Assembly (NCBI GenBank): GCA_964016885.1 | Contig: OZ024740.1 | Location: 105,896,001 to 105,960,000, forward strand | Source of the DNA: Eledone cirrhosa | Lineage: Eukaryota | DNA: 64,000 bases | Reading direction: 5' to 3' | In this document: in pieces, positions 1 through 64,000 of the stretch | Layout: each line of letters starts with the position of its first letter | Numbering within the stretch: position 1 is the stretch's first letter | The notes under the pieces: generated by a model | What the model was told of the DNA's origin: nothing | Seen by the model: only the letters and a program-made list of their open reading frames with translations | The model's database searches: none | Translations under genes and position numbers: made by a program

Positions 1-1123
1 GACTCTCCCTAATTGTGAGTCATTTTTACAGTTCCTTTGAGTGACAATTAGAGATAGTCAACTGTATTTCAAAGAGAAAATTTAGTGATCAAGTGCGATA
101 TCATTCTGATTGATAATCTGGATTACTGTTCCTTTCTTATGAGGAAAGCAGAGACTATCTTTTAGAGATTAGCACCAAAGATTAACTAGGCCATTCCTAA
201 TGAATCAAGGTGATTTCTAGATCGTTTCTTATTATTTAATTAATAATTAAAGTAAAAAATTATCTTGGTTGTCTTTAGGTCATTCTTGTTTTATTCTAAA
301 TCTATCCATGAAAGAGCTAGGAATGACCATTCCACATGCCAGTGCCGAAACGCTGGCACAGAAATGCCTGCACCGAAACTTCCTGTTCCATGCCATCTTA
401 ACACCCTTCACCTCCTTGTGATTAAGTGTGATGTCATAGGCTTATTATTGTACATTTAATTCATCAAATTCAAATTCCAGCTTCAATATTTTAAGAGTTA
501 ATTGTACTTGTCCTGTATTTTTCCAGGTTTATTATTATTTAAGAATATTAATACACATGCGCCCGCATTTTTCGGTCTAGCCCCCCCCCCCCTTTTTTTT
601 TAGGTATTGCAGCAAATTATTTTATTTAAATTACCTTCACCATTTGCTAAGGCATTTACAATCCGTTTTTCATCAATAAAAATTAATTTTTCATTTCAAT
701 ATTTCTATAAAATCCAAAATATTAAAATTGAAAAGGTTTTTGTAGAATATAATCAATAGAGACATTTGCCTTTTCTGAACACCCTTACTACAAGCCTTCA
801 AGTGTGCCCATAGAGACAAAGCTATAATTGACTATACTCCAATGATCAATTTAGAGTTTAACTTAACAAGTGAAGTTATTAAAGATGCTAGAAAAACAAG
901 CAATTAAAATAACTGAGTCAAAAATAAATAAAATTAAGTAGTAAATAAATTAAATGCCAATAAACAGTGAGCTCAAATTCAACAATAATTTGTCCAGAAT
1001 TAGCATTTAGTCCAAAATAAGCAGCAAGTAGTCAAAAATAAAATTAAGTAGTCCAGAATTAGCAGTAGTCCTAATTATAAGTTAGTAGTCCTAATTATAA
1101 GTTAGTAGTCCAAAATCAAAAAT

Positions 1124-1518
1124 CTAAATTTTTTCCATAAACAAATCAACCACATTAGGTAACTTAGGAGGAAATTTATTGTGCCTTTTTTTGATAATGT
1201 TGTCACTAATTTCATCCCAATTTTCAGCACCACTTTTTACCAGACAAGTATAATGGCCTCCCGTAAATGATACTCCTTCATGAAGAATAGCAGCTTTTAA
1301 TATGAAATTTGTGCCATATATTTGCTGCTTTTTTGAGCTAAAGTTCATAATATCACAATTAATTCTTTGTTCTCCTTCATTATTAATCAAAAATCTACTA
1401 ATTGAGATGACAAGATATTTGAAATCGTTAGTAAATTCAATTCTTGAAGTTATTTGATGCTCTGTATTTTTAGAACAAGTATCACAGTATTTAGTGAAAG
1501 TATTTGTTGTTGAAAACC
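1124..1518 (-). pseudogene. Ubiquitin-specific protease (peptidase C19/USP) C-terminal fragment
   Basis: The frame extends upstream of the listed ORF: KYCDTCSK (CxxC), FKYLVISISRF, then His-box AAILHEGVSFTGGHYTCLVK..WDEISDN. No Cys-box seen; intronless. Confidence 0.65.
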
Positions 1519-1640
1519 CCAGGCCCAGGATCTGACTGACCCCCCCCCACCAATAATAAGAAGCATTAGTATTATTAAAGCATGCGATTTATGTTTATTA
1601 TAATAAAATGAGTGTTTATTGTTAGACAATTGAAAGATAT

Positions 1641-1848
1641 TTTAGCGTATAACTTTTTTACTACTGACCCAAAATTCAATTTCCTTATACCAAAATGTAG
1701 CCTAGGATGAGTCCATTCTAGTGCAAAAGACCTGATCAAATTCGGTTGAGAACTGAATTACTGACAAGTCCTAGAAGTGGCTATCGTTGGGAAAAAGTTG
1801 ACCTTATAAGAATATTATATTCACACACTACCGTGTGTCAATGATATG
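1641..1848 (+). repeat. ~200-bp dispersed repeat, copy 1 (candidate non-autonomous Helentron/HINE end)
   Basis: Near-identical to 2737-2935; ends in the hairpin cacacactaccgtgtg. Confidence 0.55.
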
Positions 1849-2736
1849 GCGCGTGGCTGAGTGGTTAGAGAGTTATAATAAATAAAGAAGCGCCCAATAG
1901 TATTATTAAAGTATTTATTTTATATATAGATGTTTCTGTATTTATGTATAAAAGATATAAAACTTACTTTGACATAGACAACTGGGTAATTTACTAGTTT
2001 ACGTACACAAACTCAAAGAAACATTATCGCTAGTTATGTCTGGTCGAAAGTGAAACTGACTAGGGTTTAGAGTTAGGGTTAGGTTATTTATTGAAAACGA
2101 GAGAGAAATTATTAGATACAAAAAGAGACATAGAATTAAAAGCAGAACTAGTTAAATATTAATATAATAGTAACTGTTTGATTTGATTACCTCGTAACTA
2201 CAAAATAATAGACATTCTAAAACAAATTACTGATAACAATTAAAAATGCTGCAAAAGTATATCCACACGAACCGTATTTCGCCAAATAAATTCATGCAAA
2301 CAGCTTTGGAACAGGACGTCTGAAGTACCAAAGTGTCTACGTATTTCGACCACCAGGCATAATTTTCTCTGTCAGAAGTAAACTTAATTTTCAAAAGTGA
2401 AACTTTTAAGCTTAACAGTAACAGTTTCACATTCGACCAGAAATAACTATTGATAATGTTTATTTGAGTTACTTAAGGGAAACTACTTAGTACAGCTACG
2501 ATGGATTTATACTAGAGTTATGTCCCTTAGCGTTACTCCTTATCTGATTTCGTCACTTAAAGTCACACAACTCAATTTCTATGGCACCAATCTTTTCAAT
2601 ATTGACAAATTTAGATTCAGTTTATCGAGTTCTATCTACTGTGATAGGTAGCATGAAATTATATTCGAAATTTAAAAATGTATGATGAGTCAAAGTCATT
2701 GAGGTGCCTTATCCCACACTACTTGACCACACATAT

Positions 2737-2935
2737 TTTAGCGTAACTTTTTCTATACTGACCCAAATTTCAATTTCCTTATACCAAAATGTAGCCTGGG
2801 ATGAGTCCATTCTAGTGCAAAAAACCTGATCAAATTTGGTTGAGAACTGAATTAGTGACAAATCCTAAAAGTGGCTGTCGTTGGGAAAAAGTTGACCTTA
2901 AGAATATTATTCACACACTACCGTGTGTGAATGAT
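2737..2935 (+). repeat. ~200-bp dispersed repeat, copy 2
   Basis: Direct repeat of 1641-1848; terminal palindrome tcacacactaccgtgtgtga. Confidence 0.55.
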
Positions 2936-3039
2936 ATATATGTATATATATATATTAATAAAAGGAATTCCAACTTTGTCTGATTTACTCGTTTTATTTA
3001 CAATCCTTTAACATTTATAATGGTATTAGAATGAAATAG

Positions 3040-5400
3040 TACGGTAGAATATTAAATGTTAAGTGTTAATTGAACAAGTACTTTCATGCTTTCGCAATCT
3101 TCATGTTCATATTCTGTGGTGACAGTGAAGTTTGCAATTTTCAACTGTAATGAGATGGGTAAATTGTGTGCCTTATATACAGTGAAAAGCGGCTACAGAA
3201 TGCTAAATTCTGCAAACTGTATTTCGACCAATCGGTGTGTAGTTTCACTGGATTACTAAAGCTGATTGGTTTAGGCGTCACGGCTGGTTGAGCATGTCTA
3301 ACGACTATTATTTGACCCTATCCAAAGCATCAATTGTTTTGTTATTTTAAGAAATAATGAAAATAGCATTTTCTAGTAATCATCACCATCAATATCACTT
3401 TCATTATTATTATTGTTGTTCTTGTTGTTAGTGGTAGTAGTCGACATGGTCGTAGTCATAGTCATAGTAGGAGTAATCCCCCAAGCTTGGGTTGGAATTT
3501 ATCAATACAATTTTTTCCTTTGATTTTTCTCTTGATTTCACTTGGGCTGTGTAATTTGTAGAATGGAAATATTATAAATATTCTCTGACCACATGTTGCT
3601 AGATGGTTACTCAGGGGTATCTGACGGGCATTTGGTTCTCTGATTTGCCGTCGATGCCCCCGTGCACGTTCCGATAGTGCATTTCCAGTTTGACCGACAT
3701 ATAGTTCTTCACAATTCGGGCATTTAATGCAATAAATTAGATTTCTGCTTTTGCAGTTCATATTTGCATTTGGGAATATTTTTCCAGTTTTTGTGTTCAT
3801 ATATTGACCGTTGTCTTTGGATTAACATGTGCCACATCGACTATCATTGCATTTAGATACAGTGAATGATTGGTCTTTGTTGTTAAGGTCAAACTTTGCT
3901 TTTGTTAGTAATTGCTTCAAATTTTTCGGCTGTCTTTTACTAAGAGTCAAAGATCGGTCTCTGATTAAGCCTTTTAATTCATTACTTTGAACAATGATCG
4001 GTAGGTTTGCTTTGGCAGTGTTGAAGATATTCTGGTGACATGGGTTGTGTGTCATTATAAATGGTATGACCAGTTCTTGGTTTCTTCTTCCTTGGGTTGT
4101 CCTAAGTTGTTGTATAGGTATTTTTATAGCCCGCTGTATGCCATTTTCTATAAGCAGAGATGGGTATTTTTGTTTGAGAAAAAATTCTCTCAGGCGTTTG
4201 TTGCTGGTATTCGTATCTTCTACAATGGTACAAATTCTTCTGGCTAGGCAATATGGGATGTTGCGTTTTGTATGAGGAGGATGGCACGACTTAAAATTCA
4301 GATATTGATGGGTGTCTGTGTGTTTATAATATATATCCGTGATAATGGTGGTGTCGTTTTTGATTAACATTATATCTAGGAATGGTAATTTGGTACTACT
4401 CATCTCTTTTGTGAATTGGAGAGATGGGTGTAGGTTATTCAGGAGGATATTGAACTCATCCAGAGTATCTAGAGATACTGTCCAGATGATGAAACAGTCA
4501 TTAAGGTATCTCTTCCAAGATTTTTCAATGTACTTTCTAAAGTCAGTGCTATATTTTTCCTCTATTTCTTGGTAGAGTTGCTGTTCTAAGTATCCCATTA
4601 CAGAGTTCGGGTAAACGGGAGCAAACTTCGTTCCCATCGCTGTGACCTTAATTTGGATGTAATTATTTCCATTGAAGAAGAAAGTGTTGTTTTACAGAAT
4701 AAGTTTGACTGCGTCTAATATAAATGGCACTGTGAATCTGGTGGGAATCACTTCTCTATGTTTTTCCACCCAGTATTTAACCACCTTTATTCCTAAATCA
4801 TGTGTAATGTTGGTGTAAAGGCTTACCACATCAAAACTAAGTAGAAGTGAATTCGTTTCCGTGGTTTTGGGAAGATGGGACAGGAAGTCGATATCATCCC
4901 GGATGAAATTGGGTATGTGAATACATAGTGGTTTCAAAATAATGTCAACAAAATTGCTTAGACGGTGGGTGGGGCATGTTGGACCAGCTATAATAGGTCT
5001 AAGTTTTAAGTCTTTTGGGTGTAGTAATTTAATGTACTCACTGTTTTGTTCTTTTACTGCCAGCTGGATTTCTTTTAATTTATGAATTTTCGGTAGGCCA
5101 TACAGGTTGCTGGGTTTCGGCTCAAAATTGGTGATGTAGTCTCTTTCCTTATCAGTAAGAGAGTTGTGATATTTTGAAGCCAGGTTGTTGATCTTCTTCA
5201 TGATGTTGTGGTCTATATTTGACGGTATTTCATGATAGAATGTTGTGTCTTTAAGTTGTTCCTCAACCAAATCTTTGTAGTATTCAGCATCCATTATAAC
5301 AACTGCACCCCCTTTATCTGCTTGTTTAATTATTATTGTTTTATCATTTTGTATACGTTTAAGTGCAGACATTTCTGATTTGTTAATGTTTGGCCTAACA
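3040..5400 (-). mobile_element. Penelope-like element (RT + C-terminal GIY-YIG), 5'-truncated and frameshifted
   Basis: ORF 4692-5372 (ADKG, LYGLPKIHK, LRPII, SFDVVSLYTNI); ORF 3822-4637 (MGTKFAP, RYLND, LPFLD, YYKHTDT..YL...SCHP); ORF 3462-3800 (NLIYCIKCPNC..YVGQT..R...H). Confidence 0.92.
3071..3109 (-). ncRNA. Degenerate minimal hammerhead ribozyme in the PLE 3' region
   Basis: Minus strand reads tgaac-ATGAAGA-ttgc gaaa gca t-GAAA-gtac-TT-gttca; core C3 is replaced by A. Confidence 0.6.
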
Positions 5401-5404
5401 ATAG

Positions 5405-6334
5405 GAACCTGGCAGGGGTGGGGCCCTGATCAACTTGGATCAATCCAAAGCATTCGATAGGGTCGATCATCGGTACTTGGCGACGGTCCTGGAGGCAGCT
5501 GGTTTGGCGCCCGTTTTCAGGGGTTGGATCGCTGCGATGTACAGCGACATCTGCTCAGTCGTGAGGGTGAACGGTTACCTGTCTCAGTCGTTCAGAATCA
5601 TGCGCTCGGTCCGCCAGGATTGTCCCCTCTCGTCCCTCTTTTACGTATTGGCTCTCGAGCCGTTACTGCACAAACTGGGGGCGATGAGGGGTGTCCCATG
5701 CGAAATAGGATGCGGGAAATCCGAGTCGGCTTACGCCGACGACATCACTGTAGTGCGGTCGAGCACCAGACACGTCAAAATGCTCGGCACCGCTCTCAAG
5801 GAATATGTCGGTGACAGGAGCAAAGATAGACCAGGAAAAGTCGGTGGGCTTGCAGATTGGCACCTGGAGAGGCATGTCCATGCCGTCCGACAACGTCGTG
5901 GGGGCGTTGGGCGGACGGACTGGTTAAATTGTTCGGGGTCTGGTTCGGACCGGACCTCCAGATGGAGAAGAACTGAAGCGAGATGACGAGTAAGGTTGCC
6001 TCCCTCACCCAGAAATGGGCCGAGAGGAAGCTGTCCCTGAAAGGCCGGGCGGAGGTGGTGAATGCATACATCGCATCCATCATCTGCTACCGCCTCACCG
6101 TCCTCCCTTGCCCCGGCCCAACTCTCACCAAAATGGAGCGCCTCCTCTTCCGCTTTTTGTGGAATGGACGTGCTCCCATGATCAGACGATTCATCTGCTG
6201 TCAACACCCGTTGTGTGGAGAAATGGGCATGCCATGGCTGTTGATGCGCAAACATGCGCTGAGGCTGCGACATCTCTGGTGCTACCTTGACGGTGAACAT
6301 GTGTGGTCGCCATTCGCCAGGCACGTTTTCCCAC
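5405..6334 (+). mobile_element. Tx1/L1-clade LINE (family B), internal RT fragment
   Basis: LDQSKAFDRVDH, SVRQxCPLS, AYADD; nucleotide match to ~45715-46640. Confidence 0.9.

Positions 6335-6381
<47 letters not shown>
6335..6381 (+). repeat. (AAT)n microsatellite; tail/target of Tx1-A copy 1
   Basis: Direct read. Confidence 0.97.
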
Positions 6382-6383
<2 letters not shown>

Positions 6384-9300
6384 TTTCTTTATTAACCACA
6401 AGGGTTTATATAAAGTAGACATTAAGGACAGTGCAGGACAATGCAGGACGGTACAAATGGGCATTTCTGCGTGTAAAAAACAAAAACAGAGGATGTAACA
6501 AAAAATAACAATGAAAAATTCCCCAATAGGGTGCAGACTTCGGAGGGACATTTGTGGAGAAAGCCCAGTAAAAAGCCACAATGACCCTGACCACCAAGGC
6601 AAGTGCCCTCTCCCAGTTTTCCACCTTTAATTTACAGATATATACTCAGAGTAGGCCCATTCACTCGGGCCATTCTTGCTTCTCTCACCCATCTTTCAAC
6701 AAAATGCTGGGAAGAGAGCACTTCCCTCTCTACTCTGATTTTCCTTTTCAAATGAAATTTGAAAAAGTCAATCAGAGCATCACCGAAGAGGTAAGTGCTC
6801 GTCTTCAGCCCTTTCAAACGTGTCCACCATACTATCTCTTTCACCATGGCCACCAGGCAGATAAAAACTGCCTGCCCATCCCGGCTAAAGGAGGAGGGCG
6901 GGGCAATCCTCACGATGGACTCAGATGATAGCCAGATCCGTCCTAAACGCGACAGCAGGTGTTCGACATAAACCCACAAGGCAGCAATTTTCGGACACTG
7001 GACGAGTGCGTGCAGGACGGTTTCGTCGCCCTGCGCGCATCTCGGACATGCCCGGCTGACGGCACCTCCATGCCTGTAGAGTTTATCCCGAACTGGCAAG
7101 GCTCCTCGGTAGCACTGCCAGGCCAGAGATTTCTGGAAGTTGTCCATAGGCCCTGGCCCGAAAGTTCTTCCGAAGAGATTGGCTAGTTGATTTTCGTCGA
7201 CGCCTAGAGTTTCCCCAAGTACGTCGTCGCTCTTCCCCTCCACTAATCCTCTATAGATCGCCGATGTGGAGTTTCCACCGATCACATTGCCCGATTGGTC
7301 GAGGGCTGTGAGCGCCTGAAGACATTCCAGTCTCCAGGCGCTCCCTCTCGGTCTTCGCTTGACCCAGGTCTGCAGCTCCGTCAAGGAAACGAGCTGGGGA
7401 AAAACGCGTCTAGCAAACGACGACTACACCTGATCACCGTCGAGGAAGAGGTGGAGATGTCGTAGCCTGAGCGCGTGCCTGCGCATCATCAGCCACGGCA
7501 TGCCCAGCCCTCCACGTAGCGGGTGTTGACAACAGATGGACCGCCTGACCATCGGAGCACGTCCCTTCCACAAAAAGCGAAAGAGCAAACGCTCCAGCGC
7601 AGTCAGGCGAGGCTTAGGACAAGGTACGACGGTTAGGCGGTAGCAGATGACAGACGCGATGTACGCGTTAGCCACCTCCGCTCGACCTTTCAGGGATAGC
7701 TTCCTCTCCGCCCATTTCTGGGTGAGAGAAGCCACCCTGCTCGTCACCTCGTCCCAGTTTTTGTCCGTCTGGAGGTCCGGACCGAACCAGACCCCTAGCA
7801 ATTTAACCGGTCCGTCCGTCCAGCGCCCGACGACGCTGTTGGACGGCATGGACCTGCCTCTCCAGGTGCCGAGCTGCAGGCCCACCGACTTTTCCTGGTT
7901 GATCATTGCTCCTGTCACCGCTTCGTATTCTCTTAGTGTAGTGCCGATCGCCTCGATGTGTTTGGCGTTCGACACCACTACGGTGACATCGTCCGCATAT
8001 GCTGACACGGATCTTCCGCATCCTAGTTCGCGCGGGATGCCCCTCAACGTCTCCAGTTTGTGCAGTAATGGCTCGAGAGTCAATACGTACAAGAAGGACG
8101 AGAGGGGACATCCTTGGCGGACCGAGCGCATGATGTTGAACGGTTCCGACAGGTGACCGTTCACTCTCACCACAGAGCAGATGTCGCTGTGCATGGCAGC
8201 GATCCAGCCTCTGAAGACGGGCCCAAAGCCAGCCGCCGTCAGGACAGCCGCTAGGTAACGATGGTCGACCCTATCGAAAGCTTTCGACTGATCTAAATTG
8301 ATCAAGGATCCACCCGTGCCAGGTTCCCTAGCTACCCTCTCTACGATGTATCGCATGAGGTGGAGGTTGTCGTGGATGGATCTGTCGGGAATGGCGCATG
8401 TCTGCGCCTCTCCCACCAGACCACCAACGACAAGCGCCAACCTCTTTGCTAGCACCTTGGCCAAAATCTTGAACTCTGTGTTTAGCAGATATATGGGCCG
8501 GAAATTATCTATGTTATCCCCCTTGTTCGGATCCTTTCTCAGCAGTGCCACCGCTCCTCGGCTCACAGAACTGGGAATTCTCCCGTTCTGTTGCCAGTTG
8601 CAGTAGACGTCCGCCAAGAGGCCTCTGAACAAGTCTGGCATCTGTACGTAAAGTTCATAGGGCAGACCATCCAAACCAGGCGATTTACCCCTTGTGCAGC
8701 CAGTCATTGCCTCCCTTACTTCAGCGGCTGTTATTGGCTTTTCGCAACACTTCGCCTCAGTGGCCGAGAGCTGCGGCAGTCCGTCGAGGTAGACACTAAA
8801 GTCCATCCCTCGACCTGGCCGACCGCTGCCCTCGAACAGCTGAGCGAAGTGTTGCTGAAAAGCTTCACACATTTGCCCGGGATCAAGTAGCATGCGCCCG
8901 TCGTGGTCCACCAAAGACCAGATCGTGGCTTTGTTGAACGGGCCCATTGAACGGCTTTCGTCCCCTCGTGTCAGAGAGCACGCACCCTTGCTCTGACAAC
9001 GCAGCCTTCGTGCTTTGCATTGAAGAATTGGTCAAGGGCCAATTTCGCCGCAAGCATGTCGGTCGCAATGCCTTTGCTAAGCGCCTCGTCTAATTTTCTA
9101 ACTAGTTCTCCCTCTGCTCTATTTTCCTCTATTGCTAAACCTAATGGATTCTATTCTAATCGCTCTTTTCAGAGCAAACCACCACTTGTTGTTGACGATG
9201 GCCCCCGTCAACGCCCGCTTAACTAGTTCGCTAATCCGGTCTCTGTAGGCCTTGCGCGCTGGTAAGGACGCGTTTAGCTTCCAGTAGCCGGGTCCTCGTC

Positions 9301-12300
9301 TATGAAGCCTATCTAAGTCAAACACACAGATCACGAATTTGTGGTCCGTGTAGCTGACTATCTTGAATTGTAGACAGCCTATGCTAGATCTATCTATTTC
9401 CCTACAAAATACTCTATCTAGATATGATCTGGATGACCCGATGCGATTTGTCCAAGTCCACATTGGCACATTCGGGAAATCCAATCTGTACCTGTCAGAC
9501 AGTTCAAAACGCCTGAGCAGGTTGGTGAGGCTCTTGCACCCTCCATCCCTATCCGCTATTTCCCACACAGTCCCAGCGTGCATTTAAGATCCCGTTCCAG
9601 TCGCCCACTAACACTAAAGAGCGGGACGTTCCAAGAAAGGTCTCCAGACGCCGGAAGAAATCAGGCCGCCCTGCTCCTGTCGGGGCATAGACGGCCACTA
9701 ACCTGAAAGCTTGCCCGTCTCCGCTGGTCACGTCCAGCACCACCAACTTACCCACTGGGTCCAGGAAGATGGCCCGTATGGCGAGATCCAAACCTCTCCG
9801 AAAAAGCACAGCAACTCCTCCCCCCGATCCAGGACGGCTGGGAGATGCGTACACATTGTAGCCGCCGAAGATCGGTGCGAAGGCCCGTGCTTCGGAGATT
9901 CTGGTCTCGCTGATGGCCACTACATCTATGTTTAGTGACCTGAGGTCGTTGAGCAGGTGACCCTGCTCCCATGACGACCCCCAAGCCACGCGCATTTATG
10001 CTGCCTATTCTGAGTGAGGTCATGTTTAAAATAGAGTGGAAAAGATGGGAAAGACCACTGCCGTACTTTTCGTATAGGAGGGATGGTTTTTACATCCCTT
10101 TTCACTTGATCGTCTGGTGAAGAGACCGTTGAATCGCCCCTTCGGCTGGTCATCTGCTCTTCTATGAGTATGTCCGAATATACTCTTCGGTTGATAGTTC
10201 CTCCTAGGTCTCTGAAATCACCAACTGCGTTGGGGAATTTCGTTTTGATGTTTGTGTATTGTTTCTGTGCTATTTTTAGCAGTCTTATGTTAGTTGGCGT
10301 TTTGATTGGTGCTGGTATTATGTAGTCGTGTTGTGAAATGTATGTGTGTTCAATTATGTAAGTCATTAGTTTCTTGTTGTGTGTATTTATTGCCGTGCAT
10401 TTGTTTTTCTGGGGGTGGGGTGTGGTTCTGCTATTTTCTTGTCGTTTTTGCTGGGTGTGTGTGTTTTGTTGTTGTGTTTGCGATGTTGGTGCTTGTGGTA
10501 GTGGTGTTGAAGGTGTTGTTGGCGGTGGGGTTGTCGCCGGTGGTGATGGTGGTGCTAGTGTGGGTGGTGATGGTGTTGGTGGTGTTGCTGCTGTGAGTCT
10601 CTTTGCAGTAGACTTTACCCTTTTTTCATTTCTTTCCTCCCTTTTCAAAGGCGACGATGCGCTGCTTCTGCGTTTGTGCCTTCTTACGACCTTTTGCAAT
10701 CCCTCTCCCACCTCACACTCCATGTCTGATTCTGTGAGATCGGGGAGGGGTACCAGCTCCACTCTTTCACTTGTTGTTGTTGGTGATGTTTGCACTGGAG
10801 TCTTTGTTGCAGCTGCATTTGGTATTGCTGTTGTTGTTGTTAATACTTCCACTGCTGCTGCTGTTTTTGATTTCCGTGGAGTGCTTATGGGTGCCACGGA
10901 CCTATCGTTCCTGGTTGCCGCTTGTCCTGTTGCTGGTAGCCGTGGAGCCGGTTTCGGAAAGAGGGGGGTTTTCTCCTTTCTCAGGGTCTTCTCGTTGCAG
11001 AAGGCCCTGAGGTGATTCTTCGATCCACAGCGAAAGCATTTCGGGCGTTTGCCCTCAACACTTATGGGCAGTTGAGTGCCGTTGTCGAAGTCTATCACAT
11101 CCGGGATAGCTTCGATGCACTCCTGGTTGGTTTGGATTAACATCTCAATGGAGGTGCCGACCCACTCTTCTCTTACTTTTTTCTGTACTTGCAGTACAGT
11201 TGTTTTGTCCTCGATTCCGACGAGGACAGACGCGGCCAGCCAAGAAGGGGCCATTCCGGGGGGGGGGGGACGTGGGTCAGTTTGACCCTCACAATTTTTT
11301 GCCCGCAGTAGGAGGGCACCAACACCATTTCCTCGCTCCTTTGGGTCACTACGGATTGAGCTTTTGCCTCCTGGGGTGTGGCAAAAAGTACGTCTACGGT
11401 GGCATATTTCTTGCCTCGGGTGATGTGCGTTTTCCGCTGCCACACAGACCCCAAGGCTTTTTGTATTTGAGCCTCTGTGGCTCTTTCCACCCTACGGGAT
11501 TTTGTACTTACTGTACGGTACGTGACCGTACAGTGCTGTTGGGTTTCGAAAAGTTTTTCCGCTGCCTTGCAGATTGCTCGATGTCCAGTTTTTGTCACCA
11601 TCTTCTTCGCTTCCTCTAATTCCTCATTTGTTATGAGGATTGTTTCCAGATTGGTTTTCTTTGCTGCTGTTGTTGTTGTTATTGTCGTCGTCAGAGCTGC
11701 TGTTACTTTTGTTGTTGCTACTGGTACTACGACTACTGCAGCCGCCGCTGTTGCTGTGGTTGTTGTTGTTGTTGCTGCTGCTAATGCTATTGTTGTTTAT
11801 GCTGCTGCTGATGCTGTTGCGGCTGCTACTGTTGTTTTCATTGTCACTGTTGCTGTTGTTATTACGGCTGCTACTGCTATTATTCCTGACGTCAGACGAA
11901 TGAAATGGGTTTTCGTATTTCCCGCACACGTGTTTCGTCGTTGCCGTCGTCGTCGTGGAGAAATCTTGCACGCTTTGCACGAGACTTTTCTTTTCTGTCG
12001 TCGCTTGCGAAAGAGAAGGGAGGGAGAGAGACACATTTAAAGAAGGGAGGGAGAGAGACAATCTTCTCTCTGCTGTAGTGACGATTGAGGAAGAAGAAGA
12101 CGGAATGAGTGGGAGTGACCTATGAAAATTCTTTTTCGTAGCCATGTTGTTTTTTTTTTGTTTAAAATAAATATTGGGCACAAAACCCCAATAAGCAGTT
12201 ATTTAACCCCGAAGGGCCAAATAACGGGCAGAAAGACCCCTCTCACGAGAAGGAGGGTGTTTTTGTCTACAAGTTGATTAAAGTTTTAAACAATTTACAA

Positions 12301-12363
12301 TTGTTATAGCGTTCAAAATTTACAATACCTTACAGAGCCGAGCCTCCGTCAACCATAGCATTC
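6382..12363 (-). mobile_element. Full-length Tx1/L1-clade LINE (family A, copy 1), frameshifted
   Basis: ORF1 pieces 11173-11601 and 9932-11443 with CFRCGSKNHLRAFC knuckle; APE from 10023 (SINARGL, SET, GDWN, YLDR, TDH); RT 7424-8947 (YADD); C-terminal CPRC..ETVLH..C; (AAT)n on both flanks. Confidence 0.93.
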
Positions 12364-12418
<55 letters not shown>

Positions 12419-12441
12419 GTAATAATAATAATAATAATAAT
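12364..12441 (+). repeat. (AAT)n microsatellite between Tx1-A and Dong-B 5' ends
   Basis: Direct read. Confidence 0.97.
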
Positions 12442-15400
12442 GTTTGTTTGTTTATTTATGTTCGTCTACAGTGTGATAAGGCCACACAAAAGTCACATGG
12501 GGTGACGAAACTACCGGAGACGATGAATTCACCGGTGGTTATGTAACCATACATTCGCCAATCCTGGATAAGAGTGTTTAAATGTCGAACCTAAACAGTT
12601 CGAATAACGGTGAAATGGAGACTAGAATGTCATGTGAAAGACTCTCACCCAACAGGTGCTCCCTGGCTCAGCCGCAGGGACCTGGCTGTCAACCAAATAC
12701 TGCTGGTGTCGGAGGAAGAAGAAGAAGAAGAAAAGGGACCAGAACCAACCTGACGAAAGAAATGAATAGAACTGTTATGCAATGTTACCTGAAGAGTAAC
12801 CCCAAAGGAGAAAGGCTATAGGAAAAGGATGCATAACATCTGGAACGAGATTGGTCTATTTAAATTAGATGAACAAAAATTGGCCGGGCAGGCTCGGGTA
12901 ATAAGAACTAATCGGTGGATAAGCGAGCTGGAACTGGAGGAACTGAGCAGAGAGATTAGCTTGGAGATGGAGAGTGGAGTATAACAGGCAAACGAGCCAG
13001 TGGGAAATGAAGGTGAAGAGATCGAGAGAACGGAGGAACCACCCGAAGCAGACAATGATCTGAATGCTGAGATAAATAGTACTTGGAAGAGAGATACGGC
13101 CACTGAGGAGATGAATGCTGACGGGCTAGAACAAGATTTGGTTGATATCCTAAACTTAGTGGTAGATGAATTGAACAATGATAGTGGGAAACCTATGAAC
13201 CTAAGATTTGTAGACAGGAAAAAGTTAAAAGTATCAACAGCTAAGGTAAACAAAGTCATCCCATACCTTGAGGCGAGGAGCCTTCACCAGTGCAACAATA
13301 TCCTCAAAGCAACAGCAAATACGGTGAGGAAACTACTTGGTATAAAAACGAGAGGAAACAACAGACAAGAAAGAGCAGAGCCTTGCTGGAAGAAACGACT
13401 GAGTGGTCAAATCAGGGAAGTGAGAAATGACAGTGGAAAGCTTGAGTCCCTACTGAATGGGACACTAAAAAACATATACACTACAAATAGACGGGAAATA
13501 AAGTACAAAACTAGGAGGAAAAAGCTAAATATTATCATAGAGGAACTGAAGCAACGCATTGTAGCAAAGAGTGCAAAAATCAGGCGATACGAGAACAGAG
13601 TCAATTAGTATAGACAGAACCGCATGTTCGACAACAACCAGAGGATGTTGTTTGGAAAGCTTGAAGGGAAAGAAAGAGGCAACGACTTGATCCCTGAGGC
13701 GGAACAAACTAAAACATTCTGGAGAGGAATATGGGAGCAGGATGTTAAACATAATGACTAGGCAGTGTGGATTGAGACAGTACAGAAGGAGATCAGTGAA
13801 CAGGCACACCAACAAACTGATTTGAGTATCACAGTTGAAACTCTTAAGGGGCAGGCCAAAAAACTAACCAAATGGAAATCACCAGGCCCAGATGGTGTGC
13901 AGGGGTATTGGATTAAAAATATAACATCCCTCCACCCGAAACTGACAACCATGTTCAATGACTGCTTGATGTCAGGTGAGGTACCAGAGTGGTTGACAAA
14001 AGGTACCACAGTTCTGATAATGAAAGACCGAATCAAGGGTAATGATGTTACCAACTATAGACCTATCACATGTCTGTCCGTAATGTGGAAACTGTTGACG
14101 AGCATTGTGTCTGAGGAAATCTACCATCACCTCCACACAAACAACTTGTTACCGGACGAACAGAAAGGACGCCGAAAGAAGTCACGTGGTACAAAGGACC
14201 AGTTACTTATTGATAAGATGGTAATGGGGAATTGCAGGAGGAGACACACTGATCTTGCCATGGGATGGATAGACTACAGAAAGGCATTTGACATGGTGCC
14301 TCATTCTTGGATCACCAAAAGCCTGGAGATCTTCAAGGTGGCAGATAACATCAGACAGTTGTTGGGCAAGAGTATGAGGTCCTGGGAAACAGAGTTGACA
14401 TCAACTGGAGAATCCTTGGGAAGCGTGAAGATCAAGAGAGATATCTTCCAGGGAGATAGCCTGTCCCCTCTGTTGTTTGTCCTTGCCCTGATGCCCCTGA
14501 CCAGTGTACTGCGAAAAGTGAGAGCAGGATACAGGTTGGGAAAGGGAGCCCTTACCATCAATCACCTCCACTTCATGGACGATCTTAAGCTCTTCGGGAA
14601 GAGTGAGAAGGTGTTGGATGTGCTTGTTGACACTGTCCGTATTTTCAGCAATGATATATGTATGCATTTTGGTATTAGTAACTGTGGAGTCCTTGTGATG
14701 AAGAGGGTAAATTGAGCAGAAGTAACTGAATCCAGGTACCACAGGTGGGATGATAAAGAAAATTGACATTGAAGAAGGATATAAGTATTTGGGCGTTCTG
14801 GAGGCTGATGCCATCAAGAACAAAAAAATGAAGGATTTGTTAAGAACTGAATATATTCGGAGAGTAAGGAGCGTATAAAATCACATCTGAACAGTAGGAA
14901 TGCCATAAGTGCAGTAAATACCCGAGCTGTGTCTATTATTAGGTACAATGCGGGAATTCTGAGATGGAATGTTGCTGAACAAAAAGAATTGGATAGGAAG
15001 ACTAGGAAGCTATTGACTATCTACAACATGTTCTACAAGAGGAGTGATGTCGATAGACTCTACTTAAGGAGATCTGAGGGTGGAAGAGGTTTTATCAGCA
15101 TAGAGGACTGTGTTCAGATGGAGAAAAACAACCTACACAAATACGTGACTGATAGTAAGGAGCCAATGCTCAGAACTGTACTGAAGGAGGGGACAATAGG
15201 CCAGGGGATTTCCAAGGAGGAAATAACATCAAGGAGAAAGAGCAGCTTTCAGGAAAAATCCCTTCATAGTACCTTCTTTGAGAGAACTGAATTTAGAGAT
15301 CCACAGACATGGAACTGGTTGAAAAGGGGAGACCTTAAAAAGGCTACAGAAGGAATGTTAATGGCTGCGCAGGAGCAGGCCCTCAAAACGAAGTGGTTGA

Positions 15401-16109
15401 AACACCACATTTACAAGGAGGAGGCTAGCCCACTGTGCAGGATCTGTGGAGAGAGAGAGGAGACTGTGGCTCACATTGTATCCGAGTGTAAACACCTAGC
15501 CCAGACTCATTATAAGGGCTGGAAACATGATGTGATGGGCAGGGTGATCCACTGGCACCTATGCAAAGTAAACAATTTACCACATTCTGAGAAGTGGTAT
15601 GAGCATAAGCAAGAGGCGGTGATAGAAAACGATCAGGTGAAGGTGCTGTGGGATTTTAGGATACAGACGGACAAGAAACTGGAACACAATAGACCTGACC
15701 TGGTGGTTTTGGACAAAGAAAAAAGATCGTGCCTGATTGTGGATGTGGCCTGCCCATTCGACACGAGAGTGCAAGAGAAGGAGAGGGAGAAAATTAACCG
15801 ATACCAGGACTTAAAGTGGGAGGTAAAAAGGATTTGGAACTGCCATGAATTCAAAGTGATCCCGATTGTCATAAGCGCACTAGGGACTATCTCAAAAAGT
15901 TTCCAGGGATGGTTAAAGAAAATCGGCCCCTTCACGCTTTTTGGAACGCTTCAAAAGGCATGCTTGCTGGGAACAGCAAGAACCCTCCGATACGTCCTGA
16001 ATATCTGAGGCTGCAGGTAGTGGCTTGATATTCATTTCAACAAACTTTCCAGTTAACCAACATCAATGACTGAGACTCAAAGAGTAATAACAATAATAAT
16101 AATAATAAT
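12442..16109 (+). mobile_element. Apparently full-length R4/Dong-type LINE (RT + RLE), family B, disrupted
   Basis: ORFs 12582-16008: WKSPGPDG, YRPITCL, IFQGDSLSP, FMDDLK; CRICG..ETVAHIVSEC; RPD..D..K...Y RLE; ends in (TAA)n at 16085-16109. Confidence 0.88.
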
Positions 16110-16177
16110 GATTTCTTTATTGGCCACAAGGGCTCACATCAAGGAAAACATCACAGACGGAACAGGACGGTACGATG
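16110..16177 (-). mobile_element. 68-bp 3' stub of Tx1 family B inside an (AAT)n tract
   Basis: Reverse complement matches ~47631-47700; AAT repeats on both sides. Confidence 0.85.
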
Positions 16178-17129
16178 TAATAATAATGAGGACGATTTTT
16201 TTATGTCTTCCTTACGTTTATTGAGTAGTGACGCGTGTTTGGCTATTAAGGATGAAGCTTGGGTCTGAGGGGGCTCTTACCTTTTCTGTGGTGTGCTTAC
16301 TTTGTAAACTATATATATTCTTAAAGGGTTTTTTTTTACTAGAAAAAAAGTGATTAAGGATTGTGGCTAGTGTGTGAAATGAATATGAATAAATAGATGA
16401 ATGAATACATGAAATAGTTGCTACACTAACTATATGGGCTAACTTATACACCGATACCCCCCCCCCCCCCGACACACACACTCATATACAGAGTATACGT
16501 AGCTACAGACACCCATTCACACGTATATATAAACACATGCCTGTACCCCTGCATATACACACACTCAGATATATACGTGCTCATAGGTCCAGACGTTCAT
16601 ATAACTATATCCATCTGCATGCTTGTAGCCATATATATACAGGCGTAAGTATATTTGTATGTACTAGTAATATGGCGAGATAAATATTCTAGAGGAATAT
16701 ATAATTGTAAAATAGAAAATTATTTGGATATGTATCAGAAGGTTGAAAATGTAATAGTAATAGGAAATACATGTAATAGTAATAATAACGATGATAAAAT
16801 TGGTGATACAAAGGAAAGTAATGATATTAATTGTAGTAATAATAGGATGCTTGTGGTGTATGTGGGTGGCTGGTGTGCACGGGGTATGTTCATCTGGTGA
16901 CTACATGGTGATATGTTTAATAATGAGGGACATGATAAAGAATATAATATTAACAAGAATAACAATGGTAATGAATGTAACAGTGGTAACGAGGGCGCTG
17001 ATAGAGTTAATGAGACATGATAATAATTTTGGTAGTTAATAGGATGTGAACGTGCCTATTGTTGTCTGTGTTCAGATGGTTAGGTTTTGGTCCCTCCGTG
17101 GTTTATGTCCGAATACCATGGCACAGAAT

Positions 17130-17400
17130 GTATGTTTCTTTTGTGTGTGTGTCTGCAGTATACGAAGATTTCCTATTTTAAATTAATAGCCGATTTTAAT
17201 TTAATGATCTCTGCCGATTCTGCCAGACACAACCTACAGTGGCTTCCTCCGGAGGAATGTTGGGCCACGCGTCTCCTTCAGGACCATTTGATTTGGTATT
17301 TCAGGTTTCTGTCTATGAGGACCCAGACCAAATCGGCCAGTCTGGTTTGGGAACGCTTCGGTCTACCTCTATACCAACTGGAAACTACGCATCGAGTGCT
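17130..17400 (-). pseudogene. PLE-type GIY-YIG endonuclease, C-terminal remnant
   Basis: Minus-strand translation QTRLADLVWVL...YQIKWS*...HCRLCLAE..II...IN...E...CRH parallels the ORFs at 34301 and 38079. Confidence 0.7.
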
Positions 17401-17436
17401 CACTCTGGTGAACCTACTGTAACTGGAGGTTACATT

Positions 17437-17489
<53 letters not shown>

Positions 17490-17596
17490 ACCAGTGCTTT
17501 GAGAAAACAACACTGAGCATATTAAAAATTGAAATAACAGAAGTAAGATTTATTCTATCGTTATGTTTCTCTGTTTTTTTTTCTGTTCAAATTCTA

Positions 17597-17655
17597 GCTG
17601 TCTGATGAGGTTATAGCTATTGCGTAATGGTTATTGCCGAAATATATATAACAGC
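17597..17655 (+). ncRNA. Minimal type I hammerhead ribozyme with intact core
   Basis: gctgt-CTGATGA-ggt..atagctatt gcgt aatggttat..gcc-GAAA-tatata-TA-acagc. Confidence 0.8.
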
Positions 17656-17857
17656 GGACATGGATGAACGAAGTGAATTTTAACTTGTTGATTTATACTG
17701 CTTGTTTATAAATATACTGCGGAGTAAACAGACCCACCTGCGCTCTTCGTCGAGTGCTCTGCCATGCATACTGAAGTATCGGTATTTAAGCAACACAATT
17801 TACTTACTGGTAATTGGGTAATACACAATATCAACCTTATCTTATTAAAGCAAGACT

Positions 17858-18146
17858 GGCCCGAGTGAATGGGTCTACTCTGAGTATGTATCTGTAAATT
17901 AAAGGTGGAAAACTGGGAGAGGGCACTTGCCTTCGTGGTCAGGGTCACTGTGGCCTTTTACTGGGCTTTCTCCACAAATGTCCCTCCGAAGTTTCCCCCC
18001 TATTGGGGAATTTTTCATTGGTATTTTTTTCTTAAATCCTCTGTTTTTGTTTTTTACACGCAGAAATGCCCATTTGTACCGTCCTGTATTGTTCTGCACT
18101 GTCCTTAATGTCTACTTTATGTAAACCCTTGTGGTTAAGAAAGAAA

Positions 18147-18148
<2 letters not shown>
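17858..18148 (+). mobile_element. Tx1 family A 3' stub
   Basis: Matches ~53229-53513 and the reverse complement of 6382-6670; followed by (ATT)n at 18149-18202. Confidence 0.9.
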
Positions 18149-18202
<54 letters not shown>

Positions 18203-20016
18203 TGCATTTATCTTGCTTTATGTTCATACGAGTTATCACCAAGTCACAACCAGTGACCTCAAGAGACAACAAGGTCCGCCATGTTCAAGAAAGGACATAC
18301 ATATTCAGACATGCATCCTTAGTGTTTAGACTTGTGATGTACTTATATTGACAGGATCTTCCTTAGTATATGGGCAGTTCCCATTAGTACTATCTTTTGT
18401 ATTTCTCCTATACGCGGGTTTCCTGGGATTTGCGATAAGTAGTCGTTAGACCCCTTAGGTATCATTCCCAGAGCGCCTACAACCACTGGTATTGTTTTAA
18501 TTCTCAATTTCCACATTCTTCCAATTTCTATCTCCAGGTCCTTATACTTGCTCAATTTTTCAAATGTTTTTATAGATACATTCTTGTCTATTGGAACAGA
18601 CATATCAATTAGCAGGCATACCCTCCTTTGAAAGTGCTTCAATATTATATCAGGTCTATTTGCATCTATTTTTCGGTCTGTTTGGATGCTAAAGTTCCAC
18701 AAGATTGAGATGTGATCTTTTTCAAGTATGGGAGGTGGTTGATGCTCCCACCAATTCTTTTGATGGGGCAGGTCAAAATGCTTACACATTATCCAATGTA
18801 TGTATTGTGCAGCTCTGTCATGCCTGTTTAGGTATTCGGTTGGAGCTATAGGACTGCACATTGAAATTATATGGTCAATGGTCTCTGGTTGTATTTTGCA
18901 TACACGGCATAATGGGCTGCACCCATTTTTTATTATGTTGGCTTGGTAATTTTTTCTTGGCAGACACTGATCTTGTGCGGATATAATCAGTCCTTCAGTC
19001 TCCGATTTCAGTCCAGAGGATGCCAACCACTGATGGGTTAAAGTTTTGTCAACATCAGGATTGTTAGCTCGCTCTGGGTATTTTCCATACAGAGGCTTTT
19101 CTTGCCATTTCTTAGCCAGTTTCTGTAGCAGTTCTTTCTTTGCAGTTACTTTTACCTGCTTTGCTTTTTCTGTGTTTTCCATTTCAGCAGTAAATGGGAC
19201 TTCTGAAATTTGTAGTCCATTACTGTATCTTTGTGCATCTTTTGTAATGGAATATGATCTTTTGGTGCTTTCGTGTTTCAAAACGAGTTTGATCATCCAA
19301 TCATGTGATTCCCTTAGATATGTGGATAATCCAATTGTTGCAGTTTTCAACGCAATGTCTAACTGGATTAACCCACGTCCTCCTTCTTTCCTAGGGAGAT
19401 ATATTCTATCTATGTCTGCCTTAGGGTGATGCATTCTGTGCATGGTTAAGAATTTTCGGATTTTTGTATCGAGCCTACGGATCTCTGTGCTTGACCAGTT
19501 GATGACATTGTAACTGTAGGTTACTACTGGTATGGCAAGCGTGTTTATGGCATCGATCCTATTCCTTGCATTCAATTCCGTTCTTAATATTGCTCTGACT
19601 CTGCGGTAACATTCCTTCCTTATCCTTTCCCTCATTGTCGAGTGCTCGATTCCGTCCCCTTCACAAACACCTAGATATTTGTAAGTTTTTTCTTGATCAA
19701 GTTCTCTTATCACGTTCCCTCGATCAAGATTAATGTCTGAACTCTTCAGCAGCTTTCCTCTGGTGAACGTTGCTTTGGCGCATTTATCCAGTCCAAACTC
19801 CATTTTAATGTCATCACTGAACTGCTTCACAGTGGATAATAGCCCTTGCAATTGTTCATCATTTTTTGCAAATAGTTTCAGGTCATCCATGTAGAACAGG
19901 TGATTAATGGTTTTGTCATAGACTCTATATCCATGTTTTGTTTCATTGAGCATTTTACTTAATGGTATAAGTGCGATGCAGAATAAAAGCGGTGATAAAG
20001 AGTCACCCTGAAAAAT
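18203..20016 (-). mobile_element. R4/Dong-type LINE family C, 5'-truncated (copy 1)
   Basis: ORF with FQGDSLSP, YMDD, CCHC, RHD, RPD..D..K..KY; nearly identical to 53529-55341. Confidence 0.92.
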
Positions 20017-20026
20017 AATTATTATT

Positions 20027-21622
20027 GTTCTTTGAGTCTCAGTCATTGATGTTATTTAACTGGAAAGTTTGTTGAAATGAATATCAAGCCACTACCTGCA
20101 GCCTCAGATATTCAGGACGTATCGGAGGGTTCTTGCTGTTCCCAGCAATCATGATTTTTGAAGTGTTCCAAAAAAGGGGTTGGACTAATTTTCTTTAACC
20201 ATCCTTGGAAACTCTTTGAGATAGTACCTAGTGCGCCTATGACAATCGGGACCACTTTGACTTCATGGCAGTTCCAAATCCTTTTTACCACCCACTTTAA
20301 GTCCTGGTATCGGTTAATTTTCTCCCTCTCCTTCTCTTGCACTCCCGTGTCGAATGGGCAGGCTACATCCACAATCAGGCACGATTTTTTTCCCTTGTCC
20401 AAAACCACCAGGTCAGGTCTATTGTGTTCCAGTTTCTTGTCCGTCTGTATCCTAAAATCCCATAGCACCTTCACCAGATCGTTTTCCATCACCGACTCTG
20501 GCTTATGCTCATACCACTTCTCATAATGTGGTAAATTGTTTACTTTGCATAGGGGCCAGTGGATCACCCTGCCCATCACATCATGTCTCCAGCCTTTATA
20601 GTGAGTCTGGGCTAGGTGTTTACACTCGGATACAATGTGATCCACAGTCTCCTCTCTCTCACCACAGATCCTACACAGTGGGCTAGCCTCCTCCTTGTAA
20701 ATATGGTGTTTCAGCCACTTCGTTTTGAGGGCCTGCTCTTGCGCAACCACTAGCATTCCTTCTGTAGCCTTTTTAAGGTCTCCCCTTTTCAACCAGTTCC
20801 ATGTCTGTGGATCTCTGTATTATTTTTTCTCAAAGAAGGTACTATGAAGGGATTTTTCATGAAGGTTGCTCTTCCTCCTTGTTGTTATTTCCTGCTTGGA
20901 CATCCCCTGGTCTATTGTCCTATCCTTCAGTAGAATTCTGAACATTGGCTCCCTAATATCAGTCACGTATTTGTGTAGGTTGTTTTTCTCCATCTGAACA
21001 CAGTCCTCTATGCTGATAAGACCTCTTCCACCCTCAGATCTCCTTAAGTAGAGTCTATCGACATCACTCCTCTTGTGGAACATGTTGTAGATAGTCAATA
21101 GCTTCCTAGTCTTCCTATCCAATTCTTTTTGTTCAGCAGCATTCCATCTCATAATTCCCGCACTGTACCTAATAATAGACACAGCTCGGTAATTCACTGC
21201 ACTTATGGCATTCCTACTGTTCAGATGTGACTTTAATACGCTTCTTACACTCCGAATGTACTCAGATCTTATCAATTCCTTCATTTTTTTTGTTCTTGAT
21301 GTCATCAGCCTCCAGAACACCTAAATATTTGTATCCTTCTTCAGTATCAATTTCATTTATCATCTCACCAGTTGGTACCTGGATTCCGTTGCTTCTGATC
21401 AATTTACCCCTATTCCTCACAAAGACTCCACACTTTCTAATACCAAATTGCATACATATATCATTGCTGAAAATACGGACAGTGTCAACAAGTACATCCA
21501 ACTCCTTCTCACTCTTCCCGAAGAGCTTAAGATCGTCCATGAAGAGAAGGTGATTGATGGTAAGCTCTCCCTTTCCCAACTTGTATCCTGCTCTCACTTT
21601 TCGCAGTATAATGGACAGGGGG
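20027..21622 (-). mobile_element. R4/Dong-type LINE family B, 5'-truncated (copy 2)
   Basis: ORFs 21262-21597, 20820-21320 and 20112-20792 match 14500-16080; short ATT tract at 20017-20026. Confidence 0.92.

Positions 21623-21707
<85 letters not shown>
21623..21707 (+). repeat. (ATT)n microsatellite; tail of Dong-C copy 2
   Basis: Direct read. Confidence 0.97.
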
Positions 21708-21708
<1 letters not shown>

Positions 21709-24415
21709 AGTTGCATTTATCTTGCTTTATTTTCATACGAGTTATCACCAAGTCACAACCAGTGACCTCAGAAGACAACAAGGTACGCCATGTTCAAGAA
21801 AGAACATACATACTCACACATGCATCTTTAGTGTTTAGACTTGTGATGTACTTATATTGACAGAATCTTCCTTAGTATATGGGCAGTTCCCATTAGTACT
21901 ATCTTTTGTATTTCTCCTATACGCGGGTTTCCTGGGATTTGCGATAAGTAATCGTTAGACCCCAGAGCGCCTACAACCACTGGTATTGTTTTAGTTCTCA
22001 ATTTCCACATTTTTCCAATTTCTATCTCCAGGTCCTTATACTTGCTCAATTTTTCAGATGTTTTTATAGATACATTCTTGTCTATTGGAACGGACATATC
22101 AATTAGCAGGCATGCCCTCTTTTTAAAGTCCTTCAATATTATATCATGTCTATTTGCATCTATTTTTTCGGTCTGTTTGGATGCTAAAGTTCCACAAGAT
22201 TGAGATGTGATCTTTTTCAAGTATGGGAGGTGGTTGATGCTCCCACCAATTCTTTTGAGGGGACAGGTGGAAATGCTTATACATTATCCAATGTATGTAT
22301 TGTGCAGCTCTGCCATGCCTGTTTAGGTATTCGGTTGTTTAGGTATTCACATTGAGATTATATGATCAATGGTCTCTGGTTGTTTTTTACATACACGGCA
22401 TAATGGGCTGCATCCATTTTTTATTATGTTGGCTTGGTAATTTTTTGTTGGCAGACACTGATCTTGTGCTGATATAATCAGTTCTTCAGTGTCCGATTTC
22501 AGTCCAGAGGATGCCAACCACTGTCAACATCAGGATTGTTAGCTCGTTCTGGGTATTTTCCATACAGAGGCTTTTCTTGCCATTTCTTAGCCAGTTTCTG
22601 TAGCAGTTCTTTCTTTGCAGTTACTTTTACCTGCTTTACTTTTTCTGTGTTTTCCATTTCAGCAGTAAATGGTACTTCTGAAATTTGTAGTCCATTACTG
22701 TATCATTTTGCATCTTTTGTAATGGAGTACGATCTTTTGATGCTTTCGTGTTTCAAAACGAGTTTGATCATCCAATCATGTGATTCCCTTAGATATGTAG
22801 ATAATCCAATTGTTGCAGTTTTCAACGCAATATCTAACTAGAAGAACTCACGTCCTCCTTCTTTCCTAGGGAGGTATATTCTATCTGTATCTGCCTTAGG
22901 GTGATGCATTCTGTGCATGGTTAAGAATTTTCGAATTATTGTATCGAGCCTACGGATCTCTGTGCTTGACCAGTTGATGACATTGTAACTGTAGGTTACT
23001 ACTGGTATGCCAAGCGTGTTTATGGCATCGATCCTATTCCTTGCATTCAATTCCGTTCTTAAGATTGCTCTTACTCTGCGGTAACATTCTTTCCTTATCC
23101 TTTCCCTCATTGTCGAGTGCTTGATTCCGTCTCCTTCACAAACACCTAGATATTTGTAACTTTCCTCTTGATCAAGTTCTCTTATCACATTCCCCCGATC
23201 AAGATTAATGTCTGAACTTTTCAGCAGCTTTGCTCTGTTGAACGTTGCTTTGGCGCATTTATCTTGTCCAAACTCCATTTTAATGTCATCACTGAACTCC
23301 TCCACAGTGGATAATAGCCCTTGCAATTTTTCATCATTTTTTGCAAATAGTTTCAGGTCATCCATGTAGAACAAGTGATTAATGGTTTTGTCATGGACTT
23401 TATATCCATGTTTTGTTTCATTGAGCATTTTACTTAATGGTATAAGCGCGATGCAGAATAAAAGCGGTGATAAAGAGTCAACCAGAAAAATTCCACAATT
23501 AATATTCACTTCTCCAGCTTCCAGTGATTTGTTTTCACTATTCAAAAGGAGTGTCGTTTTCCATGTGTTAATACTGAATGACAGGAACCTCCTGACAACG
23601 GGAAATATTTTGAAAATCTCTAAACATTTTTCAATCCAACTTGTGGCAAACTATCGAATGCTTTTTTTATAATCTATCCAAGCAATTGATAGATTTTTGT
23701 GTCTATTATGACAATCTTCCAGTATCATTTTGTTAACCAAAAGCTGATCCTTACAGTTATATGAGCCTCGTTTACACCCTTTCTGCTCATTGGGAAATAG
23801 GTCATTTGTTATCAGGTGGTCATATGTATATTCAGTTAGGACTGATGTTAAAATTTTATACATTGTGGTCAAGCAAGTTATCGGTCTATAATGTTTGGGA
23901 TTGTTTGTCTCATCATTCTTCGGAAGCAGGAATGTAATGCCGTTAACTAGCCATGATGGTATCTTTTCTGGCTCCTTAACTATTTCATTGTAAAGTTGGG
24001 CTAACAGCTCATGAGACTCTGTGAAGGCATTTATCCAAAAGTTTTGTATTTTGTCTTTTCCTGGGGATTTCCATTTGCTGGTTTTTCTTAGAGCCAAGCG
24101 CAACTGTTCAACTGTTATATTTTCCCATGTTTGTTCCTCAAGGTGAGCTGTATCTTTCATTTGTCTGTCTATCCATGGGGCATGTATGTTATGAACTTTT
24201 TCTTCGGCCCAGATATTTTCCCAGAATTCTTGCACTTCGTCCTTGGGTGGTTTTGATTTAGCAGTTATTGTTGACTTGCCAATTTTGTCTGTAGAAGTTT
24301 CTTTGGTTGTTTTTGAAGATATTATTGTTCTTATAGAATATAGATCGTTTTTCAAAGCGCCTTATACGAGCAGCTTTGGCCGACACTTTTTGCTTCATTA
24401 TTTCTATCAGCATGT
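21708..24415 (-). mobile_element. R4/Dong-type LINE family C, 5'-truncated and degraded (copy 2)
   Basis: ORFs 23651-24355, 22838-23545 and 21852-22220 match the ORF at 53669-56869. Confidence 0.92.
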
Positions 24416-24420
24416 GGATT

Positions 24421-24522
24421 GGTGACGGTGGATTGGCAGTATCGGTAGAGAGTCGGACACCATGTTTTGAAGCATAGAGTTACGTCCCTTTATGAACTGT
24501 GTTCAAATTCCGCCGAGGTTAT
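24421..24522 (+). mobile_element. tRNA-derived SINE, 5' fragment
   Basis: Matches the head of 57088-57280; B-box-like gttcaaattcc. Confidence 0.75.
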
Positions 24523-24745
24523 ATACTTGCCTAACTAGTCATGTTCTCTCAGGTTCTGTGAAACCCAGCTTCTCAAGATTGGTACTGAGACAGTTACTAA
24601 CACATACCAGTGCCCCAATAATTACAGCTATAAATCTGAAGGTAGAGTCAGGGTGGAGTATCTGTAGATTCTTCATTTGTTATGCATAGATGTTCTCCTA
24701 TTCGCTAATCTTTAATATTATATTAGCATCTACTGGGCAGCTGAC

Positions 24746-24746
<1 letters not shown>

Positions 24747-24776
<30 letters not shown>

Positions 24777-24846
24777 TGTATGTATGTATGTATGTATGTA
24801 TGTATGTATGTATGTATGTATGTATGTATGTATGTATGTATGTATG
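24747..24846 (+). repeat. (TATG)n microsatellite
   Basis: Direct read. Confidence 0.97.
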
Positions 24847-25095
24847 CGATCGCGAGGGGACTCAGTCCGCTGCTGTTTTAAGGCGCCGTCGTCGTCGGCG
24901 ATCGCGTCGGCGGCGGTCTCTCGTTTCGACGAGTCGACCGCCGACCGCCTCGCCGGCGTTACGATTCGCGGGGTGCCGGCATCGGACGCACTTCCCCTTC
25001 GATCCGTCGTCGCGACCCGTTCCCGTCAGGCTGGATGGCGCGCGGTGTCCGCAGGTCGCAGAGCGGCGTCCCGCCTAGAAAACGAACCGTTCCAT
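24847..25095. other. GC/CpG-rich structured insert of unknown origin (rDNA-spacer-like?)
   Basis: Sharp compositional contrast with the flanks; internal hairpin ggcggtc..ctcg tttcga cgag..gaccgcc. Confidence 0.4.
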
Positions 25096-25099
25096 ATGT

Positions 25100-25706
25100 C
25101 AGGTCACCAGTTGGTGCTACTGGTAACATGTATCCCAGTACAACCTGTCTCATGGTCGGGTCGTTGGCGACTAAACTGGCAACCCTACCAAGGTTTCTTG
25201 GTGAGGAGGGTGACTTTGGACATCCTGCAGGACTAAAAACAAAACCTGTCAAAGGGCAAGGGAGCTCTTAAGACTCAATAGCCATCCAAAATCACCGGGA
25301 GAGATGACCCCTTAGCCTTTGTCAAGGCAGAATTCTAGGAGAAGGAAAACTCTGATATAACACCTGCAACCCTGATGGTATCCAATGATGTTGACTTGTT
25401 CTTCTTTTTGGTAAATATCATCTTGGTTAAGAGAGTGGGACTGGCTTTGTGCAGTGCCTTTGCTCACTATAAAAGCTTCACAGCACAGGCATTGCTTTAT
25501 ATCTGGAGATCTCTCTGCACTTGTCATCACATGGTACCATGGGCCCTGCACTATGTGTCAATAATGGTCACAAGTGTAGTCTTTGTACCAGAGTTTTCAA
25601 GTCGCTGGCTGGACTAAAAAGTCACATTCGTTCAGCGCATCGGTAGGGGTTCTCCTACATGGATATAAAGTAGTGGCCGTACTCGAAAACGAGTTGGCAG
25701 CCACCA
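25100..25706 (+). mobile_element. Non-autonomous bipartite RTE-derived element, copy 1, (TATG)n tail
   Basis: 5'UTR-like part fused to an ORF end encoding HKCSLCTRVFKSLAGLKSHIRSAHR* (C2H2), then the hairpin ctcgaaaacgag; repeated at 26446. Confidence 0.72.
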
Positions 25707-25793
25707 TGTATGTATGTATGTATGTATGTATGTATGTATGTATGTATGTATGTATGTATGTATGTATGTATGTATGTATGTATGTATGTATGT

Positions 25794-26389
25794 CAGGTCA
25801 CTCTTGAGTGCTACTGGTAACATGTAACCCAGTACAACCTGTCGCATGGTCGGTGACTAAACCGACAACCCACCAAGTTTACTTCGTGAGGAGGGTGATT
25901 TTGGACACCCTGCAGGACAAAAAAAAAACCTGACAAAGGGCGGAAGAACTCATAAGGGTCAACGGTCATCCAAAAGTGTGTAAATATGTATATACACATG
26001 TATATGTGTATACACATGGGTGTATGTGTATATATATATGCTATGGGACTTAGAAATTGACAGACTGGACACCCGATCGCGCGGTTAAACCACTGGGAGT
26101 GAAGCACCCCTAACTTTTATCAGGGCATACTTCTAGGAGAAGGCAACTCAGGAAACTGGGATAACTCCGATATAAAACCTGCGGCTCGATAGTTACCGAT
26201 GATGTTGATCTATTCTTCTTTTCGGGGTATAGCTACTGTCGCTCAGAGAGTGGGATTGGCTCAGTGCACAGTCTTTCCTCACTTTAAAAAAGTCACGCAC
26301 AGGCATTGCACGATAGAATTAATTAATAATTATTAATAATGTTATATCGTGCAATGGCCCTACTCGATAACAAGGGGGCAGCCATCATC
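25794..26389 (+). mobile_element. Related, diverged non-autonomous RTE-derived element
   Basis: Shares 5' motif (caggtcac..tactggtaacatg) and 3' motif (ggcc.tactcga..ggcagcca) with the flanking copies; flanked by TATG. Confidence 0.65.
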
Positions 26390-26396
26390 ATGTATG

Positions 26397-26430
<34 letters not shown>

Positions 26431-26445
26431 TGTATGTATGTATGT

Positions 26446-27051
26446 CAGGTCACCAGTTGGTGCTACTGGTAACATGTATTCCAGTACAACCTGTCCCATG
26501 GTCGGGTCGTTGGCGACTAAACTGGCAACCCCACCAAGGTTTCTTGGTGAGGAGCGTGACTTTGGACATCCTGCAGGACTAAAAACAAAACCTCTCAGAT
26601 GGCAAAGGAGCTCTTAAGAGTCAATGGCCATCCAAAATCACCGGAAGAGATGACCCCTTAGCCTTTGTCAAGGCAGAATTCTAGGAGAAGGAAAACTCTG
26701 ATATAACACCTGCAACCCTGATGGTATCCAATGATGTTGACTTGTTCTTCTTTTTGGTAAATATCATCTTGGTTAAGAGAGTGTGACTGGCTTTGTGCAG
26801 TGCCTTTGCTCACTATAAAAGCTTCACGCCACAGGCATTGCTTTATATCTGGAGATCTCTCTGCACTTGTCGTCACATGGTACCATGGGCCCAGCACTAT
26901 GTGTCAATAATTGTCACAAGTGTAGTGTTTGTACCAGAGTTTTCAAGTCGCTGGCTGGACTAAAAAGTCACACTCATTCAGCGCATCGGTAGGGGTTCTC
27001 CTACATGGTTATAAAGTAGTGGCCGTACTCGAAAACGAGTTGGCAGCCACC
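26446..27051 (+). mobile_element. Non-autonomous bipartite RTE-derived element, copy 2
   Basis: Highly similar to 25100-25706; (TATG)n on both sides. Confidence 0.75.
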
Positions 27052-27074
27052 ATGTATGTATGTATGCATGTATG

Positions 27075-28319
27075 TTTCTCGTTCTCTTAATTTCGAGTAC
27101 TTTTTGACCGGCCACCTGCCTGGTGGCAAGGTTGTAAAAGAAGAGAAATTGTCATCACTTGAATCACATGAATGTTTTGCAAATGTTGAATGTACCAGCT
27201 TTCTCAGCCATTTGTAATCTATGAATTAGGGAGCTACGTTTATTGTCCACAAATCCAAGTTCAGTCATATTTTGGTCCAAGCGGCTTGGTATATAACCTG
27301 TAACTCCAATAAGGATGGGTGTGAAGCTGAAAGTGTATCTTGCAAATTCCTCATCAATTGTCGTAGATGTCCTCCTTCTCATGTATTTTTCTTACGAAGT
27401 TGACATCAAGTGAGCAGCTGATCTCTGCAACAGAGCACATTTTCAATGTGTGGTCCCAAACAACAATATCAGGCCGGTTGTGCTTTAATTTGATAGCAGT
27501 TTTTATTTGTAGGTTCCACCAGTATTCCTATCTCAACATATTCCTCCTCATTTGTTTTTTTAATTTTGTTTTCCTAAGTGCGTTCCAGATGGTTCTAGCT
27601 ATCACATCATGTCTCATAAGGAGGTAGTAGTGAGACGGTATTCTTTCGCAGTTGACAATAATGTGGCTAACATCTTCGATCTTTGTTTTACATAGCCTAC
27701 ATTTATTGTCGACTGATGGTCCTCCTCTTTTGTGTAAAAGATATTTGGTAGGGATTTCTTGTTCCTGCATTGTATAGAGATATTCTTTAAGGTGGGATAT
27801 CATAAACTTGTCGGAACTCCATACCAGGCTTTTTGAATGATTTATCCACTCTGTATTTTGAATGATTTATCCACTGTGATTTATCCACTCTGTGTTTTTC
27901 GTCTCAGGGTCCCATGCACAACTTTCTCTGCAAATTGGTCCATTTTTTCTATTCTTGTTTGGACATTGAATAGGATCTTCCAATGTTCGTGGGTGAGAGA
28001 TTTTATATCAGGCAGTATTCCATATCTCTCCTGCAGATCAGTGGCTATCCTAATGATATTATTTCCTTCATGCTCATAAACTTGGTCAAGATGGTTGCTG
28101 ACCTTTCTCGTCTGTTGAAGATGTTGCTTTAGTGTTATTATCCGGGTCTCGTACGATGTTAATATGGATTTTAGACAACAGCCACCTTCCTTGCGTGAGA
28201 AGTATAGTCTATCCACATCACCATTGATGTTAAAGTTTCTAGTAACACTGAGAAGCTTGCGAGTTCTTACATCCATCTCATTTAGTTCTTGCAATGGCCA
28301 TTTCAGCGGGTCAAATTTT
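27075..28319 (-). mobile_element. RLE-type (R4/Dong-like) LINE family D, 5'-truncated, (CATA)n tail
   Basis: DVRTRKLL..DVDRLY..RKEGG; QEQ; CRLCK..EDVSHIIVNC; RHD; RPDIVVWD on the minus strand; flanked by TATG tracts 27052-27074 and 28320-28430. Confidence 0.82.
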
Positions 28320-28534
28320 GTATGTATGTATGTATGTATGTATGTATGTATGTATGTATGTATGTATGTATGTATGTATGTTTGTATGTATGTCTGTATG
28401 TATGCATGTATGTATGTATGTCTGTATGTATTTATCTTTCTTTTTATCTATAACTCTTTTCTAAACCCACTGCTTCTTCCAATGGTCAGTGTACTACTCT
28501 GATTTGGAATCTTCCCGGTCTTGATAGCACATGC

Positions 28535-28613
<79 letters not shown>

Positions 28614-28789
28614 TTGTATTTATTTTATTTGAATATGGAGTCTGGCTAGTGTCCATATTCAAATAAAAATATATATTCTGTGAGTTTGACAAATATGAGA
28701 GGTCATTTGTTGATACTTTGATGATGATCCAATATCTGTCAATTTGTCTGTCTGTCCATCTATCTACATTTCTATACAACTACAGGTCA

Positions 28790-28948
28790 AGCAATACCCG
28801 AGGAAAATGGGCGTCTGGCATATCGAATGTGCTCAAGCGCTCACAGTCCTCTGGCAAACGGACTCGGCGATCAGTGGAGACTCCACTTCGACATTCTATG
28901 TGTTATGTCTATGGTGAAAGAGGTTATATGGTGGACGAGGTTAAAATC

Positions 28949-28950
<2 letters not shown>
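28790..28950 (+). mobile_element. Diverged Tx1-related ORF2 C-terminal fragment
   Basis: CVMSMVKEVIWWTRLK resembles AMVKEIVWWTRLK of Tx1-A/B. Confidence 0.55.
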
Positions 28951-29024
<74 letters not shown>

Positions 29025-29518
29025 TAAATGTGTGTGTAATTATGTGTGTGTGAGTTATGCGAATGAGTACTGTATGTGTGAATGTGTGCTGTATGCATGC
29101 ATAATATTATTGCAAAGATCTGGATTGATATAAATAATTATTGTTAGGATTTGTGATAAAGAGCCTGATGTAATTGACTATTACCACAATAACTGAAATT
29201 ATCTGTATTTCTAAGAAAAGTTTTATTCCTGGAGCAGTATGCGCTGATGAAAGTTAAGAGGAAATAGCCAAGCGATAAAGGCATTTGACTACCAGATTTA
29301 TACAAACTATATGCATTTCTCAGTGTCTCTTGGCATCTAACTGACGTAGGCGGAAATATATATATAAGACAGTATGATAATGTGATGTCTCCTGCAATAA
29401 ACTGAATTCAAACTTGTTAAACGTAACAAAGCTTCGTACTTATATTTAGTTATACGAGTGCATGTGATATAGAAAATTACTAAGCATTTTGCCAGCGAGT
29501 TATAAATATTAATAAGCT

Positions 29519-30203
29519 TAAGGATGGTTGATTGTCAAAATCTTTATAGGAATGGACAAAATTCCTTGCGGTATTATTTTTGTTCTTACATTCTGAGTTC
29601 AAATCCTGTCAGAGTCAACATTGTCGTTCACCCCTTCGGGGACGATAAATAGAGAACCATTTGAATACCGAGAGCGTTTATTATCACTTTCTTTTCTCCC
29701 TGAAAGAAATTATATGTGGTCAGACATGGACTGTTTCAGTCAGCTTTAATATATCTTATGCATGTCGTACGTAAGGGCGAAGCCACTATGTCTCCTTCAT
29801 GAGTTGGTTGAGGTCACAAACAAAAAAGGAAAGAAGGAAGGAAAGTTTATATCATTGGACGAAATATTTTTAAATATTTATTTTTTTTGTACGTACTGAG
29901 TTCAAGTACCACTAGAGTCGACTTTAAATTTTATTATTCCAGGGTCGATAAAGTTAATTACCAGACTAATGCTGGGTCGAGGTTCTCGATTACACCCTTT
30001 TCAAAAATGTATCAGTTGTATCGCAGTATCGGTAGAGGGTCAGATGTCATGCTTTGCAGCAAAGAGTGACGGCCCTTTATGGTCTGAGTTCAAATCCCGC
30101 CGAGGTTAACTTTGCCTTCCATCCTTACGGGGTCGATAAAATAAAGTACCAGTAATACACTGGAATAATTGCTGGCCTTGTGCCAAAAGTAGAAACAATT
30201 ATT
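29519..30203 (+). mobile_element. Cluster of SINE copies (degenerate at ~29519-29670 and ~29895-29970; better preserved at ~30020-30203)
   Basis: ctgagttcaaatcc..ttgccttccatccttacggggtcgataaaataaagtaccag..ggccttgtgccaaaagtagaaacaatt. Confidence 0.75.
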
Positions 30204-30329
30204 TATGAAATTAGGTGAGGGACTAAAGAATACTGAATGATGAAGCTGGCGGCATTACTGCACCAGCTCTTGCAATTCTTGTACTTAATTCAGCCGCCTG
30301 CCTTCCACACGGCTCCGAGATACTTGAAC

Positions 30330-30864
30330 TTTCATTCACTTGTAGAGTAATCAGAGAAAGAAAGGTAGTGTAAAAGTCAAACTCACTATCTTCAATTCGG
30401 TATTCGTGCCAACCCTTACCTATGGTCATGACTATTGGATAATAACCGAAAGAATACGATCGCGAATACAAGCGGTCGAAATGGGGTTTCTCCGGAGGGT
30501 CTTTGGAGTAACGTTGCTCGATAGAGTGCGTAGCTCGGAGATCAGAGGGAACTCCAAGTAGAGCCCTTACTTCTCCGAATTGAGAAATCATAGCTCCGAT
30601 ACTATGGGCATGTGGTTACAATGTCTCAGGAAACAATCACTGGATAGATTTTACGGGCAAAACCAACCGGCAGGAAATCTAGGGGTAGACCCCGAGCAAG
30701 ATGATTGGATAACATCCATGAGCTTGGCTGACCATGCTTGGGGATCCAGCTGGATCACTTGGAGACGGTTGCTTTTGACAGGAACTGTTGGAATGAGTGT
30801 TTAAGGACGCTGCCCCCCCCCCCCCCCCCCACTCCCCCCACGACCCTCTCAGAAATAAGTGGAA

Positions 30865-30911
<47 letters not shown>

Positions 30912-30946
30912 AGAAGAAGAAGAAGAAGAAGAAGAAGAAGAAGAAG
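30330..30946 (+). mobile_element. RTE-clade (Expander/Rex3-like) LINE 3' fragment with (GAA)n tail
   Basis: Translates KLTIFNSVFVPTLTYGH..W, EMGFLRR, LRYYGHV, RGRPRAR; followed by a (GAA)n run. Confidence 0.8.
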
Positions 30947-31168
30947 ATAGACTAAAAAGCACAAAGTATGTTCCTTGGGAGACGGCTGCACGTCTGTTTT
31001 AATCCTGGCTAATTTCATTTACCCAGCTAATACCATTACAAAAAAAAAATACTTACTTACATAGTTTGGCAATGACTCAATGAGGTTGCCTTTACACGAC
31101 AATTCTACTTGCTGAAAATAAAAGACGAATTTCCCTGAAATCCCGCTATACCACTTTAAAAACTCATA

Positions 31169-31718
31169 TGGGAAGAAAGCAAAAATAATAGATATTAACA
31201 TTGATATAAGAGAGGAAAGCAAGAAGCACATGAAAAGCATGATGATATAGACATAATTAGGAATCAGCAGCTAGGGTCATTAAATAAACTTAAAAACAAG
31301 CTGGTATAAAGAAGAAAAAAAAGCTGCTAAAAAAAAGCTGCTTTAAGCATAATGCAGGGATATTATATACTGACAAATTTACATACAACAAAAGCATTGT
31401 AACAGTCTATAAAAGCTAGTGCATGGATAAAATATAAACTTAAATTTAAGAATGTAAAAATACATCTTCAAGTTTATATTTGATCCATGCACTAGCTTTT
31501 ATAGACTGTTGTAATGCTTTTGTTGTATGTAAATATGTCAGTATATGATATGCCTGCATTATGCTTAAATTTCCTTTCTTTATATCAGCTTATTTAAATT
31601 TTTTTTTAATGCCCCTAACTGCTGATTCCTAATTATATCTATATGATCATGCTTTTCATGTTCTTCTTGCTTTCCTCTCTTATATCAATGTTAATATCCA
31701 TTATTTGCTTTCTTCCCA
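31169..31718. repeat. Long imperfect inverted repeat (arms of ~250-275 bp), probably an inverted PLE pseudo-LTR
   Basis: 31169-31443 is the reverse complement of ~31469-31718; a hammerhead motif follows. Confidence 0.85.
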
Positions 31719-31762
31719 GAATATTCTTTGACATAGTTATCTGTGTTCTAACTTTTGATTTA

Positions 31763-31808
31763 TACTCCGATGAAATAGCCTTGTGCTTAGATGAAACGAT
31801 CGTTAGTA
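31763..31808 (+). ncRNA. Degenerate minimal hammerhead ribozyme
   Basis: tact-CCGATGA-stem II-GAAA-cgatcg-TT-agta; palindromic stem III; U4 changed to C. Confidence 0.6.
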
Positions 31809-33153
31809 ATTAAATGTTATTAAACACTCTTTGCGTGTTGTAGGAAGCAACTAAAATGTTGGTGCTCTAGGATGGTGTCCAGCTGTAAAACATTGCCTCA
31901 AAAGTACCTGATAGTGAGTCTGACAGATAACTCTTGCTTTTATTTAATCAATGGTCTTAAAACGCTTATTGTCGTCACTCTCTCCATGACGTAGACAAAC
32001 GTTAAATCATTAATACTGGGCAACCATTTTCTCCATTATCAACATAGTCCCTAGTCTTTATCTCTTCTGATTGACACTACATCTCTACCATTAACCAATC
32101 AAAATATACACAAAGATCTCCAAACATAGAGCTTCCAATATCACATTATCTAATGAATCATATTTCCAAGAAGTCAGTATGAGATTTGAAGTAAAATTTG
32201 GCTGGTACGTATAGTGACTGATATTACTTAGTATGAAGAAAAGGGGCAGTTTACAAAGCCTCTCCAGGCCTTCCTAAACTATCTGGAAAGGAACAATTAT
32301 TTGGGATCTAAAAGAAAGGTGTAAAAGAAGTACTAAGACGAAAAGTACGGAGCATAGTATTTGTATTGTAACAATAATATAGTATTTGTAACAATAGGAG
32401 GAGTAAGGATGCTACGTCAAGTTCTCCTCGATAGAATCGGTAGATGGGGCGGAATCGCTACGAGTGTTGGACGAAATATCTTGGATTTTTATTCCAGCAT
32501 TTTGCGTTCTGAGGCCAGGTCCCGTCGTGGTACACTAGGGGAGTATACTTTAGCTGGTATTTGGAAGTTTTTGGTGATGAGCATTCAATAAAACTCTCAA
32601 TTAGCTGATGCATTTTTGCCTCTCTGAATGCAAGCTTTAAGGCCTTGAAAAGAGGTACGGGCAGCGACCTTCATTTGACAATGCCCGACTTTGAAAACAA
32701 CAATAGTTGGCTTGGTGTGCTTCTGTGAAATAAAACCAGCTAACGAGAAATAAACAATTGAGGTGTTGTTAGAGATCCAGAAAATAAATCATCGCTCAAA
32801 ATAGGATCTTGCAGCTCTAGCATAGCAACAATTCCTGCATGACGTACAACAAACATTCTACGTATCACGTGAAAGTGTGCAGAAGAAAGATCGCTAACTA
32901 CCATTTCCCTGGTTAATTTTATTGAAGCCGTTATGACATCATGTTTCAATACATGCTGCAATAGCAAAGGAAATAGCCGAGTAACGATAGCAACGACACC
33001 CAAGAACATAAACAGGTAGTATACTGACAATGTTCGTTACAGAAAACGACAAAACATATATTTTACACATGACACAAGACATTTCAAGGTTTTTATTTTT
33101 TATTTTTTGGTTGTTTTTCTTTGTTTTTCGAAATATTCGCTTTCGGTGTGAAG

Positions 33154-33241
<88 letters not shown>

Positions 33242-33267
33242 TATATATATGTATATGTATATATGTA

Positions 33268-33317
<50 letters not shown>

Positions 33318-34369
33318 AACGTATACATACATACATATATATGCATATACATATATATCAAATTGAAAAAACAAACAGAGTTAAAAACCCACGTTAGTCA
33401 CCTGTAATTTAATGAGCTCGAGGATAGACACCGTGATCTTTATAATACTTGCATATATGTATATATATGCGTGTATATATATATATATATATACACACAC
33501 ATGTGTGTGTGTAAGAGAGAGAGTATGTATGTACAATACAGTCGAGTGTCTGTCTTCAGAGAAGACACTATTTGAGCAATTCAGTAATATTTCTATTATA
33601 AATTCTTTTACTTACATATCATTAGATTAAGTTGAAATATTATTTTCTCGTTATCCTTGTATATCTTATGTAATAAAAGCGTACTATTTCGTTTAGGTTT
33701 CCTAGTTTGATTTAGCAGTGCTTATGTAGGTATATATTTATGTATGTATGTATGCGTGTATGTATGCGTGTATGTATATTTTAAAGACAAGATAGCTACC
33801 GCCCAGGGCGTTCAATAACTGAGTAAGCTATTGGGTAAACGGAAGAAGGAGGGAAGAAAAGAGAAAACAGTGAAAAAAAAACACAACAAACCGAGCAATA
33901 TGTGAGCAACTATAAGTAGGAAATCCAAGACCACTCGATAAGAAAACTTAAGTTAAAGGCTGAGTGGTCGAGAGGAAAGAGACACACGTCCGATCACCGC
34001 AGTTGTAAGTGAGAAGGGAACTGCTAAACGGTCAGGCGAGGGGGTGAAAGTGAGAGGGAGAAAGGGAGAGGAAGAAAGTGGGGTAAGAGTAGATAGGGAG
34101 AAAGATAGGAGAAGAGAGAGGGAGGAGAATAGAAAGTAGCGAAATAGGTAGGTAGAAGGGGAGAGATGAATGGTCACAGCGAAAACAAATATATGTGTAG
34201 TTGCTATTTAAGGTAACTTAAATTGCAGTGGGAATATATATACAATATATACAATTATATATACATACCTAATCACACACACGCATATATATATATATAA
34301 TTGTCAATAGCATATACACCTCTCTTTCTCTCTCTCTCGTTCACTCTCGATATATATATATATCTCGTC

Positions 34370-34730
34370 TATATATGCGATGTACTCTCAGGCCCCGATG
34401 AAAAAAGAAACTCGTACATCGGGATGACTTCTAATAGTTTTAAGACTCGCTGGTACCCCCACATACATTCGTTCCGGCGCCCAGACAAATCTAACCAAAC
34501 TACACTCGCCGCCCACATCTGGCACCTTAAAAGGAACTCCATCCTCTTCAAGACCCAATGGAGACTAGTCCAGAGAGCGCGATCCTACACGGGAGGCCAT
34601 AATTGCTGTGACCTCTGTATCTCCGAGAGCTATGAGATTCTATTCGCCAAAGGCCCTCTCCTCAACAAGATCTCGGAACACTCCCCTAATTGCATGCACA
34701 AGAACTATGCAAATTACAAAAAACTACAGA
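34370..34730 (+). pseudogene. PLE-type GIY-YIG endonuclease domain; no RT seen
   Basis: LVY.C....YIGMTSNSFKTRWYPH..SF...TTLAAHIWHLK...W...CDLCISE...LN...CMH. Confidence 0.8.
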
Positions 34731-35017
34731 CCCCCCCGGCCCCCCCGACTGCCCCCCCTATCACCACCCCACCCCCGTCCCCCATCCCAATTCCGTCCCT
34801 CCATCTCTCATTATTACCCTCTCTCCTCCCCCTCTATCTCTCATTATTACCTTCTTTCCTCCCCTCCAGGTCTTATATATTGTGTTGTATGCCTCTGAGT
34901 AAAGTTCCGTGGCCGCACACACAAATTCACGTATATACCTGCTCATGTTTGCATACGTGCAGTTATGGACTGCTGCACGCACACGTTCGTGATTTATTTA
35001 TCTATTTATCTGTATAT

Positions 35018-35052
<35 letters not shown>

Positions 35053-35316
35053 CTTATTTACTGGTTTATTTGTTTATCTGTTTGTTTGTTTGTTTGTTAG
35101 TTAACTCATTCATTTATTTATTAATTTATGAGTGAATGATTAGGTAATGAATAGATAAAAGATAAAAGATAGGTAACGAATAGTGAATGGTAAATAGTAA
35201 ATAATAAATAGTAATTAATTACGTGATGATAATATTAATAACTTAGTAGTGATATTAATTATTTTAATCCTCTATCAGGCCCAGTTTAAAATCCACTACC
35301 ATTATATTATAGACAC

Positions 35317-35499
35317 GGTGGTGGATTAGCAATATCGGTAGAGTGTCGGACGCCATGCTTTCCAGCATAGTTACGTCCTTTACGATCTGAGATCAAATCC
35401 CGCCGAGGTTGACTTTGCCTTTCATCCTTACGGGGTCGATAAAATAAAGTACCAGTAATGCACTGGGTATTTGCTGGCCTTGTGCCTAAAGTAGAAACA
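35317..35499 (+). mobile_element. Full-length tRNA-derived SINE (Meta-domain-like core) with 16-bp TSD
   Basis: TSD attatattatagacac at 35301-35316 and 35500-35515. Confidence 0.88.
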
Positions 35500-35644
35500 A
35501 TTATATTATAGACACATGTATGAGTGCGAACGAGTGCGTGTTTGTGCCTATGCGTTTATGTGTACTTATTTGTATGTATGTATGTGTATGTAGGCGTGTG
35601 TGCTTGTATATGTGTATGTGTGTGTATGTATATATGTATATATA

Positions 35645-35683
<39 letters not shown>

Positions 35684-35878
35684 TTATATATGTATGTGTG
35701 TGTGTATATGTAGATATATATATGTGTGTGTATGTGTATGCGTGTGTGTGTGTATATTTGTGTGTTTGTGTTTTTTCTTGTGTATATATGGATATATGTG
35801 TATGTATGTATGTGTGTGTGTGTGTATATGTATGTGTGTGTATATGTATATATATATGTGTATACACACACACATATA

Positions 35879-35953
<75 letters not shown>

Positions 35954-35966
35954 ATGTGTAGGTATG

Positions 35967-36001
<35 letters not shown>

Positions 36002-36006
<5 letters not shown>

Positions 36007-36194
36007 AACCAGTAAGACCCCGACAGCTGAGCTCAAGCCGTTTCGACGGCTAATTCTGGACAGAATTAGCCGTCGAAACGGCTTGAGCTCAGCTGTCGGG
36101 GTCTTACTGGTTCCTATTACCCACTCTACTACCTCAAGTATTGAGTACTTTGGTGCGTTATGGTCCACCTGGTTCCTTACCACATTTCCTTCGT

Positions 36195-36225
<31 letters not shown>

Positions 36226-36238
36226 ATGTGTAGGTATG

Positions 36239-36289
<51 letters not shown>

Positions 36290-36352
36290 CGAAGGAAATG
36301 TGGTAAGGAACCAGGTGGACCATAACGCACCAAAGTACTCAATACTTGAGGT
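36002..36352. mobile_element. Palindromic PLE pseudo-LTR-like remnant in (TA)n
   Basis: Near-perfect hairpin 36002-36117, tail to 36196, inverted tail copy 36288-36352; a relative lies at 57643-57812. Confidence 0.7.
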
Positions 36353-36984
36353 ATATATATATATGTGTGTGTAAGTGTTTTTGTATGTGGTTGTGAGTAT
36401 GTAAATATATTTTATTCTTTCCATTCTACAAAAACACTCTGGCCACCTGTGGCTTGTATGTTAACTTGACCACTCACCTCAGTCTGTGCCATGATTCAGT
36501 CTTGTTTAATGTTTAATTTCTATTACCAACCCACCTAAAAAATATATATAACTGTTGAATTACTATTCTTGGGTTTTTTATTTACTTATTTATTTATTTT
36601 TTTATTTATTTTATTTATTTATTTATTCATTAATCTATTTATTCATTTATTTATTTATTTACTTATTTATTTATTTCAAAAAAGCACTCTGGCTAATTGA
36701 CCACTCCCCAAAGAAAAAACGGCCTGTGCCATGTTGTGGTCCTGTGTATCTAAATACCATCCTACCCCCCCCCCCCCCTCCCCCAGCCACCACCCCTCCC
36801 TTACCACTACCTAAATGTATAAATACCAGAACTTAATATGACACCCAGCTTTCTGAAGATTTCATCTGAATGAAACAGTACTAGTCCTGTAGAAGCTCCT
36901 TCTATAAAATAAACAAATTTTACTCTGCCATGTATTGAGTACCTTACTTACTGTGGTTATCCCCGACTCAACCCGGGACCTACG

Positions 36985-37033
<49 letters not shown>

Positions 37034-37371
37034 ATGTGAGTGTGTGTGTGTGTGTATTTATATATACACACATACATATATACACATACTCACATTTACA
37101 TGTGCATACATAAATAGATACAAACATAGATGCATATATACACACACATACATAAACATATGCTCACACATACATACACACACATACAAACATGTGTCAA
37201 TGTGTGATAAATTTCATGAGTATTACTTTGGTTTCCTCTGTGCAAATTATTCTATTATTACTTCTTCTAATGTATTAAAGATACCTTACGTTAGATTTAA
37301 TATATTTCAAATGATGTAATATATACATACTTTTGCACACACACATACACACACACTCATAAAATATACAA

Positions 37372-37431
<60 letters not shown>

Positions 37432-38012
37432 ATATACCTACATATATGTACATCAATATACATACATACATACACACACACATATATATGTGTGTGAGTG
37501 TGTGCGTGTATGTGTGTGTGCGTATGTGTGTGGGTATATATATACGTATATACACCTGTGGGTATATACGTATATATATATCTGTGGGTGTGTGTATATA
37601 TATATATATATATACGTATACTCACCAAAAATGCGTGTAAGTATTCCACAAGGTATATGGAGATCATAATTAGTTTTTGACGAGGGGTGTTTTACCAAAG
37701 GTGCTCAACACATATACCTGAATCTTTGAACTATTTGAAAAGGATCCTAAGGTCTCTTGAGAGAAAGACTAGATGAAATGCGATATATATATATATACAC
37801 ACACATATATATATGTATGTATGTATGTATATATATAATCGCACATTCACAAAATTAACTACACAAATACTGAATATACACATATTACATCATCACAACC
37901 AAACACACGCCCAAAAACACCACCACAATACACCAACAAACCTAATTTGCAGCCCATACACAGCAATCTTCAAAATCATATAATAGAACCGGCGCATAGG
38001 TAAGCATTTCTA

Positions 38013-39260
38013 TGCAATTGCCATTTACCCGACAATTGCCCTCTACTAAACAGATGCCTTTATAAAAACGTAGTATACTTGTGTACTATCAACTCAGATA
38101 GCTTGGCATGGTACTACATTGGTTCCACAGCTGGTGTTTTCAAAAAACGGTGGTACGTGCACAGACATTCTATGATTAATGGGAATCAATCAAATACAAC
38201 AACTCTTGCAAATAAAATATGGCAACTCAAGAATGCAGGCACTAAATACGAGATCAGCTGGAAAATACTGTTAACAGCTAAGGCCTATCAAACTGGTATG
38301 TCCCATTGTAGGCTACGTAATATGGAGGTCTTCCAAATTCTTAATTTTAGAAAAACACTTCTTAACAGCAAAATTGAGCGAACTATCTTTTGCCGGCATA
38401 AATCACCAACGAAGTTCCTGAAGTTTAGACCAACCTAACTCCACTTTCTATTCCTTATTTCTTTTTTATACGTTTTTATACTTTTAGCGCCTATTAAGAT
38501 ATCGAATTATTACAAACTTCATAATTATGTAAGAATAACCTAAAAACATTTGTATTAACATCGCTATTTTTATTTTTATTTGTATTTACATCATTTATTC
38601 TCTTATATATATATACACCTCTCACCATTTGTCTTTGTATTTCTCCACTTAAACGTATTTCATCTCAATCATTTTACCCTATAATATAATACATCTCATA
38701 ATAGCTATTTTACGTAGTAATATATATTTGTCCGTATGTTTATCTTCTTTTCGCTCTTCTTCATATCCCCATATTCATGATTTATGTCTATCCCCCTCTG
38801 ATTCCTCATACCTCTTAATCTTCCTCTATTTCCTTCTCATCTTCCTTACTTATCCTTCCTCTTTGCCTATGCTATATCCCCTCCCTCTCTCTTTCTATAT
38901 ATATCTTTATTATTATTAATATTATATTTATTTTGATGTGATAGTTTGATTTCATAAATTTGCCGGTTATACATTTAACTATATCTTCGTTCCTTCTTTC
39001 GTCATTTTTTATCTTTCTCTCTTATTTCCATCTGTTCCCCTTCCTTTATTTATTTATTTATTTATTTATCATTAATACTATTATTGATGAAGTAATTTAA
39101 ATGTTTAAGTTTACCGTTACGCATATATTTTATATTTCTTAGTTGTCTCTAATGAAATGATTAGTTAGATGTATTGTAAATTGAGTTATACTGTCTCCAG
39201 TATTTAGCAATTTATAGACAATTCTATCATGGAAACAATTGTAAGACTGTAAATAAATAT
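38013..39260 (+). mobile_element. 5'-truncated Penelope-like element: GIY-YIG ORF, 3' region and hammerhead
   Basis: CNCHLPDNCPLLNRC..VVY..YIGSTA..FKKRWY.H..TTLANKIWQLK..CRH; hammerhead-like motif at 39145-39247. Confidence 0.8.
39145..39247 (+). ncRNA. Degenerate hammerhead ribozyme with long stem II
   Basis: gtct-CTAATGA-atga..tcat-GAAA-caattg-TA-agac; G5 changed to A. Confidence 0.55.
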
Positions 39261-39351
39261 CTTTGTTTGTGCTGTCAATCATGTTATTCTTCACTTTTTT
39301 TCATATATATATACTATATGTTTAGGTATATATATGTATATAATATATATT

Positions 39352-39400
<49 letters not shown>

Positions 39401-39469
39401 CTGTATGTATGTATATATACATATGTGTATGTATGTATATATATATAAATATATATATATATATACATG

Positions 39470-39516
<47 letters not shown>

Positions 39517-39547
39517 CTTAACTATCTGCATATATATATATATAACT

Positions 39548-39616
<69 letters not shown>

Positions 39617-39620
<4 letters not shown>

Positions 39621-42618
39621 CTTAACTATCTGTAACACTAACTTCAAAAAACGAGACAATCACTTGATCACCTATAGATCGGGAGAACACACAAGCCAGG
39701 TAGATTATATCCTTACCAGAAGACGTGACAGAGTGTCTGTTGTTAACACTAAATCCCTCCCCCATGAAGAATTCACCTCCCAACATAGACTGATAATTAG
39801 CGACCTCATAGTCAGGACAAGACGTACTAGACAGCGGAAGAGGACTATCCTCAGGAGAAAAATATGGAAGCTAAAGGACCCCATAGCCAGAAATAAATTT
39901 CAAAGCATATTACTTGACGCTTTCGACAGTAAGGAAGAGCAATTAGAGTCGTATAATATAGAGGAACAGTGGGAATTCCTGAGAGCAAACCTGCTGACGG
40001 CGGCAGACGATGTCTGTGGCTGGAGCAGGCCTGTAGGTAGGAGGAGAGTAACATGGTGGTGGAACAGTAAGGTGGAGGAGTCAATTAAGGCCAAAAAGCA
40101 GGCTTGGAAAGCATGGCGGGATGGGGGAAGTAGAGAAGACTATCAAGTGGCCAGGAGGGAAGCTAGGAGACAAGTGTACTTCGCAAGAAGGGAAGCAGAG
40201 GAAAGAAAGTTCAAGCATGTTCTACAACGTGAGGACCAAAAACGTGAGGCGTTCAGGATTGCCAGGCAATGTGTCAAGGAAAACCGTGATATTGTCGGGG
40301 AGAAGTATGTACTTAACGATGATGGCATACTTGCCATCACCGACGCTGATAAGAAGGTAGCTTGGAAGTGTCACTACGAAAGGCTTCTAAATGAGGAGAA
40401 CAAATGGGAGAAAGACAGTCTCCCCCACATCGACCCAATAGAGGGACCAGCAGTGTTAGTCCAGGGTAGTACAATAAGCAAGGCAATCAAAGATATGAAG
40501 ACGGGTAAGGCGGCTGGTCCTTCGGAAATAGTTGCTGAGATGCTGAAGGCATCTGGTTCGGTGGGACACACCATGGTCACCCGGATAGTTAACCAAGTCG
40601 TACAGAATGGGGTTGTTCCGAAGGACTGGCGTAGCAGCATCATCGTTAACTGCTATAAGGGAAAAGGAGATGCCCTAGATAGGAGTAACTATAGAGGCAT
40701 TAAATTAATCGACCAGGTCATGAAGGTCACGGAAAAAGTAATAGCGCAACTAATCAGAGAGAGAATTGATCTAGATGAAATGCAGTTCGGATTTGTGTCA
40801 GGCAAAAGTACCACAGACGCTCTTTTCATTGTACGACAACTACAGGAGAAGTACCTAGCTAAAAGTAAACCCCTATACTTAGCTTTCGTCGACTTGGAGA
40901 AAGCCTTCGACAGAGTCCCCTGTTCCATTATCTGGTGGTCTCTTAGAAAACTAGGTGTTGACGAATGGCTTGTGAGAGCTATACAAGCCATGTATAAAGA
41001 AACAGTCAGTAAGGTTAGAATTAACAACGAATATAGTGAAGAGTTTAGCGTAAAAGTTGGTGTCCATCAGGGCTCTGTTCTTAGCCCCCTACTATTTATT
41101 ATTGCCCTTCAGGCTATAACAGAGGAGTTCAAGACCGGCTGCCCATGGGAACTCCTATACGCAGATGATCTAACGCTCATAGCTGAATCAATGACCGAAC
41201 TAGAGAAGAAATTCCAAACATGGAAGCACGGCCTAGAATCAAAAGGCCTTAAAATTAACCTGGTTAAGACTAAAGTTCTAGTTTGTAGGAAAGAAAATAA
41301 GGCGGCAGTCCCATCTGGGAAATGGCCATGCTCAGTGTGTAGGAAAGGCGTAGGTAGAAACTCCATTTTATGTCCCAAATGCAAAGTATGGGTGCATAAA
41401 AGATGTAGTGGGATCACAGGTAAGCTAACTAAGAACATAGATTTTACATGTGGCCGGTGCTCTGGTGCAATAAGTAGCAGCAAGTGCCCACAAATACTAG
41501 CTCCCTCAACTGCGCAGAGGGTTCTATAGAAATAGTGGACAGCTTCCGTTACCTGGGTGACAAAATCAGCAGTGGGGGAGGGTGCTCTGAAAGTACAGTA
41601 GCTAGAGTCAGAACTGGATGGAAAAAGTTCAGAGAGCTTATACCACTATTAGCCGCTAGAGGGTTCTCCCTAAAAATGAAAGGCAGGTTATACGATGCCT
41701 GCATACGAACAGCAATGCTGCATGGCAGTGAGACCTGGGCATTGTGTGCAGAGGATATACGCAGACTAGAGAGGAACGAAGCTTGCATGCTCCGCTGGAT
41801 GTGCAATAGTAATATACGTGAACGGCAAAGCATAAACGAACTAAGGAAAAAATTAGAAATAAGAGGGATCAGATGTTGTTTACTCGAGAGAAGGCTACGT
41901 TGGTACGGTCACGTGATGCGCATGAAAGACGACAGCTGTATAACAAAGTGCAGGGCAATAAAGATAGACGGTAGCCACGGAGTAGGCAGACCCAGAAAAA
42001 CATGGAACGAGCTGATAAATTCCGACCTCACACGCTTACACCTCTCCAAGACAATGTCACTGGACCGAGACCTTTGGCGGTACTCAGTAATAGAGAAGAC
42101 CCGCCTTACCTAAATACAAAGTAAAAACCTACTACAGTCAGTAGGCATCTCTATCACCCCCCCCCCCCCCGTCCCACCACCTCCACCCCATCCACACCGC
42201 CCCTTTCAATGTAAAGTTATGTTGGTCCCACAACATCCAGGCCGAAACAAATGAGATCGTGTAGGTGTCACGACAAAAAAACACACAGTCCACGCTGTAA
42301 ATGTGGCCGTGTAGGCAACACGGTAAAAACCTCCCAGCCCCACACTGTAAATGTGGTTGGTGTTAGGAAGGGCATCCAGCTGTAGAAAACCCGCCAGACA
42401 GTCCACGCTGTAATGTGGCCGTGTAGGCAACACGGTAAAAACCTCCCAGCCCCACACTGTAAATGTGGTTGATGTTAGGAAGGGCATCCAACTGTAGAAA
42501 ACCCGCCAGACAGTCCTATGCGAGCAAGACAACCACTCTTGCCTCAAGTGGGAAAACCCCCGTCCAAACCCATGCAAGCGTGGAACACGGACGCTAAACC
42601 TGATGATGATGATGATGA
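39617..42618 (+). mobile_element. RTE-clade LINE, 5'-truncated within APE, one frameshift, (GAT)n tail
   Basis: ORF 39664-41529 (SQVDYIL, SQHR, NYRGI, DLEKAFD, GVHQGS, YADD) plus 41484-42113 (YLG, LRWYGH, GRPRKTW); ~113-bp tandem duplication in the 3'UTR at 42285-42516. Confidence 0.92.
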
Positions 42619-43399
42619 TATATAATTCACAAGAATCAAAGCTATGTTCAAAGCATTCATTCACTTACAATTGTTTCATCCAAACTTAGGCTTGGTGTCT
42701 TCGGAGCAGTTTTCAATGTTTGTACACATAATTGACCTCCTTTCCAACGCAAGAGACATACAGATACATATATATATATTGATGTACAGTGGAGTGACAT
42801 ATATTATACTATATTATTTCTGTATAGCAATTCAAATTCAAAAGCAAAATAAAAATAAAAATAAAAATAAAAACAAAATTAAAACAAAATTAAAATACAT
42901 TCGGCAGTTAACACAGATAATGCAAGATGATAGTTTGTTAGTCAGATGTAGTAGTTAGTGTATGCGTTAGTTACACGTGGGGCATGCAAGTGTGTCTCAT
43001 TTATATATGATTATTGTGTGGCAGGGTGTTACATGTAATACAAACACTTTAAGCGGGTAAGTAAGAGTATTATGGTGGTTGTAGTGGTAAGGTATTTTTT
43101 GTATATAATAAAAAAGTATGTGTGCAGAAAAATAAAAATAAAAAGGAGAAGCAAGAAGCAAAAGAAAGTTATGGTTTTCGTATCCACCACCATTTTCACA
43201 TCAGGAAAATAATACATTGTTTTTACATCCATCACATAAGTAACGATGATTCCATATTGGATGTTTGATGCATTAAATTAAATTATTTTAGCTTATTGCG
43301 GCTCAGTGTTATTTAATCCAAATTAATATAATAGGTTGATTCTGCTGCGAGAATTTACAGCGGTTTATTATCCGGAAGTATGTGTTTAGTTAAGGGGAT

Positions 43400-46300
43400 T
43401 TAATGCGTGGCAAACGGTCTGCCACAAAAAACAAATAACAAAAAAACCCTTAGATTCACCCTCCAAAAGCGAAGGCATACAAAGAGGGGTAAAGGCAGCA
43501 AGGAAACTTGCAGCAACACCACCACCATCACCACCACAAGCACCACTGACAACAACAACGACACCACCACTAGCATCACCAAAAACACCAACAACGCAAA
43601 CACAACAAGACACACACACCAAACAGCAACAAGAAGAAAACAGCAACAAAATCACCCCTCCCCCCCAAAAGTACACAGCCATAAACATGGCAAAAAAAGA
43701 ACTCATACAATATATAATGCAGCACACAGACATCACAGAAAAAAACTACTATACCCCACCAACACCAAGAATTCTCCCGACAAACATAAGCATCATCGAA
43801 ATCTCAATAGAACAGTACAAACCTTTAAAACAAAAATTCACCAACGCAGTTGGAGACTTCACAGGGTCGGTTACCAAGAGGATATACACTGACATCCTCT
43901 TGGAAACACCCATGACCAGCGAAAGGGATGGTTCTACTGTTCCTTCACCACACCAACAAGGTAAGTGACTCTTTCTCACTTGCCCCGTTTCTCATCCAAC
44001 ATGGCCGTACTCAGAATAGGTAGTATAAATGCACGTGGCCTGGGGTCATCTTGGAAGCAGGGTCACCTGCTCAACGACCTCAGGTCACTAAACATAGATG
44101 TGGTGGCCATCAGTGAAACCAGAATCTCCGAAGCACAAGCCTTTGCACCGATCTTCGGCGGCTACGATGTATACGCTTCTCCCAGCCGTCCAGGATCGGG
44201 GGGAGGGGTCAACGTTCTTTTTCGGAGAGGCTTGATCTCGCCATCTTCCTAGACCCAGAAGGTAAGTCGGTGGGGATGGACGTGACCTGCAGCGAAGGCA
44301 ATGCTTTCAGGCTAGTAGCCGTCTACGCCCCAACGGGGGCAGGACGGCCAGATTTCTTCAGACGTCTAGAGACCTTTCTTGGAACGTCCCGCTCTTTAGT
44401 GTTAGTGGGCGACTGGAACGGTATATTGGATGCACGCTGGGATCGTGTGTGGCTAGTGGATAGGGGAGGAGGGTGCAAGAGCCTCACCAACCTGCTCAGA
44501 GGTTTTGAATTGTCTGACAGGCATCGACTGGATCACCCGAATGTGCCAATGTGGACATGGACAAACCGCATCGGGTCATCCAGATCGTATCTCGATAGGG
44601 TATTCTGCAGAGAACTAGATAAGGCTAGTATAAGTTGTCCACAATTTAAAATAGTCGACTACACAGACCACAAATTTGTGATCTGTGAGATCGACATAGA
44701 CAGACTTCATAGACAAGGGCCCGGTTACTGGAAGCTGAACGCGTCTTTTCCAGCGCGCAAAGGCTACAGAGACCGTATTAGCGTATTAGTTAAGCGGGCA
44801 TTGACGGGAGCGATCGTCAACAACAGGTGGTGATTCGCCCTGAAAAGGGCAATTAAAGTAGAGTCGATTAGGTTTAGCAAAGGAGTAGTGATAGAGGAAA
44901 ATAGAGTAGAGGGAGAGCTAGTCAGAAAGCTAGTAGAGGCGTTTAGGACAGGCATCGCAACTGACGTACTTGCGGCGAGATTGGCACTCGACCAATTCTT
45001 CAACGCAAAACACGAAGGCTGCGTTGTCAGAGCTACAGTGCGTGCTCTGAAATACGAGGGGACAAAAGCCGTCCAATGGGCCCGGGTGGCAGAGGCGCGA
45101 TGTGGCAACAAATCCACAATTCGGTCTTTGTCTGACCAAAACGGGTGCGTGATGCTCGAACCCGAGCGGATGTGTGAAGCTTTTCAGCAGCACTTTGCTG
45201 AACTGTTCGGGAGCGGCGGTGGCCCGGATAGGGGCATGGACTTCAGTGCATACCTCGACGGACTGCCTCGGCTCTCGACGACCGCAGCACAGTGTTGCGA
45301 AAAGCCAATAACAGCCGGTGAAATACGGGAAGCGATGGCTAACTGCAAAAGGGGGAAATCGCCAGGTTTGGATGGTCTGCTCTACGAGCTTTATGCATTT
45401 ATGCCAGACTTTTTCAGTGACATCTTGGCAGACGTCTACTGCAACTGGCAGCAGAACGGGAGCATTCCCTGTTTTGTGAGTCGGGGAGCAGTGGCGCTGC
45501 TGAGAAAAGACCCGAACAAGGGGGATGTTATCGATAATTTCAGGTCCATAACCCTGCTAAACGCGGAGTTCAAGATTTTGGCAAAGATGTTAGCAACGAG
45601 GTTGGCGCTTGTCGTCAAGGGTCTGGTGGGAGAGGCGCAGACATGCGCCATTCCGGACAGATCCATACACGACAACCTCCACCTCATGCAATACATCATA
45701 GAGAGGGTGGTTAAGGAACCCGGCAAGGGTGGGGCCCTGATCAACTTGGATCAATCCAAAGCATTCGATAGGGTCGACCATCGGTATCTGGCGGCGGTCC
45801 TCGAGGCAGCCGGTTTCGGGCCCGTTTTCAGGCGTTGGATCGCAGCAATGTACAGCGACATTGGCTCAGTTGTGAGAGTGAACGGTCACCTGTCACAGCC
45901 GTTCAGCATCATGCGCTCAGTCCGCCAGGGTTGTTCCCCCTCGTCCCTCTTGTACGTATTGGCTCTCGAGCCGTTACTGCACAAACTGGGGGCGATGAGG
46001 GGCGTCCCACGCGAACTAGGATGCGGGAAATCCGAGTCGGCTTACGCTAACGACGTCACCGTGGTGGTGTCGAGCACCAGACACGTCCAGATGCTCGGCA
46101 CCGTTCTGAAGGAATACGAAGCGGTGACAGGAGCAAAGATAAACCAGGAAAAGTCGGTGGGCTTGCAGCTAGGCACCTGGAGAGGCAAGTTCATGTCGTC
46201 CGACAGCGTCGTGGGGATTTGGACGGACGGACCGGTTAAATTGTTCGGGGTCTGGTTCGGACCGGACCTCCAGATGGAGAAAAACTGGAACGTGGTGACG

Positions 46301-47698
46301 AGCAGAGTGGCCTCCCTCACCCAGAAATGGGCTGAGAGGAAGCTGTCCCTGAAAGGCCGGGCGGAAGTGGCGAATGCGTACATCGCATCCGTCATCTGAT
46401 ACCGCCTCACCGTCGTCCCTTGCTCCAACCCAACTCGCACCAAAATGGAGCGCCTCCTCTTCCGCTTTTTGTGGAAGGGACGCGCTCCCATGGTCAGACG
46501 ATCCATCTGCTGTCAACACCCGTTGCGTGGAGGACTGGGCATGCCATGGCTGATGATACGCAAACATGCGCTGAGGCTGCGACATCTCTGGTGCTTCCTT
46601 GATGGCGAACGGGTGTGGTCGCCGTTCGCCAGGCACATTGCCACAGCTCGTCTCCTTGACGGAGCTGCAGTCCTGGGTCAGAAAAAGACCGAGGGATAGC
46701 GCTTGGAAACTGGAATGTCTCCAGGCGCTCACTGCCCTCTCCCCGTTGGGCACCAGTATCGGTGGAACATCCACCTCGGCGTTCTATAGAGGACTAGTGG
46801 AGGGGAAGAGCGACGACATTCTAGGAAAGTCCTGGGCGTCGAAGAAGATCAGCTGTTTGCTCTCTTCTGAGAACTTTCAGCCCGGGGTCTATGGATAACT
46901 TCCAAAAATCCCTGGCCTGGCAGTGCTACCGGGGAGCGCTGCCGGTTCGAGATAAGCTCTACAGGCACGGAAGTGTCGTCAGCCGAGTCTGTCCGAGATG
47001 CGCGCATAGCGACGAAACCGCTGTGCACGCACTCGTTCAGTGCCCGAGCATTGCTGACTTGTAGAGCTATGTCGAACAGTTGCTGTCGCGTGTGGGACTG
47101 ATTCGGTTGTCGACTGAGTCCATTGTGCAGATGGTCTCGCCGTCTTCCTTCGAGGAGGAAGGGCAGGTGGTTTTCATCTGCCTGGTGGCCATGGCGAAAG
47201 AGATTGTGTGGTGGACAAGGTTAAAAGGATTAAAGATAAACACTTTCCTCTTCGGCGAATCCCTAATTAACTTTTTCAAGTTTCACTTGAAGAGGAAAAT
47301 CAGGGTGGAGAGGCAAGTGTTGCTTTCTAGCAAGTTTGTTGAAAGGTGGGTGAATGTAGCGAGAATGGCCCGAGTGAACGGGCCCACTCTGAATATACGT
47401 CTGTAGTTTGAGAGATGGAATCATTGAGAGAGGGCGCTTGCCCTGGTAGTCAGGGTGGCCGTGGTCTTTTGTGTGGTTTTCGCCACGAGTAACCCTCGGA
47501 GGTTTCCCTCCTATAGGGGAATTTTTCATTGTTTCAATTTTCATTTTATTGTTTATATATATATACGTTTTGTGTTTTTTTTTTTCTTTTCTTATATAAA
47601 TAATAAAAAATATTTACACGCACAAAACCCACATCGTACCGTCCTGTTCCGTCTGTGATGTTTTTTCTTGATGTCAGCCCTTGTGAACAATAAAGAAA

Positions 47699-47700
<2 letters not shown>
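43400..47700 (+). mobile_element. Tx1/L1-clade LINE family B, 5'-truncated within ORF1
   Basis: ORF1 end 43687-43968; APE 44000-44833; RT 44888-46399; C-terminus to 47406; (ATT)n tail. Confidence 0.93.

Positions 47701-47757
<57 letters not shown>
47701..47757 (+). repeat. (ATT)n microsatellite between two Tx1 copies
   Basis: Direct read. Confidence 0.97.
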
Positions 47758-50700
47758 GGTGACCTACGTAGTAAATCGTATCATCGTGAGCTCCGCAAAG
47801 GTTTGTTGTTTCCGTTTGTTAAAAATTGCCATTTATTGAAAATTTTATAGTTAACTGTATATAAGCGCACATACATTGTTTTCCGAAAAGGACACCCAAA
47901 AAGATTGGGGCCTTGTGCCCAAAATTTAAACATTTATAATTATAAAAAAAAAATTTCTTTGAAAAAAAAACATGGAAATCTCACAGCCACACGAAGCTGA
48001 CAGCCTTCCTCATAAACTAACACCTCACACCGACACCACCATTGTAAATATTACTACGTTTGCCAACACAAAAAATTTAAGCAGTAGCAATATTTAAATT
48101 TGTCTCAGGCAGACATTCATTTCCCGCCATTACCAATGACTGCAGGTGTTAAAGCCGCCACCACCACCACCACGACAACAGAAACAAAATAAAAAAATAA
48201 ATTAACTCGTGATGTCGAAATGAATTCAACCAAAATGGACTCTTCCACACCGAACACCACTGACGTCACCACGACCACAACTGAAACTAAAATTAATAAT
48301 AACAAAAATAACAATAACAACAACAGCAACAATGACATTAAAAAAACCACCCTGAGTTTTGCCAGAGTAGCAAAACAGTGCGAAGCATTTCAGGTAACTC
48401 AGGAGGAATTAGAAAATGCCCCCCAAATGGTAAAGAAAGATGGGTACAGGGTCAGCCTCAGCCCCCACCTAATAAAATGGAGCATCGGCGCCTATGCACC
48501 GTGTCGTATCGAACAATTAATGTAAAATCGCGCCGAGTGGAACGGGCATCCGAGTCCCAAATCCAAAAAGCTTTGGGACATGTGTGGGCAAGAAAAACCC
48601 ACATCAGACGTGGGCAGAAGTATGGAACCGTGGACGTGTTCTTTGAAACACCAGAGGAGGCTAGAGAATACTCTATGGCCCCATTAAGAAGTGACGACTT
48701 CACACTCGTCCCAAGCTATTGTGGCCAGAGACATCGAAATTCCCTGGCTAATAGCGGCCGTCCTCGCCGGCATCGAAGCCAACACCAAGATAATAGCAAT
48801 AGCAAAAGAAAAGCAGGAGAACTGGTCCGGATCTGGGATGGAGCTCCTGATCCAAGCGGACCAAAAATGCATTGAGGAGATCCCAGAGGTAATAGACCTC
48901 ACTGACGGCAGCCACCTCACCGTAATTGTCGAGGGAAGAAGGCCTAGGTGTGTCGTTTGTCGTGAAGGAACCCACCTAAGGGCTTTCTGCCCTCAGGCTA
49001 AAAGGTTGAAGCCACCTCTCCTACCCACCCCAGTGACTCAACCATCAACACCACCAGTAGCAGAGATGGCAGCAACAACTGTAGCAGCAACAATAGAAGC
49101 AACTATAACAGCAACAACCCCAGCAACAGTAGCAAAATCAACACCACCACCACCCAACGCTTCAGAACTAGCACCAGCGCCTACACCATCCACTACGCCA
49201 CAACGAAAACTAACGGCTGGGGAGGATTTTCCATTCCCCGGCCTATCACAACTGGAGACAGATTGTGACGACGAGGAGTGGGAAACGGTATCAGGAAAAA
49301 AGAAGAAAAGAAACCAAAAAAGAAAAAATTCTCTTCCTTCCCACTCCAAAAACAAAATACAGAGGGAAACAAATAAATTAACAAAGAAAAAAGTTAGGAC
49401 AGATATGCCACCATCCACACCAGCATCACCATCCCCATCACCCCAAACACCAACACCACCACCATCATTAACCCCAACACTACCATCACCTACACCACAA
49501 AAGTCACCAAAATGCGAAACAGAAACAAACCCACATCAAACGCAAACAAAACAAGACAACCAAAACGATACACACTACACAGCATTAAATTTGAACAACA
49601 ACCAATTATTAGACTACATCCAACACAACACCAGCATCACAGAAAAAGACTACACAACAACCCCAAAATTCACACCACTTCCACACATACAAATCACTCG
49701 CATCACACAGAAAACGTACATGACACTAAAACAAAAATTCCCCAAAGACATCGGAGACTTCGGACAAGCACTCTCCAGGAGGATTTATAAGGACATCCTT
49801 CCTGAGGAGGCCACAAGCAGTGAAAATGATGGAAAAACCGTCCTTCCTCTACGAGAAGTAAGGTAAGTGGTCTTTCCCATCTTTTCCACTCCATTTCAAC
49901 ATGACCTCACTCAGAATAGGCAGCATAAATGCGCGTGGCTTGGGGTCGTCGTGGAAGCAGGGCCACCTGCTCAACGACCTCAGGTCACTAAACATAGATG
50001 TAGTGGCCATCAGCGAGACCAGAATCTCCGAAGCACGGGCCTTCCCACCGATCTTCGGCGGCTACGATGTGTACGCATCTCCCACCCGTCCGGGATCGGG
50101 GGTGGAGTTGCTGTGCTTTTTCGTAGATGTTTGGATCTTGCCATACGGGCCATCTTCCTGGACCCAGAAGGTAAGTTGGTGGTGCTGGACGTGACCAGCC
50201 GAGACGGGAAAGCTTTCAGGTTAGTGACCGTCTATGCCCCTACAGGAACAGGGCGGCCTGATTTCTTCCGGCGTCTGGAGACCTTTCTTGGAACGTCCCG
50301 CTCTTTAGTGTTAGTGGGCGACTGGAACGGGATGCACGCTAGGATTGTGTGAGATTAGTGGATAGGGAGGAGGGTGTAAGAGTCTCACCAACCTGCGCAG
50401 GCGTTTCGAACTGTCTGACAGGTACTGATTGGATTTCCCGAATGTACCAATGTGGACTTGGACAAATCGCATAGGGACATCCAGATCATATCTAGATAGA
50501 GTATTTTGTAGGGAAATAGATAGGTCTAGCTTAGGCTGTCCACAATTCAAGATAGTCAGCTACACGGACCACAAATTCGTGATCTGTGTGCTTGACTTAG
50601 ATAGGCTTCATAGACGAGGACCCGGCTACTGGAAGCTAAACGCGTCCTTACCAGCGCGCAAGGCCTACAGAGACCGGATTAGCGAACTAGTTAAGCGGAC

Positions 50701-53513
50701 GTTGACGGGGGCCATCGTCAACAACAAGTGGTGGTTTGCTCTGAAAAGAGCTATTAGAATAGAGTCCATTAGGTTTAGTAAGGCTTTAGCAATAGAGAAA
50801 AATAGAGCAGAGAGAGAATTAGTTAGAAAATTAGACGAGGCGCTTTGCAAAGGCATCGCGACCGACGTAATTGCGGCGAAATTGGCCCTTGACCAATTCT
50901 TCAATGCAAAGCACGAAGGCTGCGTTGTCAGAGCTAGGGTGGGTGCTCTCAGACACGAGAGGACGAAAGCCGTTCAATGGGCCCGAGTGGCGGAGGCGTG
51001 TCGTGGCAACAAAGCCACGATCCGGTATTTGGTGGACCACGACGGGCGCATGCTACTCGATCCCTGGCAAATGTGTGAAACTTTTCAGCGATACTTCGCT
51101 CAACTGTTCGAGGGCAGCGGCGGGCCGGATCGAGGGATGGACTTTAGTGTCTACCTCGACCGAATGCCGCGGCTCTCGGCCACTGAGGCGGAGTGTTGCG
51201 AAAAGCCGATGACAGCCGCTGAAGGACGGGAGGCAATGACTGGCTGCACAAGGGGTAAATCGCCTGGTTTGGATGGTCTGCCCTATGAACTTTACGTACA
51301 AATGCCAGACTTTTTCGGAGGCCTCTTGGCGGACGTCTACTGCAACTGGCAACAGAACGGGAGAATTCCCAAGCCTATGAGCCGAGGAGCGGTGGCGCTG
51401 CTGAGAAAGGATCCGAACAAGGGGGATAACATAGATAATTTTAGGCCCATAACTCTGCTAAACACAGAGTTCAAGATTTTGGCCAAGGTGCAAACAAAGA
51501 GGTTGGCGCTTGTCGTTGGTGGTCTGGTGGGAGAGGCGCAGACATGCGCCATTCCCGACAGATCCATCCACGACAACCTCCACCTCATGCGATACATAGT
51601 AGAGAGGGTAGCTAGGGAACCTGGCACGGGTGGGTTTTTGATAAATTTAGATCAGTCGAAAGCCTTCGAGAGGGTCGACCATCGTTACCTAGCGGCAGTC
51701 CTGAGGGCGGCTGGCTTTGGGCCCGTCTTCAGAGGCTGGATAGCTGCCATGCACAGCGACATCTGCTCTGTAGTGAGAGTGAACGGTCACCTTTCGGAAC
51801 CGTTCAACATCATGCGCTCGGTCCGCCAAGCATGTCCCCTCTCGTCCCTATTGTACGTATTGACTCTCGAGCCATTACTGCACAAACTGGAGACGTTTTG
51901 GGGGGTCCTGCGCTAACTAGGATGCGGAGTATCCGTGTCAGCATATGCGGACGATGTCACCGTAGTGGTGTCGAACGCCAAACACATCGAGGCGATCGGC
52001 ACTAAACTAAGAGAATACGAAGCGGTGACAGGAGCAATGATCAACCAGGAAAAGTCAGTGGGCCTGGAGCTCGTCACCTGGAGAGGCAGGTCCATGCCGT
52101 CCAACAGCGTCGTCGGACGCTGGACGGACGGACCGGTTAAAATGCTAGGGGACTGGTTCGGTCCGGACCTCCAGACGGACAAAACTGGGACCAGGTGACG
52201 AGCAGGGTGGGTTTCTCTCACCCAGAAATGGGCCGAGAGGAAGCTATCCCTGAAAGGTCGAGCGGAGGTGGCTAACGCGTACATCGCGTCCGTCATCTAC
52301 TACCACCTGACCGTCGTACCTTGTCCTAAGCCGCGCCTGACTGCGCTGGAGCGTTTGCTCTTTCGCTTTTTGGTGGAAGGGACGCGCTCCGATGGTCAGG
52401 CAGTCCATCTGCTGTCAACACCCGCTACGTGGAGGGCTGGGCATGCCGTGGCTGATGATGCGCAGACACGCGCTCAGGGTACGACATCTCCACCTCTTCC
52501 TCGACGGTGATCAGGTGTGGTCGCCATTTGCTAGACACGTCTTTTCCCAGCTGGTCTCCTTGACGGAGCTGCAGTCCTGGGTCAAGCGAAGAGCGAGAGG
52601 GAGCGCTTGGAGACTGGAATGTCTTCAGGCGCTCACAGCCCTCGACCAATCGGGCAATGTGATCGGTGGAAACTCCACCTTGGCGTTCTATAGAGGATTA
52701 GTGGAGGGGAAGATCGACGACGTACTTGGAGAAACTCTAGGCGTCGACGAAAATCAACTAGCCAATCTCTTCGGATGGACTTTCTGGCCGGGGCCTATGG
52801 ACAACTTCCAGAAATCCCTGGCCTGGCTGTGCTACCGGGGAGCTTTGCCAGTTCGGGCATGTCTGAGATGCGCGCAGGGCGACGAAACCGTCCTGCACGC
52901 ACTCGTCCAGTGTCCGAGCATTGCTGACTTGTGGGTTTATGTCGAACACCTGCTGTCACGTGTAGGACGGATCCAGCTATCAGCTGAGTCCATCGTGAGG
53001 ATTGCTCCGCCCTCTTCCTTTAGCCGGGAAGGGCCGGCAGTTTTTATCTATTTGGTGGCCATGTCGAAAGAGATAGTATGGTGGACACGTTTGAAAGGGC
53101 TGAAGACGAGCACTTACCTCTTCGGTGATGCCCTGATTAACTTTTTAAAATTTCATTTGAAAAGGAAAATTAGGGTAGAGAGGGAAGTGCTCTCTTCCCA
53201 GCATTTTGTTGAAAGATGGGTGAGAGAAGCCCGAGTGAATGGGCCTACTCTGAGTATGTGTCTGTAAATTAAAGGTGGAAAACTGGGAGAGGGCACTTGC
53301 CCTGGTGGTCAGGGTCACTGTGGTCTTTTAATGGGCTTTCTCCACAAATATCCCTCGGATGTCTCCCCCCTAATAGGGAATTTTTCTTTGTTATTTTATT
53401 ACATCCTCTGTTTTTTTTTTACACGCAGAAATGCCCATTTGTACAGTCCTGTATTGTCCTGTACTGTCCTTAATGTCTACTTTATGTAAACCCTTGTGGT
53501 TAATAAAGAAAAC
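47758..53513 (+). mobile_element. Full-length Tx1/L1-clade LINE (family A ORF2 with a different ORF1), frameshifted
   Basis: ORF1 pieces 48220-49866 with CVVCREGTHLRAFC; APE from 49901; RT 50429-52198; (ATT)n on both flanks. Confidence 0.93.
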
Positions 53514-53528
53514 ATTATTATTATTATT

Positions 53529-56500
53529 TGCATTTATCTTGCTTTATGTTTATACGAGTTATCACCAAGTCACAACCAGTGACCTCAAGAGACAACAAGG
53601 TCCGCCATGTTCAAGAAAGAACACACATATTCACACATGCATCCTTAGTGTTTAGACTTGTGATGTACTTATATTGACAGGATCTTCCTTAGTATATGGG
53701 CAGTTCCCATTAGTACTATCTTTTGTATTTCTCCTATACGCGGGTTTCCTGGGATTTGCGATAAGTAGTCGTTAGACCCCTTAGGTATCATTCCCAGAGC
53801 GCCTACAACCACTGGTATTGTTTTAGTTCTCAATTTCCGCATTTTTCCAATTTCTATCTCCAGGTCCTTATACTTGCTCAATTTTTCAAATGTTTTTATA
53901 GATACATTCTTGTCTATTGGAACAGACATATCAATTAGCAGGCATACCCTCCTTTGAAAGTCCTTCAATATTATATCAGGTCTATTTGCATCTATTTTTC
54001 GGTCTGTTTGGATTCTAAAGTTCCACAAGATTGAGATGTGATCTTTTTCAAGTATGGGAGGTGGTTGATGCTCCCACCAATTCTTTTGATGGGGCAGGTC
54101 AAAATGCTTACACATTATCCAATGTATGTATTGTGCAGCTCTGTCATGCCTGTTTAGGTATTCGGTTGGAGCTATAGGACTGCACATTGAAATTATATGG
54201 TCAATGGTCTCTGGTTGTTTTTTGCATACACGGCATAGTGGGCTGCACCCATTTTTTATTATGTTGGCTTGGTAATTTTTTGTTGGCAGACACTGATCTT
54301 GTGCGGATATAATCAGTCCTTCAGTCTCCGATTTCAGTCCAGAGGATGCCAACCACTGATGGGTTAAAGTTTTGTCAACATCAGGATTGTTAGCTCGCTC
54401 TGGGTATTTTCCATACAGAGGCTTTTCTTGCCATTTCTTAGCCAGTTTCTGTAGCAGTTCTTTCTTTGCAGTTACTTTTACCTGCTTTGCTTTTTCTGTG
54501 TTTTCCATTTCAGCAGTAAATGGGACTTCTGAAATTTGTAGTCCATTACTGTATCTTTGTGCATCTTTTGTAATGGAATATGATCTTTTGGTGCTTTCGT
54601 GTTTCAAAACGAGTTTGATCATCCAATCATGTGATTCCCTTAGATATGTGGATAATCCAATTGTTGCAGTTTTCAACGCAATGTCTAACTGGATTAACCC
54701 ACGTCCTCCTTCTTTCCTAGGGAGATATATTCTATCTATGTCTGCCTTAGGGTGATGCATTCTGTGCATGGTTAAGAATTTTCGGATTTTTGTATCGAGC
54801 CTACGGATCTCTGTGCTTGACCAGTTGATGACATTGTAACTGTAGGTTACTACTGGTATGGCAAGCGTGTTTATGGCATCGATCCTATTCCTTGCATTCA
54901 ATTCCGTTCTTAAGATTGCTCTGACTCTGCGGTAACATTCCTTCCTTATCCTTTCCCTCATTGTCGAGTGCTTGATTCCGTCTCCTTCACAAACACCTAG
55001 ATATTTGTAAGTTTGTTCTTGATCAAGCTCTCTTATCACGTTCCCCCGATCAAGATTAATGTCTGAACTCTTCAGCAGCTTTCCTCTGGTGAACGTTGCT
55101 TTGGCGCATTTATCCAGTCCAAACTCCATTTTAATGTCATCACTGAACTGCTTCACAGTGGATAATAGCCCTTGCAATTGTTCATCATTTTTTGCAAATA
55201 GTTTCAGGTCATCCATGTAGAACAGGTGATTAATGGTTTTGTCATAGACTCTATATCCATGTTTTGTTTCATTGAGCATTTTACTTAATGGTATAAGTGC
55301 GATGCAGAATAAAAACGGTGATAAAGAGTCACCCTGAAAAATTCCACAATTAATGTTAACTTCTCCAGCTTCCAGTGATTTTGTTTCACTATTCAAAAGG
55401 AGTGTCGTTCTCCATGTCCTCATACTGAATGACAAAAACCTCCTGACAACGGGGGATATTTTGAAAATCTCTAAACATTTTTCAATCCAACTGTGTGGCA
55501 AACTATCAAATGCTTTTTTATAATCTATCCAAGCAATCGATAGATTTTTGTGTCTATTATGACAATCTTCCAGTATCATTTTGTTAACCAGAAGCTGATC
55601 CTTACAGCCATATGAGCCTCGTTTACACCCTTTCTGCTCAATGGGAAATAGGTCATTTGTTATCAGGTGGTCATATGTGTATTCAGTTAGGACTGATGTT
55701 AAAATTTTATACATTGTGGTCAAGCAGGTTATCGGTCTGTAATTTTTGGGATTGTTTGTCTCATCATTCTTCGGTAGCAGGAATGTAATGCCGTTAACTA
55801 GCCATGATGGTATCTTTTCTGGCTCCTTAACTATTTCATTGTAAAGTTGGGCTAACAGCTCATGAGACTCTGTGAAGGCATTTATCCAAAAGTTTTGTAT
55901 TTTGTCTTTTCCTGGGGATTTCCATTTGCTGGTTTTTCTTAGAGCCAAGCGCAGCTGTTCAACTGTTATATTTTCCCATGTTTGTTCTTCAAGGTGAGCT
56001 GTTTCTTTCATTTGTCTGTCTATCCATGGGGCATGTATGTTATGAACTTTTTCTTCGGCCCAGATCTTTTCCCAGAATTCTTGCACTTCCTCCTTGGGTG
56101 GTATTGATTTAGCAGTTATTGTTGACTTACCAATTTTTCTGTAGAAGTTTCTTTGGTTGTTTTTGAACATATTATTGTCCTTATAGAATCTAGATCGTTT
56201 TTCAAAGCGCCTTATACGAGCAGCTTTGGCCGACACTTTTTGCTTGATTGTTTCTATCAGCATGTCTATGTCACATGTTGATCTTATACTGTACTTTTTT
56301 TTTAATTTTCTAAGTTTAGTTTGTTTAACATGTTCACCTACTTTATAGTTTGTTAAAATTTCTATGTCAGATCGGAGAAGGTTTATTTGGCGATTGATGT
56401 TATCTTGCCAAGTAGATTTCTTGTGTGAATTCCTTTGTTTTTTCATCTTCACTCCACATAAGTGAGTGGTGACTTTAGCCGATGCATAATAGAGATGATT

Positions 56501-56850
56501 TAAGTCAGTAATGTTTATTTTGTTTGTGATGATAATGTTTTTGAGAATTATGTTAGTCTTGTGTATTATCTTTTGGTTCTGTTTGGAGTTCTGGATCTTA
56601 GGGAGGGTGTCTCGTTCCCCCATGTCAGATTCTTTCATTTTCATCCATTCGATCATAATTTCATCCTTCAAGTTGGCAAGTTCATTCTCATTCATTTCTT
56701 TATCATTTACGATCTCATTATTTTCATTTGGAGTTTCATCCTGAGCATGCACTCCCTCCACTTTTTCGCTCCTTTCTTTAATTTGTTCTGTTGCCAGTGA
56801 TTCCGCCCCAACTCTGGGATAATATATAACCAGCAATTTCTCTGTCTGTC
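53529..56850 (-). mobile_element. R4/Dong-type LINE family C, long young copy
   Basis: 3'UTR matches the copies at 18203 and 21708; (AAT)n tail at 53514-53528. Confidence 0.92.
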
Positions 56851-56869
56851 TGTCCGACAGTGGAAACAT
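53669..56869 (-). CDS. RT + CCHC + restriction-like endonuclease polyprotein, uninterrupted; true N-terminus uncertain
   Basis: 1066-aa open frame: WKSPG, YRPITCL, DYKKAFD, GIFQGDSLSP, YMDD, CRVC..ETIDHIISMC, RHD, RPD..D..K..KY. Confidence 0.88.
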   Translation of the reverse strand: MFPLSDRQTEKLLVIYYPRVGAESLATEQIKERSEKVEGVHAQDETPNENNEIVNDKEMNENELANLKDEIMIEWMKMKESDMGERDTLPKIQNSKQNQKIIHKTNIILKNIIITNKINITDLNHLYYASAKVTTHLCGVKMKKQRNSHKKSTWQDNINRQINLLRSDIEILTNYKVGEHVKQTKLRKLKKKYSIRSTCDIDMLIETIKQKVSAKAARIRRFEKRSRFYKDNNMFKNNQRNFYRKIGKSTITAKSIPPKEEVQEFWEKIWAEEKVHNIHAPWIDRQMKETAHLEEQTWENITVEQLRLALRKTSKWKSPGKDKIQNFWINAFTESHELLAQLYNEIVKEPEKIPSWLVNGITFLLPKNDETNNPKNYRPITCLTTMYKILTSVLTEYTYDHLITNDLFPIEQKGCKRGSYGCKDQLLVNKMILEDCHNRHKNLSIAWIDYKKAFDSLPHSWIEKCLEIFKISPVVRRFLSFSMRTWRTTLLLNSETKSLEAGEVNINCGIFQGDSLSPFLFCIALIPLSKMLNETKHGYRVYDKTINHLFYMDDLKLFAKNDEQLQGLLSTVKQFSDDIKMEFGLDKCAKATFTRGKLLKSSDINLDRGNVIRELDQEQTYKYLGVCEGDGIKHSTMRERIRKECYRRVRAILRTELNARNRIDAINTLAIPVVTYSYNVINWSSTEIRRLDTKIRKFLTMHRMHHPKADIDRIYLPRKEGGRGLIQLDIALKTATIGLSTYLRESHDWMIKLVLKHESTKRSYSITKDAQRYSNGLQISEVPFTAEMENTEKAKQVKVTAKKELLQKLAKKWQEKPLYGKYPERANNPDVDKTLTHQWLASSGLKSETEGLIISAQDQCLPTKNYQANIIKNGCSPLCRVCKKQPETIDHIISMCSPIAPTEYLNRHDRAAQYIHWIMCKHFDLPHQKNWWEHQPPPILEKDHISILWNFRIQTDRKIDANRPDIILKDFQRRVCLLIDMSVPIDKNVSIKTFEKLSKYKDLEIEIGKMRKLRTKTIPVVVGALGMIPKGSNDYLSQIPGNPRIGEIQKIVLMGTAHILRKILSI

Positions 56870-57087
56870 GTGCGCGCGTGGTTGCTATCACTCTCTCTCT
56901 GCAGCTATCCCTCTCTTTTAGTCTGTCTCTTTCTCTCACTCTCACTCTTTCTCTTTGTAACTCACTAACATTCCTCACCTCTATCACTGGGGAGATGGAG
57001 GGGGATTAGGAGGAGAGAATCACTTCGTCACTTCACCTCTGCCTTTCTTTCTCTCCCCTCTCACTCCCTCATTACGTACAGACATTA

Positions 57088-57280
57088 GGGCGGTGGATTA
57101 GCAGAATCTGTAGAGAGTCGGACACCATGCTTTATAGCATGGAGTTACGTCCCTTTATGGTCTGAGTTCAAATACCGCCGAGGTTAACTTTGCCTTTCAT
57201 CCTCACGGAGTCGATAAAATAAAGTACCAGTAATGTACTGGGTAATTGCTGGCCTTGTGCCAAAAGTAGAAACAATTATT
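57088..57280 (+). mobile_element. Full-length tRNA-derived SINE
   Basis: ggcggtggattagcaga head, gagttcaaatacc B-box, cctttcatcc..gtcgataaaataaagtaccag core, attatt tail. Confidence 0.88.
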
Positions 57281-57472
57281 AGAAACATTGCTTCATTTTT
57301 ACATATCTAAGCATTAGTAAAGTAACTAATAATTTCAAAAGTAATTTTTCAATTCCAATTGTTATGAACAGCAAAACATTAATAATAATTTTGTTCTAAG
57401 AAATATATATATATTTCTGTGTGTGTAATATATATATAGACTAGAACTGTTTCATTCTTGAGAAATCACCAG

Positions 57473-57558
<86 letters not shown>

Positions 57559-57642
57559 TGGTTAGTTTCAGAAGATCTCGTTAAGGGTGAAAGCAGCGAT
57601 TCTTTGCTTAAACTTTAATCTTTTATTTTAATAAATATATAT

Positions 57643-57810
57643 ATAGGAACGAGTAGGACCCCGACGGCTGAGCTCAAGCCGTTTCGACGGCTAATTCTGG
57701 ACCAGAATTAGCCGTCGAGGTCCTACTCGTTCCTATTACCCACTCTACTACCCTAAGTATTGAGTACTTTGGTGCGTTATGGTCCACCTGGTTCCTTACC
57801 ACATTTCCTC

Positions 57811-57812
<2 letters not shown>
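57643..57812. mobile_element. Second copy of the palindromic element at 36002
   Basis: Same hairpin with a deletion in the right arm, same tail, flanked by (TA)n. Confidence 0.75.
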
Positions 57813-57866
<54 letters not shown>

Positions 57867-58034
57867 AATTAATATCTAGTAACATATATATACATACAGA
57901 TGCATATCAATGCTAGCAAATATATAGGTTTTGTCTTAGTTACTTTGTGATTCAATGCATGGGGTTGCAGAACAATAATATGAGAGACGTAAAATAAGAA
58001 AATTATAAAATTAACTTACTTACTAAAATATCAC

Positions 58035-58111
58035 TTCCAACTAATTAGTTTCTAGAATGGAATAAATATATTTTCCGAAGAAGATACAGAGAAGCATTCC
58101 GTCGTCAGGGA
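58035..58111 (-). ncRNA. Hammerhead ribozyme, inverted copy
   Basis: Reverse complement of 58488-58565 with the core intact. Confidence 0.7.
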
Positions 58112-58487
58112 GGTCTATTCTCATCTAAGTATCCAGGCAAAGCGTGGACACTGGAAACTTATTAAAAAATAATTCAGTGGATAGGAAATAGCAAAGCGTG
58201 GACTGAATTCCTAGCCGTTGAGAAAATCACTGCCTCTGCGTCGGTGGCAAATTCAAAAATAATCAATGACGTGACATCGAGGTCAATCAGTGGAAAGTGG
58301 TTTGCTAATAAGACAGCGGTCTGCTACCATGGCAGCAGTCATGGCCAATATTGCTCGACAAATAATTTGGAGATAATTATAAAGAATTAATATCTAGTAA
58401 CATATATATACATACAGATGCATATCAATGCTAGCAAATATATAGGTTTTGTCTTAGTAACTTTGTGGTTCAATGCATGGGGTTGCA

Positions 58488-58565
58488 TTCCCTGACGACG
58501 GAATGCTTCTCTGTATCTTCTTCGGAAAATATATTTATTCCATTCCAGAAACTAATTAGTTGGAA
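58488..58565 (+). ncRNA. Minimal type I hammerhead ribozyme with intact core
   Basis: ttcc-CTGACGA-cggaatg...cattcca-GAAA-ctaattag-TT-ggaa. Confidence 0.8.
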
Positions 58566-58612
58566 GTGATATTTTAGTAAGTAAGTTAATTTTATAATTT
58601 TTTTATTTTACG

Positions 58613-58690
<78 letters not shown>

Positions 58691-59620
58691 GTACGTATGT
58701 AATATATTAATAATATATATATAATGTATGTATATATAATATATAATATATATATATATATATGTTAGTAAATACGATGAAATATTTATACTATTCCACT
58801 CACATATAATATATATGTTATGTCGCCGACCACTGATTCCAACAACCAGCGTTCTAGACCAGCACGTCACACCTGCGTTCCCAGCCATGGCACGCGCGAC
58901 CTAGAAATAGTTACCATGGAGGTCTAGCCAGACACAGCCGAGTTCTTTGAATTTACAGACAATTGAAGACTGGCTTTTGCTGTTTTAACCAACTCACTGG
59001 GGCTGAGGATATAATATATATATATATGTGTGTGTGTGTTATATGTGTGTGTATGCGTGAGTGTGTGTGAGTTATATGTGTGTGTATGCGTGTGTGTGTG
59101 TGTATTATATGTGTGTGTGTTATATGTGTGTGTGTATGTGTGTGTGTATGTGTGTGTGTGTGTATGTGTGTGTGTATGTGTGTGCGTGTGTGTGTTATAT
59201 ATGTGTGTTATGTGTGTGTGCATGTGTGTGCGTGTGTGTGTTTTATATATGGGTGTGTGTTATATGTGTGTGTGTGTGTATATATATAATATATATCTAT
59301 ATATATAATATATATATATATTATGTGTGTCTATATATATACATATATATAGGTTTAAGTGTGTATGTGCGTTTGTATGTGTGTGTTAGCGTGTGTGCAT
59401 GTGTGCGTATGTATGAGTGTGTGTATGGTATGTGTGTGTTAGCGTATGTGTCTGTGTGCGTGTGTGTCTGTCTGTGCGTGTGTCTGTGTGTATCTGTATA
59501 AGTGTTTGTGTGTGTACAGGAATTCATAAGTTTCCTAAAATATATATGTATGCTTAATTTTTCTTAAAAATTATAAACTGGTTCTTCCTGTCAGAGATAA
59601 TAATCTGATTTGAGAATAAT

Positions 59621-59714
59621 TGTTTCTACTTTTGGCACAAGGCCAGCAATTTTCCAGTGCATTACTGGTACTTTATTTTATCGACAAAGGCAAAGTTAAC
59701 CTCGGCGGGTTAAC
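59621..59714 (-). mobile_element. 5'-truncated SINE with 16-bp TSD
   Basis: ctgatttgagaataat at 59605-59620 and 59715-59730. Confidence 0.82.
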
Positions 59715-60102
59715 CTGATTTGAGAATAATGCATCTCAAAATATGAACATGGGTGTATATATATATATGTGTGTGTGCGTCTGTGTTCGCTCGTATCGGA
59801 CAGACAGATAACCTTCCCCCCTCGTAAAACCTCCCAGTTGATGTATCTGAATCCGAAATATAGGGACAATTCAATCTCTCCCAAGGTAAGTCTATCTCGT
59901 GTTATTATTTCTATTTTTTACGCTCTTTCCTACGTTCTTCTACACTCTATACATTTCATTCTATATTCACTTACATCTCTCTCTTCACCACCGGATCTTG
60001 TTACCCGGAGAATTACCCATCTGCATTGTTGAGGCTTCCAAAATGACCTAAAGAAAATATATCTTATTATTCCACAATGCTTCAAGCAAACTTCAATACT
60101 CT

Positions 60103-60157
<55 letters not shown>

Positions 60158-60254
60158 ATGTGTGTGTGTGTGTGTGAGTGTGTGTGTGTGTATAACGGAA
60201 GGCTTTTGTCATACGGTTTCTCCTTGCCAAGGTTCGACAACACAGACACATACC

Positions 60255-60660
60255 ACTTGCTGTTGCGTCTTCCGGTATTGCAGCAACCTTGCTTCCTGGG
60301 GGCAGGACAGCACATTCAGCTTTCAAACTCTCCCTCAATATGACAGCAAATGATACACGCTGCTGTAATATTACCAAAGGATCAGAAAAGGCAGAACTGC
60401 TTAAAAGGTGTGAACTTATAGTTTGGGACGAATGTACCATGGTTCATAAAGGGGCTTTCGAGGCACTGGACCGGACTTTAAGAGACATAAGAGACTCCCA
60501 GGATCCCATAGGAGGCGTGACTGTCCTTTTATCGGGAGATTTTAGACAAACTCTCCCTGTTATTCCCAAAGGAACAAGGGCTGATGCTATTCGAGCATGC
60601 TTAAAGTCATCTCCGCTTTGGCGTTATGTCACAACATTAATGCTCTCTACGAACATGTGA
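60255..60660 (+). pseudogene. Helitron PIF1-like helicase fragment
   Basis: LAVASSGIAATLLPGGRTAHSAFKL, LIVWDECTM, GGVTVLLSGDFRQTLPV. Confidence 0.88.
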
Positions 60661-60665
60661 GCTCG

Positions 60666-60782
60666 GAAAGGATGAAAGGCAAAGGTTAACTTTGCCTTTC
60701 ATCCTTTCGGGGTCGATAAAATAAAGTACCAGTAATACACTGGATAATTGTTGGCCTTGTGCTAAATGTAGAAACAATTATT
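60666..60782 (+). mobile_element. SINE 3' part with a fold-back 5' inversion
   Basis: gaaaggatgaaaggcaaag-gttaa-ctttgcctttcatcctttc followed by the normal SINE 3' end. Confidence 0.78.
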
Positions 60783-61718
60783 GTTATAAATTCCATGTAA
60801 CTCACTTTTGGGCTGCTGACTTCCTTGTGGCATAGTTCGCGTTTGGAGCTTCATCGCGTCAACGTCACACTTTTACACTCATTCACCTTTCATATGCCAT
60901 AACATTTTACCGTTTTTACATCGAACAACACACCTATATATTAATTTCAAGAACGTCAGTATTCCGTGTGTCATAATTCTCGATTATCATTGGTTCATAA
61001 GTTTCAAATGACTCCGCCCACTCCAACGACGCAAAACTTAAATTAATATGCATAATGCCAATGAGGGAGTGAGAGGGGAGAGTAAGAAACAGAGAGGCAA
61101 AGTGTTGGATACACTATGTATATGTGTCAGTGTAGAGACATGTGTATGTGTGATGTGTGTGGAAATAAGAGGGGAAGGAAAGCAATAACTATTAACATGT
61201 GTGCGTGTGTATGTACGTGCGCGTATGTTTATGTGTGTGTGCGTGCGTGCAGCGTTCCACAGAAAGTAAAAACTATCAACATGTGTGAGTGTGTGCGTGT
61301 GTTTAAGTGCACGGGTGCGTGTGTAAGTTTGCGTGCGTCGCTTCTGATTGCGGTGGTAATAAAACCTCATCATATGTTGAGTCTGGCAAAAAGGTTGGAT
61401 CCTATGGCCGGCCAGGGCTAGAGTAATATTGAAAAACGATTCTATTTTCGAATTAGAAGGATCCGCCATTTGGAGTTCAAACCAGGCCACCTCCCCGAGT
61501 TGAACTCTGGGCAACATTGACTGTCTATTACTCAGTGGCTAAGGGCTTGGAAATTACTGAATAAATTTTTGTGTCATATAATTTGTTGTTTTATTATTAT
61601 AGCTGACCACTTATAGATAAGTATGTTATCCATATCCACATTAATTTGGCATTTGTATAAACCATTTCAAGTAAATAGGGACCTTTTTTACATAGACGGA
61701 CATCTTTTATATTAATTA

Positions 61719-62187
61719 TCTATATCTATATCTACATATAATATAAAAGATTGGAACTTCCATCACCCTTTTGAGAAACGTGGAACAACCAATGATACAC
61801 GTTTTGCAGTCAGACAGAAGATGAACCATCTCCTAGAGGTCACTATTCTAGGTGGGAGCACCTAGAATTGTTCATATACTATGCACAAACGGTACAACGA
61901 AGAATCTGGTATATCTGGAAGATTTTTTTCTACTGTTTTTTGTATCACACAGACACCACGGACTCGCCTCATACTGTAACCAGACAAACATCCAATACAG
62001 TTATTTTCTCTTTTACCTGTCTTCTCTTATCATCTGTTTACCCGGACAAAGCTGGGTACGTCAGCTAGTACTTCTTATGGTTAAAAATAAATGTTTTTTG
62101 GGGATTCGTGCTACGTTGTTTTCTCTTTATAAAGATTATTTACTAATGGTAGACTTACACCCAGGCAACGCCGGGTATGGCTGCTAG
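61719..62187 (+). mobile_element. Non-autonomous Helitron with two stacked 3' termini
   Basis: TC start; residual helicase end (GTTKNLVY); hairpin+CTAG at 62040-62068 and 62159-62187. Confidence 0.7.
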
Positions 62188-62213
62188 GATATATATATAT
62201 ATATATATAAAGT

Positions 62214-62256
<43 letters not shown>

Positions 62257-62944
62257 TTTTAGAGAGATATTTGCGGAGGTGTTTGATACCATGGACTTTA
62301 TCTTGAACATTGTACGTGTCAGATATGCTGACGTCATTCGTGTGTAAATTGATTTGAAGTTGATGGTTATAATAGAAAGAATATAAATATATCGGAACGA
62401 ATAGATGTTCAATAAATTGCAATTGCTAATCAGAGACGCAGCGTCCTCTCGAGTTTACCCCCACTTACTAGAACAGAGAGCAAGGAAAGTAATGTGGTAT
62501 TGGAAATTTTGAAGTACTCAACTCATTTAGATTTCTGATTAATTTAATATTGTGCAGCGGTGAGATAAATGTCCTACTGTATTTAGTTCTATAACTTTAT
62601 TGTTTCCTGTGTTGATATTGTTTTTGTTGCTGTTACTTGTACTGATGATAATGATGATGATAATGATGATGATGATGATGAACATGATAATGATTTACAT
62701 ACCGATCACACCAAGTAATTTTGACCAGTCGGCATTTCATGCAATGCATCGGAAGTCATTTGGGTGTTTTAATTCCTGGGAACCCGAACTTATCATGTTT
62801 TAATTCCTGGAAACCCGAACTTATCATGTTTACTGTAACAGAAATTAGGATTTAAACTGAGAATGTACAGTACCGGAACAGATACTAGAAGGTGCCATAT
62901 CTGATGCTCAATGACATTCTGTAATTCCTCACTTTGGCCTGGTA

Positions 62945-63090
62945 CTATTGGTCTGATACTATATTTATCGGCTTCTAAAGGGAAAAAGGAAAAGTTGCCC
63001 TCGGCGTTCTTTGAACTCAGAACGCAGAGAAATGGAGTAAAGGATGCCCTTTACTCTCATGCTCAAACGACACTGCTAATTCACCGCCTT
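62945..63090 (-). mobile_element. Old degenerate SINE
   Basis: tttatcg..aaaggaaaagttgccctcggcg..ttgaactcaga..ctgctaattcaccgcc is the reverse complement of the SINE head and core. Confidence 0.65.
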
Positions 63091-64000
63091 TAATTACAAA
63101 CATTAACATATGAAAACCCAAACTATATAGTAAGTCCTTGCTGAATCTGGGGGAGCTTGACAACATTTGTAGTCATTCCAGGTTTTTCTAGAATCAGATG
63201 AGATATCTATATCGAAATTTCGGTCCATCCAAATTCTATAAAAATAAATACCAGTAATATAGGTTCTAGGGTTTCTTGTTGATATTTTTGATGTTGTTTT
63301 ATATTTTTAAATAACCCCGGTTTGAGTCATATTTTGCTTAATTACCTTCAGGCTGTGACAACAACGTCCCTTGTTTTCAAACGAAGTGTAATTAAGGTTA
63401 CATTCTCGGTAGTGTTTTCATGAAGATTGTAATGTTTGATCTTAGTGAGATTCGGTTGTTCTTTCTCGCCGTATAGATGTCACACATATAATTCAGTAAA
63501 GTACTTATATTACTTGTAAATGTATGTTAAACCTACTTATATTATCAGTAGTGCTCAGTAATACATTCCACTATAACTAAATGGAAGCCAATCCAATACA
63601 CTATACAATCTTTACTATTCTAAAATTTAACATTTGTAATTTCCAGTATAAGACTTAAACCCATTCAAGGGATCCCATGGAATGTTTTATTTATATTTAT
63701 CTCAGATATAATTACATTTCATATCAGTATTTGTTGGCCGAAACCATGCGCATAATGTCTAAAAGCTGCTTAAATCGTATACTAATCAAGTATTTTACTT
63801 AATCTGTAGTTTATAGTCTTCAATCACATATATTTATACTTACGATAATGCGTTTCTATTAATGATTTAATCAGTGGAGATTGAGCAATGTCTACTGACT
63901 CTTTTTTAGGACATCCGAGATTAGTGGGATGGTGTTCATGTTTAACCAGGCAGCTGGTTAAGTCTACCACACTAGAACTGAAATTATCTCCCGCACAGGC

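Follow-up and report, generated by a model that had tools for sequence, protein, structure and literature searches.

Tx1-type and Dong-type LINEs lie in opposite orientations in AAT/ATT tracts across the genome

Two LINE groups, of the Tx1 and the Dong type, occupy (AAT/ATT)n sites in opposite orientations genome-wide. We hold with good confidence that this is likely because the APE endonuclease of the Tx1 element nicks the AAT strand and the restriction-like nuclease (RLE) of Dong nicks the ATT strand, and that chains of these elements likely grow since an insertion leaves longer tracts on both sides.

The window is the whole stretch of 64 kb that was analysed. It contains three arrays of Tx1 and Dong copies joined by short AAT/ATT tracts, as given in a preliminary description of this DNA. 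The bounds of the arrays had to be adjusted: the first begins at 5403 with a Tx1 fragment, which is a same-clade exception, and not at 6335, and the third starts at 43400 as described but its last Dong copy ends at 56820 and not at 56850. The features are as follows.

5403..6334, plus strand: internal RT fragment of Tx1 subfamily B, without 3' end
6335..6379: (AAT)15 tract, the ATT tail of T2
6380..12363, minus strand: T2, full-length Tx1 subfamily A with ORF1 and an APE-RT-zinc finger ORF2
12364..12440: (AAT)18-AGT-(AAT)7 tract, Tx1/Dong head-to-head junction
12441..16084, plus strand: D1, Dong-B, 5' UTR short by about 1 kb
16085..16109: AAT tract, Dong/Tx1 tail-to-tail junction
16110..16187, minus strand: T3, 69-bp 3' tip of Tx1 subfamily B, (ATT)3 at the 5' junction
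17848..18148, plus strand: T4, 5'-truncated Tx1 subfamily A, 5' junction without tract
18149..18202: (ATT)18 tract, tail-to-tail junction of T4 and D2
18203..20016, minus strand: D2, 5'-truncated Dong-C, 99% to an intact copy
20017..20028: (ATT)3 tract, Dong head-to-tail junction
20029..21622, minus strand: D3, 5'-truncated Dong-B, 93%
21623..21706: (ATT)28 tract, Dong head-to-tail junction
21707..24415, minus strand: D4, 5'-truncated Dong-C, 95%, 5' junction touching a SINE head, without tract
24416..24521, plus strand: 5' half of an ATTATT-targeting SINE
43400..47700, plus strand: T5, 5'-truncated Tx1 subfamily B, about 80% to A, 5' junction without tract
47701..47757: (ATT)19 tract, Tx1 head-to-tail junction
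47758..53513, plus strand: T6, full-length Tx1 variant G, coding interrupted
53514..53528: (ATT)5 tract, tail-to-tail junction of T6 and D5
53529..56820, minus strand: D5, 5'-truncated Dong-C with an open RT-CCHC-RLE frame, 5' junction without tract
57087..57281, plus strand: complete SINE copy outside the arrays, used as query for searches

The window copies represent at least three Tx1 subfamilies and two Dong families. T2 matches a copy with an open ORF2 at 96%, its own coding sequence being interrupted by stops and frameshifts. T6 is A-like in ORF2 and 3' UTR and differs from A in 5' UTR and ORF1, and D5 is 100% (rounded) to a full-length copy. Direct reading of the sense strands confirmed that all five Tx1 3' ends finish in (ATT)n, with 15, 6, 18, 19 and 5 units, and all five Dong copies in (AAT)n, with 6, 18, 3, 28 and 5 units. 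The tail-to-tail (16085-16109, 18149-18202, 53514-53528) and head-to-head (12364-12440) contacts between the clades and the head-to-tail contacts within them (20017, 21623, 47701) were also found as described. However, these ten 3' ends share just seven tracts, so the window alone is weaker evidence than five of five and five of five sounds. Five of the eleven 5' junctions (5403, 17848, 43400, 24415 and 56820) have no tract, and all of these are outer array edges. The plus-strand fragment at 5403-6334 adjoins the tail of the minus-strand T2, a same-clade antiparallel contact; twin priming was ruled out for this fragment from its position 3' of the possible partner.

Catalytic motifs of APE can be read in Tx1 ORF2, and ORF1-like frames lie upstream. 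At one locus (L151) ORF2 is an open frame of 1204 amino acids with APE, RT and zf-RVT domains (Pfam PF03372, PF00078, PF13966). Its best informatively named homolog is 'Transposon TX1 149 kDa protein' (E 2e-85), human L1 is matched with E 3e-51 in another database, and the nearest solved relative is human L1 ORF2. Two features of the Tx1 clade are present, namely the ORF1 and ORF2 layout with N-terminal APE and C-terminal zinc-binding domain and a target preference, here ATT at both ends. Metagenome relatives of this ORF2 (80 loci) are 22-38% identical and lack a usable target tract.

Dong has a single ORF in which RT is followed by CCHC and an RPD..D..K nuclease, the RLE, and has no APE. Ranks 1-7 of a fold search (Foldseek) are R2 proteins, and R2 structures are the nearest. 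Dong-B and Dong-C share 37% amino-acid identity, and Tx1 and Dong proteins 22%, confined to RT. In the R4/Dong clade the N-terminus has a Myb/SANT-like domain and lacks zinc fingers. The aligned Dong N-terminus here has a conserved Trp motif and no CCHH; its predicted structure contains a confident three-helix unit (residues 58-108), with no Myb hit in Pfam or in the whole-chain fold search. A single-sequence fold of the Dong-C N-terminus (pLDDT 55, low confidence) was set aside, and a search of the Dong-C 5' UTR for a ribozyme, which in this clade would be HDV-like, gave no Rfam match. Judged by domain layout, target and motifs, the element appears to belong to R4/Dong.

A census of neighbouring pairs covered 320 loci and the window, most loci being chosen by similarity to window copies, which favours young families. 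Of 169 neighbours joined by a tract, 164 obey the orientation rule: Tx1 and Dong are antiparallel in 76 of 77 pairs and members of one clade parallel in 88 of 92, which refutes random orientation and upholds the antiparallel polarity proposed earlier. The five exceptions comprise two composite ATT/AAT tracts, one short host spacer, one inversion and the window fragment. All ten pairs from pre-chosen random stretches follow the rule. ATT was found at 107 of 116 Tx1 3' ends and AAT at 113 of 117 Dong 3' ends, the Dong-B ends being sampled from neighbours only; AAT here is (TAA)n on the sense strand, the target trait of R4/Dong. The two groups make up about 4-6% of the random sample of 100 stretches, in which older Tx1-like pieces (67-78% identity) are mostly without a long tract. 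The observation holds across the genome.

The same target is used by a SINE of about 195 bp, which gives about 136 hits per Mb and inserts at ATTATT with duplications of about 16 bp that begin at ATTATT. It lies parallel to Tx1 in nine of ten contacts and antiparallel to Dong in two of two. Its 3' end scores 24, 23 and 19 against Tx1 ends and 7-12 against Dong, CR1 and RTE, so 3' similarity does not favour CR1 as partner; the match to Tx1 is short (34 nt), and 0.7-3% of null sites score as high. Both SINE and Tx1 3' ends carry a hairpin with a CTTGT loop. Stretches that resemble A and B boxes by eye may point to a tRNA-derived head; ARAGORN and Rfam gave no tRNA hit. From these sequence features the SINE is likely mobilised by Tx1 and may seed some chains.

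Queried element ends adjoin another Tx1 or Dong via a tract in 83 of 145 cases, 82 of them by the rule, which supports the claim that each insertion leaves a tract recruiting the next. Such chains could also form if both families chose long AAT tracts arising by replication slippage, so that few targets are hit repeatedly with no tract synthesis. This alternative differs from the explanation preferred here on tract growth alone, and we consider it unlikely. Other trinucleotides do reach such lengths where these elements are absent (ATC 26 and ACC 17 tracts of at least 7 units per Mb), yet in a random 1 Mb AAT tracts of at least 7 units touch these elements in 14 of 15 cases, compared with 5 of 44 for 4-6 units (Fisher p 1e-8), and just one of the 15 is without an element. 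Splitting one long tract would already double the targets, but at three split sites there are more units after insertion than before: at L301 the two sides of a duplicated flank have (ATT)3 and (ATT)12, at L312 the host repeat has 4 units in all 8 empty copies that pass a 4-unit filter and about 8 + 11 after insertion, and at L018 about 6 units compare with 3 + 13. SINE 3' flanks have at most 3 units in 74 of 78 copies, yet those joined to Tx1 or Dong are mostly longer. Full-length Tx1 always has at least three ATT units upstream, as expected if long tracts were chosen, but this alternative does not account for its longer 5' tracts compared with truncated copies (median 8 and 5; p 6e-5). These three sites, read by hand, and the correlation suggest that tracts grow on insertion, and most of the long tracts seem to owe their presence or their length to insertion, not to have been there before. 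At 42600-57450 no joint skipping a whole element (an empty allele) was found among those listed, in short-read contigs from 4 of 12 listed runs that were swamped by paralogous copies.

The tracts could also be mere RNA-templated tails combined with 5' leader repeats or template jumps, and the chains concatemers or recombination products, with no targeting at all. The 5' junctions are informative here. They were scored in copies with a visible 3' end, counted as truncated past library position 1100 (Dong) or 60 (Tx1). A tract is present at all 57 full-length Tx1 junctions, at 26 of 34 truncated Tx1 and at 51 of 61 truncated Dong junctions, compared with 0.14% of random positions that have at least 3 units within 12 nt. 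It is missing in 8 and 10 truncated copies, respectively, among them T5 and four others listed for the window. Thus the earlier expectation that most copies have AAT at the 5' flank was borne out, truncated copies included, and these cannot bear a leader. No element end in the census has the opposite-strand tract alone. Because the tract is also found at 5' junctions and no end has the opposite tract alone, AAT/ATT is an insertion target and not merely a tail. Template jumping is known for R2 and might account for same-clade head-to-tail arrays; however, jumping or tail recombination predicts parallel Tx1-Dong pairs, the reverse of what was counted, and neighbours in chains differ in divergence (87-100%). 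Three Tx1 copies pass directly into A(TTC)n, so a long AUU tail is not dictated by the RNA. The precise junctions of full-length Tx1 (65 of 68 without spacer) do agree with a leader in the RNA, of the kind described for R2 (PMC3774820). Dong junctions are spacer-free in 1 of 14 cases and occasionally carry GAA runs; the variable ones (13 of 14) fit cleavage at the element's edge. The difference between Dong 5' and 3' tract lengths is not significant (p 0.65 for all copies, 0.054 for the youngest). An absence of targeting is therefore largely refuted here and very improbable.

That random insertions were kept by selection, or assembled, only at tracts and inside repeats is hardly credible either: elements take up 30 kb of the 64-kb window, compared with 6% of the random set, and repeats can be mis-joined in assemblies, but selection cannot fix the tract strand per clade, all 30 hits identical to the Dong-C query, the youngest copies, end in AAT, and junctions differ locus by locus over many contigs.

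In the mechanism we favour, the Tx1 APE would nick and prime on the AAT strand and the Dong RLE on the ATT strand, and each insertion would be flanked on either side by a tract that exceeds the original site in length. The preliminary description had an APE and an RLE converging on one target and priming on opposite strands; the shared tract, opposite orientation, clustering and domains were all found, and the nicked strands would follow from the TPRT model, with the primer strand complementary to the RNA 3' end. As seen in the SINE, the Tx1 machinery may cut at the 5' edge of ATTATT and duplicate about 16 bp, in keeping with the short tracts at the 5' junctions of truncated Tx1. Since the junctions of full-length Tx1 are precise and their 5' tracts longer, its RNA may extend upstream into a few AUU units and anneal through them at the 5' junction; the Dong 5' end may join by microhomology. 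Starting sites would come from the SINE and from a CR1-like LINE, both of which likewise have ATT at the end, and Tx1 would mobilise the SINE. The antiparallel rule would result from two inherited strand preferences, so the families need not interact. The polarity is probably the inherited habit of each lineage, as Bombyx Dong also has TAA upstream on the sense strand and known microsatellite Tx1 elements lie on TC and TTC; no co-adaptation would then be needed.

Each ingredient is known elsewhere, and the combination was not found described. Dong elements (R4 clade) of Bombyx mori, Anopheles, Biomphalaria and ostracods likewise have a TAA target, whereas here two families with 37% identity share it and alternate with an APE element. 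Microsatellite targets (TC)n, (TTC)n, (TTCC)n and (TTTC)n are given for Kibi, Koshi and crocodilian Tx1 families in PMC4494074. Kibi and Koshi are also Tx1-type APE elements in microsatellites, and the three copies above enter (TTC)n, but the target here is (ATT)n; the running text of the literature searched contained no ATT-targeting Tx1. There are published precedents both for an APE and an RLE that share a target and for opposite orientation within a single simple repeat. Keno (APE) and Utopia (RLE) reached the same U2 snRNA gene target in parallel (PMC4640811); they have a common 3' flank at one gene site, whereas here opposite strands of a dispersed simple repeat are used, which survives on both sides. 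TRAS and SART are two LINE families in opposite orientation in the Bombyx telomeric repeat, with arrays at chromosome ends (PMC10088271). Both are R1-clade and telomeric, unlike the two distant groups with different endonucleases at interstitial sites genome-wide described here. In crocodilians SINEU was assigned to Tx1-Mar by their common target; it shows 16-bp duplications and tandem insertions made one after another (PMC4494074). Its target is a Mariner element, while the SINE here targets ATTATT, also with a Tx1-like 3' hairpin. Dong-R4 and L1-Tx1 are named among recently active LINEs of Octopus vulgaris in PMC13282606.

The mechanism of microsatellite targeting is called not well understood in the review PMC3812793. 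The elements described here allow an APE and an RLE endonuclease to be compared strand by strand, in a natural setting, on one 3-bp repeat, and some of the copies are intact and very young. They also suggest concretely how local hotspots of elements, and long AAT tracts, come about, and a partner LINE is proposed for an abundant SINE. Long AAT tracts are poor marker loci here because nearly all touch a repeat. A wider reading, to which we give somewhat less than an even chance, is that the microsatellites form a niche which amplifies itself: a Tx1 lineage that targets ATT and is so far undescribed would mobilise a SINE among the most abundant ones and so scatter short ATTATT seeds, Tx1 with its AUU leader and Dong would lengthen these seeds from opposite strands, and retrotransposition, not slippage, may make most long AAT microsatellites and the hotspots.

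Eleven LINE pieces were found in three arrays of the window by self-comparison, ORFs and junction read-outs. As the preliminary description had stated, all five Tx1 copies with a visible 3' end finish in (ATT)n on their sense strand, all five Dong copies finish in (AAT)n, and the internal array junctions contain no host DNA. Because of sharing, these ten 3' ends represent only seven tracts. The last Dong ends at 56820 and not at 56850. A tract is absent at five 5' junctions, every one of them an outer junction. A Tx1 fragment without its own 3' end (5403-6334), previously missed, adjoins the first tract against the rule orientation, i.e., Tx1 and Dong antiparallel and same-clade neighbours parallel.

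The 3.0 Gb host genome was sampled with 30 loci for each of six queries (3' and 5' ends, three of each), with 40 larger stretches around matches or beside the window, and with 100 stretches of ten kb whose round coordinates had been set in advance. This gives 320 loci, to which the window was added; duplicates were dropped by flank sequence, and a few may persist. The expected repeat with at least three units was found at 107 of 116 Tx1 and 113 of 117 Dong 3' ends, at all 57 5' ends of full-length Tx1, and at the 5' ends of truncated Tx1 (26/34) and truncated Dong (51/61). The background frequency is 0.14%, and no end in this census carried the opposite tract alone. Among 169 tract-joined neighbour pairs, the opposite polarity of Tx1 and Dong and the head-to-tail order within a clade, both claimed from the window, were recovered genome-wide: 76 of 77 Tx1-Dong pairs are antiparallel (39 tail-tail, 37 head-head) and 88 of 92 same-clade pairs parallel. 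Five pairs deviate: two have composite ATT/AAT tracts, one a short host spacer and one an inversion, and the fifth involves the window fragment; the random stretches (1 Mb) kept the rule in 10/10 pairs. The antiparallel pattern is real, genome-wide and clean.

Truncated copies cannot take a 5' repeat from their RNA, yet most carry one, and therefore ATT/AAT is a target and not just a tail. In three Tx1 copies the last base of the element is followed by A(TTC)n, so that no more than one or two AUU units can come from the Tx1 RNA. (GAA)n runs of up to 69 units were seen at some Dong 5' junctions and (TTC)n at some Tx1 ends (loci L154, L081, L033, L053 and L315); here the same strand rule is applied to a second repeat.

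The clade labels are putative assignments from sequence similarity and domain layout. The Tx1 copy at locus L151 has an open frame of 1204 aa with APE, RT and zinc-binding domains; the best informatively named relative of its ORF2 is a 'Transposon TX1' protein and the best solved one human L1 ORF2. In a protein search, part of Tx1 ORF2 also matched a protein annotated in Octopus sinensis, and the host is probably an octopod. Dong-C (L153) and Dong-B (L154) have single ORFs of 1216 and 1141 aa, 37% identical in alignment, both with RT, CCHC and RPD..D..K nuclease motifs; sequence and fold searches alike give R2 proteins as the nearest structures. Between Tx1 and Dong, identity is 22% and confined to the RT. 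Dong-C is very young, since all 40 scored genome matches are identical to the 131-bp query.

Several further observations concern these families. Tx1 variants A and G (6380-12363 vs 47758-53513; L151 vs L157) have ORF2 and 3' UTR in common (~95%), whereas 5' UTR and ORF1 are unalignable (~50%); this is a module swap, each 5' end being a separate family. The first ~40 nt of Dong-B and Dong-C are nearly the same despite the divergent proteins. At L073, L165:6181-9326, L193 and L279:3041-4284, more distant Dong-like families are present alongside older Tx1-like pieces of 67-78% identity, one of which ends near a TAG run (L188). Two public runs assigned to other organisms (X1, organism A; X7, organism E) contain contigs with ~97-99% identity to Tx1-G and Dong-C, which may reflect a close relative, a mixed sample or transfer.

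Full-length Tx1 meets the tract without extra bases at 65 of 68 junctions, Dong at 1 of 14. For R2, upstream target sequence on the RNA is described to give uniform junctions, and cleavage at the element's edge variable ones, as reported for Dong (passages of PMC3774820). The 5' tract has a median of 8 in full-length and 5 in truncated Tx1 (p 6e-5). A Tx1 RNA leader with AUU units would account for both the spacer-free junctions and the longer full-length 5' tracts, and each full-length insertion would then add repeats.

With the window's own loci left out, 83 of 145 queried ends adjoin another Tx1 or Dong, 82 of them in rule orientation; in the random sample, the two families together account for only 4-6% of the sequence. 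Neighbours are unequal in divergence (87-100%), which fits stepwise array build-up. In the random 1 Mb, leaving out one tract inside an element, AAT tracts of at least 7 units touch an element in 14/15 cases and those of 4-6 units in 5/44. The state before insertion was readable at three sites (L301, L312, L018), with a higher unit number after insertion at each, which is only suggestive of tract growth upon insertion. Contigs of four public short-read runs compared with 42600-57450 showed no empty allele among the alignments listed.

A SINE of ~195 bp is frequent (136 matches per Mb) and occurs in the window as follows:

57087-57281, plus strand: complete query copy
24416-24521: further match
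30023-30203: further match
35317-35504: further match
59615-59709: further match
60683-60782: further match

Among the 78 copies that retain a 3' end, flanking duplications reach at least 10 bp in 39 (mean 6.9 and maximum 14 for shuffled pairs) and at least 12 bp in 33 (mean 2.3 when shuffled). The median is 16 bp with ATTATT as first bases, and the apparent tail is the first part of the duplication. When its last 34 nt were compared with Tx1 ends, 0.7-3% of 1327 null sites scored equally high, against 24-61% for Dong, CR1 and RTE ends. SINE and Tx1 3' ends have a CTTGT loop in common, whose stem varies among Tx1 subfamilies yet stays paired. Where the SINE contacts a LINE, it has the orientation of Tx1 in 9 of 10 cases and the one opposite to Dong in 2 of 2. 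We consider it fairly likely that Tx1 mobilises the SINE; alternative partners are an unsampled LINE or an ATT-ending CR1-like family. The latter, presumably CR1-like by its C-terminal motifs, has a sense-strand (ATT)n end as well (L279:2352-2751, L194, L074, L145, L178), and at L145 a full-length Tx1 follows its tail. At library positions 807-860 of L153, the Dong-C 5' UTR contains ~55 bp of the SINE 3' end with a short ATT run behind them.

Two other features lie in the window. The RT frame at 39517-42113 (plus strand), presumably RTE-like, contains a PHD finger. A (TGA)6 run comes after it at 42601, and it has no tie to the AAT tracts. A PIF1-like helicase fragment (60196-60660, plus strand; E 5e-54) probably derives from a Helitron.

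TAA is reported as the target of Dong in insects, molluscs and cnidarians (PMC3812793, PMC7998251), and TC, TTC, TTCC and TTTC as targets of Tx1 families, which also drive a crocodilian SINE (PMC4494074). L2 LINEs recognise a 3' hairpin loop-specifically (PMC4176376). Three octopus or cephalopod repeat studies name Dong-R4, and two of them L1-Tx1 as well (PMC13282606, PMC8967140, PMC9115989), with neither target nor orientation stated in the text located. ATT-targeting Tx1 and mixed Tx1/Dong arrays were not found in the literature searched, whose coverage did not extend to Repbase and Kojima and Fujiwara 2004. APE and RLE elements converge on one site in Keno/Utopia (PMC4640811), and TRAS/SART insert oppositely in telomeric repeats (PMC10088271).

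It is quite possible, though somewhat less likely than not, that SINE seeding and insertion-driven growth produce most long AAT tracts. The mechanism proposed before, with one target, opposite strands and recruitment, stands, and the polarity is now read, most simply, as inherited by Tx1 and Dong from each lineage.

Follow-up and report, generated by a model that had tools for sequence, protein, structure and literature searches.

RTE-Derived Elements and Fragments of a Probable Dong/R4-Like Lineage in Opposite Orientation on One (TATG)n Microsatellite

Introduction

Elements of the R4/Dong clade are described as inserting into rDNA or microsatellites (PMC7998251), and for Dong itself (TAA)n is the reported target in the majority of insects, molluscs, and cnidarians (PMC7998251, PMC3812793). 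The clade is characterized by the lack of an N-terminal zinc finger and by a divergent Myb/SANT-like domain (PMC7998251). Other published microsatellite targets are AC, TC, TTC, and TG, in addition to an unspecified repeat for HERO (PMC3812793, PMC4640811, PMC7998251). The passages on microsatellite elements in two of these papers mention neither a tetranucleotide TATG/CATA target nor a repeat shared by APE and RLE families (PMC3812793, PMC4640811). No RLE element specific for TATG/CATA was found in the openly available literature searched, which shows its absence only weakly.

In RTE elements, 3′ microsatellites correlate with the choice of insertion site, for which a tail model has been proposed (PMC6007223), and a link between RTE elements and microsatellites is also described elsewhere (PMC2887409). 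Bipartite non-autonomous RTEs are built of a 5′ and a 3′ part (Kojima, 2018; PMC5786205). In Octopus vulgaris, recently active Dong-R4, RTE, and L1-Tx1 families are reported, in an annotation whose main text does not contain the word “target” (PMC13282606). Here we describe a locus of Eledone cirrhosa in which RTE-derived elements and fragments of an RLE-type lineage share one (TATG)n repeat. “The window” refers throughout to the whole 64-kb stretch of DNA that was analyzed.

Layout of the Array

A single (TATG)n microsatellite holds five retrotransposon pieces: on the plus strand lie three short RTE-derived elements (E1 to E3), and on the minus strand two fragments of one RLE-type lineage (D and D′). 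From left to right, the features are:

24416-24521, plus strand: dispersed SINE, 5′ half only, truncated at its junction with D′ (self-BLAST, junction comparison)
24522-24745, minus strand: D′, second D-lineage RLE fragment, its 5′ end adjoining (CATA)n and its 3′ end lost
24747-24846, plus strand: (TATG)25 tract (TRF, 100%)
24847-25092, plus strand: 246-bp piece of 69% GC fused to the 5′ end of E1, likely a 28S rRNA fragment in sense
25095-25705, plus strand: E1, bipartite non-autonomous RTE-derived element, TATG plus 607 bp (25099-25705)
25706-25792, plus strand: (ATGT)22 tract, tail of E1 and target of E2 (tract analysis)
25793-26389, plus strand: E2, non-autonomous element of a different though related family (79% identity with E1), carrying a 114-bp insert internally and having its own 3′ part
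26390-26444, plus strand: (ATGT)14 tract (tract analysis)
26445-27051, plus strand: E3, family of E1, 96.5% identical (self-BLAST, alignment)
27052-27075, no strand assigned: tract of six units (24 bp) common to E3 and D at their tail-to-tail junction (tract analysis)
27076-28319, minus strand: D, 5′-truncated RLE-type LINE with thumb, CCHC, RH, RPD..E, and K..Y motifs and a short 3′ UTR, no RT
28320-28430, plus strand: (TATG)n tract forming the 5′ flank of D, pure in its proximal and degenerate in its distal part (tract analysis)

The antiparallel geometry proposed in the preliminary description is borne out, with E1 to E3 on the plus strand, D on the minus strand, and E3 and D meeting tail to tail across 27052-27075. 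The three elements of about 600 bp do stand head to tail with TATG-type tails, but they belong to two families and not to one. The (CATA)n tail ascribed to D is not demonstrable: the 24-bp tract is common to E3 and D and not divisible between the two, so the tail of D itself and any target duplication are undefined. The array had further been taken to be bounded by TATG tracts, and here a correction is needed: the left tract is not the outer boundary, as D′ lies directly beyond it (tblastn). At the other end, the tract at 28320-28430 probably predates the rest of the original microsatellite. Outside the array, TATG/CATA runs of at least three units amount to 80 bp, or 0.13% of the window, yet all five elements adjoin such runs, and clustering on so small a target is not chance. 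We consider it reasonably probable that the locus arose by target-primed insertion of five elements into a single (TATG/CATA)n repeat, with the D lineage and the E elements each keeping a fixed polarity, opposite to that of the other.

The E Elements and the GC-Rich Piece Joined to E1

E1 and E3 are identical at 586 of 607 positions, and E2 agrees with E1 at 364 of 462. All begin identically at TATG followed by TCAGG, and 3/3 end in GGCAGCCA(Y)C-(ATGT)n. The supplement of Kojima (2018) contains the 15-mer GGAGAAGGAAAACTC of E1 and E3 74 times and places it in the RTE-derived 5′-UTR part of Ceph-SINEs (PMC5786205); in E2 the motif is present but interrupted. This conserved RTE 5′-UTR motif upholds the RTE derivation suggested earlier for these elements and, because they are RTE-derived, they would depend on APE. 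No long ORF, coding capacity, or tRNA head was found in the E elements. Close to its 3′ end, E1 retains the remnant of a C2H2-like peptide (25473-25643; Pfam E 2.6e-5, below cut-off). Three candidates from a protein search included no autonomous partner of E, which is weak evidence, and the RTE present in the window at 39517-42620 has no DNA match to E and so is not its partner. By folding, the first 130 nt of E are closed by a long stem. A descriptor for HDV-like ribozymes matched nothing in E1 to E3, nor in the 5′ end of family C used as a check. In supplement files 1-4 of PMC9115989, no motif match was found.

The piece at 24847-25092 shares a 13-mer with a wasp 28S sequence printed in a preprint, and two collinear blocks about 140-150 nt apart agree by eye with that same sequence (bioRxiv 10.1101/2022.09.05.506604). 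It is predicted to fold as a long hairpin (z -2.24). Rfam returned no LSU match for it, and no match at gathering score anywhere in the window; below threshold, most of the region’s Rfam matches are artefacts of microsatellite sequence. Plasmid BLAST of E1 together with the piece gave no match either. There is no second copy in the 64-kb window, and the piece is present in only one of the three E copies, which makes a one-off chimera likelier than a family. The sequence is likely a 28S fragment that was captured once by a template switch or inserted separately. The part of 28S concerned is presumably D2.

Coding Features of the D Lineage

The coding sequence of D is decayed by frameshifts and stops. 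Its closest full-length relative is P0001 (1158 aa; 54% identical in the C-terminal part), to which D aligns only from residue ~768 onward, the RT domain being missing. The C-terminus of D reads CRLC..SHIIVNC, MRHD, RPD..E, and KIHEKEDIY, i.e., a CCHC motif followed by an RLE with RH, PD-(D/E), and K..Y (motif definitions from PMC4838377). For the remainder of the protein, full-length relatives serve as a proxy. P0001 and P0002 contain RVT_1 and no Exo_endo_phos, that is, an RT without APE; their best fold matches are R2 structures; and none of 78 full-length matches shows an N-terminal zinc-finger pattern. A Dong-type N-terminal motif, defined in this analysis, occurs in 4/5 D-lineage proteins. 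Three helices are predicted in residues 25-81 of P0001, and Pfam gave no Myb match in P0001 or P0002. Folded alone, the N-terminal domain gave a single-sequence prediction of low confidence (pLDDT 55), which was set aside. The ends of 154 matched proteins contain no convincing CATA-derived peptide, only chance 4-mers. A 5′ HDV-like ribozyme is also described as a trait of the R4/Dong clade (PMC3774820); D and D′ are both without their 5′ ends.

The Fragment D′ and Its Junctions

D′ comprises 74 codons of the RLE C-terminus with two stops. It matches P0001 at 50% over 64 aa (E 3.6e-15, tblastn), and its best 12 blastp matches among 159 proteins are all of the D lineage. D and D′ are each about 50% identical to P0001 in amino acid sequence, and 30% identical to one another (~65% in nucleotides, in an alignment with many gaps and 183 aligned positions), a divergence that rules out local duplication. 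One flank of D′ consists of pure (CATA)25, and its polarity matches that of both D junctions. On the other side, the 3′ end is missing at the junction with the SINE half, where there is short microhomology; its loss at that point indicates that a TAA array and the TATG array were fused by deletion. Self-BLAST matches of the SINE half lie at 57091-57186, 35320-35410, and 30023-30108.

The 5′ end of D′ breaks exactly where its similarity to the 5′ ends of E1 and E3 falls, the first 21 nt agreeing at 16/21. The site at D′ is the sole one of this kind on the minus strand in 64 kb, with one other site outside E in ~128,000 positions, a coincidence noticed post hoc. At the mismatches to E, D′ retains its own codons (VSCPVD), so the contribution of E is at most ~8 nt. 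Most probably this end arose when the reverse transcriptase switched template, leaving D-lineage RNA for the 5′ terminus of an E RNA that starts TATG-TCAG; on this view D′ still represents an insertion with CATA polarity. The TATG proposed at the switch point would correspond to the TATG surviving between the GC-rich piece and E1. Alternatively, D′ cDNA may have paired with E DNA and been joined to the tract in this way, and D′ would then not be independent evidence. In the region’s longest inverted repeat (27 nt, 81%), one arm is the 5′ end of D′ and the other that of E1; a simple inversion between these arms was rejected, as it predicts D coding sequence upstream of E1 and there is none. The RLE side of the array, first taken to rest on one copy, thus has two divergent copies in D and D′, but the break at the match to the E 5′ end weakens D′ as independent evidence.

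These features also bear on a possible but, in our view, unlikely account in which D, an RLE element of weak or no site specificity, came to lie on TATG by a single insertion in a tolerant repeat graveyard, and D′ was joined secondarily through homeology with the E 5′ end, its cDNA pairing with E DNA and the intervening target being lost. The exact position of the D′ break, the lack of a 3′ junction in D′, and the density of old insertions in the window would all fit, but D must still have struck a 0.13% target by chance, the flank of D′ is pure (CATA)25 in the polarity of both D junctions, and the D coding sequence that a simple inversion would have placed upstream of E1 is absent. If D were non-specific, the locus would be an ordinary repeat pile-up.

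Polarity of Junctions Across Families

When junctions are written on the sense strand of each element, the 3′ ends of family A (Tx1/L1-like) in the window adjoin (ATT)n in 5/5 cases, those of families B and C (TAA)n in 5/5, and those of E (ATGT)n in 3/3, and the surviving D-lineage junctions (D 5′, D 3′, and D′ 5′) read (CATA)n in 3/3 and TAA in none. A non-terminal fragment of A at 5404-6333 adjoins the opposite polarity, which reflects rearrangement. No D-lineage sequence was found in the TAA tracts of the window (tblastn). A B-like family of an unrelated record served as a control: 5/7 of its 3′ junctions carry TAA runs, which indicates that in this group even a handful of copies can reveal the repeat targeted. 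The control comes from one genome scan (bacterial/archaeal) with four loci, all of one B-like family and on apparently eukaryotic contigs in a MAG record; D-lineage loci in that scan were 0/4.

The opposite-strand arrangement of APE and RLE elements had been said to recur, and as a description it does, on 2/2 repeats. However, these are only two repeat types, for which a coin toss would give the same outcome with a probability of 25%, since any two families of fixed polarity are antiparallel half the time. This tells against a partitioning of strands at the level of enzyme class, in which the sense strand of APE elements would be the T-rich and that of RLE elements the A-rich strand of any shared repeat. 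We find such a rule doubtful: the direction is indeed the same for A against B and C as for E against the D lineage, but the independent comparisons number just these two. The silkworm APE elements TRAS and SART occur in opposite orientations in one telomeric repeat, which also counts against it. Moreover, the two APE partners come from different clades, and RTE priming is thought to be steered by the tail and not by enzyme class (PMC6007223). Two families with fixed, opposite polarity are enough to produce the antiparallel geometry, and no class-wide rule is needed.

Relation of D to Families B and C and to Dong/R4

Trees were built with FastTree and centered on matches of P0001, and the relation of their rows to Dong/R4 was judged by described traits. 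The C-terminal tree retained 120/159 rows (at least 280 aa of C-terminal coverage; 393 columns) and placed D in a 16-row clade with SH support of 100, with B and C outside. In the RT tree (137 rows), where full-length relatives stand in for D, eight such relatives form a clade with support of 100 within the radiation that holds B and C. P0138, labelled D-lineage beforehand by guess, fell elsewhere in the RT tree, the other 8/9 forming the clade. In these trees, the D lineage forms a separate, well-supported branch of a Dong/R4-like radiation, and its membership in the R4/Dong clade is likely by proxy, from the full-length relatives and the described traits.

The preliminary description had suggested that family D may be a Dong-like lineage that switched its target from TAA to CATA. 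The first part gains from a second divergent copy and from a separate branch with R4/Dong traits by proxy, with the caveat on D′ given above. The second does not hold as a recent event: B and C are excluded from the D clade in both trees, which excludes a recent switch out of either, and the direction of any change is not shown. A recent switch from TAA to CATA out of TAA-targeting families of the same genome is highly improbable, for although one base per unit separates (CATA)n from (ATA)n and the D lineage is nested in the radiation of B and C, D is only 28-31% identical to them, and its lineage sits on a long stem with full support and includes sequences of other records. Judged from these trees, any target change in the D lineage would be ancient, and of either direction.

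Proposed Mechanism and Significance

For the favored account of five insertions, the D lineage likely nicks the TATG strand, which would leave (CATA)n on its own sense strand, while E, mobilized by an RTE, likely uses its (AUGU)n tail to prime on the CATA strand, which agrees with the RTE tail model (PMC6007223) and with the link between RTE elements and microsatellites (PMC2887409). Every E insertion would leave a fresh target for the next. In the D lineage, specificity would be encoded by the enzyme, probably via the N-terminal three-helix domain together with the RLE. On two copies, both at one locus, the D lineage likely targets CATA repeats rather than the usual TAA of Dong, and a CATA-sited variant of Dong/R4-type microsatellite insertion is what is probably new here. 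A much broader claim, that D and D′ belong to an ancient and so far undescribed R4/Dong branch which is specific for (CATA)n and has RTE-mobilized elements on the opposite strand of its repeat, that APE and RLE elements split the strands of microsatellites, and that the RLE RT can jump onto the 5′ end of RTE-derived RNA, is one we put forward very tentatively and think improbable as a whole.

If the preferred account is true, related lineages on TAA and CATA would form a natural pair for studying how RLE retrotransposons read simple repeats, with the N-terminal Myb-like domain, the endonuclease, and RNA-tail pairing as the candidate readers. The same question is central to the retargeting of R2-like elements. 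The two probable chimeric junctions, between the 28S-like sequence and E1 and between the E 5′ end and D′, would show template switching across LINE clades.

Comparison With Known Systems

Dong elements (Bombyx mori Dong, DongAg, DongBg, and Darwinula Dong1/2) resemble the full-length relatives of D in having a single ORF with RT, CCHC, and RLE, in the apparent lack of an N-terminal zinc finger, and in a predicted N-terminal three-helix domain. They share with the D lineage insertion into a microsatellite in fixed polarity. In contrast to Dong, D and D′ adjoin (CATA)n and not (TAA)n and belong to a separate branch with a long stem, the comparison with Dong being drawn from published descriptions. 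Waldo, Mino (AC), Kibi (TC), Koshi (TTC), Togen (TG), and some HERO elements are similar to D and E in using a microsatellite as a safe multicopy target.

The bipartite non-autonomous RTEs Bov-A, RTESINE2, and WALLSI3 (PMC5786205) are like E in combining an RTE 5′-UTR motif with a 3′ part that has a microsatellite tail, and in having neither an ORF nor a tRNA head; unlike them, E is ~600 bp long, contains a C2H2-like peptide remnant, and forms head-to-tail stacks in its own tail repeat. E1 with its GC-rich piece is comparable to SINE28 and other rRNA-retroelement chimeras, where GC-rich 28S-like sequence lies 5′ of a mobilized element, but it differs from SINE28 in that its 28S-like head, found in one of three E copies, is not repeated in many identical copies.

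Array Junction and E-Element 5′ Ends

The TAA array is fused to the TATG array by deletion at a half SINE (24416-24521), which lies between D', a minus-strand fragment of a Dong-like RLE LINE, and a copy of family B, an RLE-type LINE with a (TAA)n 3′ end. At the family B copy at 53529-56884, a SINE is likewise close to the 5′ side (57089).

Within the TATG array, the 5′ end of E1, the first of three plus-strand, non-autonomous RTE-derived elements, is joined via CATATG to a probable 28S rRNA fragment (24847-25092). The extreme E 5′ end, tract ATG included, pairs with sequence approximately 120 nt downstream in an interrupted 13-bp stem (25093-25225), with equivalents in E2 and E3; an HDV-like pattern was sought in E1-E3 and none was found. 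The E1/E3 5′ end also matches the D' 5′ break point at 16 of 21 positions in inverted orientation (24724-24750 and 25093-25119), a likeness in sequence that may have originated in a template switch across clades.

Other Retroelements and Repeats

The window also contains the following features:
6335-12340, 43511-47700, 48300-53513: family A, an APE element of Tx1/L1-like type with two ORFs
5404-6333: internal piece of family A, in the opposite orientation to the copy next to it
39620-42620: autonomous RTE-like LINE, 5′-truncated, with (TA)n flanks and (TGA)n at its end
3822-5429, 34301-35104: Penelope-like RT and GIY-YIG-like fragments, identified by eye
31169-31718, 36002-36353, 57860-58622: MITE-like elements, palindromic or with inverted repeats

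The RTE-like LINE encodes a PHD finger downstream of its RT (Pfam E 4e-6); a Pfam search of 3825-4691, inside 3822-5429, returned no match. The inverted family A fragment can be read either as twin-priming-like or as rearranged. All five family A 3′ ends in the window carry (ATT)n, and ATT is absent from the Tx1 targets given in the portions of the literature consulted.

Dong-Like Elements in a MAG

Four loci of one B-like family (L001-L004) lie on contigs CAXXBX010000133.1, 046.1, 124.1, and 197.1 of a MAG labelled Dehalococcoidia. This GTDB representative probably carries eukaryotic contamination in the form of these contigs, which are rich in microsatellites and contain Dong-like elements in tandem inside TAA tracts.

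Follow-up and report, generated by a model that had tools for sequence, protein, structure and literature searches.

A SINE and a Tx1-like LINE with a common predicted 3' hairpin and ATT tail: a candidate mobilisation partnership

Within the 64-kb stretch of repeat-rich animal DNA analysed here (the window), a young SINE family and a Tx1-like LINE family, which we call family A, end in the same motif, the same predicted hairpin and an ATT tail, and because of this common ending the SINE likely uses the copying enzyme of the Tx1-like LINE. We favor a partnership of the stringent type, in which the SINE is mobilised by a LINE of the Tx1 lineage, and consider it likely. A more specific scenario, in which a cephalopod Tx1 that targets (ATT)n recognises the CUUGU hairpin stringently, bears a second copy of it in the 5' leader and powers an abundant family of octopod tRNA-SINEs, appears to us evenly poised. 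A first-pass annotation of this DNA had proposed that the SINE is moved by an ATT-targeting Tx1; the end match, the hairpin and the TSDs speak for this proposal at the level of the Tx1 lineage, whereas A-I or A-II as the driver and ATT as the target of the endonuclease are candidate readings.

Self-comparison of the window revealed a single young SINE family, with six copies and a length of about 185 nt when full (Table 1). It is a short, dispersed, non-coding repeat that shows 5' truncations together with a 3' end common to five of the six copies; the 3'-complete copies are 86-93% identical in pairwise comparison, versus 91-94% for the 3' parts of subfamily A-I. A B-box-like match is present in all four heads that are kept and the A-box pattern in none of the four. 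Searches with ARAGORN and Rfam matched no tRNA in the SINE, and Rfam gave nothing above noise for a known RNA family or ribozyme in the SINE or the LINE leaders. We take the body to be Deu/Nin-like. The fold-back at the start of one truncated copy (60666-60708) is an inverted repeat of the copy's first ~20 bases, and this copy is joined to a truncated PIF1-helicase frame at 60196-60660. Older remnants that have the head and body of the young family, with different or lost 3' ends, lie at 29526-29660 (+), 29890-29976 (+), 62953-63085 (-) and 32449-32536 (+), and the CUUGU end is absent in three older SINE-like remnants (29.5, 29.9 and 63.0 kb).

Table 1. Positions in the window of the SINE copies, the family-A elements, the control LINEs and the motifs discussed in the text
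Feature	Position	Strand	Remarks
SINE, near-full copy	35317..35499	+	tRNA-like head with B-box-like motif, central body, 3' hairpin end; TSDs on both sides
Left TSD of the near-full copy	35301..35316	+	16 bp, starts ATTAT
Right TSD of the near-full copy	35500..35515	+	first bases double as the ATT tail of the SINE
Predicted 3' hairpin, CUUGU loop	35475..35487	+	outer pair mismatched in the near-full copy
SINE, slightly 5'-truncated	30023..30203	+	TSD absent
SINE, full copy	57089..57280	+	TSD absent
SINE, 5'-truncated	59621-59712	-	exact 16-bp TSDs; whole unit 59605..59730
SINE, 5'-truncated, short 5' fold-back	60666..60782	+	TSD absent; adjoins PIF1-helicase fragment
SINE, 5' part	24426..24521	+	3' end missing
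LINE A1 (A-I), full length but broken	6382..12363	-	218-nt leader, ORF1 CCHC-like, APE-RT ORF2, hairpin end; (ATT)n on both sides
LINE A2 (A-II), 5'-truncated	43440..47700	+	start approximate; hairpin stem broken; (ATT)19 tail
LINE A3 (A-I), full length but broken	47758..53513	+	within (ATT)19 tail of A2; ends (ATT)5 against B2 3' end
A4 (A-II), 69-bp 3' fragment	16110..16178	-	(ATT)3 and (ATT)6 at its sides; inside B1 tail
A5 (A-I), ~300-bp 3' fragment	17850..18148	+	(ATT)18 tail against B2 3' end
SINE-tail-like motif in A3 5' leader	47904..47932	+	window's best match to the SINE tail, 19.6 of 25 (47908-47932)
Matching motif in A1 5' leader	12174..12192	-	17/19 identical to A3 motif
Control LINE B1	12442..16091	+	R2-group RT, restriction-like nuclease motifs, (AAT)n tail; second copy 20027-21622 (-)
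Control LINE B2	53529..56884	-	R2-group, (AAT)n tail; other copies 18203-20016 (-), 21707-24415 (-)
Control LINE C	39631..42620	+	PHD finger directly after RT; (GAT)n tail

Family A has a separate ORF1 and an ORF2 with the Pfam domains Exo_endo_phos, RVT_1 and zf-RVT; a CCHC-like motif is visible in the translation of ORF1, where a Pfam zinc-knuckle match is absent. For the reverse transcriptase of A1, a Polyodon protein named YTX2 (an automatic label of its source) gives 257 bits, human L1 ORF2p 151-153 and R2 no more than 75. Among solved structures the best match of the family is human L1 ORF2p, followed by R2, and an ESM Atlas search returned generic RT clusters alone. A tree built from 22 of 23 rows, after removal of one that was short, places family A beside cephalopod relatives (support 97/100), all of them within a group of 19 rows that also includes the YTX2-named protein (89/96). 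The tree had no L1-proper row, so that the term Tx1-like rests on the scores, by which the RT is closer to Tx1 than to L1 proper, and on the automatic name. Among relatives that have a name, a protein of Argonauta hians comes nearest to that of family A (68% identity), which makes an octopod host likely. Two subfamilies can be told apart, A-I and A-II, whose ORF2 is 82% identical and which both retain the loop, the spacing and the AGAAA described below. Between A1 and A3 (9935-12145 on the minus and 47972-49860 on the plus strand) ORF2 is 92% identical, and the leaders and most of ORF1 are unalignable as DNA; the 5' half of the family, such a comparison suggests, may have been exchanged or be fast-changing.

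The pattern CCTTGTG-N8-AGAAA-N2-ATTA has ten matches in the window, both strands considered: all five SINE ends, all five family-A ends and nothing else. As this pattern was picked after looking at the data, we added a score for the 25 nt ahead of the tail, based on ungapped, 3'-anchored identity with the tail itself excluded, against 125,920 window positions. Family-A ends reached 14.4-16.0 of 25 against the SINE (58-64%), with p from 2e-5 to 3.5e-4; 3 to 44 of the 125,920 positions equal these scores, the family-A ends themselves counted in. SINE and LINE stand in one register, the hairpin being followed by 15 nt that contain AGAAA and then by ATT repeats. The SINE and Tx1 end sequences quoted in the first-pass annotation are present as given, and the likeness that it had noted between them extends to three further family-A ends, at 6382 (-), 18148 (+) and 53513 (+). 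The end at 47677-47706, which it had listed as similar, does have the motif, but the stem is broken there.

The shared stretch amounts to about 22 nt, shorter and weaker than in published SINE-LINE pairs, for example those of bivalves, where 35-61 bp are shared at 72-95% in the available part of PMC11481361; similarity between SINE and LINE upstream of the hairpin was looked for and none was found. Agreement was weaker in a gapped version with three of the five SINEs (p 0.001-0.004 for the family-A ends; B2a reached p 0.04), and an unanchored nhmmer profile of the SINE recovered one of the five family-A ends, at E=1.4. Self-comparison and Pfam resolved four LINE families with intact 3' ends in the window (A, B1, B2 and C). 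Whether another LINE matches the SINE tail had been raised before: none of the three non-A families does, their six ends lying at background (4-9.6 of 25, p 0.08-0.89), and B1, B2 (both R2-group) and C were rejected as partners on account of these ends and of tails that differ in polarity or unit. Elsewhere, a lone CCTTGTG (31775-31808, +) that has a stem of three pairs and is followed by a tail-like stretch is possibly an old SINE or LINE end.

The predicted hairpin, which the first-pass annotation had missed, combines a fixed loop with a changing stem, and the SINE-LINE mismatches are ordered rather than scattered. Covariation of this sort is the customary mark of tail recognition. The CUUGU loop and its closing C-G pair are unchanged in all ten ends (five SINE, five family A). 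The next three stem pairs are C-G, A-U, A-U in A-I and G-C, G-C, U-A in the SINE, and those next to the closing pair in A-II are C-G, G-C; three of the four stem pairs are altered on both sides with pairing kept, and 84.4% of cells are paired. Slid controls gave at most 50% of cells paired and a covariation of at most 0.17, versus 0.536 for the hairpin, a value that rests on three independent sequence types (A-I, A-II and the SINE); a pair-count shuffle control, in which relatedness is ignored, was non-significant (138 of 500). The hairpin is part of the minimum-energy fold of eight of the ten ends, the stem is lost in copy A2, and fold stability is ordinary for all ends (z from +0.67 to -1.65). 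CTTGT occurs at 139 sites in the window, 15 of which have a stem of at least three pairs, and nine of these 15 are SINE or family-A ends. Taken together, the paired changes in the stem and the invariant loop suggest that selection may act on the structure. There is precedent for such a division of labour: in zebrafish L2 assays the loop is read specifically and the stem is exchangeable (available part of PMC4176376), and a fixed loop with a variable stem has been described for one monocot L1 lineage (PMC3747384, likewise in part).

The near-full SINE copy lies between exact 16-bp direct repeats, ATTATATTATAGACAC, and the truncated minus-strand copy between exact 16-bp repeats, ATTATTCTCAAATCAG (SINE strand), at 59715-59730 and 59605-59620. 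Both pairs of repeats had been pointed out earlier and are confirmed; among 2485 random flank pairs, a single one had a repeat of at least 16 nt. TSDs are present in two of the five 3'-complete copies, and for the remaining three (30.0, 57.1 and 60.7 kb) none was found, the best flank match being 4-5 nt. The ATT bias anticipated for SINE TSDs is seen in both that exist, each starting with ATTAT on the SINE strand; since ATTAT has a frequency of 0.0029 per position in the window (0.29%), the insertion sites are non-random. Both TSDs begin at the exact base where the SINE tail begins, so that tail and target overlap completely. A start with ATTAT fits either a preference of the nuclease or base-pairing between the primer and the tail of the RNA, and the TSDs cannot separate the two.

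In length and ATT polarity the TSDs agree with family A and not with the (AAT)n- or (GAT)n-tailed LINEs. All five family-A 3' ends continue into (ATT)n, and three of six 5' ends adjoin arrays of (ATT)3 or longer (A1, A3 and A4), with one more following TTATT and two doing neither. Of the five tails, three run antisense into (AAT)n tails of R2-group LINEs, two of the three representing independent insertions; segmental duplication of the junction between A and B2 was rejected, the B2 parts being 99% identical as against 91% for the A parts. A preference of family A for (ATT)n sites is well supported. Unlike family A, none of the five SINEs is inside an array of (ATT)3 or longer, so that of the ATT target once proposed as common to both elements the polarity of the TSDs stands and the arrays do not; with two TSDs to go by, the insertion signatures agree in polarity and differ in array preference. 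Therefore either the enzyme takes short ATTAT sites as well or a sister subfamily with laxer requirements is the driver.

A plausible scenario for mobilisation runs as follows. Pol III would transcribe the SINE from its tRNA-like head, as the B-box-like motif suggests. An ORF2p of the family-A lineage would then bind the shared 3' RNA hairpin, reading the loop specifically and the stem as a shape, by analogy with the zebrafish L2 model. The endonuclease would nick the strand opposite an ATT-bearing site, and the freed 3' end could anneal to the AUUAUU tail of the RNA and prime reverse transcription; a second nick 16 bp off would give rise to the TSD. The SINE tail probably derives from a relative of family A. 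The SINE stem fits neither A-I nor A-II, and for this reason we propose that the source is perhaps a third subfamily, none such being in the window; rather than A-I or A-II themselves, a sister subfamily may be the driver.

Within the window the SINE tail finds its top match not in a 3' end but in the 5' leader of A3, which complicates a 3'-end origin of the SINE tail. The match (nhmmer E=0.042) is followed in register by an ATT-like stretch. In A3 and A1 the leaders are 214 and 218 nt long, with the motifs 28-49 nt upstream of the ORF1 start, and they otherwise align weakly (whole-leader score above 1000/1000 shuffles; first 130 nt, 18/1000). The leader match again points to family A over another LINE, and it is possible that the leader hairpin is a second, putative binding site for ORF2p. 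The SINE tail could accordingly have come from the leader hairpin, or the leader could have taken up a SINE end, with ORF2p acting on both RNA ends, the likeness of the 3' ends being secondary and Tx1 still the driver. That the A3 leader outranks all 125,920 positions with its ATT-like stretch in register, that so nearly identical a motif sits in two leaders that otherwise align weakly, and that captured 5' heads are known in Tx1 families (available part of PMC4494074) would all fit such an origin. Against it, the A1 motif has a different loop base, lacks the ATT stretch and matches the SINE tail poorly, and the leaders number two; we think it very unlikely.

It is also conceivable, and in our view unlikely, that the true partner, having an ATT tail and a hairpin of similar kind, belongs to another LINE clade outside the window (CR1, L2, Nimb/I or similar), the Tx1 match being convergent or the product of an exchanged 3' end. 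Mollusc SINE partners named in the available parts of PMC4758252, PMC4824008 and PMC11481361 are CR1, CR1-Zenon, L2 and Nimb, the family-A match stays under published levels and our comparison covered four LINE families with intact 3' ends. What argues against a partner of this kind is that the 7-mer, the 15-nt spacing and the AGAAA offset are alike in two diverged Tx1 subfamilies; insertions of CR1 and L2, moreover, usually have shorter TSDs or none. Our own reading is limited in that no CR1/L2-type element was seen within the window for comparison. Recognition might instead be relaxed, family A or any ATT-tailed LINE reading the AUU tail alone and the hairpin being a relic of common descent that no longer has a role. 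LINEs of the L1 group are mostly relaxed (PMC3747384, as available), the hairpin is weak and annealing of tail and primer would account for where the TSDs start; three stem positions nevertheless change in pairs around an invariant loop, suggesting selection, and SINE tails of about two ATT units offer little to recognise. This we regard as quite improbable. A chance match in AT-rich DNA would be in keeping with a short motif, a post hoc pattern and an unanchored E of 1.4, but the anchored p of at most 3.5e-4 comes from a comparison with the window itself that left the tail out, and pairing is kept, which makes chance barely credible.

There is partial precedent for a partnership of SINE and Tx1. 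In the crocodilian SINEU/Tx1-Mar system (Kojima 2015, PMC4494074; this and the sources below as far as their text is available) the inferred driver of a SINE is, as here, a Tx1 with a target preference, and a review cites SINEU as a Tx1-mobilised case (PMC5381603). However, SINEU differs in its U1/U2 heads and poly(A) tails from the tRNA-like head and ATT tail of the present SINE, and its link with Tx1 is a common Mariner target, no LINE with the 3' end of SINEU-1 having been found, whereas here a 3' hairpin is shared; the one Tx1-SINE link that we found in print is thus without a shared tail (PMC4494074). The same source describes insertion into simple repeats, like that of family A, for the Tx1 families Kibi, (TC)n, and Koshi, (TTC)n, and for crocodilian families, (TTCC)n/(TTTC)n. 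Family A differs in its (ATT)n target, often the antisense tail of R2-group LINEs, and no ATT-targeting Tx1 appears in the part available.

An L1-group LINE paired with a tRNA SINE, as here, is known from ZmSINE2/3 with LINE1-1_ZM and SINEX-3_CR with L1-1_CR (Ohshima 2012, 2013; PMC3472496, PMC3747384), and these pairs too have a conserved loop and flank with a variable, compensating stem. They come from plants and a green alga, share ~50-80 nt and do not involve Tx1, whereas the present pair is from an animal and shares ~22 nt. SINEs with L1 tails account for 3 of the 58 pairs catalogued in the portions seen of these two papers (Table 1 of PMC3747384), all of them plant or algal, the L1 group being the stated exception to tail sharing; no Tx1 partner is listed in that table. 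A 3' stem-loop with a short repeat tail also characterises UnaSINE/UnaL2 and ZfL2-1/ZfL2-2 (PMC4176376, in part), although these are of the L2 clade and experimentally tested, while the present element is Tx1-like, has a shorter stem and is known from sequence. The partnership, if true, would extend a well-known mechanism to a new clade and be unusual for this LINE group: an animal L1-group LINE would have a tail-sharing SINE, and stringent recognition would survive in the animal L1 group. A 13-nt hairpin in both Tx1 and SINE would make it testable whether animal L1-group elements once were stringent.

The octopus tRNA SINEs OR1/OR2 and the classes tRNA-Core and tRNA-Deu, compared by their descriptions in the available parts of PMC4758252, PMC4824008 and PMC8967140, likely come from the same host group and resemble the present SINE in general build. 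Octopus repeat surveys list L1-Tx1, Dong-R4, RTE and CR1 without naming a SINE partner in the text available (PMC13282606, PMC8967140), Octopus vulgaris has active CR1 elements (PMC13282606 Table 1) and Tx1 is unmentioned in PMC5786205. In O. vulgaris, 11.6% of the genome consists of SINEs, and of 900 SINE families with recent activity 893 lack a classification (PMC13282606, in part); to know the driver by name and to have a simple tail motif as a diagnostic would help because these SINEs are so abundant and mostly unclassified, and an engine of octopus SINE expansion would, if the partnership is true, get a name. Literature outside Repbase Reports and most subscription papers yielded no Tx1-derived SINE tail and no partner for octopus SINEs, and Tx1-SINE tail sharing may already stand in Repbase entries or subscription papers.

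Several other repeats of the window deserve mention. By their motifs we take B1 and B2 to be Dong/R4-like, the analysis itself giving R2-group for both, and C is presumably RTE-like. LINE C has a 112-bp tandem duplication in its 3' UTR (42282-42516), and a related tail-like remnant lies near 31830-32000. A decayed R2-group remnant (27375-28351, -) and a small Tx1-like fragment (28750-28946, +) are both without a recognisable hairpin end. Frames at 3822-5400 (-), 34301-35104 (+) and 38058-38429 (+) gave nothing in Pfam; judging by motifs, they resemble pieces of a Penelope-type RT and a GIY-YIG nuclease, so that a Penelope-like element is presumably present. Long palindromic or fold-back segments occupy 31169-31718, 36002-36353 and 57860-58622. 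Nested LINE clusters have formed on one microsatellite at 6337-24415 and 43440-56884, where the two (AAT)n-tailed R2-group families enter each other's tails in the same sense, and family A enters R2-group tails antisense and its own tail head-to-tail.
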